The notes: generated by a model not told the origin, from the letters alone. A DNA stretch of 64,000 nucleotides from Candidatus Woesearchaeota archaeon (GCA_965205335.1 OZ242164.1:320001-384000), one strand, 5' to 3'; positions 1 to 64,000 are shown, counted from the first letter of the stretch. Translations and numbers: made by a program.

Positions 1-1596
1 TGCAACGACAAAAACAGAAAACAAATCATAAAAAAACTAAACATAAAACCAATCAGAGAACTATCAGGTGTAACTGTTGTTGCCCTATTCTCAAAACCAC
101 ACAGCTGCCCCCATGGAAAATGCATGTACTGCCCGGGAGGACCTAACTCGCCATTTGGAGACACCCCTCAATCATACACTGGAGAAGAACCTGCCGCAAA
201 AAGAGCAATAAGAAACCACTTTGATCCCTACCTTCAAATATTCAACAGATTAGAACACTACATAATAAACGGACACAACCCTGACAAAATAGAACTCATC
301 TTTATGGGAGGAACATTTCCAAGCCTTGAAAAAGAATACAGAGACGAATTCGTAAAAAACACATACAAAGCAATCAATGACTTTGGAGACTCATTCATAA
401 AAACAAACAAAGACGGAAAAAAAACAATAAACTATGAAAACTTCAATAAATTCTTTGAAACAAAAGAAGACTTTAGAGCCCAAAACAGACAAACAAAATT
501 ACACAAAAAAATCCTCAAACTAAAACAAAAAAACCAACTAAAATTACAACAGGAAATAAAAAGAAATGAAACAGCAAAAATAAGATGCATAGGCTTAACA
601 ATTGAAACAAAACCAGACTGGGCTCTAAAAGAACACTGCAACGAAATGCTCAGATACGGATGCACAAGATTTGAAGTAGGAGTTCAGACACTAAACGAAG
701 ACTGCTTAAAAAAAACAAACCGAGGACACACACTAAATGATACAAAAAAATCCTTCCAGACAATGAAAGATATGTGCTTTAAAATTAATGCTCATATGAT
801 GTTAGGACTTCCAGCATCAACCCTTGAAATAGACGAAAAATCCCTAACAGACCTATTTGAACTACCTGATTACAGACCTGATATGCTAAAAATATATCCG
901 TGTTTAGTAGTATTAGGCACTCCTCTCTACAATATGTGGAAAAAAGGAATGTTTGAACCAATCAACACAAAAAAAGCATCCCAGATAATAGCAAGAGCCT
1001 ACTCTAAATTTCCAAGATACGTTAGAGTTATGAGAGTTCAAAGAGACATACCGACAACTCTTGTAAATGAAGGAGTTCAGAACTCAAACCTAAGACAATT
1101 TGTTGAAAAAGAAATGGAGAAACAAAAAATCCAGTCAAAAGACATACGGGCAAGAGAAATAGGACTAAGACAAATGCAGGGAATAAAAACTGGCAAATTC
1201 CAAATCAAAACACAAGAATATGGCTCATCATCAGGAAAAGAATTTTTCATAGATATTGCCGATGAAAACGACACAATGATTGGTTTCATCCGTTTAAGAT
1301 TCCCCTCCAAATACAACCTAAGACCAGAAATCACAAAACAAACAGCCCTGATAAGAGAACTTCACATATACGGACAGACAATTCCAGTTGGAGAAAGCAA
1401 TCAAAAAGACGAAACAAAAAATAACTCAAAATCCCAGCACAAAGGATGGGGAAGAAAACTCCTATCAAAAGCAGAACAAATTGCAAAACAAAACGGATAC
1501 AAAAAAATGGCAATAATATCAGGAATTGGAGTTAGAGAATACTACAGAAAATTCAGATATGAATTAGAAGGAGCATATATGGTTAAAAACCTGTAA
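1..1596 (+). CDS. elp3: Elp3 tRNA uridine(34) acetyltransferase (radical SAM + GNAT), 5'-partial; the frame is open from base 1
   Basis: Frame 1 reads KPIRELSGVTVVA...CPHGKCMYCPGG (CxxxxCxxC). Also GGTF, ETKPD, RVQRDIP, RELHIYG, QHKGWG and ISGIGVREYYRK, all typical of Elp3. Confidence 0.96.
   Translation, partial: CNDKNRKQIIKKLNIKPIRELSGVTVVALFSKPHSCPHGKCMYCPGGPNSPFGDTPQSYTGEEPAAKRAIRNHFDPYLQIFNRLEHYIINGHNPDKIELIFMGGTFPSLEKEYRDEFVKNTYKAINDFGDSFIKTNKDGKKTINYENFNKFFETKEDFRAQNRQTKLHKKILKLKQKNQLKLQQEIKRNETAKIRCIGLTIETKPDWALKEHCNEMLRYGCTRFEVGVQTLNEDCLKKTNRGHTLNDTKKSFQTMKDMCFKINAHMMLGLPASTLEIDEKSLTDLFELPDYRPDMLKIYPCLVVLGTPLYNMWKKGMFEPINTKKASQIIARAYSKFPRYVRVMRVQRDIPTTLVNEGVQNSNLRQFVEKEMEKQKIQSKDIRAREIGLRQMQGIKTGKFQIKTQEYGSSSGKEFFIDIADENDTMIGFIRLRFPSKYNLRPEITKQTALIRELHIYGQTIPVGESNQKDETKNNSKSQHKGWGRKLLSKAEQIAKQNGYKKMAIISGIGVREYYRKFRYELEGAYMVKNL
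1531..1596 (+). repeat. Left att-like direct repeat (the current elp3 3' end)
   Basis: 58/66 nt identical to 51016-51081. Confidence 0.85.
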
Positions 1597-1750
1597 AACA
1601 TCTATAAACAGAATACTATGGCTAAAATCAAACAGGCAGAAAAAGACACTGATATAACCATTTTGACAGAAATCAAAATATAACGTTATTCTTTTAAGTT
1701 TAAAATTATCAAAAATATGCAGACTGTGAGGCACACTTTTAATTAATACA

Positions 1751-2011
1751 TTATTTCTTCTTTTTCTTGTTAATATATTTTTGTTGTTTTCCCCCCTTTC
1801 CTGATTTTTGGGATGTTTGGACATCATCAACTATAACTTTACCATCACATTTTTTAGTTCTTCCTAAAATTTTAGTGTTATTATTAAATGGTCTTTCAAT
1901 TAAATAGTTTAATTTTCTATAAATTATCCTTTTACTTTTTTCATCTAATCCTTCAACAAAATCACTAACTTTATCTTCAATCTCTAAAATATAAAGCCGT
2001 TGTTCTTTCAC
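1751..2011 (-). pseudogene. RelE/ParE-like toxin, apparently lacking its central catalytic strands
   Basis: The N-terminus YILEIEDKVSDFVEGLDEKSKRIIYRKLNYLIERPF is RelE-like, but no R-x-G-x-Y-R-I motif follows. Its GTG start overlaps the stop of the upstream small ORF. Confidence 0.55.
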
Positions 2012-2130
2012 TTTAAACTTTGCATTTTCTTTGCCATCTCATCAACTGTTGGCGGTTGTTTGAATATAAGAGTATGATACTTTTTCCCTCTTCCATCAAA
2101 TATTTTTTTTAATTTTGCATCCATATACAT
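2008..2130 (-). CDS. Small putative antitoxin (about 40 aa, MYMDAKLKKIFDGRGKKYHTLIFKQPPTVDEMARKMQSLK)
   Basis: Read by hand. Lies just downstream of a TATA box (2146-2153) and overlaps the RelE-like gene via GTGA. Confidence 0.45.
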   Translation of the reverse strand: MYMDAKLKKIFDGRGKKYHTLIFKQPPTVDEMAKKMQSLK

Positions 2131-2167
2131 TTATAAATTTAAACATCTATAAATTTAACTCAAACCT

Positions 2168-2185
2168 GGCACTGTTCATAAATTC
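2168..2185. mobile_element. Solo IS6-like terminal inverted repeat (GGCACTGTTC)
   Basis: Begins GGCACTGT, like IS26. Lies 14 bp from a minus-strand TATA box. Confidence 0.55.
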
Positions 2186-2219
2186 AAATTTAAGAATTAA
2201 CAACTCGAAAAAATAATGT

Positions 2220-2798
2220 TTAATTTTTTATACTAAGAGTAAACTCAAGTTCTTCTTTATAGAAATCAAATAATGTGTATGGCAAATTTCTACACCAAAT
2301 ATCTTCATTATCTTTTTTACAAATTCTAGGAATCTTATCTATTAATTTTTTATCTTTCACAAAACTCTCTTCAGTAATTAAAATTACTTTTTTATCTTTT
2401 GATTTCAATAGATTTGCATATGCTATTAGATATAAATCAGCATGAGTTGTTTCATATTTTTCTAAATCTGCATCAATTCGAATTTTATTATTGTCATAGA
2501 ATTTTTCATTTTCAACTATATAATATTTTTCCATAAGGTTTTGAACTTCATTAAAAACAATTAGGGATTTAATAACTGAATTCTTAACTTCTTCTTTAAA
2601 TTCATCATAATCTCTACTTCTTAATTCATCAAATACTTTATCTAATAGAATAATTTCTCCTGATTTGATTTTTTCTATTAAAAAATCTTTAAGGCCTTCA
2701 AAAATTATTTTATGTTCATGTTTTGAGTAGTATTGATGATAATATCTAAAAAAATTCATTATACTGGAAGCATCAATTAACACATTATCAAATTTCAT
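2220..2798 (-). CDS. PIN-domain protein (DUF4411-like), putative toxin
   Basis: PIN motifs LIDASS, VFDEL, ADLYLIAYA, LITEE and KIPRIC. Coupled to the upstream peptidase gene by an ATGA overlap. Confidence 0.8.
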   Translation of the reverse strand: MKFDNVLIDASSIMNFFRYYHQYYSKHEHKIIFEGLKDFLIEKIKSGEIILLDKVFDELRSRDYDEFKEEVKNSVIKSLIVFNEVQNLMEKYYIVENEKFYDNNKIRIDADLEKYETTHADLYLIAYANLLKSKDKKVILITEESFVKDKKLIDKIPRICKKDNEDIWCRNLPYTLFDFYKEELEFTLSIKN

Positions 2799-4036
2799 GA
2801 ATAAATCACCTCGTCAAATGATTTATTTTTAACTCCTAAACTTTCCATAACTCTATTTTGATTTATATTTCCTTCAAAATAATTTATCCTAACTAATTCT
2901 TTAAATAATTTTGATTCAATAGCTACTTTTTGCCCAAAATGAAGAGTTCTTCCTTCTTTTTCTGCTTGTTCCTTCTCTAAATTTCTTCGTAGTTTTAGCT
3001 CTTGTTTTTCTTGATTAATTCTTTCAATAATGTCGGAATGTATTTGATTATAATTTTGTCGTGATATTTGATTGTTGATTCTTAACCTTGTATATAACGC
3101 AAAATTACTCAAATGAGTTTCTTCTGTAATTGTATTAATTATATCTTTGTGAAATTTATTATGTTTATTAACTTCTGAAAGTTGCTTTAACTTATCATCA
3201 TATTTTCCTACTAAAAAGAAATATGAAAAATCATAACACCACCTTTCAACATCATTCATATTATTTGAATAACTCTCTCCTACTACATCATCAATTTCTT
3301 CTTGTTCTAATAAATAATGAGCAAATTCATGCATTAGAGTAAAAATTTCTCTCTTAAGATATTCTTGTTGTCTTTTAATTACAATTAAATTAGGACGCAT
3401 AAAAAAACCGTTAAAATTAGCAACAAGTTCTTCTTTTTTCTTATAATCAATAAATTCAAATACAAATACATTAAATTCCTCAATTATCCTAACTAAATTT
3501 TCAAGATAATCTCTATCACTTTTTGATGATTTTAAAGATTTACTTTTTTTTAATTTTTCTTCAACTAAACTAAATTCTTTTCTAATCTCTGTTGCAACCT
3601 CTTTAACATCGTCAGTTAAATTATATTTTTTTAATTTTCTTTCAGCTTTGAAATTAATAGAATTACAATAATTCTCTATTTCAATTTTTTTTCTTTCAAA
3701 TTCTTCAATTAATTTTACTGAGCCTAAATTTAGTTCAGCATTAAACTTATCTTTTCTAAAAAATATACTTAGTTTATCTTTTTCTGGCAAATCCCTTTTA
3801 GTGATATACCAAGTCAATCCTTTCTCAAATATCTTGTCAATTTTCTTTAAAACACTAAATTTTACTTTTCTATTATTATTAAGGACTTCTTCTAACTCTT
3901 CTAATGTTAACACAGGGTTTTTATTATCTCCTTTTAATAAATCTAAAAAATTCTCTTTTGATAACTTAAATAACTCTAAAAGATAGTTTAACCTTTTAGG
4001 ATTTAATACAAATTCCGTGCTATTGCTTAAATTCAT
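2795..4036 (-). CDS. HTH + ImmA/IrrE (Peptidase_M78) zinc metallopeptidase
   Basis: FTLMHEFAHYLL (HExxH) and a downstream ERWCYDF. The N-terminus is Xre-like helical. Confidence 0.85.
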   Translation of the reverse strand: MNLSNSTEFVLNPKRLNYLLELFKLSKENFLDLLKGDNKNPVLTLEELEEVLNNNRKVKFSVLKKIDKIFEKGLTWYITKRDLPEKDKLSIFFRKDKFNAELNLGSVKLIEEFERKKIEIENYCNSINFKAERKLKKYNLTDDVKEVATEIRKEFSLVEEKLKKSKSLKSSKSDRDYLENLVRIIEEFNVFVFEFIDYKKKEELVANFNGFFMRPNLIVIKRQQEYLKREIFTLMHEFAHYLLEQEEIDDVVGESYSNNMNDVERWCYDFSYFFLVGKYDDKLKQLSEVNKHNKFHKDIINTITEETHLSNFALYTRLRINNQISRQNYNQIHSDIIERINQEKQELKLRRNLEKEQAEKEGRTLHFGQKVAIESKLFKELVRINYFEGNINQNRVMESLGVKNKSFDEVIYS

Positions 4037-4099
4037 ACTTATATATAATTCATATAGATAAATTATTAAAACTTTGCTTTAAAAATGTTTGTTATTTAG

Positions 4100-4208
4100 G
4101 GCTCTGTCCAGAAATTGTTTTCTCCAAAATCTATGCTAACTAAATTCAATCAAAGAAAAAAATTATTCATCAAAAATTGCTCTATTTCTTGAATTTCTGG
4201 ACAAAGCC
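4100..4208. mobile_element. MITE (non-autonomous IS6-like element), 109 bp
   Basis: TIRs GGCTCTGTCCAGAAATT / AATTTCTGGACAAAGCC. The interior is an inverted homologue of 61193-61320. The flanks do not match, so there is no TSD here. Confidence 0.8.
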
Positions 4209-4217
4209 CGGAATTCG

Positions 4218-4360
4218 GGTACTGTTCAATTTTAGGGGGATAAAGATTTTATCATAATTTTTTTCCAATTAGGTTTTACATCTAATCCGCTCACTTGTGC
4301 AGGAGTAAGACCGCCTAAACCCAGATGAGGTTTAACAAAGTTATAGTAGTTCTTGAAACC
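4218..4360 (-). mobile_element. IS6-family remnant: transposase C-terminus plus terminal IR
   Basis: The minus strand reads GFKNYYNFVKPHLGLGGLTPAQVSGLDVKPNWKKIMIKSLSP*, followed by the end GGTACTGTTCAATTTTAGGGG. Homologous to 55565-55813. Confidence 0.8.
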
Positions 4361-4577
4361 AAAATTATTTAGACATACTTTGAAGGATTATAGTGCCTTT
4401 AGTGGAGAAATCAAAGAAATGTATAAAAGAACACCCAGTATTGATGAAAAAATAAAATTGATAGGTTTGAAGATGAAATTAAATAAAGAAATGTATGATC
4501 TAAACGAAAAAATAATGTTTAATTTTGAAACTTTTCCAAACTATATACAATTATATACGCTTGTAAATAAACTGTAA
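4353..4577 (+). pseudogene. 5'-truncated member of a local helical paralogue family
   Basis: The TTG start lies inside the IS remnant. EIKEMYKRTPSIDEKIKLIGLKMKL resembles motifs in the three ORFs at 4680-6305. Confidence 0.5.
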
Positions 4578-4681
4578 CAAATTGTATCATTTTATGTGTT
4601 TTTTTTTGTTGTTATTCTGCATAATGATTATATATACTTGTAAACAAACTACAACGAATCATATCATTTTATGTGTTTTTT
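4552..4681 (+). repeat. Imperfect ~50-bp direct repeat (two copies) between convergent genes
   Basis: tatatacgcttgtaaataaactgtaacaaattgtatcattttatgtgtttttt versus tatatacttgtaaacaaactacaacgaatcatatcattttatgtgtttttt. Confidence 0.7.
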
Positions 4682-5324
4682 AACTTTCCATTTGCATATC
4701 ATTATCCTGACTTGTTTGGATGTCCTCATCCATTTCATCCTTGATGTCTTCATCCTGTTCTCCTACTTTGGTGCTATCATTATGTTCTTCTCCTTCAATG
4801 TCATCATCTTTTTCTGTTTGGATGTCTTTATCCATTTCATCCTTGATGTCTTCATCCAGTTCTTCTGCTTCAATGTTATCATTCTGATCTGTCTGGTTGC
4901 TAGCTTCTTGTTGTTCTAACTCTTTCTGAATTCGTTCCTTTTCATCTTTATCCTCATACGAATAACTTAGGTCCCAACTATCACAGAAATTCTTAACATC
5001 TTTTATATATTTAAATTTCAACTGAACAACTCTTTCTTTTTCTCCTACTGTTTCAGACTCTAATGATATTTTTTGTATGTCATCTCTCAAATTCAAAAGA
5101 TCACCTAATACTAAAGTAGGTAAGTCATATTGATTTATCTCTTCTTTTACTCTTAGGTTAAATAGTCTTATGTAACTCCTTGCAGTCTGTATGTTGACAT
5201 CATAAGCCTCAGCAATATACTTAGATGATGTAACATTTTTTCCTGATTTCCATTTCATAATTATATCATCAACAATGTGATCAGTCCGCGTTAACTTTTT
5301 ATTCATTTTATTATTTTCATCCAT
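4680..5324 (-). CDS. Hypothetical protein: N-terminal HTH-like region, helical middle and acidic repeat tail
   Basis: SKYIAEAYDVNIQTARSYIR is HTH-like. DEDIKDEMD(K/E)DIQT is repeated 34 aa apart. Confidence 0.65.
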   Translation of the reverse strand: MDENNKMNKKLTRTDHIVDDIIMKWKSGKNVTSSKYIAEAYDVNIQTARSYIRLFNLRVKEEINQYDLPTLVLGDLLNLRDDIQKISLESETVGEKERVVQLKFKYIKDVKNFCDSWDLSYSYEDKDEKERIQKELEQQEASNQTDQNDNIEAEELDEDIKDEMDKDIQTEKDDDIEGEEHNDSTKVGEQDEDIKDEMDEDIQTSQDNDMQMES

Positions 5325-5629
5325 TTTTTAATAAATAATTGTCGCAAAGATAAACTGAATTATCTAAGCATGAATAATCATCATATTCCATCCTTTATAA
5401 AGATGCTTACTTCAAGTGACACCAAAAAATATATAAACGATTATATACTGTTATTTATTAAAAAACCATATTTAGTTCTTATTTATTTCAAGTGAATGTT
5501 AGTTTAAATAATCAACTCTGCTATACTTTTTCTTATATTGTTCCCCTTTTATCCAATTCCCATTAAAGCTTTCCATTTTTTATCAGATTCACTTAAAACC
5601 TCTTTAACAAAAATTGAATTGCAAGGATT

Positions 5630-5941
5630 CTATTTCTTCAAATCTGAAATCTGCTGAGAAAATTTTTGCCTACTTTTTAAATAATTTTCTTTTGATAGAT
5701 AGGCCTCATTCAATTTATCCCTTTTAATATTAGTCATTTGTTCGCCTAATTTACTTTCTAAATCCATAAGTTTTATTTTTTTCTTAAAACAATTTGTACT
5801 TTTTAACATTTTCCTAACCTCTTTTTTCCAATATAAAAAACTTCTCAAAGCAATATTATATAGTTCCGTATCTGAAATGTCTCTGCTCCCATTCTCAGTT
5901 GAATTTTTATTCTGCTCCGAATTACTATTATTTGCCATCAT
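5630..5941 (-). CDS. Hypothetical helical protein (local paralogue family)
   Basis: Likely start MMANN, with GGAG upstream. Contains EVRKMLKSTNCFKKKIKLMDLESKL. Confidence 0.6.
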   Translation of the reverse strand: MMANNSNSEQNKNSTENGSRDISDTELYNIALRSFLYWKKEVRKMLKSTNCFKKKIKLMDLESKLGEQMTNIKRDKLNEAYLSKENYLKSRQKFSQQISDLKK

Positions 5942-5954
5942 TATAAACTCACCA

Positions 5955-6305
5955 TTATGATTCTGAGGGTGAAATAGACCTCCAAAATTCATCTTTCTTT
6001 TTCTGCCTGATTCTAAGCATTTGCAAGTCTTGCTTAATATCAAACTCAATTAATTTAATCCTTTTATTAATGTTTTTTGTGTTCTTAAACATTTTTATAG
6101 TTACATTCTTCTGATCAATATAATTCCCATAATAATTATTAATTGATAGATTAAGTTGAGTCATTGAATTAAAGTATTCTTCCAGAATAGGTAGTCTAAA
6201 TTTTCTTTCTTCTCTAAAATCTTCAACTAAATTATTAAGGAGTTCTTTTATAGGAATATCTGTTTTTCCTTCATCCGAAAAAGACTTCTTACTATTTTTT
6301 TCCAT
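5955..6305 (-). CDS. Hypothetical helical protein (local paralogue family)
   Basis: Likely start MEKNSKK, below a TATA box at about 6333. Contains TIKMFKNTKNINKRIKLIEFDIK. Confidence 0.6.
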   Translation of the reverse strand: MEKNSKKSFSDEGKTDIPIKELLNNLVEDFREERKFRLPILEEYFNSMTQLNLSINNYYGNYIDQKNVTIKMFKNTKNINKRIKLIEFDIKQDLQMLRIRQKKKDEFWRSISPSES

Positions 6306-6697
6306 CTTAATAATATTAAGAAACTTTTGTCCTTTATAAAGATGCTTATTCTTACGTGACACCTTAAATTTATAAACGGTTATTTATAAAAAAACTATAA
6401 ATTAATCCTATAATAGGGCTTCCTTAAATTTTTTCTCAAATTCATATTGTGATTTAAGATTATAGAACTCTAAACCAATCATTTAAATTATATCTTCAAT
6501 ATCCTCTTCTAAAAAGATTAATATTGATTTTTCTATTTTATTTAAAGATTCTTTATTTTTCAAATATCTTAAATTATAATTTGAGTATCTAATTGTTTCA
6601 TTTAATCTTTCGTAGAATTTCTCTTTATACTTTAAAATTAATCCTCTAATTTCTTCAGTTGACTTTTCATTAAAAACAAACTGTGAATTCTCACTTT

Positions 6698-7216
6698 TTA
6701 AAACTCCTTCTTTACATATTTAATAGGGTTCTGGCTTCCCTTTTTCCAATATTTAGAGACATCTTTATTATAATATTTATCCCATATCTTTTTACTTGCT
6801 GGTTTACCATCAAAACCTTTTCTGTCATTCCCCATAAACCCTTTTATGTTATTTTCGTATATTCCCCATTCTTTGATTTCAAAAACTCCTTTAACAATTC
6901 CACTGTGCACACTACATGCATACTTAATGTTTTTAACACTCTCTAGACTAACCACCCAAGATGCTCTTGTTGTTTCATATAATTCTTTCTTTGACATACC
7001 TTTTCTATAAAGATTGTTAATATTAATTAAAATTAGATGGTGTTCAACATCTATTAGAGGTTCAGCTAAGAACTCATCAATTTCTTTAATTTGTGAATGA
7101 TGACCTCTAACTTTATTAGTTAAGTTCTCTATACCTATCAAATCACCTCATCTTTTTTCAAAGGATCTCTCAATAGATAAACGTAATATTTTTCCAAGTT
7201 ATATTTTTGATTCATT
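6698..7216 (-). pseudogene. LEM-3-like GIY-YIG nuclease gene with an internal deletion
   Basis: From 7216 it reads MNQKYNLEKYYVYLLRDPLKKDEVI*. It then jumps to LIGIENLTNKVRGH...LYETTRASW...GIVKGVFEI. The intervening catalytic part is missing. Confidence 0.65.
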
Positions 7217-7303
7217 TTAAATTTAATTTTTATAAATTTCTTATATAACCTTGTATCCTTTATTGAATGGATATAATAAAAAAAACATAGAGTTCCCAAG
7301 AAC

Positions 7304-7313
7304 AATCAGAACC
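7304..7313. mobile_element. Solo IS6-like end (reverse complement GGTTCTGATT) ahead of the hsdM promoter
   Basis: Ends at 7313; TATATAAA starts at 7328, a 14-bp gap. Confidence 0.5.
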
Positions 7314-7357
7314 TTTAGTTAGAAATATATATAAATAAGCTACTAAATATCTTTTAT

Positions 7358-9079
7358 ATGAGTTCAGAGAGTGTAAATGTGTCCAAAGAAGCAGGATTTA
7401 TATGGGAGATTGCCAATGATTTGAGAGGTAATTTCAAACAATATGAGTTTCAGGACATAATTTTGCCATTAATTGTATTAAGAAGATTAGAAATCAGGCT
7501 GGAAAGGACAAGAACAGATGTAAAGAATAAACTTTCAGACAATCATTCACTTAGAAAGCTTAATGATGAGGAATTTAATAATAATGAGCAGGTTGGAGAG
7601 ATTATTTATGGTAGAATTAATTACAATAACAGTTCACAATACACTTTCAGAAAATTAATCGGGGATGATGAGAAGAATATAAAAGAGAACTTTTCTTCTT
7701 ATCTTGATGGTTATTCAGAGAATATCAAACATATTTTTGTAAATTTTGGTTTCTATGAGAAAGTAAAAGAACTTGCAAAACATAAGTTACTTTTAACTTT
7801 AATTAAAAAGTTTTCAAATCCTGAGCTTGACTTCTTATCTCCTTATGTAACATCTAATGAGAAGATGGGTTACATTTTTGAGGACTTGATTAGAAGGTTT
7901 GCAGAACAGTCCAATGAAACGGCAGGAGAGCATTTTACACCACGAGAAGTTATTCAGTTAATGGTCAGGTTGCTCGGAATTGAGGATTTTCATATAAAGG
8001 AAGGCAAGGATATTAATATATATGATGTTGCTTGCGGAACAGGTGGTATGCTTACAATGGCAGAGAAATATATTAAGGATGAATTGGGGTTAAAAAATGC
8101 AGTTAATCTTTACGGGCAGGAATTAAATCCCAAGTCTTATGCTGTATGTTATAGTGATATGCTTTTGAAGGGTGGAAATCCAACTAATATTAAGGAGGGA
8201 AATTCTTTGACTGATGAGGATAAACTTGATGGTTACAGGTTTGATTTTATGCTTTCCAATCCTCCTTTCGGGGTTTCATGGTCACAGTATGCAGATAAGA
8301 TTTTTGATAAAAAGTCAAAGAAGGTTTATATTGAGAAGTATTCAATGGGTGTTCCAAGAAGCAGTGATGGTTCTCTGCTGTTTTTGTTAAATATGATTTC
8401 CAAGATGAGAAATGAAAAGGATGGGGGTTCTGGCATTGCAATTGTTTTTAGCGGTTCTCCATTATTTTCTGGCGATGCAGGAAGCGGTGAGAGTAATATT
8501 AGAAAGTATTTGTTAGAGAATGATTTGATTGAAACTATTGTTGCACTGCCAACTAATTTGTTTTATAATACTGGTATTGGGACTTACGTCTGGATTGTAA
8601 GAAATAATAAGGCAAAAACTAAGAGAGAAGGAAAGGTTCAGTTGATTAATGCAGTTTCTTTTTATGAGAAAATGAAGAAGTCTCTTGGAGATAAGAGGCA
8701 TTTTATTTCTTCTGAGCAGATTGATAAGGTTTCTAAAACTCATAAGGAGTTTAGAGAAGGTGAGTTTTCAAAGATTTTCAGGACAACAGATTTTGGGTTT
8801 GCAAAGGTAAGTTTAACTCTTGATGATATTGATGAGAATGACAAGAGTATAAAGGTTAATGATGCTGAGAAGATTCCTCTTAATGAGAATAAGGAAGAGT
8901 ATTTGAGAAGAGAAGTTGAATTGCCATACAAGATTAAAAAGGAAGTTGTTGGATATGAGGTTAATTTCACTCAATATTTCTATAAATACGAAGAATTAAG
9001 AGGTTTAAAGAAAATAAGCAAGGAAATTCAGGACATTGAAAAAGAGAATTCAAAGTTGTTAAAAGACTTGGAGCTATAG
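7358..9079 (+). CDS. hsdM: Type I R-M methyltransferase subunit M
   Basis: GEHFTPREV, YDVACGTGGML, GQELN, NPPF and LFYNTGI motifs. Confidence 0.95.
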   Translation: MSSESVNVSKEAGFIWEIANDLRGNFKQYEFQDIILPLIVLRRLEIRLERTRTDVKNKLSDNHSLRKLNDEEFNNNEQVGEIIYGRINYNNSSQYTFRKLIGDDEKNIKENFSSYLDGYSENIKHIFVNFGFYEKVKELAKHKLLLTLIKKFSNPELDFLSPYVTSNEKMGYIFEDLIRRFAEQSNETAGEHFTPREVIQLMVRLLGIEDFHIKEGKDINIYDVACGTGGMLTMAEKYIKDELGLKNAVNLYGQELNPKSYAVCYSDMLLKGGNPTNIKEGNSLTDEDKLDGYRFDFMLSNPPFGVSWSQYADKIFDKKSKKVYIEKYSMGVPRSSDGSLLFLLNMISKMRNEKDGGSGIAIVFSGSPLFSGDAGSGESNIRKYLLENDLIETIVALPTNLFYNTGIGTYVWIVRNNKAKTKREGKVQLINAVSFYEKMKKSLGDKRHFISSEQIDKVSKTHKEFREGEFSKIFRTTDFGFAKVSLTLDDIDENDKSIKVNDAEKIPLNENKEEYLRREVELPYKIKKEVVGYEVNFTQYFYKYEELRGLKKISKEIQDIEKENSKLLKDLEL

Positions 9080-9080
9080 A

Positions 9081-9527
9081 ATGGAAGTTGCTAATATAAA
9101 AGAAAAAGTAAATATTGCTTTGGATATTTTATATAGCAATGATTATTATTTAATTGAAAATAATCTTCACGAACAATCAATTTCTCATAAATTAGCAGAA
9201 TATTTACAAATACTATTCAAAGAATATAACATTGACTGTGAGTTTAACAGAAGAGAAACTACCGATGTCAAAAAAGCAACTTTATCAGATAATGAAGAAC
9301 ATATAATTAAACCTGATATAATAATTCATAAAAGAGGTACTCAGAGAGATAATTTATTAATTATTGAAATTAAAAAAGGAATAGAAAATGAAGTTAATAA
9401 TGATATTGAAAAATTAAAATCTATGACTGGTGATGGATATGGATACAAATTAGGTTTGTTTTTAGAATTATATAGAGATAAACAAAACACAATAGAAAGA
9501 TGGTTTGAGGAAGGTAAAGAACAATGA
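9081..9527 (+). CDS. Putative PD-(D/E)xK nuclease-fold protein
   Basis: HEQSISHKLAEYL...IDCEFNR...KPDIIIHKRG...LIIEIKK pattern. Confidence 0.6.
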   Translation: MEVANIKEKVNIALDILYSNDYYLIENNLHEQSISHKLAEYLQILFKEYNIDCEFNRRETTDVKKATLSDNEEHIIKPDIIIHKRGTQRDNLLIIEIKKGIENEVNNDIEKLKSMTGDGYGYKLGLFLELYRDKQNTIERWFEEGKEQ

Positions 9528-9573
9528 GAACATATAAAGAATTCAAAATTATTAAGAGAGTTAGGGTTATAAA

Positions 9574-10353
9574 ATGGGATATGAAATAATTGGATTAAAA
9601 ATAGAAACATTAACTGATATTGGAGTTTTCATAACTATTTCTATTGCAATCATTTATCTATTAGGAAGATTAAATACAGCAGGAGTTTATATGAAAGAAG
9701 ATAAAGTGAGAATTTATTTAAGAGGTGTACTTATTTTATTTTATCTTTTTCTTTTGCCTCTTTATACAATATATCTTTTTTTTAACGATAAATTAAGTGA
9801 AATACTAGATATTAAATTACTTTTAATTATAGGTCTGCAAGTTATAATATTCAATTGCTTTCGTCTTTTTTACCATAAACCCTATTCATTAAGAAGACAT
9901 GATGTTAATCTTGAAGAATATCTTGAGAAGTCATTGGATAGCATTAAGAAAGTAAATATTGAATTTTACAAAAGGCTACTAAAAACTATTGAAAAAATGA
10001 GAAATTCCAATAGTTTAACTTTCTTTTATAATGTTTTTCCACACATATTTTTATATAGTAACTTAAGCATTTTTTATTATGTAGTATTCGTTAATGATAT
10101 TTTGTTTTTTAAACTTATTTCAACAGGATTATTATTTATCTTTTACTTACATTATCTTACATATAGAAGTTTTAAATATGATAATTCATATCCTCAGGTT
10201 AAGATTAAAATAGATAATGAAAAAAAGATGATAATAGGTAATCTATTAAGAATTGAGGGGAATTTATTATATATTTCAGACAATAAGAATAATAAATACT
10301 ACGAAATTAACACTGATAAAATAATTTATAAGGAGTTTAAGAAAGATGGATAA
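9574..10353 (+). CDS. Multi-pass membrane protein with a small C-terminal beta domain
   Basis: About 5 hydrophobic segments. The C-terminal IIGNLLRIEGNLLYI is Sm-like. Confidence 0.65.
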   Translation: MGYEIIGLKIETLTDIGVFITISIAIIYLLGRLNTAGVYMKEDKVRIYLRGVLILFYLFLLPLYTIYLFFNDKLSEILDIKLLLIIGLQVIIFNCFRLFYHKPYSLRRHDVNLEEYLEKSLDSIKKVNIEFYKRLLKTIEKMRNSNSLTFFYNVFPHIFLYSNLSIFYYVVFVNDILFFKLISTGLLFIFYLHYLTYRSFKYDNSYPQVKIKIDNEKKMIIGNLLRIEGNLLYISDNKNNKYYEINTDKIIYKEFKKDG

Positions 10354-10368
10354 AAAAAGGAACAAAAA

Positions 10369-11568
10369 ATGAAGAAAGAACAACACTCTGAATTAATTGA
10401 ATTGATAACAGAATTATTTAAGATGTTTGAAAAATTACCAACTTCAATGGAACGTACTGATATAATTTATCTTGAACAAGGTGAATATATAACTTGGATA
10501 AATTATCAAATTAATACTTTAGATGATAGTTTTAATTTACTTCACAATAATTCATATAAATCTTCTTTTACGTTAATTAGAAGTGCCTATGAAAGTTACT
10601 GGGTTATACTATTAGCGATGCTCGGTGATAGATATTATATCAAATATATACCAAAAGAAGGAAGTAATATTCAGAAAATTCATCAGCAATACGTAAGAGA
10701 TTTTGAAGAAAATAAAAAAGAAAGAGAAGAACAGGGAATAATCAAGATTCACAACATAAAAAACAATAGTTTTAAAATTGAATACTTCGGCAGAAAAAAT
10801 CAAGAAGGAGAAATAATCCCTCACTATTATTTTTTATTTAATGAATACAATCCAGAAATTGCTTATTTGGGTTTTGAAGAAGGCTATTATGAAAGTGATA
10901 AATTATCTGAGATTCAAGATGAAATGGAGAATAGACATAAGGACTTAAATTATTATTTTAGATTTGAGAAAGGAATAAAAGAAAATTTAATATTAAATAA
11001 TTTAGTTACTGAAAAAGATTTTGAAAAAATGTTGGTTCATTATAGTTTTTTAAGTACTTGGACACACTTTTCAAAACAGTCAATAGATATAATTGAAGGA
11101 AATACATACAGAATTGAAGACTATAAACAAATTAATACTAAGTATAATTTTTATTTAACAAGGCTAAGTTTATTATACATAGGAAATCTATTATCAATGT
11201 ATTTGAAGTTGTGGATTAAATTTGGTAAAAAGCAAATTTCAGAAAAGAAATTAAAAGATTTAAAATTCGTTGAAGAATTTGAAGATTTAATTAATAAATT
11301 TGAAGAAAAAATAGATTATTTCTGGTTTATATTTAACAAACCTTCTGCTTATTTCAAATGGGAATATTGTTGTAAACAACTGTGCAAAAATATAAAATCT
11401 GCTGATAAATTAAAATTAATAGATTATAACTTAATTGAGGATAGATTAATACCATATTATAAAAATCCATTAAAATCACTGAAAGAAATGAGTCACAATA
11501 GGCATAATAGAGTTGTAGGTTATTATAGAAGTCCTTTAATTGATGATATTAATAGAGAGGGGACATAA
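10369..11568 (+). CDS. Hypothetical helical protein, possibly HEPN/DUF5677-related
   Basis: SSFTLIRSAYE and YSFLSTWTH resemble the R-s-x-x-E and Y-x-x-L-S-x-x-x-H motifs of this group. Confidence 0.5.
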   Translation: MKKEQHSELIELITELFKMFEKLPTSMERTDIIYLEQGEYITWINYQINTLDDSFNLLHNNSYKSSFTLIRSAYESYWVILLAMLGDRYYIKYIPKEGSNIQKIHQQYVRDFEENKKEREEQGIIKIHNIKNNSFKIEYFGRKNQEGEIIPHYYFLFNEYNPEIAYLGFEEGYYESDKLSEIQDEMENRHKDLNYYFRFEKGIKENLILNNLVTEKDFEKMLVHYSFLSTWTHFSKQSIDIIEGNTYRIEDYKQINTKYNFYLTRLSLLYIGNLLSMYLKLWIKFGKKQISEKKLKDLKFVEEFEDLINKFEEKIDYFWFIFNKPSAYFKWEYCCKQLCKNIKSADKLKLIDYNLIEDRLIPYYKNPLKSLKEMSHNRHNRVVGYYRSPLIDDINREGT

Positions 11569-11569
11569 G

Positions 11570-12892
11570 ATGAAAACAGATAATAAATATAAGGACAGTG
11601 GAATTGAATGGATTGGTGAAATTCCAAATCATTGGGAAGTTAAGAAGTTAAAACAATTTAGTTATTTCTATAATGGGAATGGATTTCCAGAGATTGAACA
11701 AGGAAAAACAAGTGGAGATTATCCCTTTCTTAAGGTTAGTGATATTAACAATCCAGATGAGATATATATTAGTAAAGGAAATAACTATGTTTCAAAAGAA
11801 TTAGTTTTAGAAAGAAAGTGGATAATCATTAAACCTAATTCAATACTATTTCCAAAAATAGGAGAAGCATTATTAAAAAATCATAGAAAAATCAATAGAA
11901 GAGAAGTTCTGATAGATAATAATATGATGAGTATGAATTTAAGAAAAAGTAAAATTGTTATGAGTTATTTTTTTCATATGTTTAAATATTTTGATATGAA
12001 AATTTTTATCAATATTTCATCAGTTCCATCATTAAATACACAATTATTTTATAATTATAAAATTCCTCTCCCTCCACTACCAGAACAAAAAGCAATCGCA
12101 AAATATCTTGACAATAAAACCCAACAAATTGATAAGTTAATTGAGAATACTCAAAGTCAAATTGAAGAATTAAAGGAGTATGAAAAATCCTTGATTAACA
12201 AATGCGTGACAAAAGGATTAAATGAAAATGTTAAATTAAAAGACAGCGGAATTGAATGGGTTGGAGAAATTCCAAAGCATTGGGAAATTAAGAGAATAAA
12301 AAATAATACTTATATTAAAGCAAGAATTGGTTGGCAGGGTTTAACATCAAAAGAATACTTAGAAGAAGGAGAATATTATTTAGTTACTGGAACTGATTTT
12401 AATGGTAATACTATTAAATGGGAAACTTGTCATTATGTTGAAAAAGAAAGATATGAACAAGACAAATATATTCAATTAAAACTAAGAGATATTTTAATTA
12501 CAAAAGATGGAACTATTGGAAAAGTTGCAATGATACACAAATTACCTAAAAAAGCAACATTAAATAGCGGTGTGTTTGTAATTAGACCTAAAAATGAAGC
12601 ATATATCCCAAGATTTATGTTTTGGATATTAAAATCTTTTATATTTACTTCATTTATTGATTTGATTAAAACTGGTTCTACTATTGCTCACTTATATCAA
12701 AGAGATTTTAATGAATTACATTACACACTCCCACCACTACCAGAACAAAAAGCAATCGCCCAATTTCTTGACAGTAAAACAGAAAATATTCAAAATCTAA
12801 TCAAAAACAAAGAAAAACAGATTGAATTGTATCAGGAATTAAGAAAAACTCTTGTAAATAATGCTGTAACAGGAAAGATTAAAATAATCTGA
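11570..12892 (+). CDS. hsdS: Type I R-M specificity subunit S (two TRDs)
   Basis: Duplicated conserved regions KDSGIEW(I/V)GEIP and PPLPEQKAIA; ends AVTGKIKII. Confidence 0.95.
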   Translation: MKTDNKYKDSGIEWIGEIPNHWEVKKLKQFSYFYNGNGFPEIEQGKTSGDYPFLKVSDINNPDEIYISKGNNYVSKELVLERKWIIIKPNSILFPKIGEALLKNHRKINRREVLIDNNMMSMNLRKSKIVMSYFFHMFKYFDMKIFINISSVPSLNTQLFYNYKIPLPPLPEQKAIAKYLDNKTQQIDKLIENTQSQIEELKEYEKSLINKCVTKGLNENVKLKDSGIEWVGEIPKHWEIKRIKNNTYIKARIGWQGLTSKEYLEEGEYYLVTGTDFNGNTIKWETCHYVEKERYEQDKYIQLKLRDILITKDGTIGKVAMIHKLPKKATLNSGVFVIRPKNEAYIPRFMFWILKSFIFTSFIDLIKTGSTIAHLYQRDFNELHYTLPPLPEQKAIAQFLDSKTENIQNLIKNKEKQIELYQELRKTLVNNAVTGKIKII

Positions 12893-13029
12893 CACCATCT
12901 TTATAACAACCACTTCTAAAAAAGAAGTAATTACTACAAAAAAAGAAGTAGTTTTATAGATAAAATATAACAGTAATAAAGCAGATTATACATACAAACA
13001 TATCTTATTATTAAAAATGCATAGATTAA

Positions 13030-13045
13030 GGTTCTGGTGTAAAAT
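13030..13045. mobile_element. Solo IS6-like end (GGTTCTGGTG)
   Basis: Lies 14 bp from minus-strand TTTAATAA (13008-13015). Confidence 0.45.
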
Positions 13046-13072
13046 AGTAGGATGTTTACTTTAGAATATAAA

Positions 13073-13465
13073 TCAGTTTTTAAAATATTTTTTAAGCCGT
13101 ACCTTATTAAAGTCTTCTGATTTGTTTTTTAAATAACATTCAATCAGATAAATTATTTTATTCTCTTCATCAATTCCGTAAATTACTCTCACAGAATTTC
13201 CATTTATATTTTTGGTGCGTTTTATTCCTCTCAACTTAAAAAATCTTATTTTATCCGTTATCCCCTGCTTATTTAAATTAGGTATTTGAGGGTTATCCCA
13301 TAAACGATGTCCTTGCTCTGCTTCTAAAATAGTTTTAATAGGTTTTAATGCATCATTAAGATTAGATTTTTTATTTTTATCTATCTTCTTTACATCTTTT
13401 TTAAATTCATTAAGTTCTTTTAATTTGAAGAATTCCTGATTCTGTTTATCATTATCAAATGCAAT
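13073..13465 (-). CDS. RelE/HigB-like toxin not in the ORF track; no ATG/GTG/TTG start is visible
   Basis: Hand translation: ...FFKLKELNEFKKDVKKID...RFFKLRGIKRTKNINGNSVRVIYGIDEENKIIYLIECYLKNKSEDFNKVRLKKYFKN*. Lies directly downstream of the Panacea gene. Confidence 0.65.
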   Translation of the reverse strand: MAFDNDKQNQEFFKLKELNEFKKDVKKIDKNKKSNLNDALKPIKTILEAEQGHRLWDNPQIPNLNKQGITDKIRFFKLRGIKRTKNINGNSVRVIYGIDEENKIIYLIECYLKNKSEDFNKVRLKKYFKN

Positions 13466-13466
13466 T

Positions 13467-13997
13467 TTATAATCCCTCTGACTGTTCTAACTGTTTTAGA
13501 TTTTCCTCATTAACAGAAAGAAAATTATCTCTGTATAAAACCAAATCATAATTAATTACTTTTCCATATTTTGTTGTTCTCCAAGTTATGTCTTCATGCA
13601 ACATATTGCAAAGCTCCCCCCCACTGAAATTTCCAAATTTCTCTAAGATAAAGTCTATAAATTTTATTTCATCTTCATTAAAAACCTCATCAGGACGTAT
13701 GGTCTTTGAAATAAAGAATTTCTCAGAATTGTTTTCCATGCCAACATCTTCCTCTTCCTTTGTTATAGTTTTTTCATCTAATAATTCTTTAATTTCCTCT
13801 TTAAAGTGTATTGGGACAGGACCTCCCTCTATTGCTTTATACTTTTCTCCCGTTAAATATTTCTCATACTTTTCATAATAACCAAAATCACAAAGATATA
13901 ATAATTTCAAAAGTTGGACTTTGCCATGATTTCTATTTGTAATTTTTGAAATTATATAACAAATTAATTCCCTAAACCTTTTTTTATTATAAGTCAT
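13467..13997 (-). CDS. Panacea (DUF4065/SocA-like) antitoxin
   Basis: QLLKLLYLCDF, YKAIEGGPVP and ELCNMLHEDITW motifs. Confidence 0.85.
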   Translation of the reverse strand: MTYNKKRFRELICYIISKITNRNHGKVQLLKLLYLCDFGYYEKYEKYLTGEKYKAIEGGPVPIHFKEEIKELLDEKTITKEEEDVGMENNSEKFFISKTIRPDEVFNEDEIKFIDFILEKFGNFSGGELCNMLHEDITWRTTKYGKVINYDLVLYRDNFLSVNEENLKQLEQSEGL

Positions 13998-14167
13998 ATC
14001 TTTTCACCTTAATGAATTACTAACTTCATCCTGATTTTCTTCTATTTTACCTCATCCACGTACTTTCAGTTTATATTATTATTCATAAACTACCAAGTTA
14101 TAACCGTGCATTGGTTAATTCTATATATAACTAAGATATAAATGATTATAAATTTAACGCTTCTTTG

Positions 14168-14182
14168 AGCACTGTCCATATA
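14168..14182. mobile_element. Degenerate solo IS6-like end (AGCACTGTCC)
   Basis: Lies 15 bp from a minus-strand TATA box ending at 14152. Confidence 0.4.
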
Positions 14183-14195
14183 ATCCTATAAGACA

Positions 14196-14273
14196 ACTGG
14201 AAACGATGTTTTTAACCATTTTGCTGACGTTAGCAAAAAGGTTGATTTAAGTTTTAGTTCAAAAAGAGAAGTA
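14196..14273 (+). pseudogene. DinD-like gene fragment
   Basis: Reads TGNDVFNHFADVSKKVDLSFSSKREV, matching the DinD HF..V.KMV.lg.gs.Re motif. Confidence 0.55.
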
Positions 14274-14368
14274 ATTTTATAAATGACAAATAAAATTATT
14301 TAATACAAAGTGTTAAAAATATAAGACACCCATATCTAACAAAGAATAGTGCTAAAAACTGATTGAAG

Positions 14369-17248
14369 ATGAATAAACACACAAACCAGATGCTGAGCGA
14401 GGAAAAGTTTGAAACCCATTTTTGCAAAAAACTAGAAGAACACAACTACAAGCAAAGAACTAACGAAAATACTGAAAAAGACCTTCACATAGATTATGAA
14501 ACGCTTGAACTATTTCTAAACAGAACGCAAGAAGATACATTCAACGACTTCAAAGAAACATACAAAAACTGGCAACCCAAATTTGAACAGGCAATTAAAA
14601 AAGCATTAAAAAACAAAGAACTAATTCAAGTCATTCAGTCAGGAATCACAATTGAAGCTACATACACTTTCAATTTAGTATATACAAAGAACACAACAAC
14701 TTTCAACAAAGACCAAGACAGATTAGTTAAAGAAAACATCTTCTCATACATCAGACAATACAAATTTGATGCAAACTCCGAAAAATCAATTGACATAGTT
14801 TTGTTCCTTAACGGATTTCCCATAACAACAATTGAATTAAAATACAAACAGAAAGCACAGGATGTATTTGATGCAGTTGAACAGTACTTCAAAAGAGATT
14901 TGAATATGAAAATATTCACCCTTCCCTTCCTGCACATTGCATCAGACAACGACAGAGTAAGAATTGCAACCAAATTCTATGAAAAAACAACAGAGGACTT
15001 TAAGTCCTTTAACACAGACACAATTAATCCCATCGTGAAAGGAGATGAATACAGAACACAATATCTGTATAATGATGTTCTAACCCCTGCATCGCTTCTT
15101 AATTTAATTAGAAACTTCGTATTCGTTGATAAAAGTGAAAAACTAATCTTTCCGAGATACCATCAAAGAAGAGTTGTCAATAAATTAATCAATGACATAT
15201 CAAAAACTTACAGGCAGACAAAAAATCTCAACATGAAATTCTTGATTGAACACTCAATGGGTTCAGGCAAGTCAAAAACAATCACATGGACTGCTGAACA
15301 ATTAAAAAACCTGCATATTGACAATGTTAAGGTATTCAATTCAATATTCATAATAACTGACAGAAAAGAATTACACACCCAAATTTCAGATGATTTTAAA
15401 CTAATGACAGGTGACGATGATAAAACTATTTATTATGCTAGAAACTCAAAAGAATTAAGCAAAGCAATCAAAAATGAAGAAAAAGTAATTGTTGTAATCC
15501 TTCATAACTTCTCTTATTTAAACAAAAAAGAATTGCAAATCAGAAAAGATTTTAAAATTTGTTATCTAATTGACGAACAGCACCGCAGTCATCAGGGAAA
15601 ATTACACAGTTCCATGACTGATTTCTTTGAAAAAATTGGTGATAATGATATGAAATTAAACTTCCCTAATTCCGCTTTCATTGGATTTACTGCAACTCCA
15701 ACAGATAAAACTCTGGAAAGATTCGGAACTAAAAACAATAAAGGCGTTTATGAAGCATATGACACGTACTCAATGGAACAGGCAATACAGGAAGGATATA
15801 TCTTAGATGTAACTCAAAACATCATTCCATTCAGAACCCTGTACAAACTAAGAAAAGACTGTGAGAATAAACTATTTGAAAAAGAATTCAATGCACTTCA
15901 AGTATATAAAGCAACCAAAAGGAAAGCATTTGAAGACCCGGACATCATCAGAAGCAAGGTAAAAATCATCCTGCATTATTTCAAAGATAAAGTTGAAAAA
16001 GAAATACAGGGAAAGGCAAAAGCAATGATTGTAACATCATCACGAAAATCAGCAATAGGTTACAAACACATCATTGATGAAGAAATTCAAAATTTAAACT
16101 ATGATTATAAAACTCTTGTTGCTTTTTCCGGAAAAGAGAGCCACAAAGAACTTGGAATTATTGACAAAACTGAAAACTCATTAAACAACTTTAAAGATGA
16201 CATCGCAGAAGAATTCAAAAAGAAGGAATACAGATTTTTAATTGTTGCAGACAAATACCAGACAGGTTTTGATGAACCCTATCTTTATGCAATGTTCTTG
16301 GACAAACCTCTAAAGGAAATAAATGCAGTCCAAACACTTGGGAGATTAAACAGGATTTGTCCAATGAAACCAAAACATCCAATTACTGTTGATTTTTCAA
16401 ATTCATATGAAGAAATTCAAACTGCATTTAGCAAGTTTATGAAAGCAAGAGATAGCAATATTGTAACAGATTACGAAGAATTAGTTGCGCTATACCAAAA
16501 TATTATGGGAAAAGGAATTCTTTCAACCGATGATTTCAATGAATACAGTATCATTTGTGATTTAGACAGAGACATTTTACAAACTAAATTTGAATTATTT
16601 ATGAATAGAATCAAGGACAAATACTATTCAAAAGATAAAATCACTAAAAATGAATTCAGGAAAAATCTTGGGAAATTCTCCCGTTCATTTAATTATATGA
16701 ACACAATCATAAAAATTGAAGATAGAAACATTGCATTACTTGGACTTCTTGCCAAACAATTATATCTTGCTCTTGCAGAAAATGATGGTTCAGGGCAAGA
16801 GATTAAATCTGCTCTTGAAAACTTGAAGATTGAAAAACACAAAATCATTGCCGTTGATAAAACGGAATATGAAGAAGTGAAAAGAGGAAAGCTAAATAAA
16901 GTTAAGGAAAGGGAAATTTCAAAATTAACTATTAATGAGATACTGGAACTTATTCAGGAAAACTTTGATATATACACATATAGTAAAGAGAGCAGGAGTT
17001 TTTTTGAAGAATATTTAAAATCAATGGTTGATAATGAAGAGTTAAGAAAAAAAATACTAAATACACCTGTTAGTGAAGAGTTCCAGGCAAAACAAAATAT
17101 AATGATTGATTTAGATAAAAAACTAAGAGAACGTATATTTTTTAAATTAAAGGGGGGAAATGAACTATTAGAAAGGTATAAGAGTAGTGATTTATTGGAC
17201 AAAATAAATGAACAGGCATATTTTCTAATAAAACAGGATTTGATGTGA
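14369..17248 (+). CDS. hsdR: Type I R-M restriction subunit R
   Basis: IDIVLFLNGFPITTIELK nuclease motif, HSMGSGKS Walker A, IDEQHRS, FTATP, KYQTGFDEP and QTLGRLNR. Confidence 0.95.
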   Translation: MNKHTNQMLSEEKFETHFCKKLEEHNYKQRTNENTEKDLHIDYETLELFLNRTQEDTFNDFKETYKNWQPKFEQAIKKALKNKELIQVIQSGITIEATYTFNLVYTKNTTTFNKDQDRLVKENIFSYIRQYKFDANSEKSIDIVLFLNGFPITTIELKYKQKAQDVFDAVEQYFKRDLNMKIFTLPFLHIASDNDRVRIATKFYEKTTEDFKSFNTDTINPIVKGDEYRTQYLYNDVLTPASLLNLIRNFVFVDKSEKLIFPRYHQRRVVNKLINDISKTYRQTKNLNMKFLIEHSMGSGKSKTITWTAEQLKNLHIDNVKVFNSIFIITDRKELHTQISDDFKLMTGDDDKTIYYARNSKELSKAIKNEEKVIVVILHNFSYLNKKELQIRKDFKICYLIDEQHRSHQGKLHSSMTDFFEKIGDNDMKLNFPNSAFIGFTATPTDKTLERFGTKNNKGVYEAYDTYSMEQAIQEGYILDVTQNIIPFRTLYKLRKDCENKLFEKEFNALQVYKATKRKAFEDPDIIRSKVKIILHYFKDKVEKEIQGKAKAMIVTSSRKSAIGYKHIIDEEIQNLNYDYKTLVAFSGKESHKELGIIDKTENSLNNFKDDIAEEFKKKEYRFLIVADKYQTGFDEPYLYAMFLDKPLKEINAVQTLGRLNRICPMKPKHPITVDFSNSYEEIQTAFSKFMKARDSNIVTDYEELVALYQNIMGKGILSTDDFNEYSIICDLDRDILQTKFELFMNRIKDKYYSKDKITKNEFRKNLGKFSRSFNYMNTIIKIEDRNIALLGLLAKQLYLALAENDGSGQEIKSALENLKIEKHKIIAVDKTEYEEVKRGKLNKVKEREISKLTINEILELIQENFDIYTYSKESRSFFEEYLKSMVDNEELRKKILNTPVSEEFQAKQNIMIDLDKKLRERIFFKLKGGNELLERYKSSDLLDKINEQAYFLIKQDLM

Positions 17249-17288
17249 AATAAAATTAAGAAAGTGTGAATTATATTTCACTGTTGTT

Positions 17289-17885
17289 CTAATCTAATAA
17301 TCCATTTAATTTAGCATAGAATCTTCGACACTCCTCTACTGAACCTGCCCAAGTAAGTGCACTAAAATCAAAACATAATTCCTTTGTCCTTTTTCCTGAA
17401 TTATATTTTACTTGAAGAACTGATTTATGGGGTCTAAAACTTTGACTATCTGTTCCTCCTCCAAGAAATCCTGTAACAAATCCCCTTCCTAAACTTGGAG
17501 TATAAGAATCATCAACAATATTTATCTCTTTAATATCTGCAAAATTAATTTCAAAATTCTCGAGATTTGCATTCTTGAAAACTAATTTATCACTCACTAT
17601 TGCCAGCCAACCGTCTGTAGGGTCAACAATAGATTTATGTCCTCCAAAAAACTTTACTGGTTTTTTAATAATTGAACCACTTATCTCTACATCTTCCGAA
17701 CTTTTTCTTTTCTTTCTAATATTACTATTTTTTTCTGAATCTTGTTTCACTTCACTTTCTGAGGATTTAATAAACCCCATAATTCCCATAATTACTAATA
17801 CAAATCCAACTCCTAACCATAAAGTTAGAATCCCAATTATAGTAAACCACCACCTATACTTGATACATATATCAATTAGTCCCAT
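17289..17885 (-). CDS. Membrane-anchored hypothetical protein with a PH-like beta domain
   Basis: N-terminal TM hairpin; GWLAIVSDKLVF...INFADIKEINI pattern. Confidence 0.6.
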   Translation of the reverse strand: MGLIDICIKYRWWFTIIGILTLWLGVGFVLVIMGIMGFIKSSESEVKQDSEKNSNIRKKRKSSEDVEISGSIIKKPVKFFGGHKSIVDPTDGWLAIVSDKLVFKNANLENFEINFADIKEINIVDDSYTPSLGRGFVTGFLGGGTDSQSFRPHKSVLQVKYNSGKRTKELCFDFSALTWAGSVEECRRFYAKLNGLLD

Positions 17886-17980
17886 TAATATTCAAATATT
17901 ATTATATTTATAAGATTATGTATGTGATATGTAATTGATTTGTAGATTTGCTTTTATTATATATTGATTACATATTAATT

Positions 17981-18247
17981 ATGAGAAATGAGATTGCTAT
18001 TATATGTGCTTGGATAATAAGTGGTAGTAGAAGATTGAAAATATTCAAAACTTTAGAAACTCCCAAGATTCCTAAGTTTATTCAACAAGAAACAAAACTA
18101 CCTTTTTCTAATGTTAGTGAGGGTTTAACAATATTAAAGAATAAAAAATTGATTGAATGCATTAATCCACAAGACAAAGTAGGAAGAATGTACCAATTAA
18201 CGAATTTAGGAAAAAAAGTAATGGAAGAAATCAAAAAAGTTAGTTAG
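17981..18247 (+). CDS. Winged-helix transcriptional regulator (ArsR/MarR-like)
   Basis: SNVSEGLTILKNKKLIECINPQDKVGRMYQLTNLG wHTH pattern. Confidence 0.8.
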   Translation: MRNEIAIICAWIISGSRRLKIFKTLETPKIPKFIQQETKLPFSNVSEGLTILKNKKLIECINPQDKVGRMYQLTNLGKKVMEEIKKVS

Positions 18248-18345
18248 TTTCAATCTTGAAAGTTTCTTTTATGCTGTTATATAAAATTATCTCTCTTTAA
18301 TCATTTTTTTGTTTCGAGATATTTTCTAATTATCTAATTTAATAC

Positions 18346-18660
18346 CTATTTTTTTATCAACTGAGGCAAACTTCTAAGGCTGTAACCAAAGATTTTTTCC
18401 CAAAAACTATTATTTTCCCTTCTATAATTTGAGAAAGAAATCTCTAATGCAATATTTAACTTACTCTCTAATATTTTCAGTTCAGGACCAAGTTTAAAGA
18501 CTTCATCTGTTATAATTGATGAGAATAATTGCCTTATAAAATCCCTCTTTATTTGAAAAATCTGTCTTCTATCAAATGATTGCTCCTTTATGATTGGTAT
18601 CTGCTCTTTCCAAAAATCATACAATTTCTCAACATCTTTATCATAATCTCTTGTCACCAT
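18346..18660 (-). CDS. Hypothetical protein
   Basis: 104-aa ORF co-oriented with the small upstream gene. Confidence 0.5.
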   Translation of the reverse strand: MVTRDYDKDVEKLYDFWKEQIPIIKEQSFDRRQIFQIKRDFIRQLFSSIITDEVFKLGPELKILESKLNIALEISFSNYRRENNSFWEKIFGYSLRSLPQLIKK

Positions 18661-18689
18661 TTTTATTAACTTATTATAATACTGCTTGT

Positions 18690-18884
18690 TTAATTATTGC
18701 TTTCCACATTGTGTATTAATCGCTTTTTAGCTTCCTCCCACGGTATACCTTTAAAATTTTTAGCAGATTTTCTTAGGCAATCCATAAATTCTAGTGTATA
18801 TTCATCTGGATCTACTGGTTTAACTTCTGCATCGCCAATATCTAAGTGCTTGTACTCTTCATACTCTCTTAGTTTTTTAACCAT
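18690..18884 (-). CDS. Small antitoxin-like protein
   Basis: The C-terminal GIPWEEAKKRL is typical of addiction-module antitoxins. TATA box at 18931-18938. Confidence 0.5.
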   Translation of the reverse strand: MVKKLREYEEYKHLDIGDAEVKPVDPDEYTLEFMDCLRKSAKNFKGIPWEEAKKRLIHNVESNN

Positions 18885-18952
18885 TTTACTCGTAAGTACT
18901 ATTATACATAAATTTATAGAAATCCATTTACTTATAAAACTTGCTTTACAGA

Positions 18953-18969
18953 GGCTCTATCCTGAAATT
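18953..18969. mobile_element. Solo MITE/IS6-like end (GGCTCTATCCTGAAATT)
   Basis: 15/17 match to the MITE TIR. Lies 14 bp from a TATA box. Confidence 0.7.
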
Positions 18970-19075
18970 AATTTTTTTAAAATAACAAGAGATAAAAACA
19001 AGGAAAAATTGGTTGAGTTATAAAATGTTCTTAGAAGAAAAGAAAAAATGGCAAGCATAACAAATGAATTGTAAA

Positions 19076-21136
19076 CTAAGTATCTTCATCTAAATACAAT
19101 TCTAAAGAATTCTTTTGAATTTCATATTTTTCAAATAATAAATCTATTACCCTTAGTATATTATAAACTGAAAAATTTCCTTCTACAAAAACGTCTTCAA
19201 CAATTTCTAATCCTCTCCTTAAATCATCTTTACTTTTAGAAAAATATTTTCTATTGCTTCCTTTTATTTCTTGAGTTTCTATTAAACTTACAAATAATGC
19301 TGGAGATTTACCATATAATTCTCTACATATTTCCATTAAAAATTCTATCCAACTATTAACTTTTTTTTCTGATTCTAAGAATTTATAACTACCAATTCTC
19401 TTACCTTTTAATTCAGAATAATCTACTATATCCTCAAAATTAAATATAAAATTCTCCTTTTTATTTGGTTTAAAACTGCTTTCTTGATATTCCCAAATCT
19501 CCAATGCTCTATTTCTTAACTTACTTGCTCTTTTCTCTATGTCTCCTTTACTCCATGAAATTAGGTTTTCATCTTTAAAATAATTATTAAGAGTGTAATT
19601 TGATTTTTCTATAATAAATTCTTTCTTATCTTTAAAGGAATTATTCTTTATCACACTATTATCTCCTTTATCTATTAGTGTTAAATTTCCAAGTGTATTC
19701 AAATATTTCTCATAAATTCTCTCCCAATCTTCTCCCAATTCATTTTTCCAAGAATTTGTCAAAGTTTTAGGCATGATGTGTTCAATTGATGCTTCTTCAA
19801 TATTTATGATATTTCTTTTTTCATAACTCTCTAACTTGCTAAAGAAATAATTTTTGTATTTGCCTTGCATATTATAAATCTCTTTCTGTAATATCTTTTC
19901 TCCAAATTCTTCATCCTTTGGAAGTCTCTGAGATTGTTGTTTGTTATTTAATAAATACTTAAAAACTTCAAAATAATTCTCCTTATATCTCTTATGATTT
20001 TTTATATCTCGTCCAAGAGTCATAAATATTTTATTTAGAGCATTTGTAGGAACTTCACAAATAATCCTCCTTAAAATAAATATTTCTAAATAGTTTAATA
20101 CATTTTCCAAGATATTTTCATCTATAATTTCATTTTCTAAATCATCTAATAATTCCAAAAGAAAAGGGTAAGAGACTGAAATCCCCAAATCATTAATATT
20201 CTTTAATAAGTTTTTTATTCTTACATTTTCTGACTTACAATTTATCAAATTTTCATAATACTCTGAAAATCTTTTCAAATCAATTAATAAATCCTCTATT
20301 TCTTCTTTATATGGATCTCTCTTTAAAACAAACTTCTTGAAATCTTCGTATACGTTTTCTCCTTTTGGAATTAACCTATTCCTTAAAGTCAAATAATCTC
20401 TTACAAACCTACTCACCTGATGGTTTGTATTTTTTTCAATTAAACTCCAATATTTCTCATATAATTCCTCCTGATTCTCTTGTTTCATTAAAATGAAATT
20501 CCTAACTAAATCTGATTGTTCCAAGCCCAGTCCTGTTGAATTTATACTCTCAAATATCAATTGTGGGTCATCTTTTCCTTTTTCTAAGTCTATATCTACT
20601 ACAAATAATTTATTTAATGTTTCATAAAACTCTTTTAATCCATTTTTATCAAAATCTTTTAGTCTATTTTTAATAAATAAGAAGTTTTTAGTTATTTTAG
20701 ATTCTGTATTTAATTCCTCATTATTTAATAATTTTTTAAAAGCACCATAATCTTCCTTTATTGGTTTTAATTTTATTCTTTCATTATCATTTTTAGCCCA
20801 TTTATTTATCAAGTAAGTTTCTTTTATCTTTTCTTTTAGTTCTTCATCTTCAATTAAATCTATAATTGCTAATAAAATAAGTGAAATTGTCGTAAGTCTT
20901 TGTTGCCCATCTATTACTAAATATTCATCGCTACCTTCTTTTTTTCCATTATTTATATATACAATAGAACCAATAAAATAATATTCGACATTACTACTGC
21001 GAGAAAAAATTATATCTTCTATTAATTTTCCACATTGTTTTTCTGTCCATTCATAATTTCTTTGATAAATTGGTATTTTGAATATTTTATCTGAACCCTC
21101 AAAAAATCTTAATATTGGCTTCTCAGATGCTTTCAT
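19076..21136 (-). CDS. DUF262 + DUF1524 (HNH) protein, GmrSD-like type IV restriction enzyme, with an extra C-terminal domain
   Basis: IPIYQRNYEW, VIDGQQRLTT, FESINSTG, SIEHIMP and LGNLTL..N motifs. Confidence 0.9.
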   Translation of the reverse strand: MKASEKPILRFFEGSDKIFKIPIYQRNYEWTEKQCGKLIEDIIFSRSSNVEYYFIGSIVYINNGKKEGSDEYLVIDGQQRLTTISLILLAIIDLIEDEELKEKIKETYLINKWAKNDNERIKLKPIKEDYGAFKKLLNNEELNTESKITKNFLFIKNRLKDFDKNGLKEFYETLNKLFVVDIDLEKGKDDPQLIFESINSTGLGLEQSDLVRNFILMKQENQEELYEKYWSLIEKNTNHQVSRFVRDYLTLRNRLIPKGENVYEDFKKFVLKRDPYKEEIEDLLIDLKRFSEYYENLINCKSENVRIKNLLKNINDLGISVSYPFLLELLDDLENEIIDENILENVLNYLEIFILRRIICEVPTNALNKIFMTLGRDIKNHKRYKENYFEVFKYLLNNKQQSQRLPKDEEFGEKILQKEIYNMQGKYKNYFFSKLESYEKRNIINIEEASIEHIMPKTLTNSWKNELGEDWERIYEKYLNTLGNLTLIDKGDNSVIKNNSFKDKKEFIIEKSNYTLNNYFKDENLISWSKGDIEKRASKLRNRALEIWEYQESSFKPNKKENFIFNFEDIVDYSELKGKRIGSYKFLESEKKVNSWIEFLMEICRELYGKSPALFVSLIETQEIKGSNRKYFSKSKDDLRRGLEIVEDVFVEGNFSVYNILRVIDLLFEKYEIQKNSLELYLDEDT

Positions 21137-21305
21137 AACATAAAAATTTCTCTTCTTTGCCTTAAAAAAGTTTTGGTGCAAATTCGGCTATCTTTTCTAC
21201 CTTGTAACATACTATTTATACTAAGAATGATGTAAACTAAATCAAAGAATTTGAGCAAAAATTTAAAGAAGTTTTATTATCAAATTAATTTAGCAATGAT
21301 TGTGT

Positions 21306-21725
21306 TTAAGAATATCCTGCTTTTTTTAGTTCTTTGACAATAATTTTAAAAGTTTTATCTAAATATTCTCTTTTCACTTCATGCTCAAAGAATCTCAGCA
21401 CTTTCCATCCTTCATTTTCAAGTTCACGAGTTACAACTTTATCTCTTATAGTATTTTTTAGAATTTTCTCATTCCAGAATTTCTTGTTGGTTTTAGGTGC
21501 TTTATAATGTTCAGGACATTTATGCCAGAAACATCCGTCAATAAATATTACTATTTTATATTTAGTAAAAGCAATATCCGGTTTCCCAATTAAATTATAA
21601 TTTACCCTATATCCTACAATTTTTTCTTTATATAATTTTTTTCTTAATAATAATTCAGGTTTAGTATCTCTACCTCTTATCTGAGACATATTATAACTTC
21701 TTTGTTCCTTAGTTAAAACATCCAT
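21306..21725 (-). CDS. vsr: Very short patch repair endonuclease
   Basis: RSYNMSQIRGRDTKPE, GKPD and FIDGCFWHKC motifs. Confidence 0.95.
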   Translation of the reverse strand: MDVLTKEQRSYNMSQIRGRDTKPELLLRKKLYKEKIVGYRVNYNLIGKPDIAFTKYKIVIFIDGCFWHKCPEHYKAPKTNKKFWNEKILKNTIRDKVVTRELENEGWKVLRFFEHEVKREYLDKTFKIIVKELKKAGYS

Positions 21726-21982
21726 TGTATTGATAAATTTGAAGAGTCGTTATATTTTTCTTCATATTTATTCATTGATAAGGTTATTTATATATATTTC
21801 CAGCAAAATACCCTGAGTGGAATTGAGTTTTTCTTTACACTTTATTAAGTGAAGGGAATTTTTTGAAGATTATGATGATTTAATTAATAAAATGAGAAGA
21901 AAATGAATAATGTCATGGGGTGTAACTCCTATTGTTAAAAACGAAAATTTTTTATATGATTGAATATAAATTAAAATTAGAT

Positions 21983-23209
21983 ATGAAAGAATTTAATTTT
22001 TTGGAGTTGTTTGCAGGAATAGGCGGATTAAGTGAGGGATTTATTTCGGAAGGTTTTGAGCCTATTACCTTAATTGAGAAAGACAAATATTGCTGTGAAA
22101 CACTAAAAACAAGACATGCTTACCACTATCTTAAAAAAAATAAGCAAAGAAGAATATATGATAAATACTTAAAAGGAGAATTAAGCAAAGAAGGCTTCTA
22201 CTCAAAAATTCCCGAAGATATATTAAATAGTGTTATCTGTGAAGAAATAAATAGTGAAAACCTTAAAGATATTATTAAGAAAATAAAGCAGAAATTGAAA
22301 AAAAGGAATTTAGATATTATTTTAGGAGGTCCTCCTTGTCAAGCATATTCAACCAGCGGAAGATTTTATATTAAGAGAAATAGAAATGATGAAAGATTGA
22401 GTTTATATAAATATTATGTGAGCATATTGAAAGAATTTAAACCGAAATTGTTCTTATTTGAAAACGTTATGGGACTTCTTTCTTTAGATAAAGGAAAACA
22501 ATTTAAAAAAGTTAAAAATGCATTTCAAGAAGCAAATTATAATATCTCATACGAAATATTAGATGCAAATGACTATGGAATATTACAGAGAAGAAGAAGA
22601 ATTATATTGATTGGAATAAGAAAAGATTTAAACACAAAGTTCAATTTTGAAAGTTTAACTAAAATAGAAAATAAATGGAAAGTAGCAGATGCATTGGATG
22701 ATTTAGGAAAATTAAAACAAAGTGAGGAAAAAAAAGAATATGAGAAAATCCCAAATAAATACTTAAAAAAATTTAGAATCAGAGGACAAAGAGACATTCT
22801 AACATGTCATAAGGCGAGATTTACAAATAAGAGAGATTTAGAGATATATAGAGAAGTTATTAAAACATGGAATAAAACTAAAAAGAGATTTAAATACAAC
22901 ACATTAAAGAAAGAATTAATAACTCATAAAAACAATAACACATTTTTAGACAGATTTAAGGTTGTTGCATCTGATTTGCCTCATTGTCATACAATGGTGG
23001 CTCATATATCTCAAGATGGACATTATTACATACACCCCGATATAAAACAAAATAGAAGTATAACTCCAAGAGAAGCAGCGAGAATACAATCGTTTCCCGA
23101 CAATTACTTTTTTGAAGGTCCAAGAACATCACAATTTAAACAGATAGGAAATGCTGTTCCTCCTATCTTATCAAATGTATTAGCAAAAGAGGTGAAAGAG
23201 ATATTATGA
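21983..23209 (+). CDS. dcm: DNA (cytosine-5) methyltransferase
   Basis: LFAGIGG, GGPPCQ, ENV, QRRRR, REAARIQSFPD and QIGNAVPP motifs. Confidence 0.95.
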   Translation: MKEFNFLELFAGIGGLSEGFISEGFEPITLIEKDKYCCETLKTRHAYHYLKKNKQRRIYDKYLKGELSKEGFYSKIPEDILNSVICEEINSENLKDIIKKIKQKLKKRNLDIILGGPPCQAYSTSGRFYIKRNRNDERLSLYKYYVSILKEFKPKLFLFENVMGLLSLDKGKQFKKVKNAFQEANYNISYEILDANDYGILQRRRRIILIGIRKDLNTKFNFESLTKIENKWKVADALDDLGKLKQSEEKKEYEKIPNKYLKKFRIRGQRDILTCHKARFTNKRDLEIYREVIKTWNKTKKRFKYNTLKKELITHKNNNTFLDRFKVVASDLPHCHTMVAHISQDGHYYIHPDIKQNRSITPREAARIQSFPDNYFFEGPRTSQFKQIGNAVPPILSNVLAKEVKEIL

Positions 23210-23266
23210 TACACCAATTAAATCATAACAAAAAGATGACATTAATATTTTATGAGGTATTAGAGA

Positions 23267-25396
23267 ATGACAGATGATAAAAAACTATTTTTTAGACCTA
23301 AAGCAAGGATAATTAATACATTAGGTAGAGATCTGATAAGCAATGATCGTACTGCACTTTCTGAATTAGTGAAAAATAGTTATGATGCACATTCTCCTGA
23401 AGTAGAAATTATTTTTGATGGTAACGTTAAATTAAGAAAAGATTGTACCGAGAAAGGTAAAGATCCCTATTATATAAGAGGTAAAGGAAGTAGAATTTTG
23501 ATAATTGATGAAGGTGTAGGTATGAATATGGATATTATAAAAAATGCTTGGATGGAGCCAGCAACGGATTACAAAATATTGGAAAGAAAAAATTCTGAAA
23601 AGGGAAGAAAATTATTAGGTGAGAAAGGGGTGGGAAGATTTGCAGCCTCTAAAATTGCTAAGAAACTTTTAATGTATACTAAGACAGAAAAGACAAATGA
23701 AATAGAAATTGAGTTTGATTGGTCTTTATTTGAGAAAGGAGATTACCTTGACAGAATGAAGTTTGATTATGAGGAAAACCAAAAGAGTAAAATAATAAAT
23801 TCAAATTCAGGAACAACATTAATATTAGAAGACTTAAACACTGATTGGACACAAAAGGATTTAGAAGAGTTAAAAGGTTCTCTCTCACGACTCATTAATC
23901 CATTTGAACCTTTATCTGACTTCAGTATTAATTTAACACTTCCAGAACAATTTAGTAAACTCTCAGGTATAATTAAACCACCACCTGCTTTTGAAAAACC
24001 TCACTATATAATAAAAGGGAATGTTGACAATGAGGGAAATGCGTATCTTGAGTATTTTACTAGAAAGAAAAATAATAGGGAGACTTTTGATGTTAGTCTA
24101 GTTCTAAAACCAAGTAGAGAGCCAAGATGTGGTGTATTTGAGTTTGAGTTCAGAGTTTGGGATTTGGATTCTTGGGTCCTAAAAGAAACAATAAGTGAAC
24201 TTAAACTGGATGGAGATGTTACAGTTTCAGATATAAAAAATGATTTAAAAGTAGCAGGAGGAATAAGCATATTTAGAGATAATTTTAGAGTATTGCCTTA
24301 TGGTGAACCGGGAGTTGATTGGTTAAGGTTAGATGCGATGAGAATAAATAATCCTACAATGAAACTTAGTAACAATCAGATTGTAGGTTATGTCTCAATT
24401 AGTTTACAAGATAATCCGAAGTTAAAAGATCAGACAAACCGAGAAGGAATAGTAGATAGTCAATCTTTTACAGATTTAAAGGATTTAGTAAAAGCATTAT
24501 TAAATCAACTTGAAATTAGAAGATATGAAGAAAGACCAAGAAAAGCAGAACCTGCTGTTGAAACAAGAGCACTTTTTGATATTGATATTAAGGACTTGGA
24601 AAGCATAGTTGTAAAGAAATTACCACAAGATAAGGAAGTAAAAGCTGTATTAGATTATACAAAAAGGGATATTAATAAAAGAGTTGAAAAATTTAAAGAG
24701 ATAGTCTCAAGATATAAAAGATTGTCGACTCTTGGTCAATTAGTGGATATAGTTTTACATGATGCAAATGAGATGTTATATGGTATTGAATTACACTTAG
24801 ATATTATAAAAAAAGAATTAAAAAAAGATATTGATAATTATAACAAAATTGTTGATAGGTTAAATCAGATAGATAAAACTAGAAAAATTTCATCAGATTT
24901 ATTTATGAAATTAGAACCATTTAGTGGAAGAAAAAGAGACAAGCCAAAGAATATACTTATAGAGAAGGTAATTAGCAATGTACTTACTTTATATAAATCT
25001 GAAATAGAAAGATTAAAGATTAATATAATTGTACCAAAAGGAGAACATGTTATAAAAATAATAGAATCTGATCTGCATTTGATTATAATCAACTTGCTTA
25101 CTAACTCATTATATTGGCTGGAAACTATTAAGTATGAAAGAAAACTTTCAATTGAAATATTTCAGGAAAATGAAGAATTATGCATTGTCTTTAGTGACAA
25201 TGGATCTGGAATAAAAGATGAACATAAAGATTTAATTTTTGAACCCTATTTCTCAACCAAACCAGAAGGAACTGGTTTAGGTTTAACAATAGTAGGCGAA
25301 ATAGTTTCAGAGAATAATGGTTCATTAGAATTAATATCGGATGGTACATATAAAGGGGCCTCATTTAAAATAACTTTTAAAAATGAAAAAAATTAA
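23267..25396 (+). CDS. GHKL (MORC/Hsp90-like) ATPase fused to a C-terminal histidine kinase
   Basis: N-terminal ELVKNSYDA, DEGVGM, GEKGVGRFA and GTT. C-terminal H-box VLHDANE, N-box NLLTNS, DNGSGI, FEPYFSTK and GTGLGL. Confidence 0.9.
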   Translation: MTDDKKLFFRPKARIINTLGRDLISNDRTALSELVKNSYDAHSPEVEIIFDGNVKLRKDCTEKGKDPYYIRGKGSRILIIDEGVGMNMDIIKNAWMEPATDYKILERKNSEKGRKLLGEKGVGRFAASKIAKKLLMYTKTEKTNEIEIEFDWSLFEKGDYLDRMKFDYEENQKSKIINSNSGTTLILEDLNTDWTQKDLEELKGSLSRLINPFEPLSDFSINLTLPEQFSKLSGIIKPPPAFEKPHYIIKGNVDNEGNAYLEYFTRKKNNRETFDVSLVLKPSREPRCGVFEFEFRVWDLDSWVLKETISELKLDGDVTVSDIKNDLKVAGGISIFRDNFRVLPYGEPGVDWLRLDAMRINNPTMKLSNNQIVGYVSISLQDNPKLKDQTNREGIVDSQSFTDLKDLVKALLNQLEIRRYEERPRKAEPAVETRALFDIDIKDLESIVVKKLPQDKEVKAVLDYTKRDINKRVEKFKEIVSRYKRLSTLGQLVDIVLHDANEMLYGIELHLDIIKKELKKDIDNYNKIVDRLNQIDKTRKISSDLFMKLEPFSGRKRDKPKNILIEKVISNVLTLYKSEIERLKINIIVPKGEHVIKIIESDLHLIIINLLTNSLYWLETIKYERKLSIEIFQENEELCIVFSDNGSGIKDEHKDLIFEPYFSTKPEGTGLGLTIVGEIVSENNGSLELISDGTYKGASFKITFKNEKN

Positions 25397-26483
25397 AATT
25401 CTAATTGTTGATGATAACAAAGAATTTGCAGAAGATACATCTGAAGTACTTAATGAGAGTATTTTGAAAGATAATTATGAGTTGGAGTGTTATTGTGAAA
25501 CTGATTTTGATAATGCAATAGAAAAAATAACTGAATTAGAAATTGATGTGATAGTATTGGATGTCTTTAAAGGAGATGTTTCTGAGAGCAACCCACAGAA
25601 GTGTGGAGATTCTGTTTTTAATAAACTTCGTGAAAATATTTTTGTACCGGTGATATTTAATACTGGCTTAATCAATCACGTAAAGCCTTATGAATCAAAT
25701 GTAGTTAGAATTGTAAGAAAAGGAGATAATAGCATTGAAAATATAAAAAATGAGATAGAAAATTTAATCGATAAGAAGATCTTAGATATAAGAAAAAGAC
25801 TTCTGAGTTATGTTGAGAGTTCTCTAAAAGATTACTTTTGGGATTTTGTTTATACTGAGAGAGATAAACTTAAGGATTTAGATTCAAAAGATATCACATT
25901 TAATTATTTATTTGCCAGAAGATTTAACTCACTAATGGGAAAAAATCTACTAAAGGTGCTCGGTTGTGGTGATGAACTTGGAAAATATGTTCACCCTTTA
26001 GTTTGTTATATTTACCCTCAGATAGAAGAAGAAAATTATGTTGCAGGTGAGATTATCAAGAAGGATAATAGTTATTATGTTTTGTTAACTCCCAATTGTG
26101 ATCTGGTTAGGGGTGGAAGAAGAAATGCAACTAATAGTGTTTTAATTGCCAAATGTATAAAACTTATAGATACAGATAAATATAAAGATTACATACAAGA
26201 TAATTCAGATAAAAATAAAGATAAATTAAAAAAATTTTTGACAGCAAATAATAATACAAGATATTTCTATATGCCTAAAACTATATTTATTGATGATTTA
26301 ATCATTGATCTAACTTTAATTGAGAATATTGAATATGATTCATTAACAAATGACTTTGAAAGAGTTGCAAGACTGGCAGATCCATATAGTCAGGCGGTTT
26401 CAACGCAATTTGCAAGACATTATAACAGAGTTGGAACAGATGACTTAGACATAGATAAGATTATAGAAAATTATTCCTCTTAA
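25383..26483 (+). CDS. Response-regulator receiver domain fused to an uncharacterised C-terminal domain
   Basis: ILIVDD, IVLDV and PVIFNTG receiver motifs; C-terminal VLLTPNCDL...YNRVG. Overlaps the kinase gene. Confidence 0.85.
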   Translation: MKKIKILIVDDNKEFAEDTSEVLNESILKDNYELECYCETDFDNAIEKITELEIDVIVLDVFKGDVSESNPQKCGDSVFNKLRENIFVPVIFNTGLINHVKPYESNVVRIVRKGDNSIENIKNEIENLIDKKILDIRKRLLSYVESSLKDYFWDFVYTERDKLKDLDSKDITFNYLFARRFNSLMGKNLLKVLGCGDELGKYVHPLVCYIYPQIEEENYVAGEIIKKDNSYYVLLTPNCDLVRGGRRNATNSVLIAKCIKLIDTDKYKDYIQDNSDKNKDKLKKFLTANNNTRYFYMPKTIFIDDLIIDLTLIENIEYDSLTNDFERVARLADPYSQAVSTQFARHYNRVGTDDLDIDKIIENYSS

Positions 26484-26650
26484 ATTATTAAATTCTGATT
26501 CTATTTATTTATTTTTCTATTTTTTATTATAATTTTAATATATACTTCTAGTTGTTTTAGATATTCCGAGGTAATTTTTAATGTCCAAGATATAATTTTT
26601 TTAGGAGATTTTTTCTGATTTCCAATACTTTTAAAGGTGTGGATTTATGT

Positions 26651-27056
26651 TGTCTTTGGTTTTTATCTAAGAATAAAAAGAGAAAAGAAGAGATTCTATT
26701 TATTGATGCTCGTAATATGGGAGAGATGGTCACAAGAAGACATAGAGAATTATCAAATGAGGATATACAAAAGATTTCTAAAACATATCATATATGGAAA
26801 GGAACTGAGAAAGGGGAATATGAAAATGTTAAGGGTTTTTGCAAAAGTGCCTCACTTGATGAGGTTGAGAAACATGATTTCATTTTAACACCCGGAAGAT
26901 ATGTTGGAATTGCAGAGGTTGAGGAGGACAGTGAACCTTTGATAAGAAGATGAACAGATTGGTTAAAGAATTGGATGAGGAGTTTAAGAAGAGTGATGAA
27001 TTGGAGAAAGAAATTAAAAAGAATTTAAAGGGCATTGGATTTGAGGTGAAACAATG
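26651..27056 (+). pseudogene. Inverted, frameshifted copy of the 3' ~400 bp of the second hsdM
   Basis: Near-identical to the reverse complement of 30888-31292, with a 1-nt deletion near 26940. Confidence 0.85.
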
Positions 27057-27165
27057 AGAAAATTCAAAGAAAGTGAAATTGGAAGGGTGACAAGAGGTTT
27101 AAATGGGAATAAATAAAAAAGAAATTGATGATTTGAAGAAATCCTATGAATTAAAAGTTGAAAAA
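27053..27165 (+). pseudogene. Fragments: an hsdS-like start (MRKFKESEIGR) and a third copy of the (MS/MG)I.KKEIDDLKKSYELKV gene start
   Basis: Hand translation; nucleotide match to 29510-29567 on the reverse strand. Confidence 0.65.
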
Positions 27166-27246
27166 AATGATAATAGTATTGAGTTTATAACCTATCTAAT
27201 GGACTTAATAAAACAAAGTTATGAAAGTAATAAATGAATAAGACAG

Positions 27247-27294
27247 AATTATTCATCGAAAATTGCTCTATTTCTTGAATTTCTGGACAAAGTC
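27247..27294. mobile_element. Partial copy of the MITE (one end)
   Basis: Matches 4161-4208, including the flanking CGGAATTC. CTTATAAA starts 14 bp later, at 27309. Confidence 0.8.
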
Positions 27295-27338
27295 CGGAAT
27301 TCCTTAAACTTATAAATAAATATTTATGTATTTATGTT

Positions 27339-27497
27339 ATGATAAAAAAATCAAATGAGAAATCAAAAGAAAATATTATATTAGAAACTGATAAAAACAT
27401 AATAGTAACTAATAAAGAAGTTTTGGAAACTTTGAAGGGAATTAAGAGAGGATTAGACGATTTTGCTGCAGGTAGATATACAATTAAAAATCAGTAA
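27339..27497 (+). CDS. Small orphan antitoxin-like protein (52 aa)
   Basis: Hand-read ORF ending LETLKGIKRGLDDFAAGRYTIKNQ. TATA box at 27309. Confidence 0.55.
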   Translation: MIKKSNEKSKENIILETDKNIIVTNKEVLETLKGIKRGLDDFAAGRYTIKNQ

Positions 27498-27525
27498 TTT
27501 CATCTAATATTTTTGGCAACAACAA

Positions 27526-27705
27526 TTTAATTATTTGATTAATAACTTCTTGTTGTTTTTTATCACCACTTTTTTTTCTAATCAAAATCAAAACCAATAT
27601 TATTTTATTATTATTATCCTTTTTTAAATAATAGATTCTATAAGAACCAACTTTTCTTTCAAATAATATATTTTTTCAATAGGTTTCATATGTTTGTTAG
27701 GATTT
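27526..27705 (-). pseudogene. RelE-like toxin C-terminal fragment
   Basis: The minus strand reads ILFERKVGSYRIYYLKKDNNNKIILVLILIRKKSGDKKQQEVI. Confidence 0.55.
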
Positions 27706-27719
27706 GATTATTTTATAAA

Positions 27720-27808
27720 TTTACTTCTTTTTTAGAAGTAGTTGTTATAAGAACAGTATTAGATTATTTTAATCTTTCCTGTTACAGCATCATTCACAAT
27801 TGTTTTCC
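27720..27808 (-). repeat. Inverted diverged copy of the hsdS 3' end and its downstream DNA (about 12845-12932)
   Basis: The reverse complement contains gctgtaacaggaaagattaaaataatct...ttataacaac.acttctaaaaaagaagtaa. Confidence 0.75.
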
Positions 27809-27863
27809 CAAGCTATTTTTGCTATTTTCTTTGTTTTTAGATTTATATAATTTTTGGTAATTA

Positions 27864-27880
27864 GGCTCTGTGCGGAGATT
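27864..27880. mobile_element. Solo MITE/IS6-like end (GGCTCTGTGCGGAGATT)
   Basis: 15/17 match to the 61193 TIR. Lies 13 bp from minus-strand TTATATAA. Confidence 0.7.
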
Positions 27881-27931
27881 CAAATCAAGGAATTAATAGA
27901 TAGTAAAGTTGGTAAATTTTTAGGAAAAAGA

Positions 27932-28820
27932 TTAATTGTCAATGTAAATACAGGTTGTTTCCGCCTGTTTCATTACTAATATTAAGGCATCTTGTTGTTG
28001 TTCTGGAGGGTATTTATACTTTCTTAGTAATTTTTTGATTGTTAGTCTCATTGTGGCTCTTGCACTTTCTCTGATGTTCCAATCAACTGATTTGTTTTCT
28101 CTGATTGTAGTCACTAATTCTTTTGCAATATCTTTTAACACTTTTTCACTCATTACATCTCTGACTTCTTTTTTATTGCTTAATGCATCATAAAACGCAA
28201 TTTCATCTTCGTTCAGGTTTAGTCCTTCACCTCTTTTGTGCTCATCTCTGAGTTTTTTTCCAAGTTCAATTAGTTCTTCTATTATTTTTGCAGTTTCAAT
28301 GGTTCTGTTTTGGTATTTTAGGATGGAGGCTTTTAACATCTCAATAAATTTCATTTCCTGAACTTTGTTTTTTTTAAGTTTTACTTTAATTTCGTCATTT
28401 AATAATTTTTGAAGTAGTTCTAATGCCAAGTTCTTTTGTCGCATATGTCTTACTTCTTCTAAAAATTCGTCAGATAGAATTGAGAGGTTTGGTTTGTCAA
28501 TTCCTGCAACTTTGAAAATATCAACAACCTCATCTGATTTGATTGCTTTGGATACAATCTGAGATAACTTTAATTCTAGGTTTTGTTGAGTGGTTGCTTC
28601 GCTTTGAGTTTTATCAAGTTTGATTAATGAAGCTCTAATTGCTTTAAAGTATTCAATTTCGTTTGCAATTTTTAGTGCTTCATCACTTGATGCACAAAGA
28701 GAATGCGCTTTGAGTAATTCTGTGGTATGTTGGATGAATCTTTTTTTGCCATCTTTTTGGCTTAGGACGTGTTCCATTCCATTTGCAATTAGTTTGAATC
28801 TGTATTTTTTTCTGATTTAA
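27932..28820 (-). pseudogene. C-terminal fragment (DUF3387-like) of a second type I HsdR
   Basis: LSILSDEFLEEV, EIAFYDAL, SVDWNIRESARA and KYKYPP motifs. The nuclease and helicase domains are absent. Confidence 0.85.
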
Positions 28821-28968
28821 ATTTTATAAAATAAGATAAGGCATCATTATTGTTTTTAAGTAAATTGGTTACCTCTTTATATTTCTTATTTCTGATTAAA
28901 TTAAATATCTTAACTTTTAATTCGTAGGATTTCTTCAAATCATTAATTTCCTTTTTACTTATACTCAT
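28789..28968 (-). pseudogene. Truncated duplicate of the MSISKKEI gene, joined to the hsdR fragment
   Basis: Shares its N-terminus with 28965-29567. Confidence 0.65.
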
Positions 28969-29567
28969 TTTAAAATCTCCCAATATCCTGCACTTGTTTT
29001 TCCAATCCTTCTTACTGCATTCTTAGACTTCAACTTCTCAATGTATTCTTTAACTGTATCAGAACTAATACCTAACTTAATTGCCAACTCATTTCTTGAA
29101 ATTTTAGAATTTGTTTGTATTTCCAACAATATTTTTTTCTCCAACTCAGTAAGTTCAACTTGGGGGGTAACTTGGGGGGTGTCTTGGGGGGTGTCTTGGG
29201 GGGTAGAAACTCTTTCTTCAATATCTTTTTTTTGTAAATTTAAAAACTCTTTCTGCTGTTTTAAATACTCTTGTTGTTCATATCTTGCCTCTTTTTCCTC
29301 AATATATTTTTTTATCTTTTCTAATTCTGTTGATATTTTATTTTCTTTATAAGGACTGTAATGAATACCCCAACCATTAATACCAGATATAATAACTGAA
29401 CCACGTTTTTCTGATTCCAATTTCTTGAAATAAGATAAGGCTTCATTGTTCTTTTCAAGTAAATCTCTTGCTTTCTGTGTTTCATCCCTTTTAATTAAAT
29501 CAAATATCTTGACTTTTAATTCGTAGGATTTCTTCAAATCATCAATTTCTTTTTTACTTATACTCAT
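28965..29567 (-). CDS. Chimeric protein: unknown N-terminus + TPQ(D/V) repeats + a copy of the AlbA protein's wHTH
   Basis: The last ~65 aa are nearly identical to the C-terminus of 29564-30877. Part of a 599-bp-period tandem duplication. Confidence 0.65.
   Translation of the reverse strand: MSISKKEIDDLKKSYELKVKIFDLIKRDETQKARDLLEKNNEALSYFKKLESEKRGSVIISGINGWGIHYSPYKENKISTELEKIKKYIEEKEARYEQQEYLKQQKEFLNLQKKDIEERVSTPQDTPQDTPQVTPQVELTELEKKILLEIQTNSKISRNELAIKLGISSDTVKEYIEKLKSKNAVRRIGKTSAGYWEILK
29161..29204 (+). repeat. 12-bp tandem repeat, four G6 runs (encodes TPQD/TPQV)
   Basis: tggggggtaac ttggggggtgtc ttggggggtgtc ttggggggt. Only two units are present at 29759-29779. Confidence 0.85.
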
Positions 29568-30877
29568 TTTAAAATCTCCCAATATCCTGCACTTGTTTTC
29601 CCTACTCTTCTTACTGCATTCTTAGACTTCAACTTCTCAATATATTCTTTAACTGTATCAGAACTAATACTCAACTTAGTTGCCAATTGATTTCTTGAAA
29701 TCTTGGGATTTGTTTGCATTTCCAGCAACATCTTTTTCTCCAATTCAGTAAATTCAACTTGGGGGGTATCTTGGGGGGTAGAGATTCTTCCTAAAACAAC
29801 TGTGAAAAACCCTGTACTCTCAAATTTAACACCAAGACCAAACTTCTTCATTGAATCTTTTATTCTTCCTATCCCTGAACCAATTTTCTCAACCTTATTT
29901 ATCCTTAACATAAGATCCATTATCAAAGGATTACGTGGCAAACTTACTTTTCCAAAGTCTTTTTCTGCTAACCCTTTAACAAGGCCTCCTGGATTGCTTA
30001 TCTCAATTCTATCAAGAAAAATATCTATTTGTATATGTCCTGTGGAAAAATAATCTCTGTGAACTACTGCATTTATAATTGCTTCTCTTAATGCCTCTTC
30101 TGGCAATTCAAGTTGTTCCTTTCTTTCTCTTCCTATTATATAATTAGTGTTAAGTTTGGATATTGTATAAACCAAAGCATTATCATAATTAGATACTATA
30201 TCTGCATCAAATTCTTTCTTATCAAGAATAATTGTTTTGTTTGTGCCCTGATACAATACACAACTAACAGTAGCACTTATGAAAAACTTTGTAATCTTAT
30301 AACAAAAAAACAAAACTCCTGCATTTTTCATACATTTGCTGTCAAGAAGAAATAAATTTTTCAGAATTTGTTTTTCATCTGTATTACTCTTTATTTTGGC
30401 TAAGCCTAAATAATTTTTGAACTTGTGTTCATCAAAATCCTTACTTAGATTGAAATTTATATTAGGTTGATTATCAAATAAAACTAAATTCTCTTTCTGA
30501 AAAAAATCTCTTATTTCATCTCTCTTTAACTGCTGAGAATTTGCACCAACCCTCATGAAAAACTGACCATTTACAGAATAAGGCTTTCTCTCTCCCTCAG
30601 AAACATATATAACTAATAAATCATCCACATCTTCAGTTTCAACAGAAAAATGAGGATCAATATTTCGGGCAAAATTCTGAATTTGAGATTTAAGTGAATT
30701 TGTTATATTAATTCCTAATACATCGCCATTATCCTTAACACCTAAAATTATTCTTCCGCCTTTCGTGTTAGCAAAAGCGCATATTTCCTTGCCTAAATTA
30801 GACCCTATGCTCTCCTTAAATTCCAAAGTTAGCCCTTCTCCTGTTTCAATTAACTTTAAAATTTCTCTTTTTTCCAT
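29564..30877 (-). CDS. Schlafen/AlbA_2 + HATPase_c_4 + wHTH protein
   Basis: GEGLTLEFKES, ICAFANTKGG, REAIINAVVHRDY, ISNPGGL, RNPLI and EKIGSGI motifs. Confidence 0.9.
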   Translation of the reverse strand: MEKREILKLIETGEGLTLEFKESIGSNLGKEICAFANTKGGRIILGVKDNGDVLGINITNSLKSQIQNFARNIDPHFSVETEDVDDLLVIYVSEGERKPYSVNGQFFMRVGANSQQLKRDEIRDFFQKENLVLFDNQPNINFNLSKDFDEHKFKNYLGLAKIKSNTDEKQILKNLFLLDSKCMKNAGVLFFCYKITKFFISATVSCVLYQGTNKTIILDKKEFDADIVSNYDNALVYTISKLNTNYIIGRERKEQLELPEEALREAIINAVVHRDYFSTGHIQIDIFLDRIEISNPGGLVKGLAEKDFGKVSLPRNPLIMDLMLRINKVEKIGSGIGRIKDSMKKFGLGVKFESTGFFTVVLGRISTPQDTPQVEFTELEKKMLLEMQTNPKISRNQLATKLSISSDTVKEYIEKLKSKNAVRRVGKTSAGYWEILK

Positions 30878-30887
30878 CTTATATTCC

Positions 30888-32402
30888 TCATTTCACCTCA
30901 AAACCAATGCCCTTTAAATTCTTTTTAATTTCTATCTCTAATTCATCGCTTTTCTTAAACTGCTCATCTAATTCCTTAACCAATCTATCCATTTTCTCAT
31001 CGAAAGGTTCTTTATCTTCTTCAACTTCTGCAATTCCAACATATCTTCCTGGCGTTAAAATGAAATCATGCTTCTCAACCTCATCAAGTGATGCACTTTT
31101 GCAAAAACCCTTAACATCTTCATATTCCCCTTTCTCAGTTCCTTTCCATATATGATATGTTTTAGAAATCTTTCGTATATCCTCATTTGATAATTCTCTA
31201 TGTCTTCTTGTGACCATCTCTCCCATATTACGAGCATCAATAAATAGAATCTCTTCTTTTCTCTTTTTATTCTTAGATAAAAACCAAAGACAGGCAGGAA
31301 TGCCAGTATTATAAAATAACCTGTCAGGCAATGCAACAATGCATTCAACTAAATCATCTTTAATAATTGCCTTTCTGATTTCTCCCTCATTTGAAGTATT
31401 AGATGACATAGAACCATTGGCAAGAACAAATCCTGTAATGCCATTTGGAGATAAATGATAAATGAAGTGTTGAACCCAACCATAATTGGCGTTGCCAGTA
31501 GGTGGAATTCCATATTTCCAGCGAGCATCTTCTCGCAATCTTTCCCCACCCCAATCTGAAATATTAAATGGTGGATTAGCAATAATGAAATCTGATCTTA
31601 AATCTTTGTGCAAATCATTATGAAAACTGTCTGCTTGACTCTCTCCTAAATTGCCATCAATTCCTCTAATTGCTAAATTCATCATTCCAAGTTTTCTTGT
31701 GGTTGGATTACTTTCTTGACCGTAAATAGAAATGTCTCCTAACTTTCCTCCATGCTCTTTAACAAATGTCTCACTTTGAACAAACATTCCGCAACTTCCA
31801 CAGCAGGGGTCATAAATTCTTCCTTTATATGGTTGAAGCATTTCAATAAGCAACTTTACGATACTTTGGGGAGTATAGAACTCTCCACCCCCTTTACCTT
31901 CCGCACTTGCAAACCTCCCAATAAAATATTCATACACTCTTCCAAGCATATCCTTTGATTTATTTTTGCTTGTTCCAATATCAATTGAAGAAATTAAATC
32001 AATTACTTCTCCTAATATCCTCTTATCAAGTACGGGTCTGGCATAATCTTTTGGCAAAACTCCTTTTAATCTTGGATTTTCTTTTTCAATTGAAATCATT
32101 GCATCATCAACATAATTTCCTATAGTTGGCAGTTTTGCATTTTTCATGATTTCTTCCCATCTTGCTTCTTTAGGGACCCAGAATACATTTCTGGAAATAT
32201 ACTCATCTCTATCCTCAGGCTCTGAATTTTCTTCATTACTTAATATATAATGAAGTTCTTCAAAACTATCAGAAATATATTTAAGAAATATTAACCCAAG
32301 TATGATATGCTTATATTCAGCAGGATCCATATTATTTCTTAATTTATCTGCTGATTTCCATAATTTCTCTTCAAACCCAATATTTGCTCCGTTTGTGACC
32401 AT
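30888..32402 (-). CDS. hsdM: Second type I R-M methyltransferase subunit M
   Basis: [28 protein letters not shown] and LTPGRYVG motifs. Confidence 0.95.
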
Positions 32403-32667
32403 ACAAAATTTACTCTACATCATTTTATATAATTTACTAAAAAACTATTGGAGGAGGATAAATGAGTTAAAGTGGAAATAAACAAAAATTAACTCTTTCT
32501 TGAATATTTCCTGAATGCAACAATTGTTTAGTATATAAGGGCAGTTATAATTATATTCTTAAATAAATTTGCAAACTCCCATCCTCTATTAATAGAATCA
32601 TAACTCCCAAAAATCCTACAAATTATAAACAGTATACGTATTTAAGGTAAAAAAACAGCCAAATTTG

Positions 32668-32677
32668 TTACAGAATC
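32668..32677. mobile_element. Degenerate solo IS6-like end (reverse complement GATTCTGTAA)
   Basis: TATATAAA starts at 32692, a 14-bp gap, and the next gene starts at 32721. Confidence 0.5.
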
Positions 32678-32720
32678 TTAATATAATAAATTATATAAAC
32701 CCTATTGAAATTTCATTTTT

Positions 32721-33920
32721 ATGTTAGACTTAGAAAAAGAATTAGATAGGTTACAAAAGAAAGAATTTTTGAAAGAAATTGATATATATAAGAATCTTTT
32801 GGTTATACATTATGCTTGTTCTGATATTAATTCAAAACCCATAAAAATTTCTTCAGTTTCAACTTATGATATTAATAATGATGAATCTCAAACATTTTCA
32901 AGGAAAGATCAATCTGATAAAGGAGAAATTAAGTTATTAAGAGATTTTTTTGTATATTTAAAGAAAAAGTTAGATGAGAAGTATTTAATACTTGGGTTTA
33001 ATAATAAGGGTGAAAAGTTTGGGATTAGAACTATAAGAGAGAGATGCTTGGAATTAAAGAACGATAAAGATTTGATAGAAATCTCTGAAAATTTGATTAT
33101 TGATTTTGACAGATTAATTAAAACCTCCTTCCCTAATTATTTTGGGGGTTTAAACAGATTAATAGAAATTAATGGAATTAGTTCTGAAAATTTAGTTAAG
33201 GGTTATGATGAATTAGATTTATTTGAAGGAGGAAAATTTAATGATTTAGATAATTCAACAAAAGCAAAAGTTCATGCAATATCTCAACTTTATCAAAAAT
33301 TTATTGATGATGATTTAGAAATATTTTATGAATATATTAATTCATATGAAAATAAAGATTATTATCAAAATTTTACAAGAAATATTTCTCAAATTAAGAG
33401 AATGATTGATTTGAAAGATCTCAAAAATCAAAGAGATAAAGAATTTTTAAGAAAATTATTATATATTAATGTTATAACTTCAATGGAGATTTATTTAGGG
33501 GATGCTTTTATATACCAAATTCGTAATAATGAGAGATACTTGAAAAAATTTATTTCACATCATCAAAATTTTGAAAAAAAATCTTATTTGAAGGAAGTAG
33601 CTAAGAAATATCCAAATTTTGAATCTTCCTTGAAATATGTTTTTTTAGAAGAAGCAACACAAATATTAAATAATATTTCATTTCATAAATTAGAGAATAT
33701 TGAAAAATTATATAAGAAAGTTTTGGAGATATCATTTCCTAAAGGATTTAATAAAATAATATATGATGCTATTCTAAAAAGACATAATTTAGTTCATAGG
33801 AATGGAAAGGATTTAAAAGGGAAGAAAGTATCAATTGAAATTGATTCATTAGATGATTTAATTATTACTGTAAAAAATTTTATTGGTCAAATTCATAATA
33901 AAATAATTAATCTAACATAA
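32721..33920 (+). CDS. RNase H/exonuclease-like N-terminal domain fused to a C-terminal HEPN domain
   Basis: C-terminal ITSMEIYLGD...RHNLVHRNG (R-x4-H). N-terminal VIHYAC...EIKLLRDFF..ILGFN. Confidence 0.7.
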   Translation: MLDLEKELDRLQKKEFLKEIDIYKNLLVIHYACSDINSKPIKISSVSTYDINNDESQTFSRKDQSDKGEIKLLRDFFVYLKKKLDEKYLILGFNNKGEKFGIRTIRERCLELKNDKDLIEISENLIIDFDRLIKTSFPNYFGGLNRLIEINGISSENLVKGYDELDLFEGGKFNDLDNSTKAKVHAISQLYQKFIDDDLEIFYEYINSYENKDYYQNFTRNISQIKRMIDLKDLKNQRDKEFLRKLLYINVITSMEIYLGDAFIYQIRNNERYLKKFISHHQNFEKKSYLKEVAKKYPNFESSLKYVFLEEATQILNNISFHKLENIEKLYKKVLEISFPKGFNKIIYDAILKRHNLVHRNGKDLKGKKVSIEIDSLDDLIITVKNFIGQIHNKIINLT

Positions 33921-33946
33921 GTGTCAATTGAGATATACTCAAAGTT

Positions 33947-34048
33947 TTTTGACAGAATCTTTGATTGGAAACATATATAAATAAAATACTAACTATTTTT
34001 TATATGGGCTCAGAAAGTGTAAATGTATTCAAAGATGTAGGATTTATT
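33947..34048 (+). repeat. Diverged copy of IS end + hsdM promoter + first ~14 codons (homologue of about 7305-7401)
   Basis: Reads gacagaatc-14 bp-tatataaa...atgggctcagaaagtgtaaatgtattcaaagatgtaggatttat, versus atgagttcagagagtgtaaatgtgtccaaagaagcaggatttat. Confidence 0.8.
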
Positions 34049-34159
34049 GGAAGAAAATGGATTTCTCTAAAGGGACACTACATCATATGAAGCAAAATGC
34101 AAAGAGTGTTAAACCTTTTACACTTAATCAACATGTAAAAGAAAGAATATTGGAGTTGT

Positions 34160-34591
34160 ATGATTAAAATGGTTGACTTAAAAATTAATGCAAATGGCTT
34201 AATTAAATATTTAGAAAAATTAAGTGATGAATCAACTGATGAAGAAATAACTGAATTAATTCAAAACTTTATGAAAAAAGATTCAGAATTTATGCAAAAA
34301 AATATAGAGAAAGTTAAAAATAAAGTTAATGAAATTATTAAAGAAAATGATGAAACTCTAGAACCTTTTAAGGAAAGATTTAAAGAAAGGTGGGGCGAGG
34401 CATTAGATTTACTTGAAACTTTTAGAATTTTATCATATGAATTAGGGGACAAGATTAATAAAAATAAAAAACCAGAAGAAAAATATTTGCCTCTTGTTTT
34501 AATTAGATTACATGCTAGGGCGTGTCTTATCTCAAACGAAATATTTACACTTTCCTTTAAAATAATCAGAAACAAATCAAATTACAATTAA
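34160..34591 (+). pseudogene. 3'-truncated DUF5677-like protein
   Basis: FKERFKERWGEALDLL...LIRLHARACLISNEIFTL, then an abrupt end. Confidence 0.55.
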
Positions 34592-35002
34592 AAATAATTC
34601 TTTTCAATTCTCGAAATTTTTAAACATAACAGAATTACTAGCACATAAATTAATATTAAAATTTTCAGTCAAAATTATTACACATTTTCCCCTATTATCA
34701 TCTTAACATCACAGATTCATTTAGAGATATATTAATAACACATAACTCTGATTACGCCTTCTGATTCTCAGGAATGATTAGCCTAAGAGAAGATAAACTA
34801 TTAGATGAAATAAATACAATTGATGATATAAGCAATTTTATAAATAACAGATGAATTCCCAACAATCAGAATAAAATTGCAAACTAAAACTTACAAAAAT
34901 CCATTGGAATTGCAATTTCTCATCATAAAAATGTGATGTCAGGAAAACACTACTCAACAGTAATACTTATAAATAAAGATACCTTATCTATTATATAAAA
35001 AT

Positions 35003-35288
35003 ATGGATTCTGAACTAAAAACTTCTCCGCAAAAGAAAATATTGAAGACAATCTTAGTGTTATTTCTATTCATTGCTATGGTTGGATTGGCAAGCTCCTT
35101 GGCATCTTGGGGGGGGGGGGGGGGGTCTCCTTCCTGATTGGAATTATTATCTGAGTTTATCCTGCTTTTTTATTCTGTTCTCTGCTTTGGCCGGAGTCGT
35201 GGTTCATTCTCGGTTAGTTAGAGATTTTTCGCGTGCTTTTGGTTTGGTTCGCATTCTTTGCTCCAGACCTCTGGGAGGTGAGTCCTGA
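35003..35288 (+). other. Leader ORF broken by a G17 homopolymer (35109-35125), a candidate phase-variation switch
   Basis: ATG at 35003 gives MDSELKTSPQKKILKTILVLFLFIAMVGLASSLASWGGGGGSPS*. With G16 or G19 it would read through to the TGA at 35286-35288, which abuts the giant gene's ATG. Confidence 0.6.
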
Positions 35289-38200
35289 ATGATGGAGGTG
35301 CCAAAAAGAGGTGTGAGGCGCAGAGCGTTCTCAGTTTTTTGTCTGATTTTTTTATTTGCCTTTATGGGCGTTGTTCTTGCTGATAATGTCAGTGCTGTTA
35401 AGTTGGTGGGTAATCTGGATTCTGAGAGTTCCGGAGATTTAACAATAGGTGAGTATCAAACATCGACCGGAGTTGGTGCGCAGGCGTTTACCACAGGTAA
35501 TAATCCTGAGGGTTACGTTATTACTGGCGTTGAGATAAATGTAAGCGTAGCGTCCAGCAACCGTACTGCTTTGGTGAGCATTCAGAGTAGTAATAATAGT
35601 AAGTTGTATGATCTTACCGGTAGCGTTACTTCAGCCGGAGTTCAGTCTTTCACTGCTCCTGAGAATGCCACACTTAATGCGAGCACGACTTATTTTCTGC
35701 ACATTGCTCCCGGAACAGGAACCCTTAATTTTAAGGTTGGCGTTACTGACTCAGATAGTGAGGATTCTGCTTCTGCTTCAGGGTGGTCTGTAGAAAATGT
35801 ATCTTTGCATTCTATGAATAATGGGAGCAGTTTCACTATTAATACTGACTCGCTTCAGCTTGCAGTTTATGGTGATGCTGTTAGTATTAATCCTGAAATT
35901 CCGACAAACAGTTTTGATTTGGATAGTTCAAACAGCAATCCCTTTGGACTGTGGTCTGATGGTGAGACACTCTGGGTATCAGACGAATCAGGAAATAAAG
36001 CATATGCCTATACATTTGCAGAAGGTTCTTTAACTTATGATTCAAGCAAGGATTTTAGTACAGTCGCTTCTCCCGATGGTGCAGGTGTGAACGCCAACAA
36101 TGATATAATATACCTTTTAAGACCTGCTGGTGATTTCCTCACAGCTCATGCATATAACTTTTCAGGCGATCGGCAAAACAGCAAGGATGTTACAAACATT
36201 AACATCACATTTAATGCTCAATCCACAGGACTTTGGGCTGACAGCACTACAATTTGGATAACTGGCAAATGGTCTGATCCTTCTCATTTTATGTATGGTT
36301 ATAATTTAAATGGAACCCGCAACTCAAACAAAGACATTCTCATAGGAAGTTGCATAAATTCTTATGGTGCATGGTCAGATGAAGAGACTATTTGGGTAAT
36401 TGGGGAATGTACAACCGGAGGAAATAAAATCAGAGCTTTCAATTTGTCAGATGGTGCTCGGGACTCAGCAAGGGATATTCCTATATCTGAGAATAACACT
36501 CAACCCAGAGGTCTATGGTCAGATGGAGAATTTATGTGGACTGCCAATAATAAGGGTACAAATGATAAAGTGTATTCCTACAAGTATCGTAATAATTCTT
36601 ATGGTCTGAGAATTCAGGGTTCTCCTGTGACAGGTCATACTCTGAGTGCTGATTCTTCATCTATAACTGATCCTAATGGTTTGCCTGATTCTCCTGACTT
36701 TTCTTATCAGTGGCAGTATGACGATGGAACGGATATTGCAGGTGCTACCAGCAAAACATATCGCTTGAGAGCATCAGACGTAGGAAAAAAAATACAGGTA
36801 AGAGTGCGTTTCATTGACAATGCACGTTATGATGAGGAACTTTACAGTGAATCCTTTGAAATCATTAAAGATAAAATACCAACAAGCAGTTTTGATTTGG
36901 ATAGTTCAAACAGCAATCCCTTTGGACTGTGGTCTGATGGTGAGACACTCTGGGTATCAGACGAATCAGGAAATAAAGCATATGCCTATACATTTGCAGA
37001 AGGTTCTTTAACTTATGATTCAAGCAAGGATTTTAGTACAATCGCTTCTCCCGATGGTGCAGGTGTGAACGCCAACAATGATATAATATACCTTTTAAGA
37101 CCTACTGGTGATTTCCTCACAGCTCATGCATACAACTTTTCAGGCGATCGGCAAAACAGCAAGGATGTTACAAACATTAACATCACATTTAATGCTCAAT
37201 CCACAGGACTTTGGGCTGACAGCACTACAATTTGGATAACTGGCAAATGGTCTGATCCTTCTCATTTTGTGTATGGTTATAATTTAAATGGAACTCGCAA
37301 CTCAAACAAAGACATTCTCATAGGAAGTTGCATAAATTCTTATGGTGCATGGTCAGATGAAGAAACTATTTGGGTGATTGGAAACTGCATAACAGGCGGA
37401 AATAAAATCAGAGCTTTCAATTTGTCAGACGGTGCTCGGGACTCAGCAAGGGATATTTCTATATCTGAGAATAATACTCAACCCAGAGGTCTATGGTCAG
37501 ATGGAGAATTTATGTGGACTGCCAATAATAAGGGTACAAATGATAAAGTGTATTCCTACAAGTATCGCAATAACGCTGAAGGTCTGAGAATTCAGGGTTC
37601 TCCTATAACTGGTCACACCCTGAGTGCTGATATTGCATCTATAACTGAACCTAATGGTCTGCCCGATTCTCCTGAGTTTTCTTATCAGTGGCAGTATGCT
37701 GACGGGACTGATATTGCTGGTGCTATCAGCAAAACTTATTACTTGAAAGTAGCAGATGCAGGTAAAAAGGTACGGGTAAGAGTGAGTTTCACTGACAATG
37801 CACGTTACGAAGAGGAAATCTTCAGTGAACCAACAGGAACTATTCAAGTTAATGAACTAGCTGTTTTCGGTCAGAGCGAATATATTTTCTATCTTGATGA
37901 AAATAGAAATGGAAGTGGAGTAAATGCTATCACTCTGGGAAGAATAACTGTAACTGATAAAAATAAACCTAGTGGTGTAGGACTATTCTTTACTGAATCC
38001 AGTTCCATCAACTCTAATGATGGGAAATTCCGTATAACAGGAGAAACGACAGACACATTCAGATTTCAATATAGAGGAACAGGAGAAGAATACAATGAAA
38101 CAAAAAACAAATATGTGTATACAATTACGACATTCAACAATAACAATTTTACTAATTCTACATCTGTAAATGTTACTATTTATATTAATGATCCAAATGA

Positions 38201-41200
38201 AGCACCTGTTTTCGAACATCTCAGATATTTCTTCTACCTTGATAAAAATAAAAGTGGTAAGCCAACACCTGTCGAGCTGGGAACAATAACTGTAACTGAT
38301 AACAAAGACCCTGATGGTGTAACATTATTCTTTCCTGAAACCAATTCCCCCAGTTCTAATGATGGGAAATTCCGTATAATAGGTGAAACGACAGATACAT
38401 TCAGATTTCAATATAGAGGAACAGGAGAAGAATATAATGAAACAAAAGACAGATATGTGTATACAATTGCGGCACTTGACAATAACAATAATATTGCATA
38501 TATGAATGTTACTGTCCTTATTAGAAACTCAACTGAACCACCTGTTTTCGATCAGAGAGAATATGTTTTCTACCTTGATGTAAATATAAGTGGACCTGTC
38601 GAGATGGGAACAATAACTTTAACTGATAATGATGATTCTAATGGCATAACACTCTTCTTTACTGAAATCAATTCCGTCAATTCTAATGATGGGAAGTTCC
38701 GTATATCAGGGGGAGCGAGAGATACATTCAGATTTCAGTATAAAGGAACTGGAGAAACTGATGAAACAAACAAATATGTATATACAATTGAGGCAATTGA
38801 CGATAGAGATAACTCTGCATATGCAAATGTTACTATCTATATTATAAACCCTAATGCACCCGTTTTCAGTCAGAAAGAATATGTCTTCTATCTTGATGAA
38901 AATCAAATAGGAAATGATACACCTATAGACCTGGGAACAATAAGTGCAACTGATAACGATGACCCTGATGGTTTTGCATTCTCCTTCGCTAATGACTCTA
39001 ATGACACTTTTACCCCATATTCTAAAGATAATAAGTTTCGTATTAAAGCTAATACTACCACTTCTTCTACATTTAGATATGTGGGAGACGGAGAAGAATA
39101 CAATGAAACTGATGAAACAAAAAACAAATATGTATATACTATTATTACGTCTGATAATAACTTGAATTATGCATATGCAACTGTTACTGTCTATATTAAC
39201 GACCCGAATGAAGCATCCGTTTTCGATCAAAGCGAATACATCTTCTACCTTGATGAAAATAGAAGTGGAAGTGGTGATAATCCTATCACTCTGGGAACAA
39301 TAAATCTAAATGTTAATGGAATAGCCGGATTAAAATTCAAAGACGGCGATAATACACTTTCTTCTGATAGTAAGTTCAAGATTAAAAGTATCAGTGATAA
39401 TTCTTTTGAATTTAGATACATAGGAACAGGAGAAGAATATAATGAAACTGATGAAACAAAAAACATATATGAATATCCAATCTTTACAGTTTATGTGGGG
39501 GAGGACAATGGCAATAGCACGACGAAACTTGAATTAGTAAATGTTACTATCAATATTAGAGAAGTAGAAGAAGAAACAAATGAAGCACCTGTTTTCATTA
39601 ATACTGCATACTTCGCGTTAATGGATGAAAATAGAAGTGGTAATCAAACACCTCTCGACTTGATAACAATAAGTGCAACTGATAATGATGACACTAATGG
39701 CATAACATTTTTCTTTTCTGAAACCAATTCCAACAATTCTAATGATGGAAAGTTCCGTATGGCAGAATTTGGGATTAATACAGTGGTACTCCAATACATT
39801 GGAACAGGAGAAGATTATGATTCAGAAAACCAATATGTGTATATAATTGGGGCACGTGACGATAACAATAATACTGCTTATGTAAATGTTACTGTCGATA
39901 TTAAAGACCCGGATAACTCTCCACCAGTTTTCAATCAGAGCGAATACGTCTTCTACCTTGATGAAAATAGAAGTGGAAGTGGCGGAAATGCTATCACTCT
40001 AGGAACAATAACTTTAACTGATAAGGAAAATGAACAAGTTGCATTAGGCTTCATTGGCACCGCTACCACATATTCTTCTGATAATAAGTTCCATATTGAA
40101 CATATCAATGGTAATTCTTATAGGATTAGATATGTAGGAACAGGAGAAGATTACGAAACAACAAACGAATATGTATTTGGAATCTTTGCAACTGACAGAA
40201 GCAATAATGTTGTACGTACAAATGTTACTGTCTATATTAACAACCCAAATGAACCTATAAGAGAAACAAATGACACTCTTGTAAGTAACTTGAACCAAGC
40301 CAGACATTTCTCTAGTTTTGGGTTTGGGTCTACCAGACTTGCTCAGGGATTTACTACTGGCAATAATTCTCTGGGTTATGTTCTTGAGAAAGTTGAGATA
40401 AGTGTAACTAATGGTAATTTTTTTAGAGGAGTTATAAATACTCATACGGCTATTTATTCTGCGAGTGGTAATAATCCTGGGACTAAGTTATATAATCTTA
40501 CTGGTAATAATGTTTCAATGGGTTACAATGAGTTTACTGCTCCTGAAAATACTGTGCTTAACGCTAGCACATCATATTTCTTCGTTATTGAGAAAGAAAG
40601 CTATTCCAACTCAAGACATACTTTCAACTTGGAAGTAACTAACAGTAATGATGAAGACTCTGGTGCATCTGTCGGATGGTCTATCAAAGACAAAGGCCAA
40701 ACTCAAAGTGTGACTAACCCTGGTAGTTGGAGTAGTGAACTTTATATTCAAAGTGTGAGAACCAATACATCGCTCAAGATGGCAGTTTATGGAGAAGAAA
40801 AAACAAATAGCCCTCCTGTATTTTCCGGCAGTTCAACTTTTACAGTAAATGAACACAAAAAGCGTGTTGGCACTGTTATGGCTTCTGATGAGGATGTTGA
40901 GGACAGCATTACTGGCTACAGCATTTCTGGAGGTGAAGACTCAGGTTCATTCCGTATTAATAATAATGGCGTGTTACATTTTATTCCCACTCCTAATTTT
41001 GAGAGTCCTTCCGATGTTGGAGGTGACAACGAGTACAAGGTTTCAGTTCAGGTTACCAGTGGTACTGGCAGTCGCCTCCTAACTACAAACAAAGAGTTTA
41101 CAATAAATGTTAATGATTTGAATGAACCACCTTCTACTCCCGCAAAACCCACATTAAACTTTCCTACTTCCACAAGTCTTTTAGTAAACTGGGTTGCACC

Positions 41201-44200
41201 AAGCAATAAAGGTCCTGCAATTACTGACTATGATGTAGAGTACCGTGAAGAAGATTCAAGTGGCTCTTTTAGTACTTGGACTCATAATGGAGCAGTTACA
41301 AGCACTACAATTACAAATTTAAGTACTAACACTACTTATTATGTTCAGGTTCGTGCTGAAAATGCAGAAGGAACCAGTGGCTGGTCTCCAGTTGCCAATG
41401 GTACTACTGGTGGTGCTCAATTGACGCCAGAGATTTCAGACGTTGAAGCATCTGACATTACTGCGGATGGTGCTAAAATTACAGTGATTGTAAGCAATCC
41501 TGATGGAAATTCCAAAAACATTTATTATCGTGTTTGGGCAATTATTAGTGATCATATTGTTGATAGTGGTGTAGTGAATACATCCACAAGTAGTGCGACT
41601 TTTAGGCTGACTGGTCTGAATGAAGGGTATAGACACGATGTAGATGTATCCTTTAATGAAAATTTTCCTGAAGAAGAGACTCTGCATGCTCAATTCACAC
41701 CTAAGGAGCCTAATAATCCTCCTATCCTCACTAAAAATCTGATAGAGTTTAATCTCAGTGAGAATGCAAACGGAAACAGTACACCCTTTCATATTGGAAG
41801 AGTTAAAGCAACTGACCCTGACGGTGACCCTTTAAACTACACCCTCGTAAGAACTCATACTGATGATATAGATAAATTCACTATCAATTCAACATCCGGT
41901 GATGTTTATTACACTGGAAGTGGAGAAGATTACGAAACAAAAAGACAGTACTTCTTATTAGGTAATTTATATGATGGAGTTAATGAACCTGTCTATTTCA
42001 GTATTACTATTGAAATCATTAACAACTCAGATGAAGATGGAAATAACCCTCCTGAATTTACAAGCAGTTCAACCTTCTCAGTAAATGAAAACAACATAAA
42101 CGTGGGAACTGTAACAGCTACTGACTCTGATACAGAAGACAGTGTTACAGATTATAATATCTCTGGCGGTGCAGATAGCACAAATTTCTCAATCACAAAC
42201 GGTGGTGTTTTGACTTTCAATTCTGCTCCTGATTTTGAGAATCCTTCCGACTCTAACAGCGATAATGAGTACGAGGTACAAGTTACTGCTACAAGTGGAA
42301 CAGGAAGTAGAGTGATGACCGCAACGCAGGACATTATAGTTACAGTAAATAATGTGAGTGAGAGTACGTCTAACAATCCACCTGAATTTACAAGCAGTCC
42401 AACCTTCTCAGTAAATGAAAACAACATAAACGTGGGAACTGTAACAGCTACTGACTCTGATACAGAAGACAGTGTTACAGATTATAATATCTCTGGCGGT
42501 GCAGACAACGCAGGATTATCAATCACAGGTGATGGTGTTTTGACTTTCAATTCTGCTCCTGATTTTGAGAATCCTTCCGACTCTAACAGCGATAATGAGT
42601 ACGAGGTGCAAGTTACTGCTACAAGTGGAACAGGAAGTAGAGTGATGACCACAACACAGGACATTATAGTTACAGTAAATAATGTGAGTGAGAGTACGCC
42701 TAACAATCCACCTGAATTTACAAGCAGTCCAACCTTCTCAGTAAATGAAAACAACATAAACGTGGGAACTGTAACAGCTACTGACTCTGATACAGAAGAC
42801 AGTGTTACAGATTATAATATCTCTGGCGGTGCAGACAACGCAGGATTATCAATCACAAACGGTGGTGTTTTGACTTTCAAATCTGCTCCTGATTTTGAAA
42901 ACGCTGATGATGATGACAGTAATAATGAGTATGAGGTACAAGTTACTGCTACAAGTGGAACTGGAAGTAGAGTGATGACCACAACACAGGACATTACAGT
43001 TACAGTAAATAATGTGAGTGAGAGTACAACTAATCTCCCTCCAACTTTCTCTATACCTCATACTACCTTTTATATTGACGAAAATACTATTGACGTAGGC
43101 ACAATAGTCACTAGTGACCCTGACATTCAGGACAGGATTACCGGTTATAGATTCATTAATGTCTCAAATTTTGATCAAGAATTATTCCAAATTACAAATG
43201 AAGGTGTTTTGACTTTCAAATCTGCTCCTGATTATGAAAATCCTTCTGACTACGACGGTGACAACACTTATCAATTTAGAGTGCAGGTTTCAAGTGGTAT
43301 AGGAAGCAGAAGAAGAACTAAAAACTCTGATGTATACGTGTTGGTAGATAATGTGAGTGATGAGATAGTTAATAACACTCCTGCATTTACAAGCAATCCA
43401 ACCTTCTCAGTAAATGAAAACAACATAAGCGTGGGAACAGTAACAGCTTCCGACTCTGATACAGAAGACAGTGTTACAGGTTATAATATCTCTGGCGGTG
43501 CAGACAACGCAAGATTATCAATCACTGGTGATGGTATTTTGACTTTCGTTTCTGCACCGGATTTTGAAAACCCAAATGATGATGACAGTAATAATGAGTA
43601 CGTGGTGCAGGTTACTGCTACAAGTGGAACAGGAAGTAGAGTGATGAACGCAACGCAGAACATTACAGTTACAGTAAATGATGTAAACGAGGCTCCATCC
43701 ACACCTTCGGCACCAACTTTAAGTTCCCCCACTCCAAATAGTTTATCTGTGAGTTGGTCTGCTCCCGATAATACTGGTCCAGATATCAATGATTATGATG
43801 TGCAGTACAGAAAAGGCTCAAGCGGAGCATTCACTAACAGGACACATACAGATAACTCTACAAGCACTACAATTACCGGTTTGGATGCTAATACTCAATA
43901 CCAAGTAAGGATTCTTGCACATAATGATGAGGGTGCAAGCAATTGGTCCCAGACATCCGATGCTACTACCAGTCCAGTACCTAACAACCAACCAACATTC
44001 ACAAGCAATCCAACCTTCTCAGTAAATGAAAACAACATAAGCGTGGGAACTGTTGTGGCTTCTGATACCGATACAGAAGACAGTGTTACTGGTTACATCA
44101 TCTCAGGAGGGACAGACAGATCTATGTTCTCAATTACAAACAGTGGAGTACTAACTTTCCAGTCTAATCCAGATTACGAGAACCCTTCCGATGTCGGAAC

Positions 44201-47200
44201 TAACAATAATTACGCAGTTGAAGTTACTGCTACAAGCGGTGCTAATAGTCGTGTGCTGACAGAAACACAGAATATTGTAGTTACTGTAGATGATGTAAAC
44301 GAGGCTCCATCCACACCTTCGGCACCAACTTTAAGTTCCCCTACTCCAAATAGTTTATCTGTGAGTTGGTCTGCTCCCGATAATACTGGTCCAGATATCA
44401 ATGATTATGATGTGCAGTACAGAAAAGGCTCAAGCGGAGCATTCACTAACAGGACACATACAGATAACTCTACAAGCACTACAATTACCGGTTTGGATGC
44501 TAATACTCAATACCAAGTAAGGATTCTTGCACATAATGATGAGGGTGCAAGCAATTGGTCCCAGACATCCGATGCTACTACCAGTCCAGTACCTAACAAC
44601 CAACCAACATTCACAAGCAATCCAACCTTCTCAGTAAATGAAAACAACATAAGCGTGGGAACTGTTGTGGCTTCTGATACCGATACAGAAGACAGTGTTA
44701 CTGGTTACATCATCTCAGGAGGGACAGACAGATCTATGTTCTCAATTACAAACAGTGGAGTACTAACTTTCCAGTCTAATCCAGATTACGAGAACCCTTC
44801 CGATGTCGGAACTAACAATAATTACGCAGTTGAAGTTACTGCTACAAGCGGTGCTAATAGTCGTGTGCTGACAGAAACACAGAATATTGTAGTTACTGTA
44901 GATGATGTAAACGAGGCTCCATCCACACCTTCGGCACCAACTTTAAGTTCCCCAACACCTAACAGTTTATTTGTAAGTTGGACTGCACCTGATAATACAG
45001 GTCCGGACATTAACGATTATGATGTGCAGTACAGAAAAGGTTCAAGCGGTTCATTCACTAACAGGACACATACAGACGACAGCACTAATACTACAATTAC
45101 AAGTCTGGATGCTAATACTTCATATCAAGTGAGGATTCTTGCACGTAATGATGAAGGGGGTAGTAACTGGTCTCCAACTGCTAGTTTTACTACAAGTTCA
45201 ATAAACAGTCCGCCAACTTTTACAAGCAGTCCAACCTTCTCAGTAAATGAAAACAACATAAACGTGGGAACAGTAACAGCTAACGACTCTGATACAGAGG
45301 ATAGTGTTACAAATTATAGTATCTCTGGAGGGGCTGACAACACAAGATTCTCAATAACAAACGGCGGTGTTTTGACTTTCGTTTCTGCACCAGATTTTGA
45401 AAACGCTGATGATGATGACAGTAATAATGAGTATGAGGTACAAGTTACTGCTACAAGTGGAACAGAAAGTAGAGTGATGACCACAACACAGGACATTACA
45501 GTTACAGTAAATAATGTGAGTGAGAGTACGCCTAACAATCCACCTGAATTTACAAGCAGTTCAACCTTTTCAGTAAATGAAAACATCAGAAACGTGGGAA
45601 ATGTTACAGCCTCTGACTCTGATACACAGGATAATGTTACAAGTTATAGTATCTCTGGCGGTGCAGACAACGCAAGATTATCAATCACAAACGGTGGTGT
45701 TTTGACTTTCGATTCTGCACCAGATTTCGAAAACCCAAATGATGCTAACAGTAATAATGAGTACGTGGTACAAGTTACTGCCACAAGTGGGACAGGAAGT
45801 AGGGAAATGAGTGCAACGCAGGACATTACTATCACAGTAAATAATGTGAGTGAAAGTACAGCTAATAGCCCTCCAGTTATCCCTATATCTTCTACTACTT
45901 TATATATTGACGAAAACAATATTGACGTAGGTACAATAGTCGCTAGTGATCCTGACATTCAGGACAGGATTACAGGTTATAAATTCATTAATGTCTCAAA
46001 TTTTGATCAAGAATTATTCCAAATTACAAATGAAGGTGTTTTGACTTTCAAGTCTCCTCCTGATTATGAAAATCCTTCTGACTATGATGGTGACAACACT
46101 TATCAATTTAGAGTGCAGGTTTCAAGTGGTATAGGAAGCAGAAAAAGAACTACAAACTCTGATGTATACGTGTTGGTAGATAATGTGAGTGATGAGATAG
46201 TTAATAACCCTCCTGCATTTACAAGCAGTTCAACCTTCTCAGTAAATGAAAACAACATAGGCGTGGGAACAGTAACAGCTTCCGACTCTGATACAGAAGA
46301 CAGTGTTACAGGTTATAATATCTCTGGCGGTGCAGACAACGCAAGATTATCAATCACTGGTGATGGTATTTTGACTTTCGTTTCTGCACCGGATTTCGAA
46401 AACCCAAATGATGCTGACAGTGATAATGAGTACGAGGTACAAGTTACTGCTACAAGTGGGACAGGAAGTAGAGTGATGACCGCAACGCAGGACATTACAG
46501 TTACAGTAACTAATGTGAGCGAGAGTACGCCTAACAATCCTCCTCAATTCCCCACCGGCGTAGCCTATTTGGACCTTGATGAGAATTTGAATGGTCCTAA
46601 ACATGTTCAGGACATCACTGCAAGTGATGATGTTAATGATACTATAACCTACTCAATTGCTTCTTGTGATAGAAGTAAGTTTAGTATTAATTCGTCAAAT
46701 GGTGAGGTATTTTACATTGGTAGTGGGGAAGATTTTGAGAGTTTAGTGCGGTCTGGTTCAACCCAGTTTAATTGTATAATTGAAGCCAGTGATGGGTCGC
46801 TTAATGATACTATTAGGTTAGAGGTTAACGTTCAGGATGTAAATGAGGCTCCTGTGTTCACCGAGCTTGAGACACGCGGACAGATGGAGGCTTATTTTTT
46901 TGATTTTGATGAGAATCTGAATGGCAGTTCTACTCCTGTTTTTGTAGGGAATGCAACCGCGACTGATGACGATGAGGATAATTTAACGTATAGTTTTACT
47001 ACTGCTCAAACCAAGTTTGAGATTAATTCATCAACTGGTGAGATAACGTATGTTGGTAGAGGGGAAAATCAAGAAGATGAAGATGATTTTATGACAGCGG
47101 TGCAGGTAAGTGATGGTACTCTTAATGTTTCTGTCAATGTTTTCATTAGTGTTAATGGCGTAAACGAGGCTCCATCCACACCTTCGGCACCAACTTTAAG

Positions 47201-50200
47201 TTCCCCAACACCTAACAGTTTATTTGTAAGTTGGACTGCACCTGATAATACAGGTCCGGACATTAACGATTATGACGTGCAGTACAGAAAAGGTTCAAGC
47301 GGAGCATTCACTAACAGGACACATACAGACGATAGCACTAATACTACAATTACAAGTCTGGATGCTAATACTTTATATCAAGTGAGGATTCTTGCACGTA
47401 ATGATGAAGGGGATAGTAACTGGTCTCCAACTGCTAGTTTTACTACAGGTTCAATAAACATTCCGCCAACTTTTACAAGCAGTCCAACCTTCTCAGTAAA
47501 TGAAAACAACATAAACGTGGGAACAGTAACAGCTAACGACTCTGATACAGAGGATAGTGTTACAAATTATAGTCTCTCAGGCGGTTCTGACAGCACAAAG
47601 TTCTCAATCACTAGTGGTGGTGTTTTGACTTTTGTTTCTGCACCGGATTTTGAATACCCTGATGATGCTGACAATAATAATGAGTACGAAATACAAGTTA
47701 CTGCTACAAGTGGTGCGGGAAGTAGAGTGATGACCGCAACGCAGGATATTACAGTTACAGTAAATAATGTGAGCGAGAGTACGCCCAACGTTCCTCCTGT
47801 ATTTACAAGCAATTCAACCTTCTCAGTACAAGAAAACAACATAAACGTGGGAACAGTAATAGCCTCTGACTCTGATACAGAAGACAGTGTTACAGGTTAT
47901 AGTATCTCTGGAGGGGCTGACAACACAAGATTCTCAATCACAAACGGTGGTGTTTTGACTTTCGTTTCAGCACCGGATTTTGAAAACGCTAATGACTATA
48001 ACGGAGACAGAATATATGTAGTACAGGTTACTGCTACAAGTGGGTCTGGTAGCAGAAGATTGACTGCAATACAAGACATTACAGTTACAGTAAATGATGT
48101 GGATGAGACTGTGCCTAACGATCCTCCTGAATTTATAAGCAATTCAACATTCTCAGTAAATGAGAACAACATAAACGTGGGAACAGTTAGAGCTACCGAC
48201 TCCGATACACAAGATAGTGTTACAAAATATAGTATCTCTGGCGGTTCTGACAGCACAAATTTCTCAATCACAAATAGCGGTATTCTGCATTTCATTTCTG
48301 TACCGGATTTTGAAAACCCTACTGATGCTAACAGTGATAATGAATATGAGGTACAAGTTACTGCTACAAGTGGGACTGGGAGCAGAGTGATGACCGCAAC
48401 ACAGAACATTATAATTACAATAACTAACGCAAATGAATCTCCTATTTTCACACAGAACTCTTATACCTTCAATATTAGTGAGAACGTAAACGGAACTTCT
48501 GTACATTTAGGAACAGTAACTGCAAATGACCCTGACTCTAACAGTGTTATAACATACTCCATCACAGTAGGCGACACGAATAAATTTAACATTAACTCAG
48601 CAGGTGAAATAACATACAATGGAAGTGGAGAAGATTACGAGAGAACAAAACGATACCGTTTAACAGTAAGAGCAAGTGATGGAACAAACAATGTAAACTC
48701 TAGCGTTATAATTAACATCAACAACCTAAATGATGGAGAAGAATTTGGATTTGAAAGAAATGCATACACATTCACTCTTGATGAGAACGCAGATGGTAGT
48801 TCAACTCCTGTATCTATCGGCACAGTAATTGCAATCAATTCCAACGGAACTGCAACATACTCAATTACAGAAGGTGACACAAGCAAATTTAACATTAAGT
48901 CATCAAGTGGGGTTATCTCATATATTGGAAGCGGAGAGAATTATGAAAGTGAAACAAGACAATATAACCTGACAATTAAGGCAGCCGATGGAACAAATGA
49001 AGTTACCACTGATGTTACTGTTAATATCAATAATTTAAATGAAGCAAATAACCAACCCCTTGTAGCAAGAGATGATAGAATTGATATAACCTCAGGCGAT
49101 ACCACAAGTGTTCTATCTAATGGAATAACAAATGTTAGAGATAATGACGAGGAGCAGGATAATGAAATTTCCCCACCGAGGATAACTCTAATCAGTGATG
49201 TAAAATATGGAAATTTAACGCTTAATGAGAATGGTACTTTCATATACAGACACTATGGCAACTCCACAGCAGAAGACAACTTTATGTATAGCATTAGTGA
49301 TGGAAATTACAGTGACAATGCAACAGTTACAATTACAGTGCAAGAGGACACATCATCTCCTAATGTTAATAGAAGTTCTTCATCTTCTTCATCCACATCA
49401 AGAAGTGGAAGCAGTGGAGGAGGTAGTAGCGGGACCCGGCTAAATGAAGGAGACCCAACTGAATTCAATATAAGAAGTGGAGGGTCAAGTGTTGTCTTAA
49501 TCATTGTGGAAGCAAATGAGAGAGTAAACAACGTAAAAATCAAAGCAAGAAAACTCAAAAACCTTCCATCATCTGTAGATGAAACTCCTAATGATGAGAT
49601 ATACGAGTATATAGATATAACAGCAAGCAGATTAGACAATGATGAAATTTCTGATGCTGAAATTGAATTCATTGTAGACAAAGAATGGTTATCAGACAAT
49701 GGATTTGATAAAGATGAAATAATAATGTTAATATATAATGAAGATGACGATGAATGGGAAGATTTAGATACTGAGGTAATCGGGGAAAATTCAGAAGAAG
49801 TCAGATACTCAGCAGAAACTTCTGGGTTTGCAATCTTTAGTATAGTTGCAAGAGAAAAACCTGATACAAAACCTCAAAAACCAATAGTTGAAACTACACC
49901 AGAAACGCAAATTATAACAAATGAAACAGAGACTAATACAACATTAACAGAAACACGAACTATAACTAATGAAACTGAATCTAAAACAATACCTGTTACA
50001 ACAAAACCTCAAACCCTCTCTAACCTAATTATAATCATACCTTTGATTGCATTAACATTGATAGTATTAGTAGTTGTTGGTTCTTTAATAATTAAGAAGT
50101 CAAAAAGCAGACGTTCTGGAGCAAAGAAAGAGAAAAAAACAAGACCAATAACTCAAACTCCTGCTATACTCTCATTAGAGAAAACCAAATCCATTGCAAC

Positions 50201-50825
50201 TTCTCCCCAATATAAGACTCAACCTTCTACAAAATATATGAAACAGAAGAACATATCAGAACAAAGAAAAATACCATTAGAGCAAACAATCATTTCAGTA
50301 ATATTAGGAATAATAATATTAATTTCTGGAATTGTGTACATGATTCTCTTCTCAGAACCAAATAGTATCCCTTCCTTAGAAGGCATAATCACAAATATAA
50401 ATCTATTTATATTCATCTCATTGATTGTGGTATTAGCAACAATAACTGTACTTATATCCAAAATCACAAGAGATAACTCAACTAAACAATCAACAAGGCA
50501 AACCAGACAATATACAAAACCAGAACCATCTCCTTCATCTCTCTCTACAAATAAAACAAGACGTGACAGTACAAAGTACTCAACAAAAACAGTTTCAGTA
50601 TTATCATTAATATTGACTGTGTTAATATTAATTATACTTGCAATTGTGATGTATATGAATTCTACTGCAATTTCTAATATATTTTCCGCTGAAAATCTGA
50701 ACACTATACTGTTCGTCTCCCTGATTATAGTGATAATAATAATATTTGGAGTTGAATACAAATATAAAGTATTTAATGAACTCCTATTTAGAGAGAGCAA
50801 CACTCAAAAAAGCAAGATCCTGTAA
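35289..50825 (+). CDS. Giant 5178-aa cell-surface adhesin: signal peptide, beta-propeller repeats, many cadherin-like and FN3 repeats, PGF-pre-PGF-like domain, ~5 C-terminal TM helices
   Basis: Cadherin motifs (N.PP.F, V.EN, A.D.D, PDFE, V.V.DVNE) and FN3 motifs (W.AP...YDVQYR...L..NT.YQVR..A.N.EG..W). Also EYIDIT...IEFIVDKEWL...ETSGFAIFSI, and hydrophobic C-terminal segments. Confidence 0.92.
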   Translation: MMEVPKRGVRRRAFSVFCLIFLFAFMGVVLADNVSAVKLVGNLDSESSGDLTIGEYQTSTGVGAQAFTTGNNPEGYVITGVEINVSVASSNRTALVSIQSSNNSKLYDLTGSVTSAGVQSFTAPENATLNASTTYFLHIAPGTGTLNFKVGVTDSDSEDSASASGWSVENVSLHSMNNGSSFTINTDSLQLAVYGDAVSINPEIPTNSFDLDSSNSNPFGLWSDGETLWVSDESGNKAYAYTFAEGSLTYDSSKDFSTVASPDGAGVNANNDIIYLLRPAGDFLTAHAYNFSGDRQNSKDVTNINITFNAQSTGLWADSTTIWITGKWSDPSHFMYGYNLNGTRNSNKDILIGSCINSYGAWSDEETIWVIGECTTGGNKIRAFNLSDGARDSARDIPISENNTQPRGLWSDGEFMWTANNKGTNDKVYSYKYRNNSYGLRIQGSPVTGHTLSADSSSITDPNGLPDSPDFSYQWQYDDGTDIAGATSKTYRLRASDVGKKIQVRVRFIDNARYDEELYSESFEIIKDKIPTSSFDLDSSNSNPFGLWSDGETLWVSDESGNKAYAYTFAEGSLTYDSSKDFSTIASPDGAGVNANNDIIYLLRPTGDFLTAHAYNFSGDRQNSKDVTNINITFNAQSTGLWADSTTIWITGKWSDPSHFVYGYNLNGTRNSNKDILIGSCINSYGAWSDEETIWVIGNCITGGNKIRAFNLSDGARDSARDISISENNTQPRGLWSDGEFMWTANNKGTNDKVYSYKYRNNAEGLRIQGSPITGHTLSADIASITEPNGLPDSPEFSYQWQYADGTDIAGAISKTYYLKVADAGKKVRVRVSFTDNARYEEEIFSEPTGTIQVNELAVFGQSEYIFYLDENRNGSGVNAITLGRITVTDKNKPSGVGLFFTESSSINSNDGKFRITGETTDTFRFQYRGTGEEYNETKNKYVYTITTFNNNNFTNSTSVNVTIYINDPNEAPVFEHLRYFFYLDKNKSGKPTPVELGTITVTDNKDPDGVTLFFPETNSPSSNDGKFRIIGETTDTFRFQYRGTGEEYNETKDRYVYTIAALDNNNNIAYMNVTVLIRNSTEPPVFDQREYVFYLDVNISGPVEMGTITLTDNDDSNGITLFFTEINSVNSNDGKFRISGGARDTFRFQYKGTGETDETNKYVYTIEAIDDRDNSAYANVTIYIINPNAPVFSQKEYVFYLDENQIGNDTPIDLGTISATDNDDPDGFAFSFANDSNDTFTPYSKDNKFRIKANTTTSSTFRYVGDGEEYNETDETKNKYVYTIITSDNNLNYAYATVTVYINDPNEASVFDQSEYIFYLDENRSGSGDNPITLGTINLNVNGIAGLKFKDGDNTLSSDSKFKIKSISDNSFEFRYIGTGEEYNETDETKNIYEYPIFTVYVGEDNGNSTTKLELVNVTINIREVEEETNEAPVFINTAYFALMDENRSGNQTPLDLITISATDNDDTNGITFFFSETNSNNSNDGKFRMAEFGINTVVLQYIGTGEDYDSENQYVYIIGARDDNNNTAYVNVTVDIKDPDNSPPVFNQSEYVFYLDENRSGSGGNAITLGTITLTDKENEQVALGFIGTATTYSSDNKFHIEHINGNSYRIRYVGTGEDYETTNEYVFGIFATDRSNNVVRTNVTVYINNPNEPIRETNDTLVSNLNQARHFSSFGFGSTRLAQGFTTGNNSLGYVLEKVEISVTNGNFFRGVINTHTAIYSASGNNPGTKLYNLTGNNVSMGYNEFTAPENTVLNASTSYFFVIEKESYSNSRHTFNLEVTNSNDEDSGASVGWSIKDKGQTQSVTNPGSWSSELYIQSVRTNTSLKMAVYGEEKTNSPPVFSGSSTFTVNEHKKRVGTVMASDEDVEDSITGYSISGGEDSGSFRINNNGVLHFIPTPNFESPSDVGGDNEYKVSVQVTSGTGSRLLTTNKEFTINVNDLNEPPSTPAKPTLNFPTSTSLLVNWVAPSNKGPAITDYDVEYREEDSSGSFSTWTHNGAVTSTTITNLSTNTTYYVQVRAENAEGTSGWSPVANGTTGGAQLTPEISDVEASDITADGAKITVIVSNPDGNSKNIYYRVWAIISDHIVDSGVVNTSTSSATFRLTGLNEGYRHDVDVSFNENFPEEETLHAQFTPKEPNNPPILTKNLIEFNLSENANGNSTPFHIGRVKATDPDGDPLNYTLVRTHTDDIDKFTINSTSGDVYYTGSGEDYETKRQYFLLGNLYDGVNEPVYFSITIEIINNSDEDGNNPPEFTSSSTFSVNENNINVGTVTATDSDTEDSVTDYNISGGADSTNFSITNGGVLTFNSAPDFENPSDSNSDNEYEVQVTATSGTGSRVMTATQDIIVTVNNVSESTSNNPPEFTSSPTFSVNENNINVGTVTATDSDTEDSVTDYNISGGADNAGLSITGDGVLTFNSAPDFENPSDSNSDNEYEVQVTATSGTGSRVMTTTQDIIVTVNNVSESTPNNPPEFTSSPTFSVNENNINVGTVTATDSDTEDSVTDYNISGGADNAGLSITNGGVLTFKSAPDFENADDDDSNNEYEVQVTATSGTGSRVMTTTQDITVTVNNVSESTTNLPPTFSIPHTTFYIDENTIDVGTIVTSDPDIQDRITGYRFINVSNFDQELFQITNEGVLTFKSAPDYENPSDYDGDNTYQFRVQVSSGIGSRRRTKNSDVYVLVDNVSDEIVNNTPAFTSNPTFSVNENNISVGTVTASDSDTEDSVTGYNISGGADNARLSITGDGILTFVSAPDFENPNDDDSNNEYVVQVTATSGTGSRVMNATQNITVTVNDVNEAPSTPSAPTLSSPTPNSLSVSWSAPDNTGPDINDYDVQYRKGSSGAFTNRTHTDNSTSTTITGLDANTQYQVRILAHNDEGASNWSQTSDATTSPVPNNQPTFTSNPTFSVNENNISVGTVVASDTDTEDSVTGYIISGGTDRSMFSITNSGVLTFQSNPDYENPSDVGTNNNYAVEVTATSGANSRVLTETQNIVVTVDDVNEAPSTPSAPTLSSPTPNSLSVSWSAPDNTGPDINDYDVQYRKGSSGAFTNRTHTDNSTSTTITGLDANTQYQVRILAHNDEGASNWSQTSDATTSPVPNNQPTFTSNPTFSVNENNISVGTVVASDTDTEDSVTGYIISGGTDRSMFSITNSGVLTFQSNPDYENPSDVGTNNNYAVEVTATSGANSRVLTETQNIVVTVDDVNEAPSTPSAPTLSSPTPNSLFVSWTAPDNTGPDINDYDVQYRKGSSGSFTNRTHTDDSTNTTITSLDANTSYQVRILARNDEGGSNWSPTASFTTSSINSPPTFTSSPTFSVNENNINVGTVTANDSDTEDSVTNYSISGGADNTRFSITNGGVLTFVSAPDFENADDDDSNNEYEVQVTATSGTESRVMTTTQDITVTVNNVSESTPNNPPEFTSSSTFSVNENIRNVGNVTASDSDTQDNVTSYSISGGADNARLSITNGGVLTFDSAPDFENPNDANSNNEYVVQVTATSGTGSREMSATQDITITVNNVSESTANSPPVIPISSTTLYIDENNIDVGTIVASDPDIQDRITGYKFINVSNFDQELFQITNEGVLTFKSPPDYENPSDYDGDNTYQFRVQVSSGIGSRKRTTNSDVYVLVDNVSDEIVNNPPAFTSSSTFSVNENNIGVGTVTASDSDTEDSVTGYNISGGADNARLSITGDGILTFVSAPDFENPNDADSDNEYEVQVTATSGTGSRVMTATQDITVTVTNVSESTPNNPPQFPTGVAYLDLDENLNGPKHVQDITASDDVNDTITYSIASCDRSKFSINSSNGEVFYIGSGEDFESLVRSGSTQFNCIIEASDGSLNDTIRLEVNVQDVNEAPVFTELETRGQMEAYFFDFDENLNGSSTPVFVGNATATDDDEDNLTYSFTTAQTKFEINSSTGEITYVGRGENQEDEDDFMTAVQVSDGTLNVSVNVFISVNGVNEAPSTPSAPTLSSPTPNSLFVSWTAPDNTGPDINDYDVQYRKGSSGAFTNRTHTDDSTNTTITSLDANTLYQVRILARNDEGDSNWSPTASFTTGSINIPPTFTSSPTFSVNENNINVGTVTANDSDTEDSVTNYSLSGGSDSTKFSITSGGVLTFVSAPDFEYPDDADNNNEYEIQVTATSGAGSRVMTATQDITVTVNNVSESTPNVPPVFTSNSTFSVQENNINVGTVIASDSDTEDSVTGYSISGGADNTRFSITNGGVLTFVSAPDFENANDYNGDRIYVVQVTATSGSGSRRLTAIQDITVTVNDVDETVPNDPPEFISNSTFSVNENNINVGTVRATDSDTQDSVTKYSISGGSDSTNFSITNSGILHFISVPDFENPTDANSDNEYEVQVTATSGTGSRVMTATQNIIITITNANESPIFTQNSYTFNISENVNGTSVHLGTVTANDPDSNSVITYSITVGDTNKFNINSAGEITYNGSGEDYERTKRYRLTVRASDGTNNVNSSVIININNLNDGEEFGFERNAYTFTLDENADGSSTPVSIGTVIAINSNGTATYSITEGDTSKFNIKSSSGVISYIGSGENYESETRQYNLTIKAADGTNEVTTDVTVNINNLNEANNQPLVARDDRIDITSGDTTSVLSNGITNVRDNDEEQDNEISPPRITLISDVKYGNLTLNENGTFIYRHYGNSTAEDNFMYSISDGNYSDNATVTITVQEDTSSPNVNRSSSSSSSTSRSGSSGGGSSGTRLNEGDPTEFNIRSGGSSVVLIIVEANERVNNVKIKARKLKNLPSSVDETPNDEIYEYIDITASRLDNDEISDAEIEFIVDKEWLSDNGFDKDEIIMLIYNEDDDEWEDLDTEVIGENSEEVRYSAETSGFAIFSIVAREKPDTKPQKPIVETTPETQIITNETETNTTLTETRTITNETESKTIPVTTKPQTLSNLIIIIPLIALTLIVLVVVGSLIIKKSKSRRSGAKKEKKTRPITQTPAILSLEKTKSIATSPQYKTQPSTKYMKQKNISEQRKIPLEQTIISVILGIIILISGIVYMILFSEPNSIPSLEGIITNINLFIFISLIVVLATITVLISKITRDNSTKQSTRQTRQYTKPEPSPSSLSTNKTRRDSTKYSTKTVSVLSLILTVLILIILAIVMYMNSTAISNIFSAENLNTILFVSLIIVIIIIFGVEYKYKVFNELLFRESNTQKSKIL
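35909..37830 (+). repeat. 978-bp-period intragenic tandem duplication (propeller + Ig-like unit)
   Basis: gttttgatttggatagttcaaacagc occurs at 35911 and 36889. Confidence 0.9.
43681..44955 (+). repeat. 612-bp near-perfect tandem repeat (FN3 + cadherin unit)
   Basis: atgtaaacgaggctccatccacacc occurs at 43681, 44293 and 44905, with a related copy near 47160. Confidence 0.92.
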
Positions 50826-51015
50826 ATTTTTGATTGTTGTACTTATGCTTATAGATAAAGTTCTCAAGTAACTTATTCCTTACAATAAAATAATTTTGTA
50901 GTATGCTATCAAACAAAACTATCTCCATAACTCCAAAAACAAAGCCCAAAATCCTGAAATAAAAACAAAAAGAACCATAAAACAAAACAGATACATAATA
51001 ATCTGTGGGGAAGAA

Positions 51016-51081
51016 GTAAAAGAATACTACAGAAAATTTGGCTATGAATTAGAAGGAGCATACATGGTTAAAAAACTATAA
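51016..51081 (+). repeat. Right att-like direct repeat: a displaced elp3 3' end
   Basis: Encodes VKEYYRKFGYELEGAYMVKKL*. Its stop region overlaps the stop of convergent livF. Confidence 0.85.
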
Positions 51082-51789
51082 AGCACCCAGATACGTCTCC
51101 TTTATCTTTTTATTATTAATAATATCCTTACCAGCACTCAAAACAACTTTCCCATTCTCAAGCAAATAAGTCCTATCTGCAATCTCAATAACTCTTTTAG
51201 CATTCTGCTCAACAATCAGCATACTAATTCCCTTTTCTCTCAACCCTACAATAACACTAAAAAGTTCCTTTTGGAGTTTTGGACTTAACCCCAATGTTGG
51301 TTCATCAAGCAAAAGCAACTTTGGTTCTTGCATCAAAGCCCTTCCAACTGCAAGCATCTGCTGTTCTCCCCCGCTTAAACCATACGCCAAATCATTTTCC
51401 TTTCTCCTAAGAGAAGGAAAAGTGTTATACACATTCTCTAATCTCTTCTCCAAAACTTCCTTATCAGAAATTCTATCAACACCAATCATAAGATTTTCCC
51501 TAACAGTCATATTAAGAAAATTAACCCTTCCCTGAGGAACATAAGAAACTCCAATTTCCATTAACTGATGAGTCTTAAAATCTCTAATACTCTTACCATT
51601 AAAACTTATTTCCCCTGATGTTACATTCGTTATATTAAACACAGACTTAATAACTGTACTCTTTCCAGCCCCATTAGGTCCTATCAAAGCAACAATCTCT
51701 CCATTCTTAACATCAATATCAACACCATACAAAATCTCAATCTGCCCATAACCCGCATAAACCTTTTTTAACTCTAACATTTTAATCAC
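51076..51789 (-). CDS. livF: Branched-chain amino acid ABC transporter ATPase
   Basis: GPNGAGKS, YVPQGR, LSGGEQQMLA and LLDEPTLGLSP motifs. Confidence 0.92.
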   Translation of the reverse strand: MIKMLELKKVYAGYGQIEILYGVDIDVKNGEIVALIGPNGAGKSTVIKSVFNITNVTSGEISFNGKSIRDFKTHQLMEIGVSYVPQGRVNFLNMTVRENLMIGVDRISDKEVLEKRLENVYNTFPSLRRKENDLAYGLSGGEQQMLAVGRALMQEPKLLLLDEPTLGLSPKLQKELFSVIVGLREKGISMLIVEQNAKRVIEIADRTYLLENGKVVLSAGKDIINNKKIKETYLGAL

Positions 51790-52513
51790 CTAAATAAGCC
51801 TCCAACACTCTCTCATTATTCAAAACCTCCTTTGGTGTACCTCTTGCAAGCACCTCCCCTGCATTCATAACAATAACCTCCTGAGCAATACCCATAACAA
51901 AAGGCATATTATGTTCTATAATTAAAATAGTCTCACCTTTCTCTCTTAACTTTATTAAAAGTTTTTTAATCTGCTTTCTTAACTTTGGATTAACTCCTGC
52001 AACAGGTTCATCAAGCATTAAAATATCATGAGGCTTTGCCAACGCAATAGTTAAATCCAATAACTTTCTCTGCCCATAACTCAAATCAGACAAAAGAGTA
52101 TCCAAAGGCTTGTTAAGACCAGTTAAACTTAAAAATTTTTCAATCTCCTCTGTTCTATCCTTTTTCCTTCTAAAAAAACTTTTGAAAAAAGCCTCATCAT
52201 CAGATGACATTGCAATCTCAATATGATCCCTTATTGAAAGATTCTCAAAAATTCTAACCTGCTGAAACGTTCTTGAAATTCCCATCTTAGAAATCTTATG
52301 AGTTGCCAACTTAGTAATATCCTTATTCTCATAAACTATGCTTCCCTCATCTGGAACATAAATTGAATTAATACAATTAAACAAAGTTGTCTTCCCTGAA
52401 CCATTAGGTCCTATAATAGCAGTAATCTTACCCTTCTTAATACTCATAGAACAATCTTTCAATGCCTTAACTCCTCCAAAACTTATCGAAATATCCTTTA
52501 TATCAAGAATCAT
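51782..52513 (-). CDS. livG: Branched-chain amino acid ABC transporter ATPase
   Basis: FGGVKAL, GPNGSGKTT, RTFQ, LSYGQRK and VLEAYLG motifs. Confidence 0.92.
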   Translation of the reverse strand: MILDIKDISISFGGVKALKDCSMSIKKGKITAIIGPNGSGKTTLFNCINSIYVPDEGSIVYENKDITKLATHKISKMGISRTFQQVRIFENLSIRDHIEIAMSSDDEAFFKSFFRRKKDRTEEIEKFLSLTGLNKPLDTLLSDLSYGQRKLLDLTIALAKPHDILMLDEPVAGVNPKLRKQIKKLLIKLREKGETILIIEHNMPFVMGIAQEVIVMNAGEVLARGTPKEVLNNERVLEAYLGD

Positions 52514-53394
52514 TCTATATTCACCCTCCCAAAAAGTCCCTTTGGTTCAAACCATAAAATAATTAATAATACTAACGAATAAAGAATTTGCCTCAAAGGT
52601 CCTATTATCCATGCAATCTCTGGAGGGAGTTCAACAAACCTTAGAGCCTCAGGAATTAAAATAACTAAAAATGCCGCAATAACTGTGCCTTTAAGAGATG
52701 CAACCCCTCCTACAATTACTATAGTTAACATCAGAACAAGTTCCTCTAACAGAAAAGACTTAGGGCTGATAAATCTTATATAATGAGCTAAAAGTGAACC
52801 TGCAATACCTGCTAAAAATGTAGAAATAAACATTGCCTTTATCTTTATAGTCAGAGTATCCTTCCCTAAAACTTTCAACCCTAACTCATCATCTCGCACT
52901 GCCCCAAGTAATTTTCCAAAAGGAGATTTTACAATCCTATATAAAACTAAAATACAAATTACAGTTATAATAAGAGTAAATATAAGATAATCAAAATTTG
53001 ACTTCAGGGCAAACCCAAAAATCTCAGGTCTTGGAATCCCTGAAATGCCAAGAGTTCCATTTGTTAATGACTTCCAGTTTTGAAAAACAGTATATGTAAT
53101 ATATGTAAACCCAAGAGTTAAAAGAGCAAGATAATCTGATTTGTGTTCTCTTGTAACAATTGATAATATAACTCCAAAAAGAGCAGCAACAAGTCCGGAG
53201 AGAACAAATGCAAGTATAAAAGGCACTCCAACATCCATAACCAAAATAGCTGAAGTATAAGCGCCAATCCCAAAAAACGCTACATGTCCCCAATTTAAAA
53301 GACCAGTGTAACCAAATGCCAAATTCAGACTTGCTGACAAAATCAGATAAATGCATATATAAATTAAAATATGTATCAAATATTTCTCAATCAT
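52510..53394 (-). CDS. livM: Branched-chain amino acid ABC transporter permease
   Basis: GYTGLLNWGHVAFFGIGAY, SPFGKLLGAVRDDE and PKGLFG motifs. Confidence 0.9.
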   Translation of the reverse strand: MIEKYLIHILIYICIYLILSASLNLAFGYTGLLNWGHVAFFGIGAYTSAILVMDVGVPFILAFVLSGLVAALFGVILSIVTREHKSDYLALLTLGFTYITYTVFQNWKSLTNGTLGISGIPRPEIFGFALKSNFDYLIFTLIITVICILVLYRIVKSPFGKLLGAVRDDELGLKVLGKDTLTIKIKAMFISTFLAGIAGSLLAHYIRFISPKSFLLEELVLMLTIVIVGGVASLKGTVIAAFLVILIPEALRFVELPPEIAWIIGPLRQILYSLVLLIILWFEPKGLFGRVNIE

Positions 53395-54296
53395 TTTCTA
53401 CCCTTCACAAACGCCCCCCCGAATAATCCACTTGGCTTTAAAAGAAGAATTAAAAAAAGTCCAACAAATGCAATTGCATCCTTATACTCAGATGGTAAAA
53501 GCAATATTCCATAATTCTCAACAAGCCCTAAAACATAAGAACCAAGAATTGATGACGGAACAGATGCAATCCCACCTATAACTGCTCCTGCAAAACCTTT
53601 AATAATAAGATCTGTTCCCATTGTAGGTTCAGCAATCTGCACAATCCCAATCAGAATCCCTGCAACTCCTGCAAGAAAAGAGCCCAGCAAAAAAGAATAT
53701 ATTGCAACCTTTCTTGATGATATTCCGACTATATTTGCCAACTCGTAATTATCAGACACTGCTCTTAAATCCTTCCCAAGCTTTGTTTTCTTCAAAAATA
53801 AATACAAAAGAACCAAAAGAACCAAAGAACAAATAACTACTCCAATCTGAGTAGGAGTTATAAACGCCCCAAAAACCTCAATACCCTTTTTAACATCTAT
53901 CAATCCTATATTTCTAACTCCGGGTCCAAAACCAAGAACTATTAAATTCTCTACTAAAAATAAAATTCCTAGACTTGCAATTAAAAGCACAATATTTGAT
54001 GCTCCCCTCTTTTTCATAGGTTCATAAACAATAATATACATCAAAAGCCCAGACAACGAAGTTAAAATCAATGTTAAAATCACAGCAATAGGAAAAGGAA
54101 AATTGCTCAATGTAAACAGCAGATAGATAAAATAAGCCCCGAGTACAACAGTTACTCCATGAGCTATATGTAAAAACCTGTTAGTTGTATATATAAGAGA
54201 AAAACCGCATGCAACAAGTGCATAAATAGAGCCTGCTACAATACCATTAAAAGTTACCTGAAGGACTGTACCTGAAGTTATTTGCTCTAAAACCAT
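53391..54296 (-). CDS. livH: Branched-chain amino acid ABC transporter permease
   Basis: GSIYALVACGFSL, TKLGKDLRAVS and KPSGLFG motifs. Confidence 0.9.
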   Translation of the reverse strand: MVLEQITSGTVLQVTFNGIVAGSIYALVACGFSLIYTTNRFLHIAHGVTVVLGAYFIYLLFTLSNFPFPIAVILTLILTSLSGLLMYIIVYEPMKKRGASNIVLLIASLGILFLVENLIVLGFGPGVRNIGLIDVKKGIEVFGAFITPTQIGVVICSLVLLVLLYLFLKKTKLGKDLRAVSDNYELANIVGISSRKVAIYSFLLGSFLAGVAGILIGIVQIAEPTMGTDLIIKGFAGAVIGGIASVPSSILGSYVLGLVENYGILLLPSEYKDAIAFVGLFLILLLKPSGLFGGAFVKGRK

Positions 54297-54353
54297 CTCT
54301 AAAAATTCACATATTTTAAGACATTATAAAATTAACTATAAAAAAAGTAGAGA

Positions 54354-55517
54354 TTATGAAATAACAACTAATTCGCCGCCTCTTATTTGCTTAAGATCAA
54401 ATTCAACAATAGGATCTCCATTCTCATCTATCGATACTGTGCCCATTGCACCTTCCCAGTTCTGCACTTTGTACAGCTCATCCTTAACACATGTACCATC
54501 CTGATCTCCACATATCGCAAGAATATCCTTTAATATGTAAGCAATATCATATGATGCCGCAAGATATGCAAATGGCACGGACTGAACGAATCCTTCTCCT
54601 TCTCTTTGATTTGCATTATTAATGAAAGCGCTTGCTTTTGGTGAATCCTTATCCACTTTAACTTCTGGATATATCGCACCTTCCAGATAATCACTGTGCA
54701 CATCTAAAACTTCATTTGCAGTTATCATTTCAGATGAATAAATTGGAAGTTCAATTCCTATCTCCTGCATTTGTTTAACAAGTAAACTTGCCTTGGGGAA
54801 TGTTTGAGTTACAGGATATATTGCTGTTACATCTGAATCCCTAATATTAGTAAGTGGAGTTCTTAAATCAGTTACTTCTGGTGCAAATCTCTCTTCAATA
54901 ACGATATCTCCACCTAATCCTGTATAAGTCTCAACAAAGACTTCCCTTAAAGATTCAACATACTCAGTAACTTCAGAAATCACAGCCATCTTCGTATGAC
55001 CGTCCTCAATAGCTCTTCTTGCAACAGCCGCTGCTCCTAGGGCATCTGAAGGATAATTCCTGAAGATATAGTCTCCTGCAAAAGTAATCTGAGTACTGCT
55101 TGAACCTGGTGATACTAATACAACCTGATTATCTTCAGCAATTGGGGCTGCTCCAAGAGTCTCATCACTGCACACTCCACCAATTATAACCTTCACTCCA
55201 TCTAGATTAATCAGTTTCTGAGCAGATTTTGCTCCTTCTGAACCATCACACTGTCCGTCCTCATAGATAACTTTTAGTTGCTTTCCATTAATTCCTCCTT
55301 GGGAATTTATTTCATCAACTGCTAACTGCAAAGACTTCTGCATAGGAATTCCATATGCAGCCCCATCTCCAGTTAATGGGAAGATTGCACCTACTTCATA
55401 AAAATCATCTCCTGCCCCTTCAACAGGTACTTCACTTGTATTTGTGTGTGCACATCCTCCAAGTAAAAGTATGAAGGAAAATAAAACCATAACTTGTAAT
55501 ATCCTTTTTTGTTTCAT
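54354..55517 (-). CDS. livK: Branched-chain amino acid ABC substrate-binding lipoprotein (type I PBP)
   Basis: Lipobox LLGGC; VGAIFPLTG, EINSQGGINGKQL and YIFRNYPSD motifs. Confidence 0.88.
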   Translation of the reverse strand: MKQKRILQVMVLFSFILLLGGCAHTNTSEVPVEGAGDDFYEVGAIFPLTGDGAAYGIPMQKSLQLAVDEINSQGGINGKQLKVIYEDGQCDGSEGAKSAQKLINLDGVKVIIGGVCSDETLGAAPIAEDNQVVLVSPGSSSTQITFAGDYIFRNYPSDALGAAAVARRAIEDGHTKMAVISEVTEYVESLREVFVETYTGLGGDIVIEERFAPEVTDLRTPLTNIRDSDVTAIYPVTQTFPKASLLVKQMQEIGIELPIYSSEMITANEVLDVHSDYLEGAIYPEVKVDKDSPKASAFINNANQREGEGFVQSVPFAYLAASYDIAYILKDILAICGDQDGTCVKDELYKVQNWEGAMGTVSIDENGDPIVEFDLKQIRGGELVVIS

Positions 55518-55564
55518 AGTAACATCTAGGGATATTGTAAGTTTTATAAATTTTTGTATTTTAG

Positions 55565-55813
55565 GGCTCTGGTCATTTTTAGGGTGTTTTTATTTTAAAT
55601 GCATTTTTCATAATTTCTTCCCAATTATCAGGAACATTTAAACCACTTGCTTGTGCTGGTGTCATACCTAAACTTAAATGTGGTTTAACAAAATTATAAT
55701 AGTTTTTGAAACCTTTATTATATATCTGAACTCCTTTAAGTGTTTTCATTCCACGCATTGACTTAGTACGGTCTTTATGTGTTCCGTGATAACGTTCTAT
55801 AATGTTATTGTTG
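55565..55813 (-). mobile_element. IS6-family remnant: transposase C-terminus plus terminal IR
   Basis: NNIIERYHGTHKDRTKSMRG...YYNFVKPHLSLGMTPAQASG. The end GGCTCTGGTCATTTTTAGGGTG lies 14 bp from the livK TATA box. Confidence 0.85.
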
Positions 55814-55817
55814 CTAT

Positions 55818-56190
55818 CTAAAAGAACTCCAACAATAGAAATTACACAAGTATTTACCGCTCCAACAAACAAAGCATAAAGGAAAGAGTTTGAAGAATCA
55901 TAAGGCAGGAAATGATGCCCGATTCCATAAAGCGTTTCTTCCATTTTCTCTTGGAAGATTAATTTCTCCACCACTGCCAAGATTTCTATCGTAAATCTCA
56001 CCATAGTTGCCAACGCTTCTTATAACATTCTGAGCAAAGCCCATTTCAAGCCCCAAAGTTTCCTATCCGAAACTGCCTTCAAATCCAAGCAAACGATCAA
56101 CTTTTCTATCTCCTGTAAGCTCACACATTGGAAGGTGTTATTTCATAAGATTCAGAGCAAGTAAGAACGCCAATGTTATGACAATATTCA
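55818..56190 (-). pseudogene. Spliced remnants of a second aapJ-aapQ copy
   Basis: 55818-55923 matches 59657-59762 (aapQ). 55925-56118 matches 60061-60254 (aapJ), and the match continues with more divergence. Confidence 0.85.
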
Positions 56191-56223
56191 TTTTTTCCCC
56201 TCCTCAGTTTTTTATTATTAACT

Positions 56224-56973
56224 TTATGTCAAAATCCGAGACAAAAACTCCTTAGTTCTTTTCTCTTTAGGATGACTAAAAAATTCTTTTGGAGGTCTTT
56301 CCTCTATTATTCTGCCTTCATCAAACATAATAATTCTATCTGCAACTTCTTTGGCAAATCCAATTTCATGAGAGACAAGAATCATGGTCATTCCAGAATT
56401 AGCCAATTCCTTCATAACATCTAACACCTCATTAATCATTTCAGGGTCCAAAGCAGAAGTTGGCTCATCAAAAAGCATTATTTTAGGTGACATAGCAAGG
56501 GAACGAGCTATGGCAACTCTCTGCTGCTGTCCTCCTGAAAGTTCGGAAGGGTATTTATCTGCTTGTTCAGAAATCCCAACTCTTTTAAGAAGTTCCTTTG
56601 CCTTCTGTTGAGCTTTATCCTGCGGTATTTTCCTTACCTTCATTGGAGCTAAGGTTATGTTCTGCATCACGGTAAGATGGGGAAATAAATTAAAAGACTG
56701 AAAAACCATTCCAACTTCTCTTCTAATGGCATCTATGTTTCTTGTATCCTGAGTTAGTTCTATTCCATCAACTATAATCTTTCCCTTTTGATATTCTTCA
56801 AGTTTGTTTATTGTTCTGATAAAAGTGGATTTTCCAGATCCTGAAGGACCCACGATAACAATTTTCTCTCCTTTCTTCACGGAAAGGTTTACTCCTTTAA
56901 GAACATGGAATGAATCATACCATTTATGAACTTCTTTGCATATTATTATCGGATTTTCAGATTCTTTTGACAT
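56224..56973 (-). CDS. aapP: Polar amino acid ABC transporter ATPase
   Basis: [33 protein letters not shown] and [11 protein letters not shown] motifs. Confidence 0.9.
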
Positions 56974-56996
56974 TAATAAAAATATGTATTAATAGT

Positions 56997-57233
56997 TTAA
57001 ATAGTTTTCGTTAATTCAATTCTTCCAAAAACTTTTTTAATTTCACTTAATTGAATTTTATCTAATTTGAAATATTTTGAAACATTTAGAATCTCCATTC
57101 CCCATGCTTTTTCCTTTTCATCTAAATCAATAATAAAATCTCCAAAATTAATACTATGATGGTAATTCATTTTTCTTTTCTTCAAGAAAAGCGAGTCACT
57201 CTTAAAATCATAATCAATTATATCATGTGCCAT
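56997..57233 (-). CDS. DUF2283-like small protein
   Basis: IDYDFKSDSLFL...IIDLDEKEKAWGMEILNVSK pattern. Confidence 0.75.
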   Translation of the reverse strand: MAHDIIDYDFKSDSLFLKKRKMNYHHSINFGDFIIDLDEKEKAWGMEILNVSKYFKLDKIQLSEIKKVFGRIELTKTI

Positions 57234-57280
57234 TATACTTACAATAACATTTGTGTATTTATAAAATTTTCAATTTTTGT

Positions 57281-57357
57281 GGTTTTGTGAGTTTTACTCA
57301 AATATTAGTTGTTTGTTTTTCATATAAAACAAAAACACCCTAAAAATGGTCAGAATC
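57281..57357. mobile_element. Collapsed IS6-like remnant with two ends
   Basis: The right end aaaaacaccctaaaaatggtcagaatc is the inverse of the 55565 end. The left end ggttttgtg is degenerate. A TATA-like box lies about 14 bp outside each end. Confidence 0.55.
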
Positions 57358-57537
57358 CATCAAAACGAAAACTAATAAAAGAATAAATATCCCAAACAAT
57401 CAAAATAAATTCTTTGGAGTTTCACCCTCCATTATATCAGGAAAGGCAGGATGGATGACTTGTTTGAGTGGTATTTTGTTTAAGCATAGTATTACATTTG
57501 TTCACGGCATTAAATCGGCAATTCTTTCTCAATTTCA

Positions 57538-58755
57538 TTAATGTGTCGCAGTGTTTCTTACTCCCGTATTTGTTTTTCTCTCAATATATCTGCTGACGTG
57601 GGAAAGTCCGTATGCGAATATCCAGAAAGTCAGGGCCAGAAAAATGAACAATTCATAAGAACTATTTAAGTATACAGGATTTCCACTAATAAATGCCCTT
57701 CCAATTCCAACCATGTCAAGCATTCCGATAACATAAACCAAATTCGTATCTTTGAAAAGTGATATAAATTGTCCTACAATTGCAGGTATTACATTTTTAA
57801 GTGCCTGAGGCAGAGATATTAAAAGTATAGTTTGCACACCAGAAAGCCCCAATGCCCTTGCAGCTTCTTGTTGCCCCGGACTTAGAGCTTGCAATCCCCC
57901 CCTTATATTCTCAGCCATATATGCCGCACTGAATAAGGTTATTATTATTGCAGCTCTGTAAAGAGAATTTAAAGGAAAATCTTCGGGAAACGCAAGAGGA
58001 ACAAGGGTTTGAGACATAAAAAGAAGAGCAATCAGAGGAACTCCCCGAAATAATTCTATAAACAAAATGCAAATTACTTTAACTAAATGCAAACTGCTTC
58101 TCCTTCCAAAAGCAAGAAGTATTCCAATTGGCAGGCAGAGAACTATTCCAGAAACGGCTAATAACAAATTCAGCATCAGCCCTCCCCAATATATTACAGA
58201 TACGGGTTCTAAGAACTTAACCCCTGAAACTCCGTGTAGCAATAGAAGAATTGCCAAAAAACATAAAACTCCAGTTAATAAAATCCCTTTAGCTTTCCTT
58301 ATTTTAAAATAAGACGCAAAGTAATAACCAAGAATCAAAGCAGGCAAATTAAGAAGCAGCAGAATTCTGATGTCAAAACCCATTTTTTCCAGACTATAAG
58401 GAAGGAAAGCAAAAGCAGCTGATGCAACTGAAAAAATTATGGCAATCTTTTTAGCAAGAGAATCTCTTGTAGAACCCCATATAAATCCAAAAAAGAAAGT
58501 TGATATTAATAACGCTGCTGCAGGTCTCCAGAAACAATTTCCACCAGAACATGCAATTTCTGTGTTATACTGTCCTATAATCAAAGTCCCTCCAAGAACT
58601 GATATGATACTCCAGTCAGCAACAAATAACAACCATCTGCCTCCAAACCACAAAGATAAGATTATCATGCTTCCAAGCAAGATCGTAAAGATTCCATTAT
58701 AAAACGAACTAAACAGATTTTCTTTAAGCCATTTGGTTATTTTTTCAAAACTCAT
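57538..58755 (-). CDS. aapM: General L-amino acid ABC transporter permease
   Basis: WLKENLFSS, WGGLMLNL, FRGVPLI, AENIRGGLQA and FKDT motifs. Confidence 0.88.
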   Translation of the reverse strand: MSFEKITKWLKENLFSSFYNGIFTILLGSMIILSLWFGGRWLLFVADWSIISVLGGTLIIGQYNTEIACSGGNCFWRPAAALLISTFFFGFIWGSTRDSLAKKIAIIFSVASAAFAFLPYSLEKMGFDIRILLLLNLPALILGYYFASYFKIRKAKGILLTGVLCFLAILLLLHGVSGVKFLEPVSVIYWGGLMLNLLLAVSGIVLCLPIGILLAFGRRSSLHLVKVICILFIELFRGVPLIALLFMSQTLVPLAFPEDFPLNSLYRAAIIITLFSAAYMAENIRGGLQALSPGQQEAARALGLSGVQTILLISLPQALKNVIPAIVGQFISLFKDTNLVYVIGMLDMVGIGRAFISGNPVYLNSSYELFIFLALTFWIFAYGLSHVSRYIERKTNTGVRNTATH

Positions 58756-58760
58756 TAGAT

Positions 58761-59984
58761 CTATCCTCCTGTGAATTTGATATGCCTGTTATAGATATTC
58801 CCTATTAGCGAATATGTCAGACTTATGACGAGGTAAGCCGCCATTATCAGTATGAATATGGAAATTGCTGGAGCGGTTTGTGTCATTGTTTTAGCTACAT
58901 TAACCAAATCAGGGTATCCAACAATTGCAGCAAGACTGCTGTTTTTTGTCAAATTCAAATATTCGCTTATGGTAGGAGGAACAATAACTCTTAAAGATTG
59001 GGGGAAGGTTATGTGCCTTAATGCTTCAAATTTAGACAACCCTAATGCTCTTGCCGCTTCCACTTGTCCTTTATTAACGGATTGTATTCCTGCTCTCACA
59101 ATTTCAGCAATAAAAGAAGAAGCGTATAATACTAACCCGATTAGCAGGGCAATTAGTCCCGCAGGGACCGTGAATCCTCCGCTAATCCTTCCAAAAGTTC
59201 CCTGAGGATACGGGACTGAAATCGATAATGGATGCTGTCCAAATAAAAAATAAAGAATAAACCATCCCGCAAGAAAAAATGATAATGACAAGATTAAGGA
59301 ATAAATCAAAGGATGATAATTTTTCCCCTTTTTTTTTGAAATTGAGGAGAAGAACTTATATGCAAAAAACAACAAAGCAAAAGTTGCCAGAACTAAGATT
59401 AGTGACAACATCCCTGCTCCAAATCCCAAAGCAGAAAACCATGGAAAAGACACTCCCGAATTACTGATGTAAACTTTGTCTGCTATCGTAAAACTTTCTT
59501 TAATTTCCGGCAATGTAAGCATAATGTAAAACCAAAAAAACAACAGAATAAGCAAAGGAACGTTTCTGAAAATTTCTATATAAACAAGCGAAGTTTTGCT
59601 TATAAGCCAATTTTTTGACAATCTGCAAACTCCTATGAAAATGCCTAAGATAGTTGCTAAAAGAACTCCAACGATAGAAATTACACTGGTATTTACCCCT
59701 CCAACAAACAAAGCATAAAGGAAAGTATTTGAAGAATCATAGGGCAGGAAATGATGCCCGATGGGAGTTTGATATGCTCTTTCCAAAAAATCAAATCCGT
59801 ACGGTATGTTTCTCTCTGCAATAGCAGTAGCAATGTTAAGAAAAAACCATGAAACAAGAACTAAAACCAAAATTCCTGAAACAATCTGTATAAACCATTT
59901 CAGGAACTTAGAATGCCTCCATAAAGGAATTCCTTGATAGGATAAACCCAATCTTATGGATTTACTTTTTTGGAGGGATGGCAT
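58761..59984 (-). CDS. aapQ: General L-amino acid ABC transporter permease
   Basis: GFDFL, EIFRNVPLL, AEIVRAGIQSV and NLTKNSSLA motifs. Confidence 0.88.
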   Translation of the reverse strand: MPSLQKSKSIRLGLSYQGIPLWRHSKFLKWFIQIVSGILVLVLVSWFFLNIATAIAERNIPYGFDFLERAYQTPIGHHFLPYDSSNTFLYALFVGGVNTSVISIVGVLLATILGIFIGVCRLSKNWLISKTSLVYIEIFRNVPLLILLFFWFYIMLTLPEIKESFTIADKVYISNSGVSFPWFSALGFGAGMLSLILVLATFALLFFAYKFFSSISKKKGKNYHPLIYSLILSLSFFLAGWFILYFLFGQHPLSISVPYPQGTFGRISGGFTVPAGLIALLIGLVLYASSFIAEIVRAGIQSVNKGQVEAARALGLSKFEALRHITFPQSLRVIVPPTISEYLNLTKNSSLAAIVGYPDLVNVAKTMTQTAPAISIFILIMAAYLVISLTYSLIGNIYNRHIKFTGG

Positions 59985-59997
59985 TTTATGAAAATGC

Positions 59998-61146
59998 TTA
60001 TCTCAGGGGAGCAGCGTAAATCTGTCCTCCTTTTGGACAATTAGTGCATGGTGCGTTTGCCCATAAAGCGTTTCTTCCATTTTCTCTTGGAAGATTAATT
60101 TCTCCACCACTGCCAAGATTCTTATCGTAAATCTCACCATAGTTGCCAACGCTTCTTATAACATTCTGAGCAAAGCCCATTTCAAGCCCCAAAGTTTCCT
60201 GCCCGAAACTTCCTTCAAATCCAAGCAAACGATCAACTTTTCTATCTCCTGTAATCTCAGCAGGCACATTGGACGATGAGATTTCGTATGCTTCTGAGTA
60301 AATAAGAACGCTCATGACAGTCTTCACAATGTCAAACCACTGTTCATCTCCATGCGGAACAACAGGTCCTAATGGCTCTTCTGATATGGTTTCAGGCAAA
60401 ATAACGTGGTCGTCCCTGTTAGTAAGGCCTGAACTAATAGCAGCCAATTGCGATCTGTCGTTTGTGTAAGCGTCACATTGTCCGCTTTCATAAGCAGCCT
60501 TCGTAGCATCGTTACTCTCAAAAGTCAAAGGAGTAATCTCTAAATTATTTTGAGCCGAAAAGTCCTCAAGGTTAAGTTCAGTTGTAGTTCCCTGAATTAC
60601 ACATACTGTTGCTCCCCCAAGCATATAAGCACTTGAAATGCCTGAATCTTTTCTTATCATAAATCCTTGTCCGTCATAGAACATTGTCTGAACATAATTT
60701 CCCCACTGAGCATCTCTTGAAGTTGTCCATGTAACTGTACGAACCAGCAGATCAACTTCTCCTGACTGGATGGTAGGACCTCTTTCAGCTGCAGTAATCA
60801 ACCTTATCTCTATTTTATTAGGATCTCCAAGAACGGCAGTAGCAACTGCTCGGCAAAGATCTATGTCAAAGCCAACGTTCGAGCCTGTGTTTTCATCAAT
60901 ATATCCAAATCCTGAAACGTCATTACGACTTGCACAAATAACTTTTCCTCTTTCCCTCACTTTTTCAAGACGGCTCATTTCATTACTACTTTCTTGAGCA
61001 TAATTTTTCTTATCTTCATTAACCGAATTTACATTCCCTGAATCCCCAACAGGTACTTCACTTGTATTTGTTTGGTGTGCACATCCCCCAAGTAAAAGTA
61101 TGAAGGAAAACAAAGCCAAAACCCATAGTATTCTTTTTCGTTCCAT
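59998..61146 (-). CDS. aapJ: General L-amino acid ABC substrate-binding lipoprotein (type II PBP)
   Basis: GFDIDLCRAVA, TWTTSRD, FYDGQGF, ISEEPLGP and VGNYGEIY motifs; lipobox LLGGC. Confidence 0.9.
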   Translation of the reverse strand: MERKRILWVLALFSFILLLGGCAHQTNTSEVPVGDSGNVNSVNEDKKNYAQESSNEMSRLEKVRERGKVICASRNDVSGFGYIDENTGSNVGFDIDLCRAVATAVLGDPNKIEIRLITAAERGPTIQSGEVDLLVRTVTWTTSRDAQWGNYVQTMFYDGQGFMIRKDSGISSAYMLGGATVCVIQGTTTELNLEDFSAQNNLEITPLTFESNDATKAAYESGQCDAYTNDRSQLAAISSGLTNRDDHVILPETISEEPLGPVVPHGDEQWFDIVKTVMSVLIYSEAYEISSSNVPAEITGDRKVDRLLGFEGSFGQETLGLEMGFAQNVIRSVGNYGEIYDKNLGSGGEINLPRENGRNALWANAPCTNCPKGGQIYAAPLR

Positions 61147-61192
61147 TGTAAATTCTGTGATACTACAAGTTTTATAAATTTTTGTATTTCAG

Positions 61193-61320
61193 GGCTCTGT
61201 CCGGAAATTCAAGAGAACTTAAAATATTGTATCAATAAAGCAACTTTTGACGAATAATTTTTTTCTTTGATTGAATATAGTTAGCATAGATTTTGGAAAA
61301 AGCAATTTCCGGACAGAGCC
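61193..61320. mobile_element. Intact 128-bp MITE with perfect 17-bp TIRs and an 8-bp TSD
   Basis: TIRs GGCTCTGTCCGGAAATT / AATTTCCGGACAGAGCC. TSD TATTTCAG at 61185-61192 and 61321-61328. Confidence 0.92.
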
Positions 61321-61374
61321 TATTTCAGAATACTATAACAAACAACAATCATTATAATGATTTTAGGTATAAAA

Positions 61375-63144
61375 TTATACATAATAATATTCTCCTAAGG
61401 CTTTTTGTTTCTGATCATTTACAGAACCATCCTTATTTACTCTTGGTCTCTTATTTGAACTATCCCGCCTGAAAGTTATATCTAAATCCTTTAAAAACAA
61501 ATTCATTCCATCTCGCATACTTAGAGGTTCACTTGAAAATCCCTTTACCCCCTCCTCTCCCTGAAACACCAATAACTTATCTGAAAGATAATCCATAAAA
61601 ACCAAATCATGATCAATTATAAACGCAGATTTCTCCTTCATCTGAATGAAATTCTTAATTATCTTAGCTATCTTTAACCTATCCTCAACATCTAAAAATG
61701 CAGTAGGTTCATCAATAATATAAACCTGAGCTTCTGCAAGCAGGCATTTTGCAATAGCATACCTTTGCAGTTCCCCCCCTGAAAGGGTTTTAATAGATTT
61801 CTCTGCAATCGATGAAATATTTAAAGGATCTAAAACATACACCTGATAAAAATTATCTGTATAATTCTTATACTGCATCAAATCAAACTCAACCTGCTCC
61901 TTATCATCTCTTGGAACCATCTGTGGCTTATATGAAATTGGATTCTCATCTCCAAGTCCCTCTTCAAACAAATCATTTGCAAACGTGGACTTCCCAAGAG
62001 CATTCCTTCCTATAATCCCAATAATTTCTCCTTTCTTAATATCACCCTCTTTAACCTTCAACTTAAAATCTCCTGCTCTTAAATCTTTCTCTTCCCATTT
62101 TGCCATTACCTCAATCCTTTTGGCATCTTGAACTGACTCCTTATCAAACGTTATTGGCTTATCTCGAAACCTAACATTCTCTTCCTTTGAAAACCCTTCA
62201 AGATAAATATTTATCCCTGCCTTTGAAGACTTAACCCCCGTAAGCATTCCATAAATCCCTGACTGCCCATACATAATATTCACAAAATCACACAAATAAT
62301 CCAAAATAATCAAATCATGCTCAACAACTAAAACTGTCTTATTCTGAGCCTTTTCCTTAATTATCTTTGATGTATTAAACCGCTCAAAAATATCCAAATA
62401 ATTTGTAATCTCATCTAATATATAAAAATTCGTCTCATCCTTTAGAAGACAGGATGCAACTGCAACCCTTTGCAATTCCCCCCCTGAAATAACACCAATA
62501 TCCCTATCAAGAGCATTCCTTATATTTAATTTAGATGCTATCTCCTCAACTTTTGCCTTATCTGAATTTACTTTTAAAAGAAGTTTTTTAACCTTTCCTT
62601 TGAAAACATTTGGAATACTTACAATCTGCTGTGGTTTATACGCTATTTTAATCTCTCCTTTCTCTAATTTTCCTAAATAATTCTGAAGAGCAGTGCCCTT
62701 AAACATAGTATTTAAATGTTTAAAATAATCCTCATCAGGAATCTTTTCCTCCCCAAACTTTGCAAAATTTACTTTTATTGTATTTGCTAAAGAATTTATC
62801 ACTGTTGTCTTTCCTATCCCGTTTCTTCCAATAATTCCTGTAATTGCATTTTCCTGAATCAATGGTAAATCAAATATCCTAAACCCATTAGGCCCATACT
62901 GATGAATTGGAACTTTATCTTTCATATCCGGAAGATTAATAATAGTTATTGCTCCAAACGGACAAATCTTAGGACAAATCCCACATCCCGTGCACAATGT
63001 TTCATCAATGCCTGCCTTTTTGCCTTGATCCTCTTCATAAATACAATCTGAACCAGTCATATTTACAGGGCATTGCTTCATACACAACCAACCACACAAA
63101 TGAGGTTTACACTTCTCCTTATCAATAACTGCAATTCTTGGCAT
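61375..63144 (-). CDS. rli1: ABCE1/Rli1 ribosome recycling ATPase
   Basis: N-terminal Fe-S cysteines (CTGCGICPKICP), two LSGGELQ-type NBDs, and ITFRRD...RPRVNK. Confidence 0.97.
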   Translation of the reverse strand: MPRIAVIDKEKCKPHLCGWLCMKQCPVNMTGSDCIYEEDQGKKAGIDETLCTGCGICPKICPFGAITIINLPDMKDKVPIHQYGPNGFRIFDLPLIQENAITGIIGRNGIGKTTVINSLANTIKVNFAKFGEEKIPDEDYFKHLNTMFKGTALQNYLGKLEKGEIKIAYKPQQIVSIPNVFKGKVKKLLLKVNSDKAKVEEIASKLNIRNALDRDIGVISGGELQRVAVASCLLKDETNFYILDEITNYLDIFERFNTSKIIKEKAQNKTVLVVEHDLIILDYLCDFVNIMYGQSGIYGMLTGVKSSKAGINIYLEGFSKEENVRFRDKPITFDKESVQDAKRIEVMAKWEEKDLRAGDFKLKVKEGDIKKGEIIGIIGRNALGKSTFANDLFEEGLGDENPISYKPQMVPRDDKEQVEFDLMQYKNYTDNFYQVYVLDPLNISSIAEKSIKTLSGGELQRYAIAKCLLAEAQVYIIDEPTAFLDVEDRLKIAKIIKNFIQMKEKSAFIIDHDLVFMDYLSDKLLVFQGEEGVKGFSSEPLSMRDGMNLFLKDLDITFRRDSSNKRPRVNKDGSVNDQKQKALGEYYYV

Positions 63145-63166
63145 TTTAAATCAACACAAATTTGAT

Positions 63167-63487
63167 TTACTCAACAGAAATCTTCTTTGAGCGAATACCC
63201 TTATCAGCAGAAACATTTGTCTTATTACACTCCGTGCACGTATACCTTAAATCCGTCTTTTTTGAATGCTTCTTATTAAATCTCTTCCATGAATTCAATG
63301 CACCTCTTGACCTTGCCCCCTTATTACCAGTTCCAGTTGTAAGCCCTCTTAACTTCATTCTAATCTGAGAAAATCTAGTCATAGGATGAGTTTTGTTCTT
63401 CCCCCTATTTTTCTCATTTTTAACTTTCTGAAGAGTATGTTTTTTGCACTTAGAACAGAACCTCTTCATCTCTTTTGGAATCTTCAT
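63167..63487 (-). CDS. rpl44e: 50S ribosomal protein L44e (eL42)
   Basis: MKIPK...FCSKCKKHT...KKTDLRYTCTECNK zinc ribbon. Confidence 0.93.
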   Translation of the reverse strand: MKIPKEMKRFCSKCKKHTLQKVKNEKNRGKNKTHPMTRFSQIRMKLRGLTTGTGNKGARSRGALNSWKRFNKKHSKKTDLRYTCTECNKTNVSADKGIRSKKISVE

Positions 63488-63586
63488 ACTAATAATTAAT
63501 TTAAGAAGTTTTATAAAGGTTAGGTTTTGCCCCCCACTTACATCATCAAGAATTTATAATCTTAAAAAAAGAATAAAAAACAAAAT

Positions 63587-64000
63587 TTAACAAGTTATAG
63601 GAAAATTTGGTTTATTAGAAGATGTAAATAAAGTAGCACCATTACTAAAGTCTTGACAATTAACAATAATATTCACATTCCAACCACTCAAATCCTGATT
63701 AAATGAAGTTGCACTATCAAACATATTATTCATATACTTAACATTACCTACATCCCAACCACTCAAATTACTATTAAATAAACTTGCTCCTTGGAACATA
63801 TCATTCATATTTGTAACTCTGCTCACGTTCCAAAGACTCAAATCACTATTAAATGAACTTGCTCCTTGGAATATATTTTTCATACTTGTAGCCTTATGTA
63901 CATTCCAAAGACTCAAATCACTATTAAATGAACTTGCTCCTTGGAACATATTATTCATATTTAAAACATTACTTACATCCCAATTGCTCAAATCACCATT
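63587..64000 (-). CDS. DUF285/BspA-like repeat surface protein, 5'-partial
   Basis: 25-aa repeats WDVSNV.NM..MF.GASSFN.DLS (75-bp period). Confidence 0.88.
   Translation of the reverse strand, partial: NGDLSNWDVSNVLNMNNMFQGASSFNSDLSLWNVHKATSMKNIFQGASSFNSDLSLWNVSRVTNMNDMFQGASLFNSNLSGWDVGNVKYMNNMFDSATSFNQDLSGWNVNIIVNCQDFSNGATLFTSSNKPNFPITC

Follow-up and report, generated by a model that had tools for sequence, protein, structure and literature searches.

Transposon-like ends repeatedly lie 14 bp from a TATA box facing away from them in a stretch of 64,000 nucleotides from a Candidatus Woesearchaeota archaeon (the window), which raises the question of whether this spacing is a rule of insertion and, if so, what is read at the target. 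The window is part of a 1.2-Mb woesearchaeotal (DPANN) genome with 31% GC, which is compact, ORFs of at least 120 codons occupying 80% of it, and encodes one TBP, one TFB and two histone-fold genes.

In order to evaluate the spacing genome-wide, sites matching the TIR pattern GG[CT][ACT]CTG[TG] were collected (291 sites), and the distance from each to a TATA box was tallied between 0 and 40 bp. An exact TTTATAAA was found 14 bp outside the TIR-like site in 41 of the 291 cases; apart from these, there was a single site at each of 12, 13, 30 and 31 bp, the remaining distances being empty. When one mismatch was tolerated in the box, 66 sites fell at 14 bp, versus 0 to 5 at the other distances, whereas three control motifs (59, 180 and 180 sites) gave 0, 0 and 1 at 14 bp. 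The distance histogram proposed in an earlier note on this DNA thus shows a sharp peak, although the looser 8-mer pattern given there matches the genome 428 times against 322 expected from composition, and is too loose to be specific alone. For the longer end GGYHCTGTCC, a box with at most one mismatch is present at 14 bp in 47 of 94 cases, which is the ceiling if only one of the two ends of an element faces the box. Seen from the promoters, an element end lies exactly at -14 in 35 of 414 modelled promoters, about one in twelve, while the other offsets between 6 and 30 contribute one case at 15 and one at 29. The element ends at 14 bp are real, base-pair-precise, promoter-anchored insertions.

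The clearest case within the window is a 128-bp MITE at 61193-61320 (plus strand; TIR GGCTCTGTCCGGAAATT), one of 37 full-length copies in the genome. It is flanked by the perfect 8-bp duplication TATTTCAG, already noted before, whose distal copy occupies 61321-61328 and whose proximal copy, 61185-61192, ends 6 bp from the TATA box TTTATAAA at 61171-61178 (minus strand); the leaderless gene 59998-61146 (minus strand) has its ATG 24 nt beyond the box. A paralogous promoter and gene 5' end are found at 55543-55550 (TTTATAAA, minus strand), with the ATG of gene 54354-55517 (minus strand) 25 nt further on; the homology of this pair (86% identity) covers the promoter as well as ~110 bp at the start of the gene, and ends at the element junction. 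Here the neighbour is an IS6-like remnant (55565-56013, minus strand), whose right end GGCTCTGGTCATTTTTAGGG is 14 bp from the box and does abut a transposase tail: ORF 55579-56013 (minus strand; PF13610/PF13683) is a C-terminal fragment, 85% identical to residues 279-353 of the full transposase. A 77-bp two-ended remnant at 57281-57357, with an end of the IS6-like right-end type at 57357, is flanked on both sides by TATA-like boxes, TTTATAAA(A) at 57258-57266 and CTAATAAA at 57372-57379.

The same distance recurs at more degenerate copies. A MITE-like element at 4100-4208 (plus strand), matching MITE positions 1-88 and devoid of a target duplication, is 14 bp from the TATA-like box TTTAAAAA (4078-4085, minus strand), beyond which lies gene 2795-4036; stacked behind it, 8-9 bp from its end, is the IS6-like remnant GGTACTGTTCAATTTTAGGGGG at 4218-4372 (minus strand), with a transposase tail at 4241-4372. 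Four further plus-strand fragments have the box at lower coordinates: an IS5-like right-end fragment beginning GGCACTGTTCATAAATTCAAATTT (2168-2206; box TCTATAAA, 2146-2153), an element end GGTTCTGGTGTAAAATAG with an IS26-like TIR (13030-13060; box TTATTAAA, 13008-13015, with 2 mismatches to the consensus), an IS5-like left-end remnant GGCTCTATCCTGAAATTAATTTTTTT (18953-18990; box CTTATAAA, 18931-18938) and a MITE-like end GGCTCTGTGCGGAGATTC (27864-27900; box TTTATATA, 27842-27849). Four others, also on the plus strand, end 14 bp before the box: an end in CAATCAGAACC (7295-7313; box TATATAAA, 7328-7335, with the hsdM ATG at 7358), a MITE fragment ending in GGACAAAGTC (27249-27294; box CTTATAAA, 27309-27316), and two degenerate ends, in TTACAGAATC (32655-32677; box TATATAAA, 32692-32699, with the ATG of a 399-aa ORF at 32721) and in TGACAGAATC (33935-33959; box TATATAAA, 33974-33981). 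All 14 coordinate pairs of the earlier note show the pattern that it described, and its two exceptions disappear: the 13-bp case at 27864 becomes 14 with the box read as TTTATATA, and the 15-bp case at 14168 becomes 14 because the TIR of this IS5-like end (14167-14200, plus strand; box ATTATAAA, 14145-14152) begins one base earlier, with a one-base insertion (GaGCACTGTCC).

The ends were assigned to two classes of elements. The dominant one consists of the 128-bp MITE and a 1030-bp IS sharing the same TIR, GGCTCTGTCCGAAAATT. The transposase of the latter matches PF01609 (DDE_Tnp_1), a domain found 9 times in the genome, at 78 bits against a cut-off of 23; among NCBIfam models, this transposase fits the IS5 family NF033579 best, at 109 bits, below the NCBI cut-off of 140. 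IS5-family elements of the IS903/ISH1-like groups carry a GGC-type TIR and produce 8- or 9-bp duplications; both features are found in the 1030-bp IS and the MITE. Perfect 8-bp duplications surround 4 of the 5 full-length IS copies and 24 of the 37 MITE copies. The MITE, a TIR-bounded, non-coding element with target duplications, is a non-autonomous derivative of the IS5-like IS. Contigs of the source sample break off at the MITE, whose word depth exceeds that of the adjacent DNA ~40-fold (~188 vs ~5, run X1). The 14-bp rule is followed by 33 of the 37 MITE copies and by all 5 full-length IS copies, including three that are 99.9-100% identical; among the youngest MITE copies (at least 98.4% identity), 9 out of 10 follow it. 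A random intergenic 8-mer has a probability of 0.013 of having such a box at that offset, so that the chance of at least 33 of 37 copies having one is 2.5e-58, a figure to be read with the copies not being all independent.

The second, smaller class, under the same rule, is formed by IS6-like elements (PF13610). The label "IS6-like", originally given to all ends, therefore holds for this class, while most ends belong to the IS5-like IS (PF01609) and its MITE. The transposase P0001 matches PF13610, the DDE domain of the IS240/IS6 type, at 77 bits against a cut-off of 27, and the NCBIfam IS6 model NF033587 at 120.9 bits, slightly below the cut-off of 125; its homologues are named IS6 family transposases in their sources, and its best plasmid matches are bacterial IS6 (ISCpe7; 33% identity over residues 123-340). 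Its N-terminus carries a SWIM domain (PF04434, residues 47-72) and a zinc ribbon (C78, C81, C104, C107), conserved in 79 homologues. In the genome of the window, 14 bp is the distance for 6 of 32 IS6-like ends, and the only others between 0 and 30 are single ends at 13 and 15. A search of this genome for a complete copy, with TIRs on both sides of a transposase gene, found none; a recognisable left TIR is missing from all three of its IS6-like transposase genes. Among four TIR-bounded elements in other genomes, three (L116, L114 and L142) have one end 14 bp away from a TATA-like box, and the fourth, L134, has boxes at 13 and 11 bp. Their TIRs begin with GG, and the duplications are of ~8 bp in L114 and of 9 bp in L116 and L142. 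Two are longer than the ~700-900 bp, single-ORF format of IS6, L116 being 2416 bp and L114 ~2590 bp long, with extra unrelated ORFs; L134 and L142 are short forms of 943-945 bp.

The 14 bp are made of an 8-bp target duplication plus 6 bp. Counting positions upstream of the TATA box, the duplicated 8 bp correspond to -14 to -7, next to the BRE on its upstream side. In the 24 MITE copies with a perfect duplication, the duplication is placed on the way from the element to the box, which 22 of these copies have; the box is therefore target DNA, outside the element. Of 67 flanks, 64 are non-redundant, the copies not being all independent, and these 64 are unrelated in sequence, in agreement with the previous remark that spacers differ apart from homologous pairs. 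No extra conserved position or sequence preference is seen in the targeted 8-mer (64 non-redundant sites), and the view that position relative to the TATA box is read, and not the spacer sequence, is borne out.

The boxes are true promoters of leaderless genes. The ATG of ORFs of at least 100 codons peaks 21-22 nt past TTTATAAA (57 and 44, versus a background of 0-7). An outward ORF starts 18-31 nt beyond 37 of the 64 non-redundant targeted boxes. The layout of BRE, TATA box and leaderless start, ~22 nt after the box, is intact and faces away from the element, in line with the claim that promoters are outward-facing and spared. From -10 to +13 the base profile of the targets equals the genome promoter model, column by column. 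Polarity is marked as well: in 61 of 64 sites, it is the element side that carries the A at -3 of the BRE. At intergenic TATA-like boxes lacking an ORF on either side, an element is present on 26 of 801 sides with A(-3), versus 2 of 1209 without it, and none of 479 sides between a box and its ORF contains an element. The element is always on the BRE, upstream, side of the box. Exact TTTATAAA is commoner in targeted promoters (20 of 35) than in the others (122 of 379; p = 0.005).

Later insertions at a promoter reuse the same 8-mer and push older elements outward. Among 20 pairs of elements with outward-facing ends within 0-40 bp, 9 are 8-9 bp apart. At genome positions 664537-665624, the 8-mer GTGTTCAA occurs four times, around a MITE, an 815-bp element and a second MITE. 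New copies use the same 8-mer despite 100-800 bp of dispensable older element immediately upstream.

Matches to the promoter-spacing pattern were found in 105 of 401 genomes of the order; among the 150 matches listed, 85 have a gap of 15 and 20 a gap of 14. The gap of 15 accompanies 9-bp duplications, i.e. 6 + 9. Related MITEs with 9-bp duplications 15 bp from TATA occur in other families of the order; in other genera, 8 of 16 such duplications are perfect and 3 more have one mismatch. Two full-length IS6-like elements with 9-bp duplications show 5 + 9 instead of 6 + 9, and the proximal edge is thus not strictly constant.

How the position is chosen was considered in the light of these data. 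The transpososome would capture target DNA at the upstream edge of a promoter occupied by TFB and TBP, either by contact with these factors or through the DNA deformation or accessibility that they create; this would hold promoter-proximal strand transfer at 6 bp from the TATA box, with distal strand transfer 8 or 9 bp further out, depending on the stagger of the enzyme. We favour this model, to which we assign about an even chance, over direct reading of the BRE and TATA box, which we regard as a possible, less probable explanation. In the latter, each transposase, or a transpososome subunit, would itself recognise the sequence or shape of the BRE/TATA, gene-side insertions being removed by selection. 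Direct reading fits a signal that is a defined motif (A at -3, NN, TTTATAAA) at a fixed distance, and the over-representation of exact consensus boxes; the SWIM and zinc-ribbon modules of the IS6-like transposases could, from their sequence, bind DNA. IS903 and other DDE transposases do read several bp flanking the duplication, and direct DNA recognition is used by TnsD of Tn7 and by REP-targeting ISs. It has to explain, on the other hand, why PF01609 and PF13610 enzymes, unrelated and of different domain make-up, choose the same position, why a short IS6-like form without SWIM (L142, one clear case) also lies 14 bp from a TATA-like box, and why the target profile shows nothing beyond the promoter model. 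By eye, no stretch resembling a TATA box is seen in the TIRs at the corresponding distance, which makes mimicry of the inverted repeats unlikely. Because two unrelated transposases converge and a BRE of the correct polarity is needed, docking on the factors gains some weight. Yet direct recognition of one motif could have arisen separately in the two families; cross-mobilisation between them is conceivable, given the TIR tip GGYTCTGT that they have in common; and the match of target and promoter profiles, like the empty interval between box and gene, could stem from selection after a simpler preference at the DNA level. Bound TFB might even hinder the capture that we favour, since proximal strand transfer at -7/-6, as deduced from the promoter model and known structures, would fall at the edge of the BRE (-7 to -3).

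Histones or other nucleoid proteins could cover the DNA, leave a short free stretch upstream of the promoter complex and funnel any DDE transposase into it, in what is a passive variant of the promoter-complex model. The two histone-fold genes, the site common to unrelated transposases and the absence of preference in the 8-mer are in keeping with this, which is nevertheless improbable, as single-base precision in ~90% of the copies is hard to obtain from nucleosome-like positioning alone. Selection acting on near-random insertions, with survivors sparing genes and promoters, or with copies at -14 kept as an upstream regulatory module, would suit so compact a genome and yield the 0 of 479 occupied box-gene sides. 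It predicts a broad range of distances of 14 bp or more, against the observed spike (35 promoters at 14, 2 at other offsets between 6 and 30), the reuse of one 8-mer next to dispensable DNA, the obedience of the youngest MITE and IS copies and the chance probability given above, and is very unlikely. Another reading makes box and spacer part of the mobile element, or takes the short ends for transcription-factor sites; it could appeal to the GG..CTG motif, which in 35 of 414 promoters has a constant position relative to the promoter. It is refuted by the duplications between element and box and by the completeness of the elements: the ends are true transposon termini, bounding 37 complete MITE copies and 5 IS copies with a transposase gene, their flanks are unrelated, and the sample contigs break at the MITE with the excess of depth already described.

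Returning to capture at the occupied promoter, it is about evenly poised whether archaeal DDE transposons of two unrelated families would use it as a landing pad, as a prokaryotic counterpart of Ty3/TFIIIB. Such a landing pad, which we hold to be as probable as its opposite, would account for insertion at ~-44 from the transcription start, the sparing of genes, stacking, and the retention of promoters by genes upon recombination. The last point touches on the proposal that genes move as promoter-bearing cassettes. Flanks are unrelated (at least 4 mismatches in the 8-mer) in 12 of 37 MITE copies, which, being of the IS5-like class, would bear only indirectly on the cointegrate-forming replicative transposition of IS6. 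Another 3 MITE copies lack a duplication and lie between two promoters that point away from them, the outcome to be expected if copies next to promoters recombine or undergo replicative rearrangement with one another. One contig of run X3 joins 55571 to 61372. These observations lend partial support to cassette movement; that it built the island may be supposed.

A literature search for promoter- or TATA-anchored insertion of prokaryotic ISs found no description, as the earlier note had anticipated. To our knowledge, only eukaryotic retroelements transpose site-selectively beside promoters by way of the basal transcription machinery, and target choice of prokaryotic ISs has been described as sequence-, structure- or repeat-directed. 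Yeast Ty3 integrates at the transcription start of RNA polymerase III promoters via TFIIIB (TBP and Brf1), and archaeal TFB is a homologue of TFIIB/Brf1. The two systems have in common a fixed insertion position relative to a promoter element of the TBP/TFIIB-family type, known here from sequence, spared genes and repeated hits on the same promoters; Ty3 is an LTR retrotransposon with a retroviral-type integrase, whereas DDE ISs and MITEs insert here upstream of the BRE, in an archaeon, with a presumed dependence on the factors. Dictyostelium TRE5-A and others target tRNA genes, and fission yeast Tf1 targets RNA polymerase II promoters. In these compact genomes too, unrelated elements converge on promoter-proximal safe sites, although they are eukaryotic retroelements, tethered by proteins, with distances less exact than the archaeal single-base rule. 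Tn7, through TnsD at attTn7, and REP-targeting ISs (IS1397, IS110-family members, ISPpu9/REP) are prokaryotic elements that insert, without harm, into a defined site set off by a constant distance from a DNA feature that is recognised. In each case the target is a single site or repeat family, read directly by a dedicated protein or RNA, whereas a whole functional class of sites is used here. In IS903, duplications are of 9 bp, the ends are of the GGC type and some flanks are preferred over others. The TIR GGCTCTGTCC resembles IS903-type ends, and PF01609 and the 9-bp duplications of relatives agree with this; the one-sided BRE/TATA anchor differs, a symmetric flank pattern being absent. The parts of the IS6/IS26 review that were consulted (PMC7986276) describe elements of ~700-900 bp with a single ORF, and effects on neighbouring promoters, including hybrid -35/-10 promoters. 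The archaeal IS6-like elements share with those in the consulted parts (PMC7986276) an IS240-type DDE transposase, TIRs starting with GG, a tendency to rearrange DNA and, in L114, duplications of ~8 bp, and these parts report no promoter- or TATA-directed target choice. The archaeal elements differ by the N-terminal SWIM and zinc ribbon and, in some cases, by a length of 2.4-2.6 kb with passenger ORFs.

A single-base BRE/TATA rule, followed by two transposase families in many families of an archaeal order and touching about one promoter in twelve, would be new. With it, the ability of transposases to read the archaeal initiation complex would become open to testing, and it would be understandable that dozens of active elements are tolerated in DPANN genomes, very small and gene-dense as these are. 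Promoters and their polarity could be mapped from sequence only in uncultured archaea. If the model is true, element junctions in uncultured DPANN archaea would be a natural footprint that marks, to the base, where the initiation complex ends on its upstream side. The rule also suggests a mechanism for reshuffling genes together with their own promoters, and might serve archaeal genetics as a natural "safe-harbour" insertion tool.

The distances between element ends and TATA-like boxes were collected over the whole genome, and the resulting histogram, called for in the earlier note, shows a very sharp peak at 14 bp. The degenerate 8-mer terminal inverted repeat (TIR) proposed there is uninformative by itself (428 matches against 322 expected). 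An exact TTTATAAA ends 14 bp outside the element at 41 of the 291 GG[CT][ACT]CTG[TG] sites of the genome; for the same sites, exact copies occur once each at 12, 13, 30 and 31 bp, and at no other distance between 0 and 40 bp. When one mismatch in TTTATAAA is allowed, 66 sites are found at 14 bp and 0 to 5 at each other distance, while control motifs gave 0, 0 and 1 sites at 14 bp.

The cleanest data set is provided by the 128-bp MITE, present in 37 full-length copies. In 33 of them, one or both ends lie exactly 14 bp from a box with at most one mismatch (right end 18, left end 12, both ends 3, neither 4). Perfect 8-bp duplications flank 24 copies, and 22 of these have the box. Since the probability of a box at that offset from a random intergenic 8-mer is 0.0129, the chance of obtaining at least 33 of 37 is 2.5e-58; for non-redundant flanks, the count is 64 of 67. 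The 14 bp correspond to the 8-bp target duplication beside the element, plus 6 further bases to the box. As the duplication sits between element and box, the box is outside the mobile unit.

The genome, a single contig of 1,199,749 bases with 30.9% G+C, contains 411 copies of TTTATAAA. ATGs opening ORFs of at least 100 codons peak 21 and 22 nt past this sequence (57 and 44, against a background of 0 to 7). With an ATG at this distance from the box, most transcripts would be leaderless, and the spacing would be that of leaderless archaeal transcripts, judging from known archaeal promoters. The upstream profile of the genome shows no evident Shine-Dalgarno signal. A promoter model, trained on the regions upstream of 892 ORFs of at least 120 codons (a crude ORF set, not an annotation), found 414 promoters, in which a BRE (V-R-A-A-A at -7 to -3) precedes TTTATAAA with two free positions in between; 142 of them have an exact TTTATAAA. 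An element ends exactly at -14 in 35 of the 414; the other offsets between 6 and 30 hold one end at 15 and one at 29. About one in twelve modelled promoters thus bears an element at -14.

Because TTTATAAA is palindromic, direction must come from the BRE. Of the 64 non-redundant targeted sites, 61 have an A at BRE position -3, together with the better BRE score, on the element side. Between -10 and +13, base frequencies at the targets agree, column for column, with the general promoter model, and the 8-mer has no extra conserved position. An ORF of at least 60 codons starts 18-31 nt past the box at 37 of the 64 targeted sites; among the five apparent exceptions are sites having an ATG at 21-23 nt.

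All intergenic TATA-like boxes were split by side, presence of A(-3) and presence of an ORF. Elements are found at 37 of 406 upstream sides with both A(-3) and an ORF, and at 1 of 107 with an ORF and no A(-3). Where there is no ORF either way, an element is borne by 26 of the 801 sides having A(-3) and by 2 of the 1209 lacking it, and none of the 479 sides between a box and its own ORF bears an element. Since the rates differ by A(-3) and by side, the box alone is insufficient, and a correctly oriented BRE is part of the target. The consensus box is exact in 20 of 35 targeted promoters versus 122 of 379 others (p = 0.005). Only one targeted box is near a tRNA gene, 45 nt away, a single case that is uninformative about tRNA promoters.

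The elements had been described as IS6-like in the earlier note. IS6-like PF13610 genes do exist and obey the rule, but the TIR of the MITE belongs to an IS5-like IS. The 128-bp element has the characters of a MITE, and shares the TIR GGCTCTGTCCGAAAATT with a 1030-bp IS encoding a 304-residue PF01609 transposase, as at genome 819942-820856 on the minus strand; this IS is IS5-like by Pfam, but its best NCBIfam match, the IS5 family, is below the curated cut-off. It has five full-length copies, of which three are 99.9-100% identical. At each of the five a box stands 14 bp from one end, and perfect 8-bp duplications flank four. As partners of the MITE, IS1595 was rejected, PF12762 having no match in the genome, and so was ISL3, the only PF01610 match being weak and inside the IS6-like gene. 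GGYHCTGTCC ends have a box at 14 bp in 47 of 94 cases, which is the maximum if one end per element faces a promoter. The 32 IS6-like ends have it at 14 bp in 6 cases, with one each at 13 and 15 bp and none elsewhere between 0 and 30 bp.

The intact IS6-like transposase (355 residues, genome 37660-38724) carries a SWIM finger and a zinc ribbon at its N-terminus; the other PF13610 genes are two damaged copies and two tails, the tails being inside the window. No left TIR was recognisable for any of the three IS6-like transposase genes of the genome. The only intact one has a right TIR 14 bp past the stop codon and a host-like divergent promoter upstream, and may be an immobilised transposase source. 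In the copy at 440966-442018 an in-frame TGA is present and the frame continues into downstream sequence, and the copy at 15883-16584 lacks the N-terminus. The predicted structure of the transposase (pLDDT 86.6) was compared with the PDB by Foldseek; every hit was a DDE transposase or integrase fold (ISCth4 and retroviral intasomes), and none was informative on the N-terminal modules. A tblastn search of plasmids returned bacterial IS6 elements only, with no cultured archaeal example, and a search of genome contigs for related loci, with the transposase as query, found no relative.

Four TIR-bounded IS6-like elements could be delimited in other genomes. L116 (2416 bp, 9-bp duplication) has TATATAAA 14 bp from its left end, and L114 (about 2590 bp) has TTTTTAAA 14 bp from its right end. 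L142, a short form of 943 bp with no SWIM domain, has a 9-bp duplication, TTTAAATA 14 bp from its left end, and a further IS end abutting its other side. L134 (945 bp) has boxes at 13 and 11 bp and no duplication. As IS5-like and IS6-like elements are both found at 14 bp, two unrelated DDE families obey the rule. The elements are IS6-like in their catalytic domain, the long forms departing from IS6 in size and organisation. The full-length elements of 2.4-2.6 kb, L114 (genome G393) and L116 (genome G045), each have an additional ORF, about 175-370 residues long, preceding the transposase gene on its upstream side; these ORFs are unrelated between the two loci. A conserved helper gene was not found in this position: over 14 loci, no pair of upstream ORFs is similar at E <=1e-5.

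Within the window, element end, 14 bases and TATA-like octamer were recovered at all 14 coordinate pairs listed in the earlier note. Two of these had been read as 13 and 15 bp, and on re-reading they are 14 as well: the box of the site at 27864 is TTTATATA at 27842-27849, and at the site at 14168 the TIR begins at 14167, with a one-base insertion. That the ends are real termini is borne out by the MITE at 61193-61320, duplicated TATTTCAG being present on either flank, and by the end at 55565, which abuts a transposase C-terminus. The promoters at 55543 and 61171 are paralogous (86% identity, extending from the promoter to ~110 bp into the gene) and bear different elements at the same position, which fits independent hits.

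One TBP gene, one TFB gene and two histone-fold genes are present in the genome. The closest public relatives of the TFB (87-94% identity) are in MAGs labelled Candidatus Woesearchaeota or Nanoarchaeia, so the host belongs to the Woesearchaeales among the DPANN archaea. Of the window, positions 320001-384000 of the contig, the first half is occupied by a defence island (2200-34000), with two type I restriction-modification sets, GmrSD, Schlafen/AlbA_2 and SocA/Panacea genes, and its intergenic positions hold element ends. It includes HsdM (7358-9079), HsdS (11540-12892), SocA/Panacea (13467-13997), HsdR (14363-17248), GmrSD (19076-21181), a C-terminal HsdR fragment (27932-28777), Schlafen/AlbA_2 (29564-30877) and a second HsdM (30888-32402). 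An inverted repeat of about 400 nt (26651-27051 and 30891-31292; 290 nt at 96% and 114 nt at 89% identity) brackets ~3.8-4 kb, including a portion of the second hsdM gene; the segment may be invertible, or a gene end may have been duplicated. The second half contains transporter operons and, at 35289-50825 on the plus strand, a single ORF of 5178 residues with ~13-15 tandem units of 330 bp (110 residues), some 95% identical to each other. Its product is probably a giant surface protein, a kind common among DPANN archaea. Tandem repeats of 75 bp, 75-78% identical, are located at 63673-63972, in an ORF running past the window end.

In several MITE copies the end of an older element abuts the duplicated 8-mer on the side away from the promoter, and in 9 of 20 pairs within 0-40 bp the outward ends of two elements are separated by 8 or 9 bp. 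The succession at genome 664537-665624 reads TATA, 6 bp, GTGTTCAA, MITE, GTGTTCAA, 815-bp element, GTGTTCAA, MITE, GTGTTCAA. The 815-bp element (664673-665487, locus L182) has IS6-like TIRs and a 196-residue MORN-repeat ORF, with no transposase; a MITE stands 8 bp off each end, and the same 8-mer occurs four times. This order is explained by three successive insertions into the promoter-adjacent 8-mer, which also account for one of the four box-less MITE copies; a second (578491) is in tandem behind a copy having the box. Stacks on one 8-mer thus indicate that new insertions find the same 8 bp even with a transposon upstream. At five places (genome flanks 112469, 896160, 990993, 173445 and 95684), a MITE or IS end is separated by exactly 8 nt from a conserved stretch ending in ...TTAACAACTC. 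This stretch probably represents the end of another element family (GAGTTGTTAA...), stacked at the same promoters.

A pattern made of TTTATAAA, a gap of 6-24 and GGYTCTGT occurs in 12 of 41 relatives; over the whole order it occurs in 105 of 401 genomes, which include the unpublished G331, G261 and G319. Order-wide, 270 matches were found, against 34 for the reversed control pattern (control total counted by hand). Gaps were counted by hand over the 150 of the 270 matches that were listed, which do not include the genome of the window: among these, gap 15 occurs 85 times, 14 20 times, 13 8 times, 16 7 times, 6 6 times and each other gap 1-3 times, G331 and G261 providing one match each (gaps 12 and 6). 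At 20 loci in five genomes of other families, MITEs of 59-297 bp have ends GGCTCTGTCC or GGCTCTGTAG, and the gap is 15 in 17. At the 16 loci with both ends, the 9-bp duplication is perfect in 8 and has a single mismatch in a further 3. The box is 6 bp from the duplication for both the 8- and the 9-bp types of the MITE family, so the promoter-proximal cut is the fixed one. No IS6-like transposase homologue was detected in these five genomes by the query used; distant PF01609 relatives are present in three, one of them beside a pattern match. IS6-like homologues are found in 61 of 401 genomes of the order, a tally including the unpublished G225 and G150 (loci L129 and L136), and public ones are labelled Nanoarchaeia, DPANN, Bathyarchaeia and Methanomethylicaceae. 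Alignments A1-A3 include none of the five unpublished genomes, and no individual claim depends on them.

In independent reads, contigs break at the MITE in three runs of one sample and in one run of another study, and word depth is ~188 at the MITE against ~5 in the flanks. The consensus of the contig tails past both MITE ends has TTTATAAA after 14 bases, also in the run of the other study, with an agreement of 0.56-0.77. No joint skipping the MITE was found in the Logan contigs, which break at it. A genus-wide DNA search with window 60400-62200 found no alignable orthologous empty site, only the right-hand gene being matched in the relatives, at ~66-72% identity. Among the data sets listed as containing window 59000-63000 there was no RNA run.

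A promoter carried by the elements and factor sites unrelated to transposons are both excluded by the duplications and the complete elements. Mimicry by the inverted repeats was discarded upon inspection by eye, no TATA-like stretch being present in the TIRs at a matching distance. In the reading to which we would grant an even chance, the transpososome would capture DNA at the upstream edge of the promoter while TFB and TBP are bound, either by contact with them or through the deformation or accessibility that they create. This reading is favoured because two unrelated enzymes of different domain make-up converge on one position, the BRE must be correctly oriented, the targets look just like ordinary promoters with no further sequence preference, and consensus boxes are preferred (20/35 versus 122/379).

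Each transposase might instead read the BRE/TATA DNA by itself, with gene-side insertions purged by selection. In its favour, what marks a target is a DNA motif whose distance is fixed, the IS6-like enzyme possesses additional zinc modules, and the proximal cut (at -7/-6) reaches the BRE, where TFB, once bound, might obstruct; we regard this reading as a serious, if somewhat improbable, explanation. A passive effect of chromatin, with which the two histone-fold genes would agree, appears very unlikely. Selection alone is hardly tenable, as a one-base spike is beyond its reach, stacking behind dispensable DNA is left unexplained, and 9 of the 10 youngest MITE copies (>=98.4% identity) already obey the rule. 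The predicted complex of TBP, the TFB core (residues 100-317) and the full IS6-like transposase, with alignments for each, scored 0.00 and was counted for neither side.

TFIIIB contains TBP and the TFIIB relative Brf1, and Ty3 integrates through TFIIIB. For promoter-complex capture, this is the nearest analogue in working mode, other tRNA-gene-targeting retroelements also being close; the nearest prokaryotic cases are Tn7 at attTn7 and the REP-targeting ISs. Hybrid promoters are described in the consulted portion of an IS6 review, with no promoter-directed target choice (PMC7986276). In Pyrococcus furiosus, antisense transcription starts are reported, in the sections consulted, to cluster near IS elements (PMC6640164), which may be related to promoter-anchored insertion. 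The earlier note knew of no precedent among prokaryotic ISs, and the literature search agrees: no report of BRE/TATA-anchored insertion was found by full-text searches, nor in the consulted portions of PMC7986276, PMC6640164 and PMC7002104. Site-selective transposition beside promoters is known; it is seen here for the first time for prokaryotic insertion sequences.

The earlier note also envisaged genes moving as promoter-containing cassettes. One contig of run X3 (depth 3.8) joins 55571 to 61372 with 22 other letters in between, skipping 5.8 kb, and may represent a structural variant in the population, between two element-adjacent promoters. Among the 37 MITE copies, 12 have unrelated flanks and 3 have an outward promoter on either side and no duplication, as exchanges between promoter-adjacent copies would produce. 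The cassette idea is upheld to this extent; that such exchanges assembled the island of the window is plausible. If they did occur, no gene would be parted from its own promoter.
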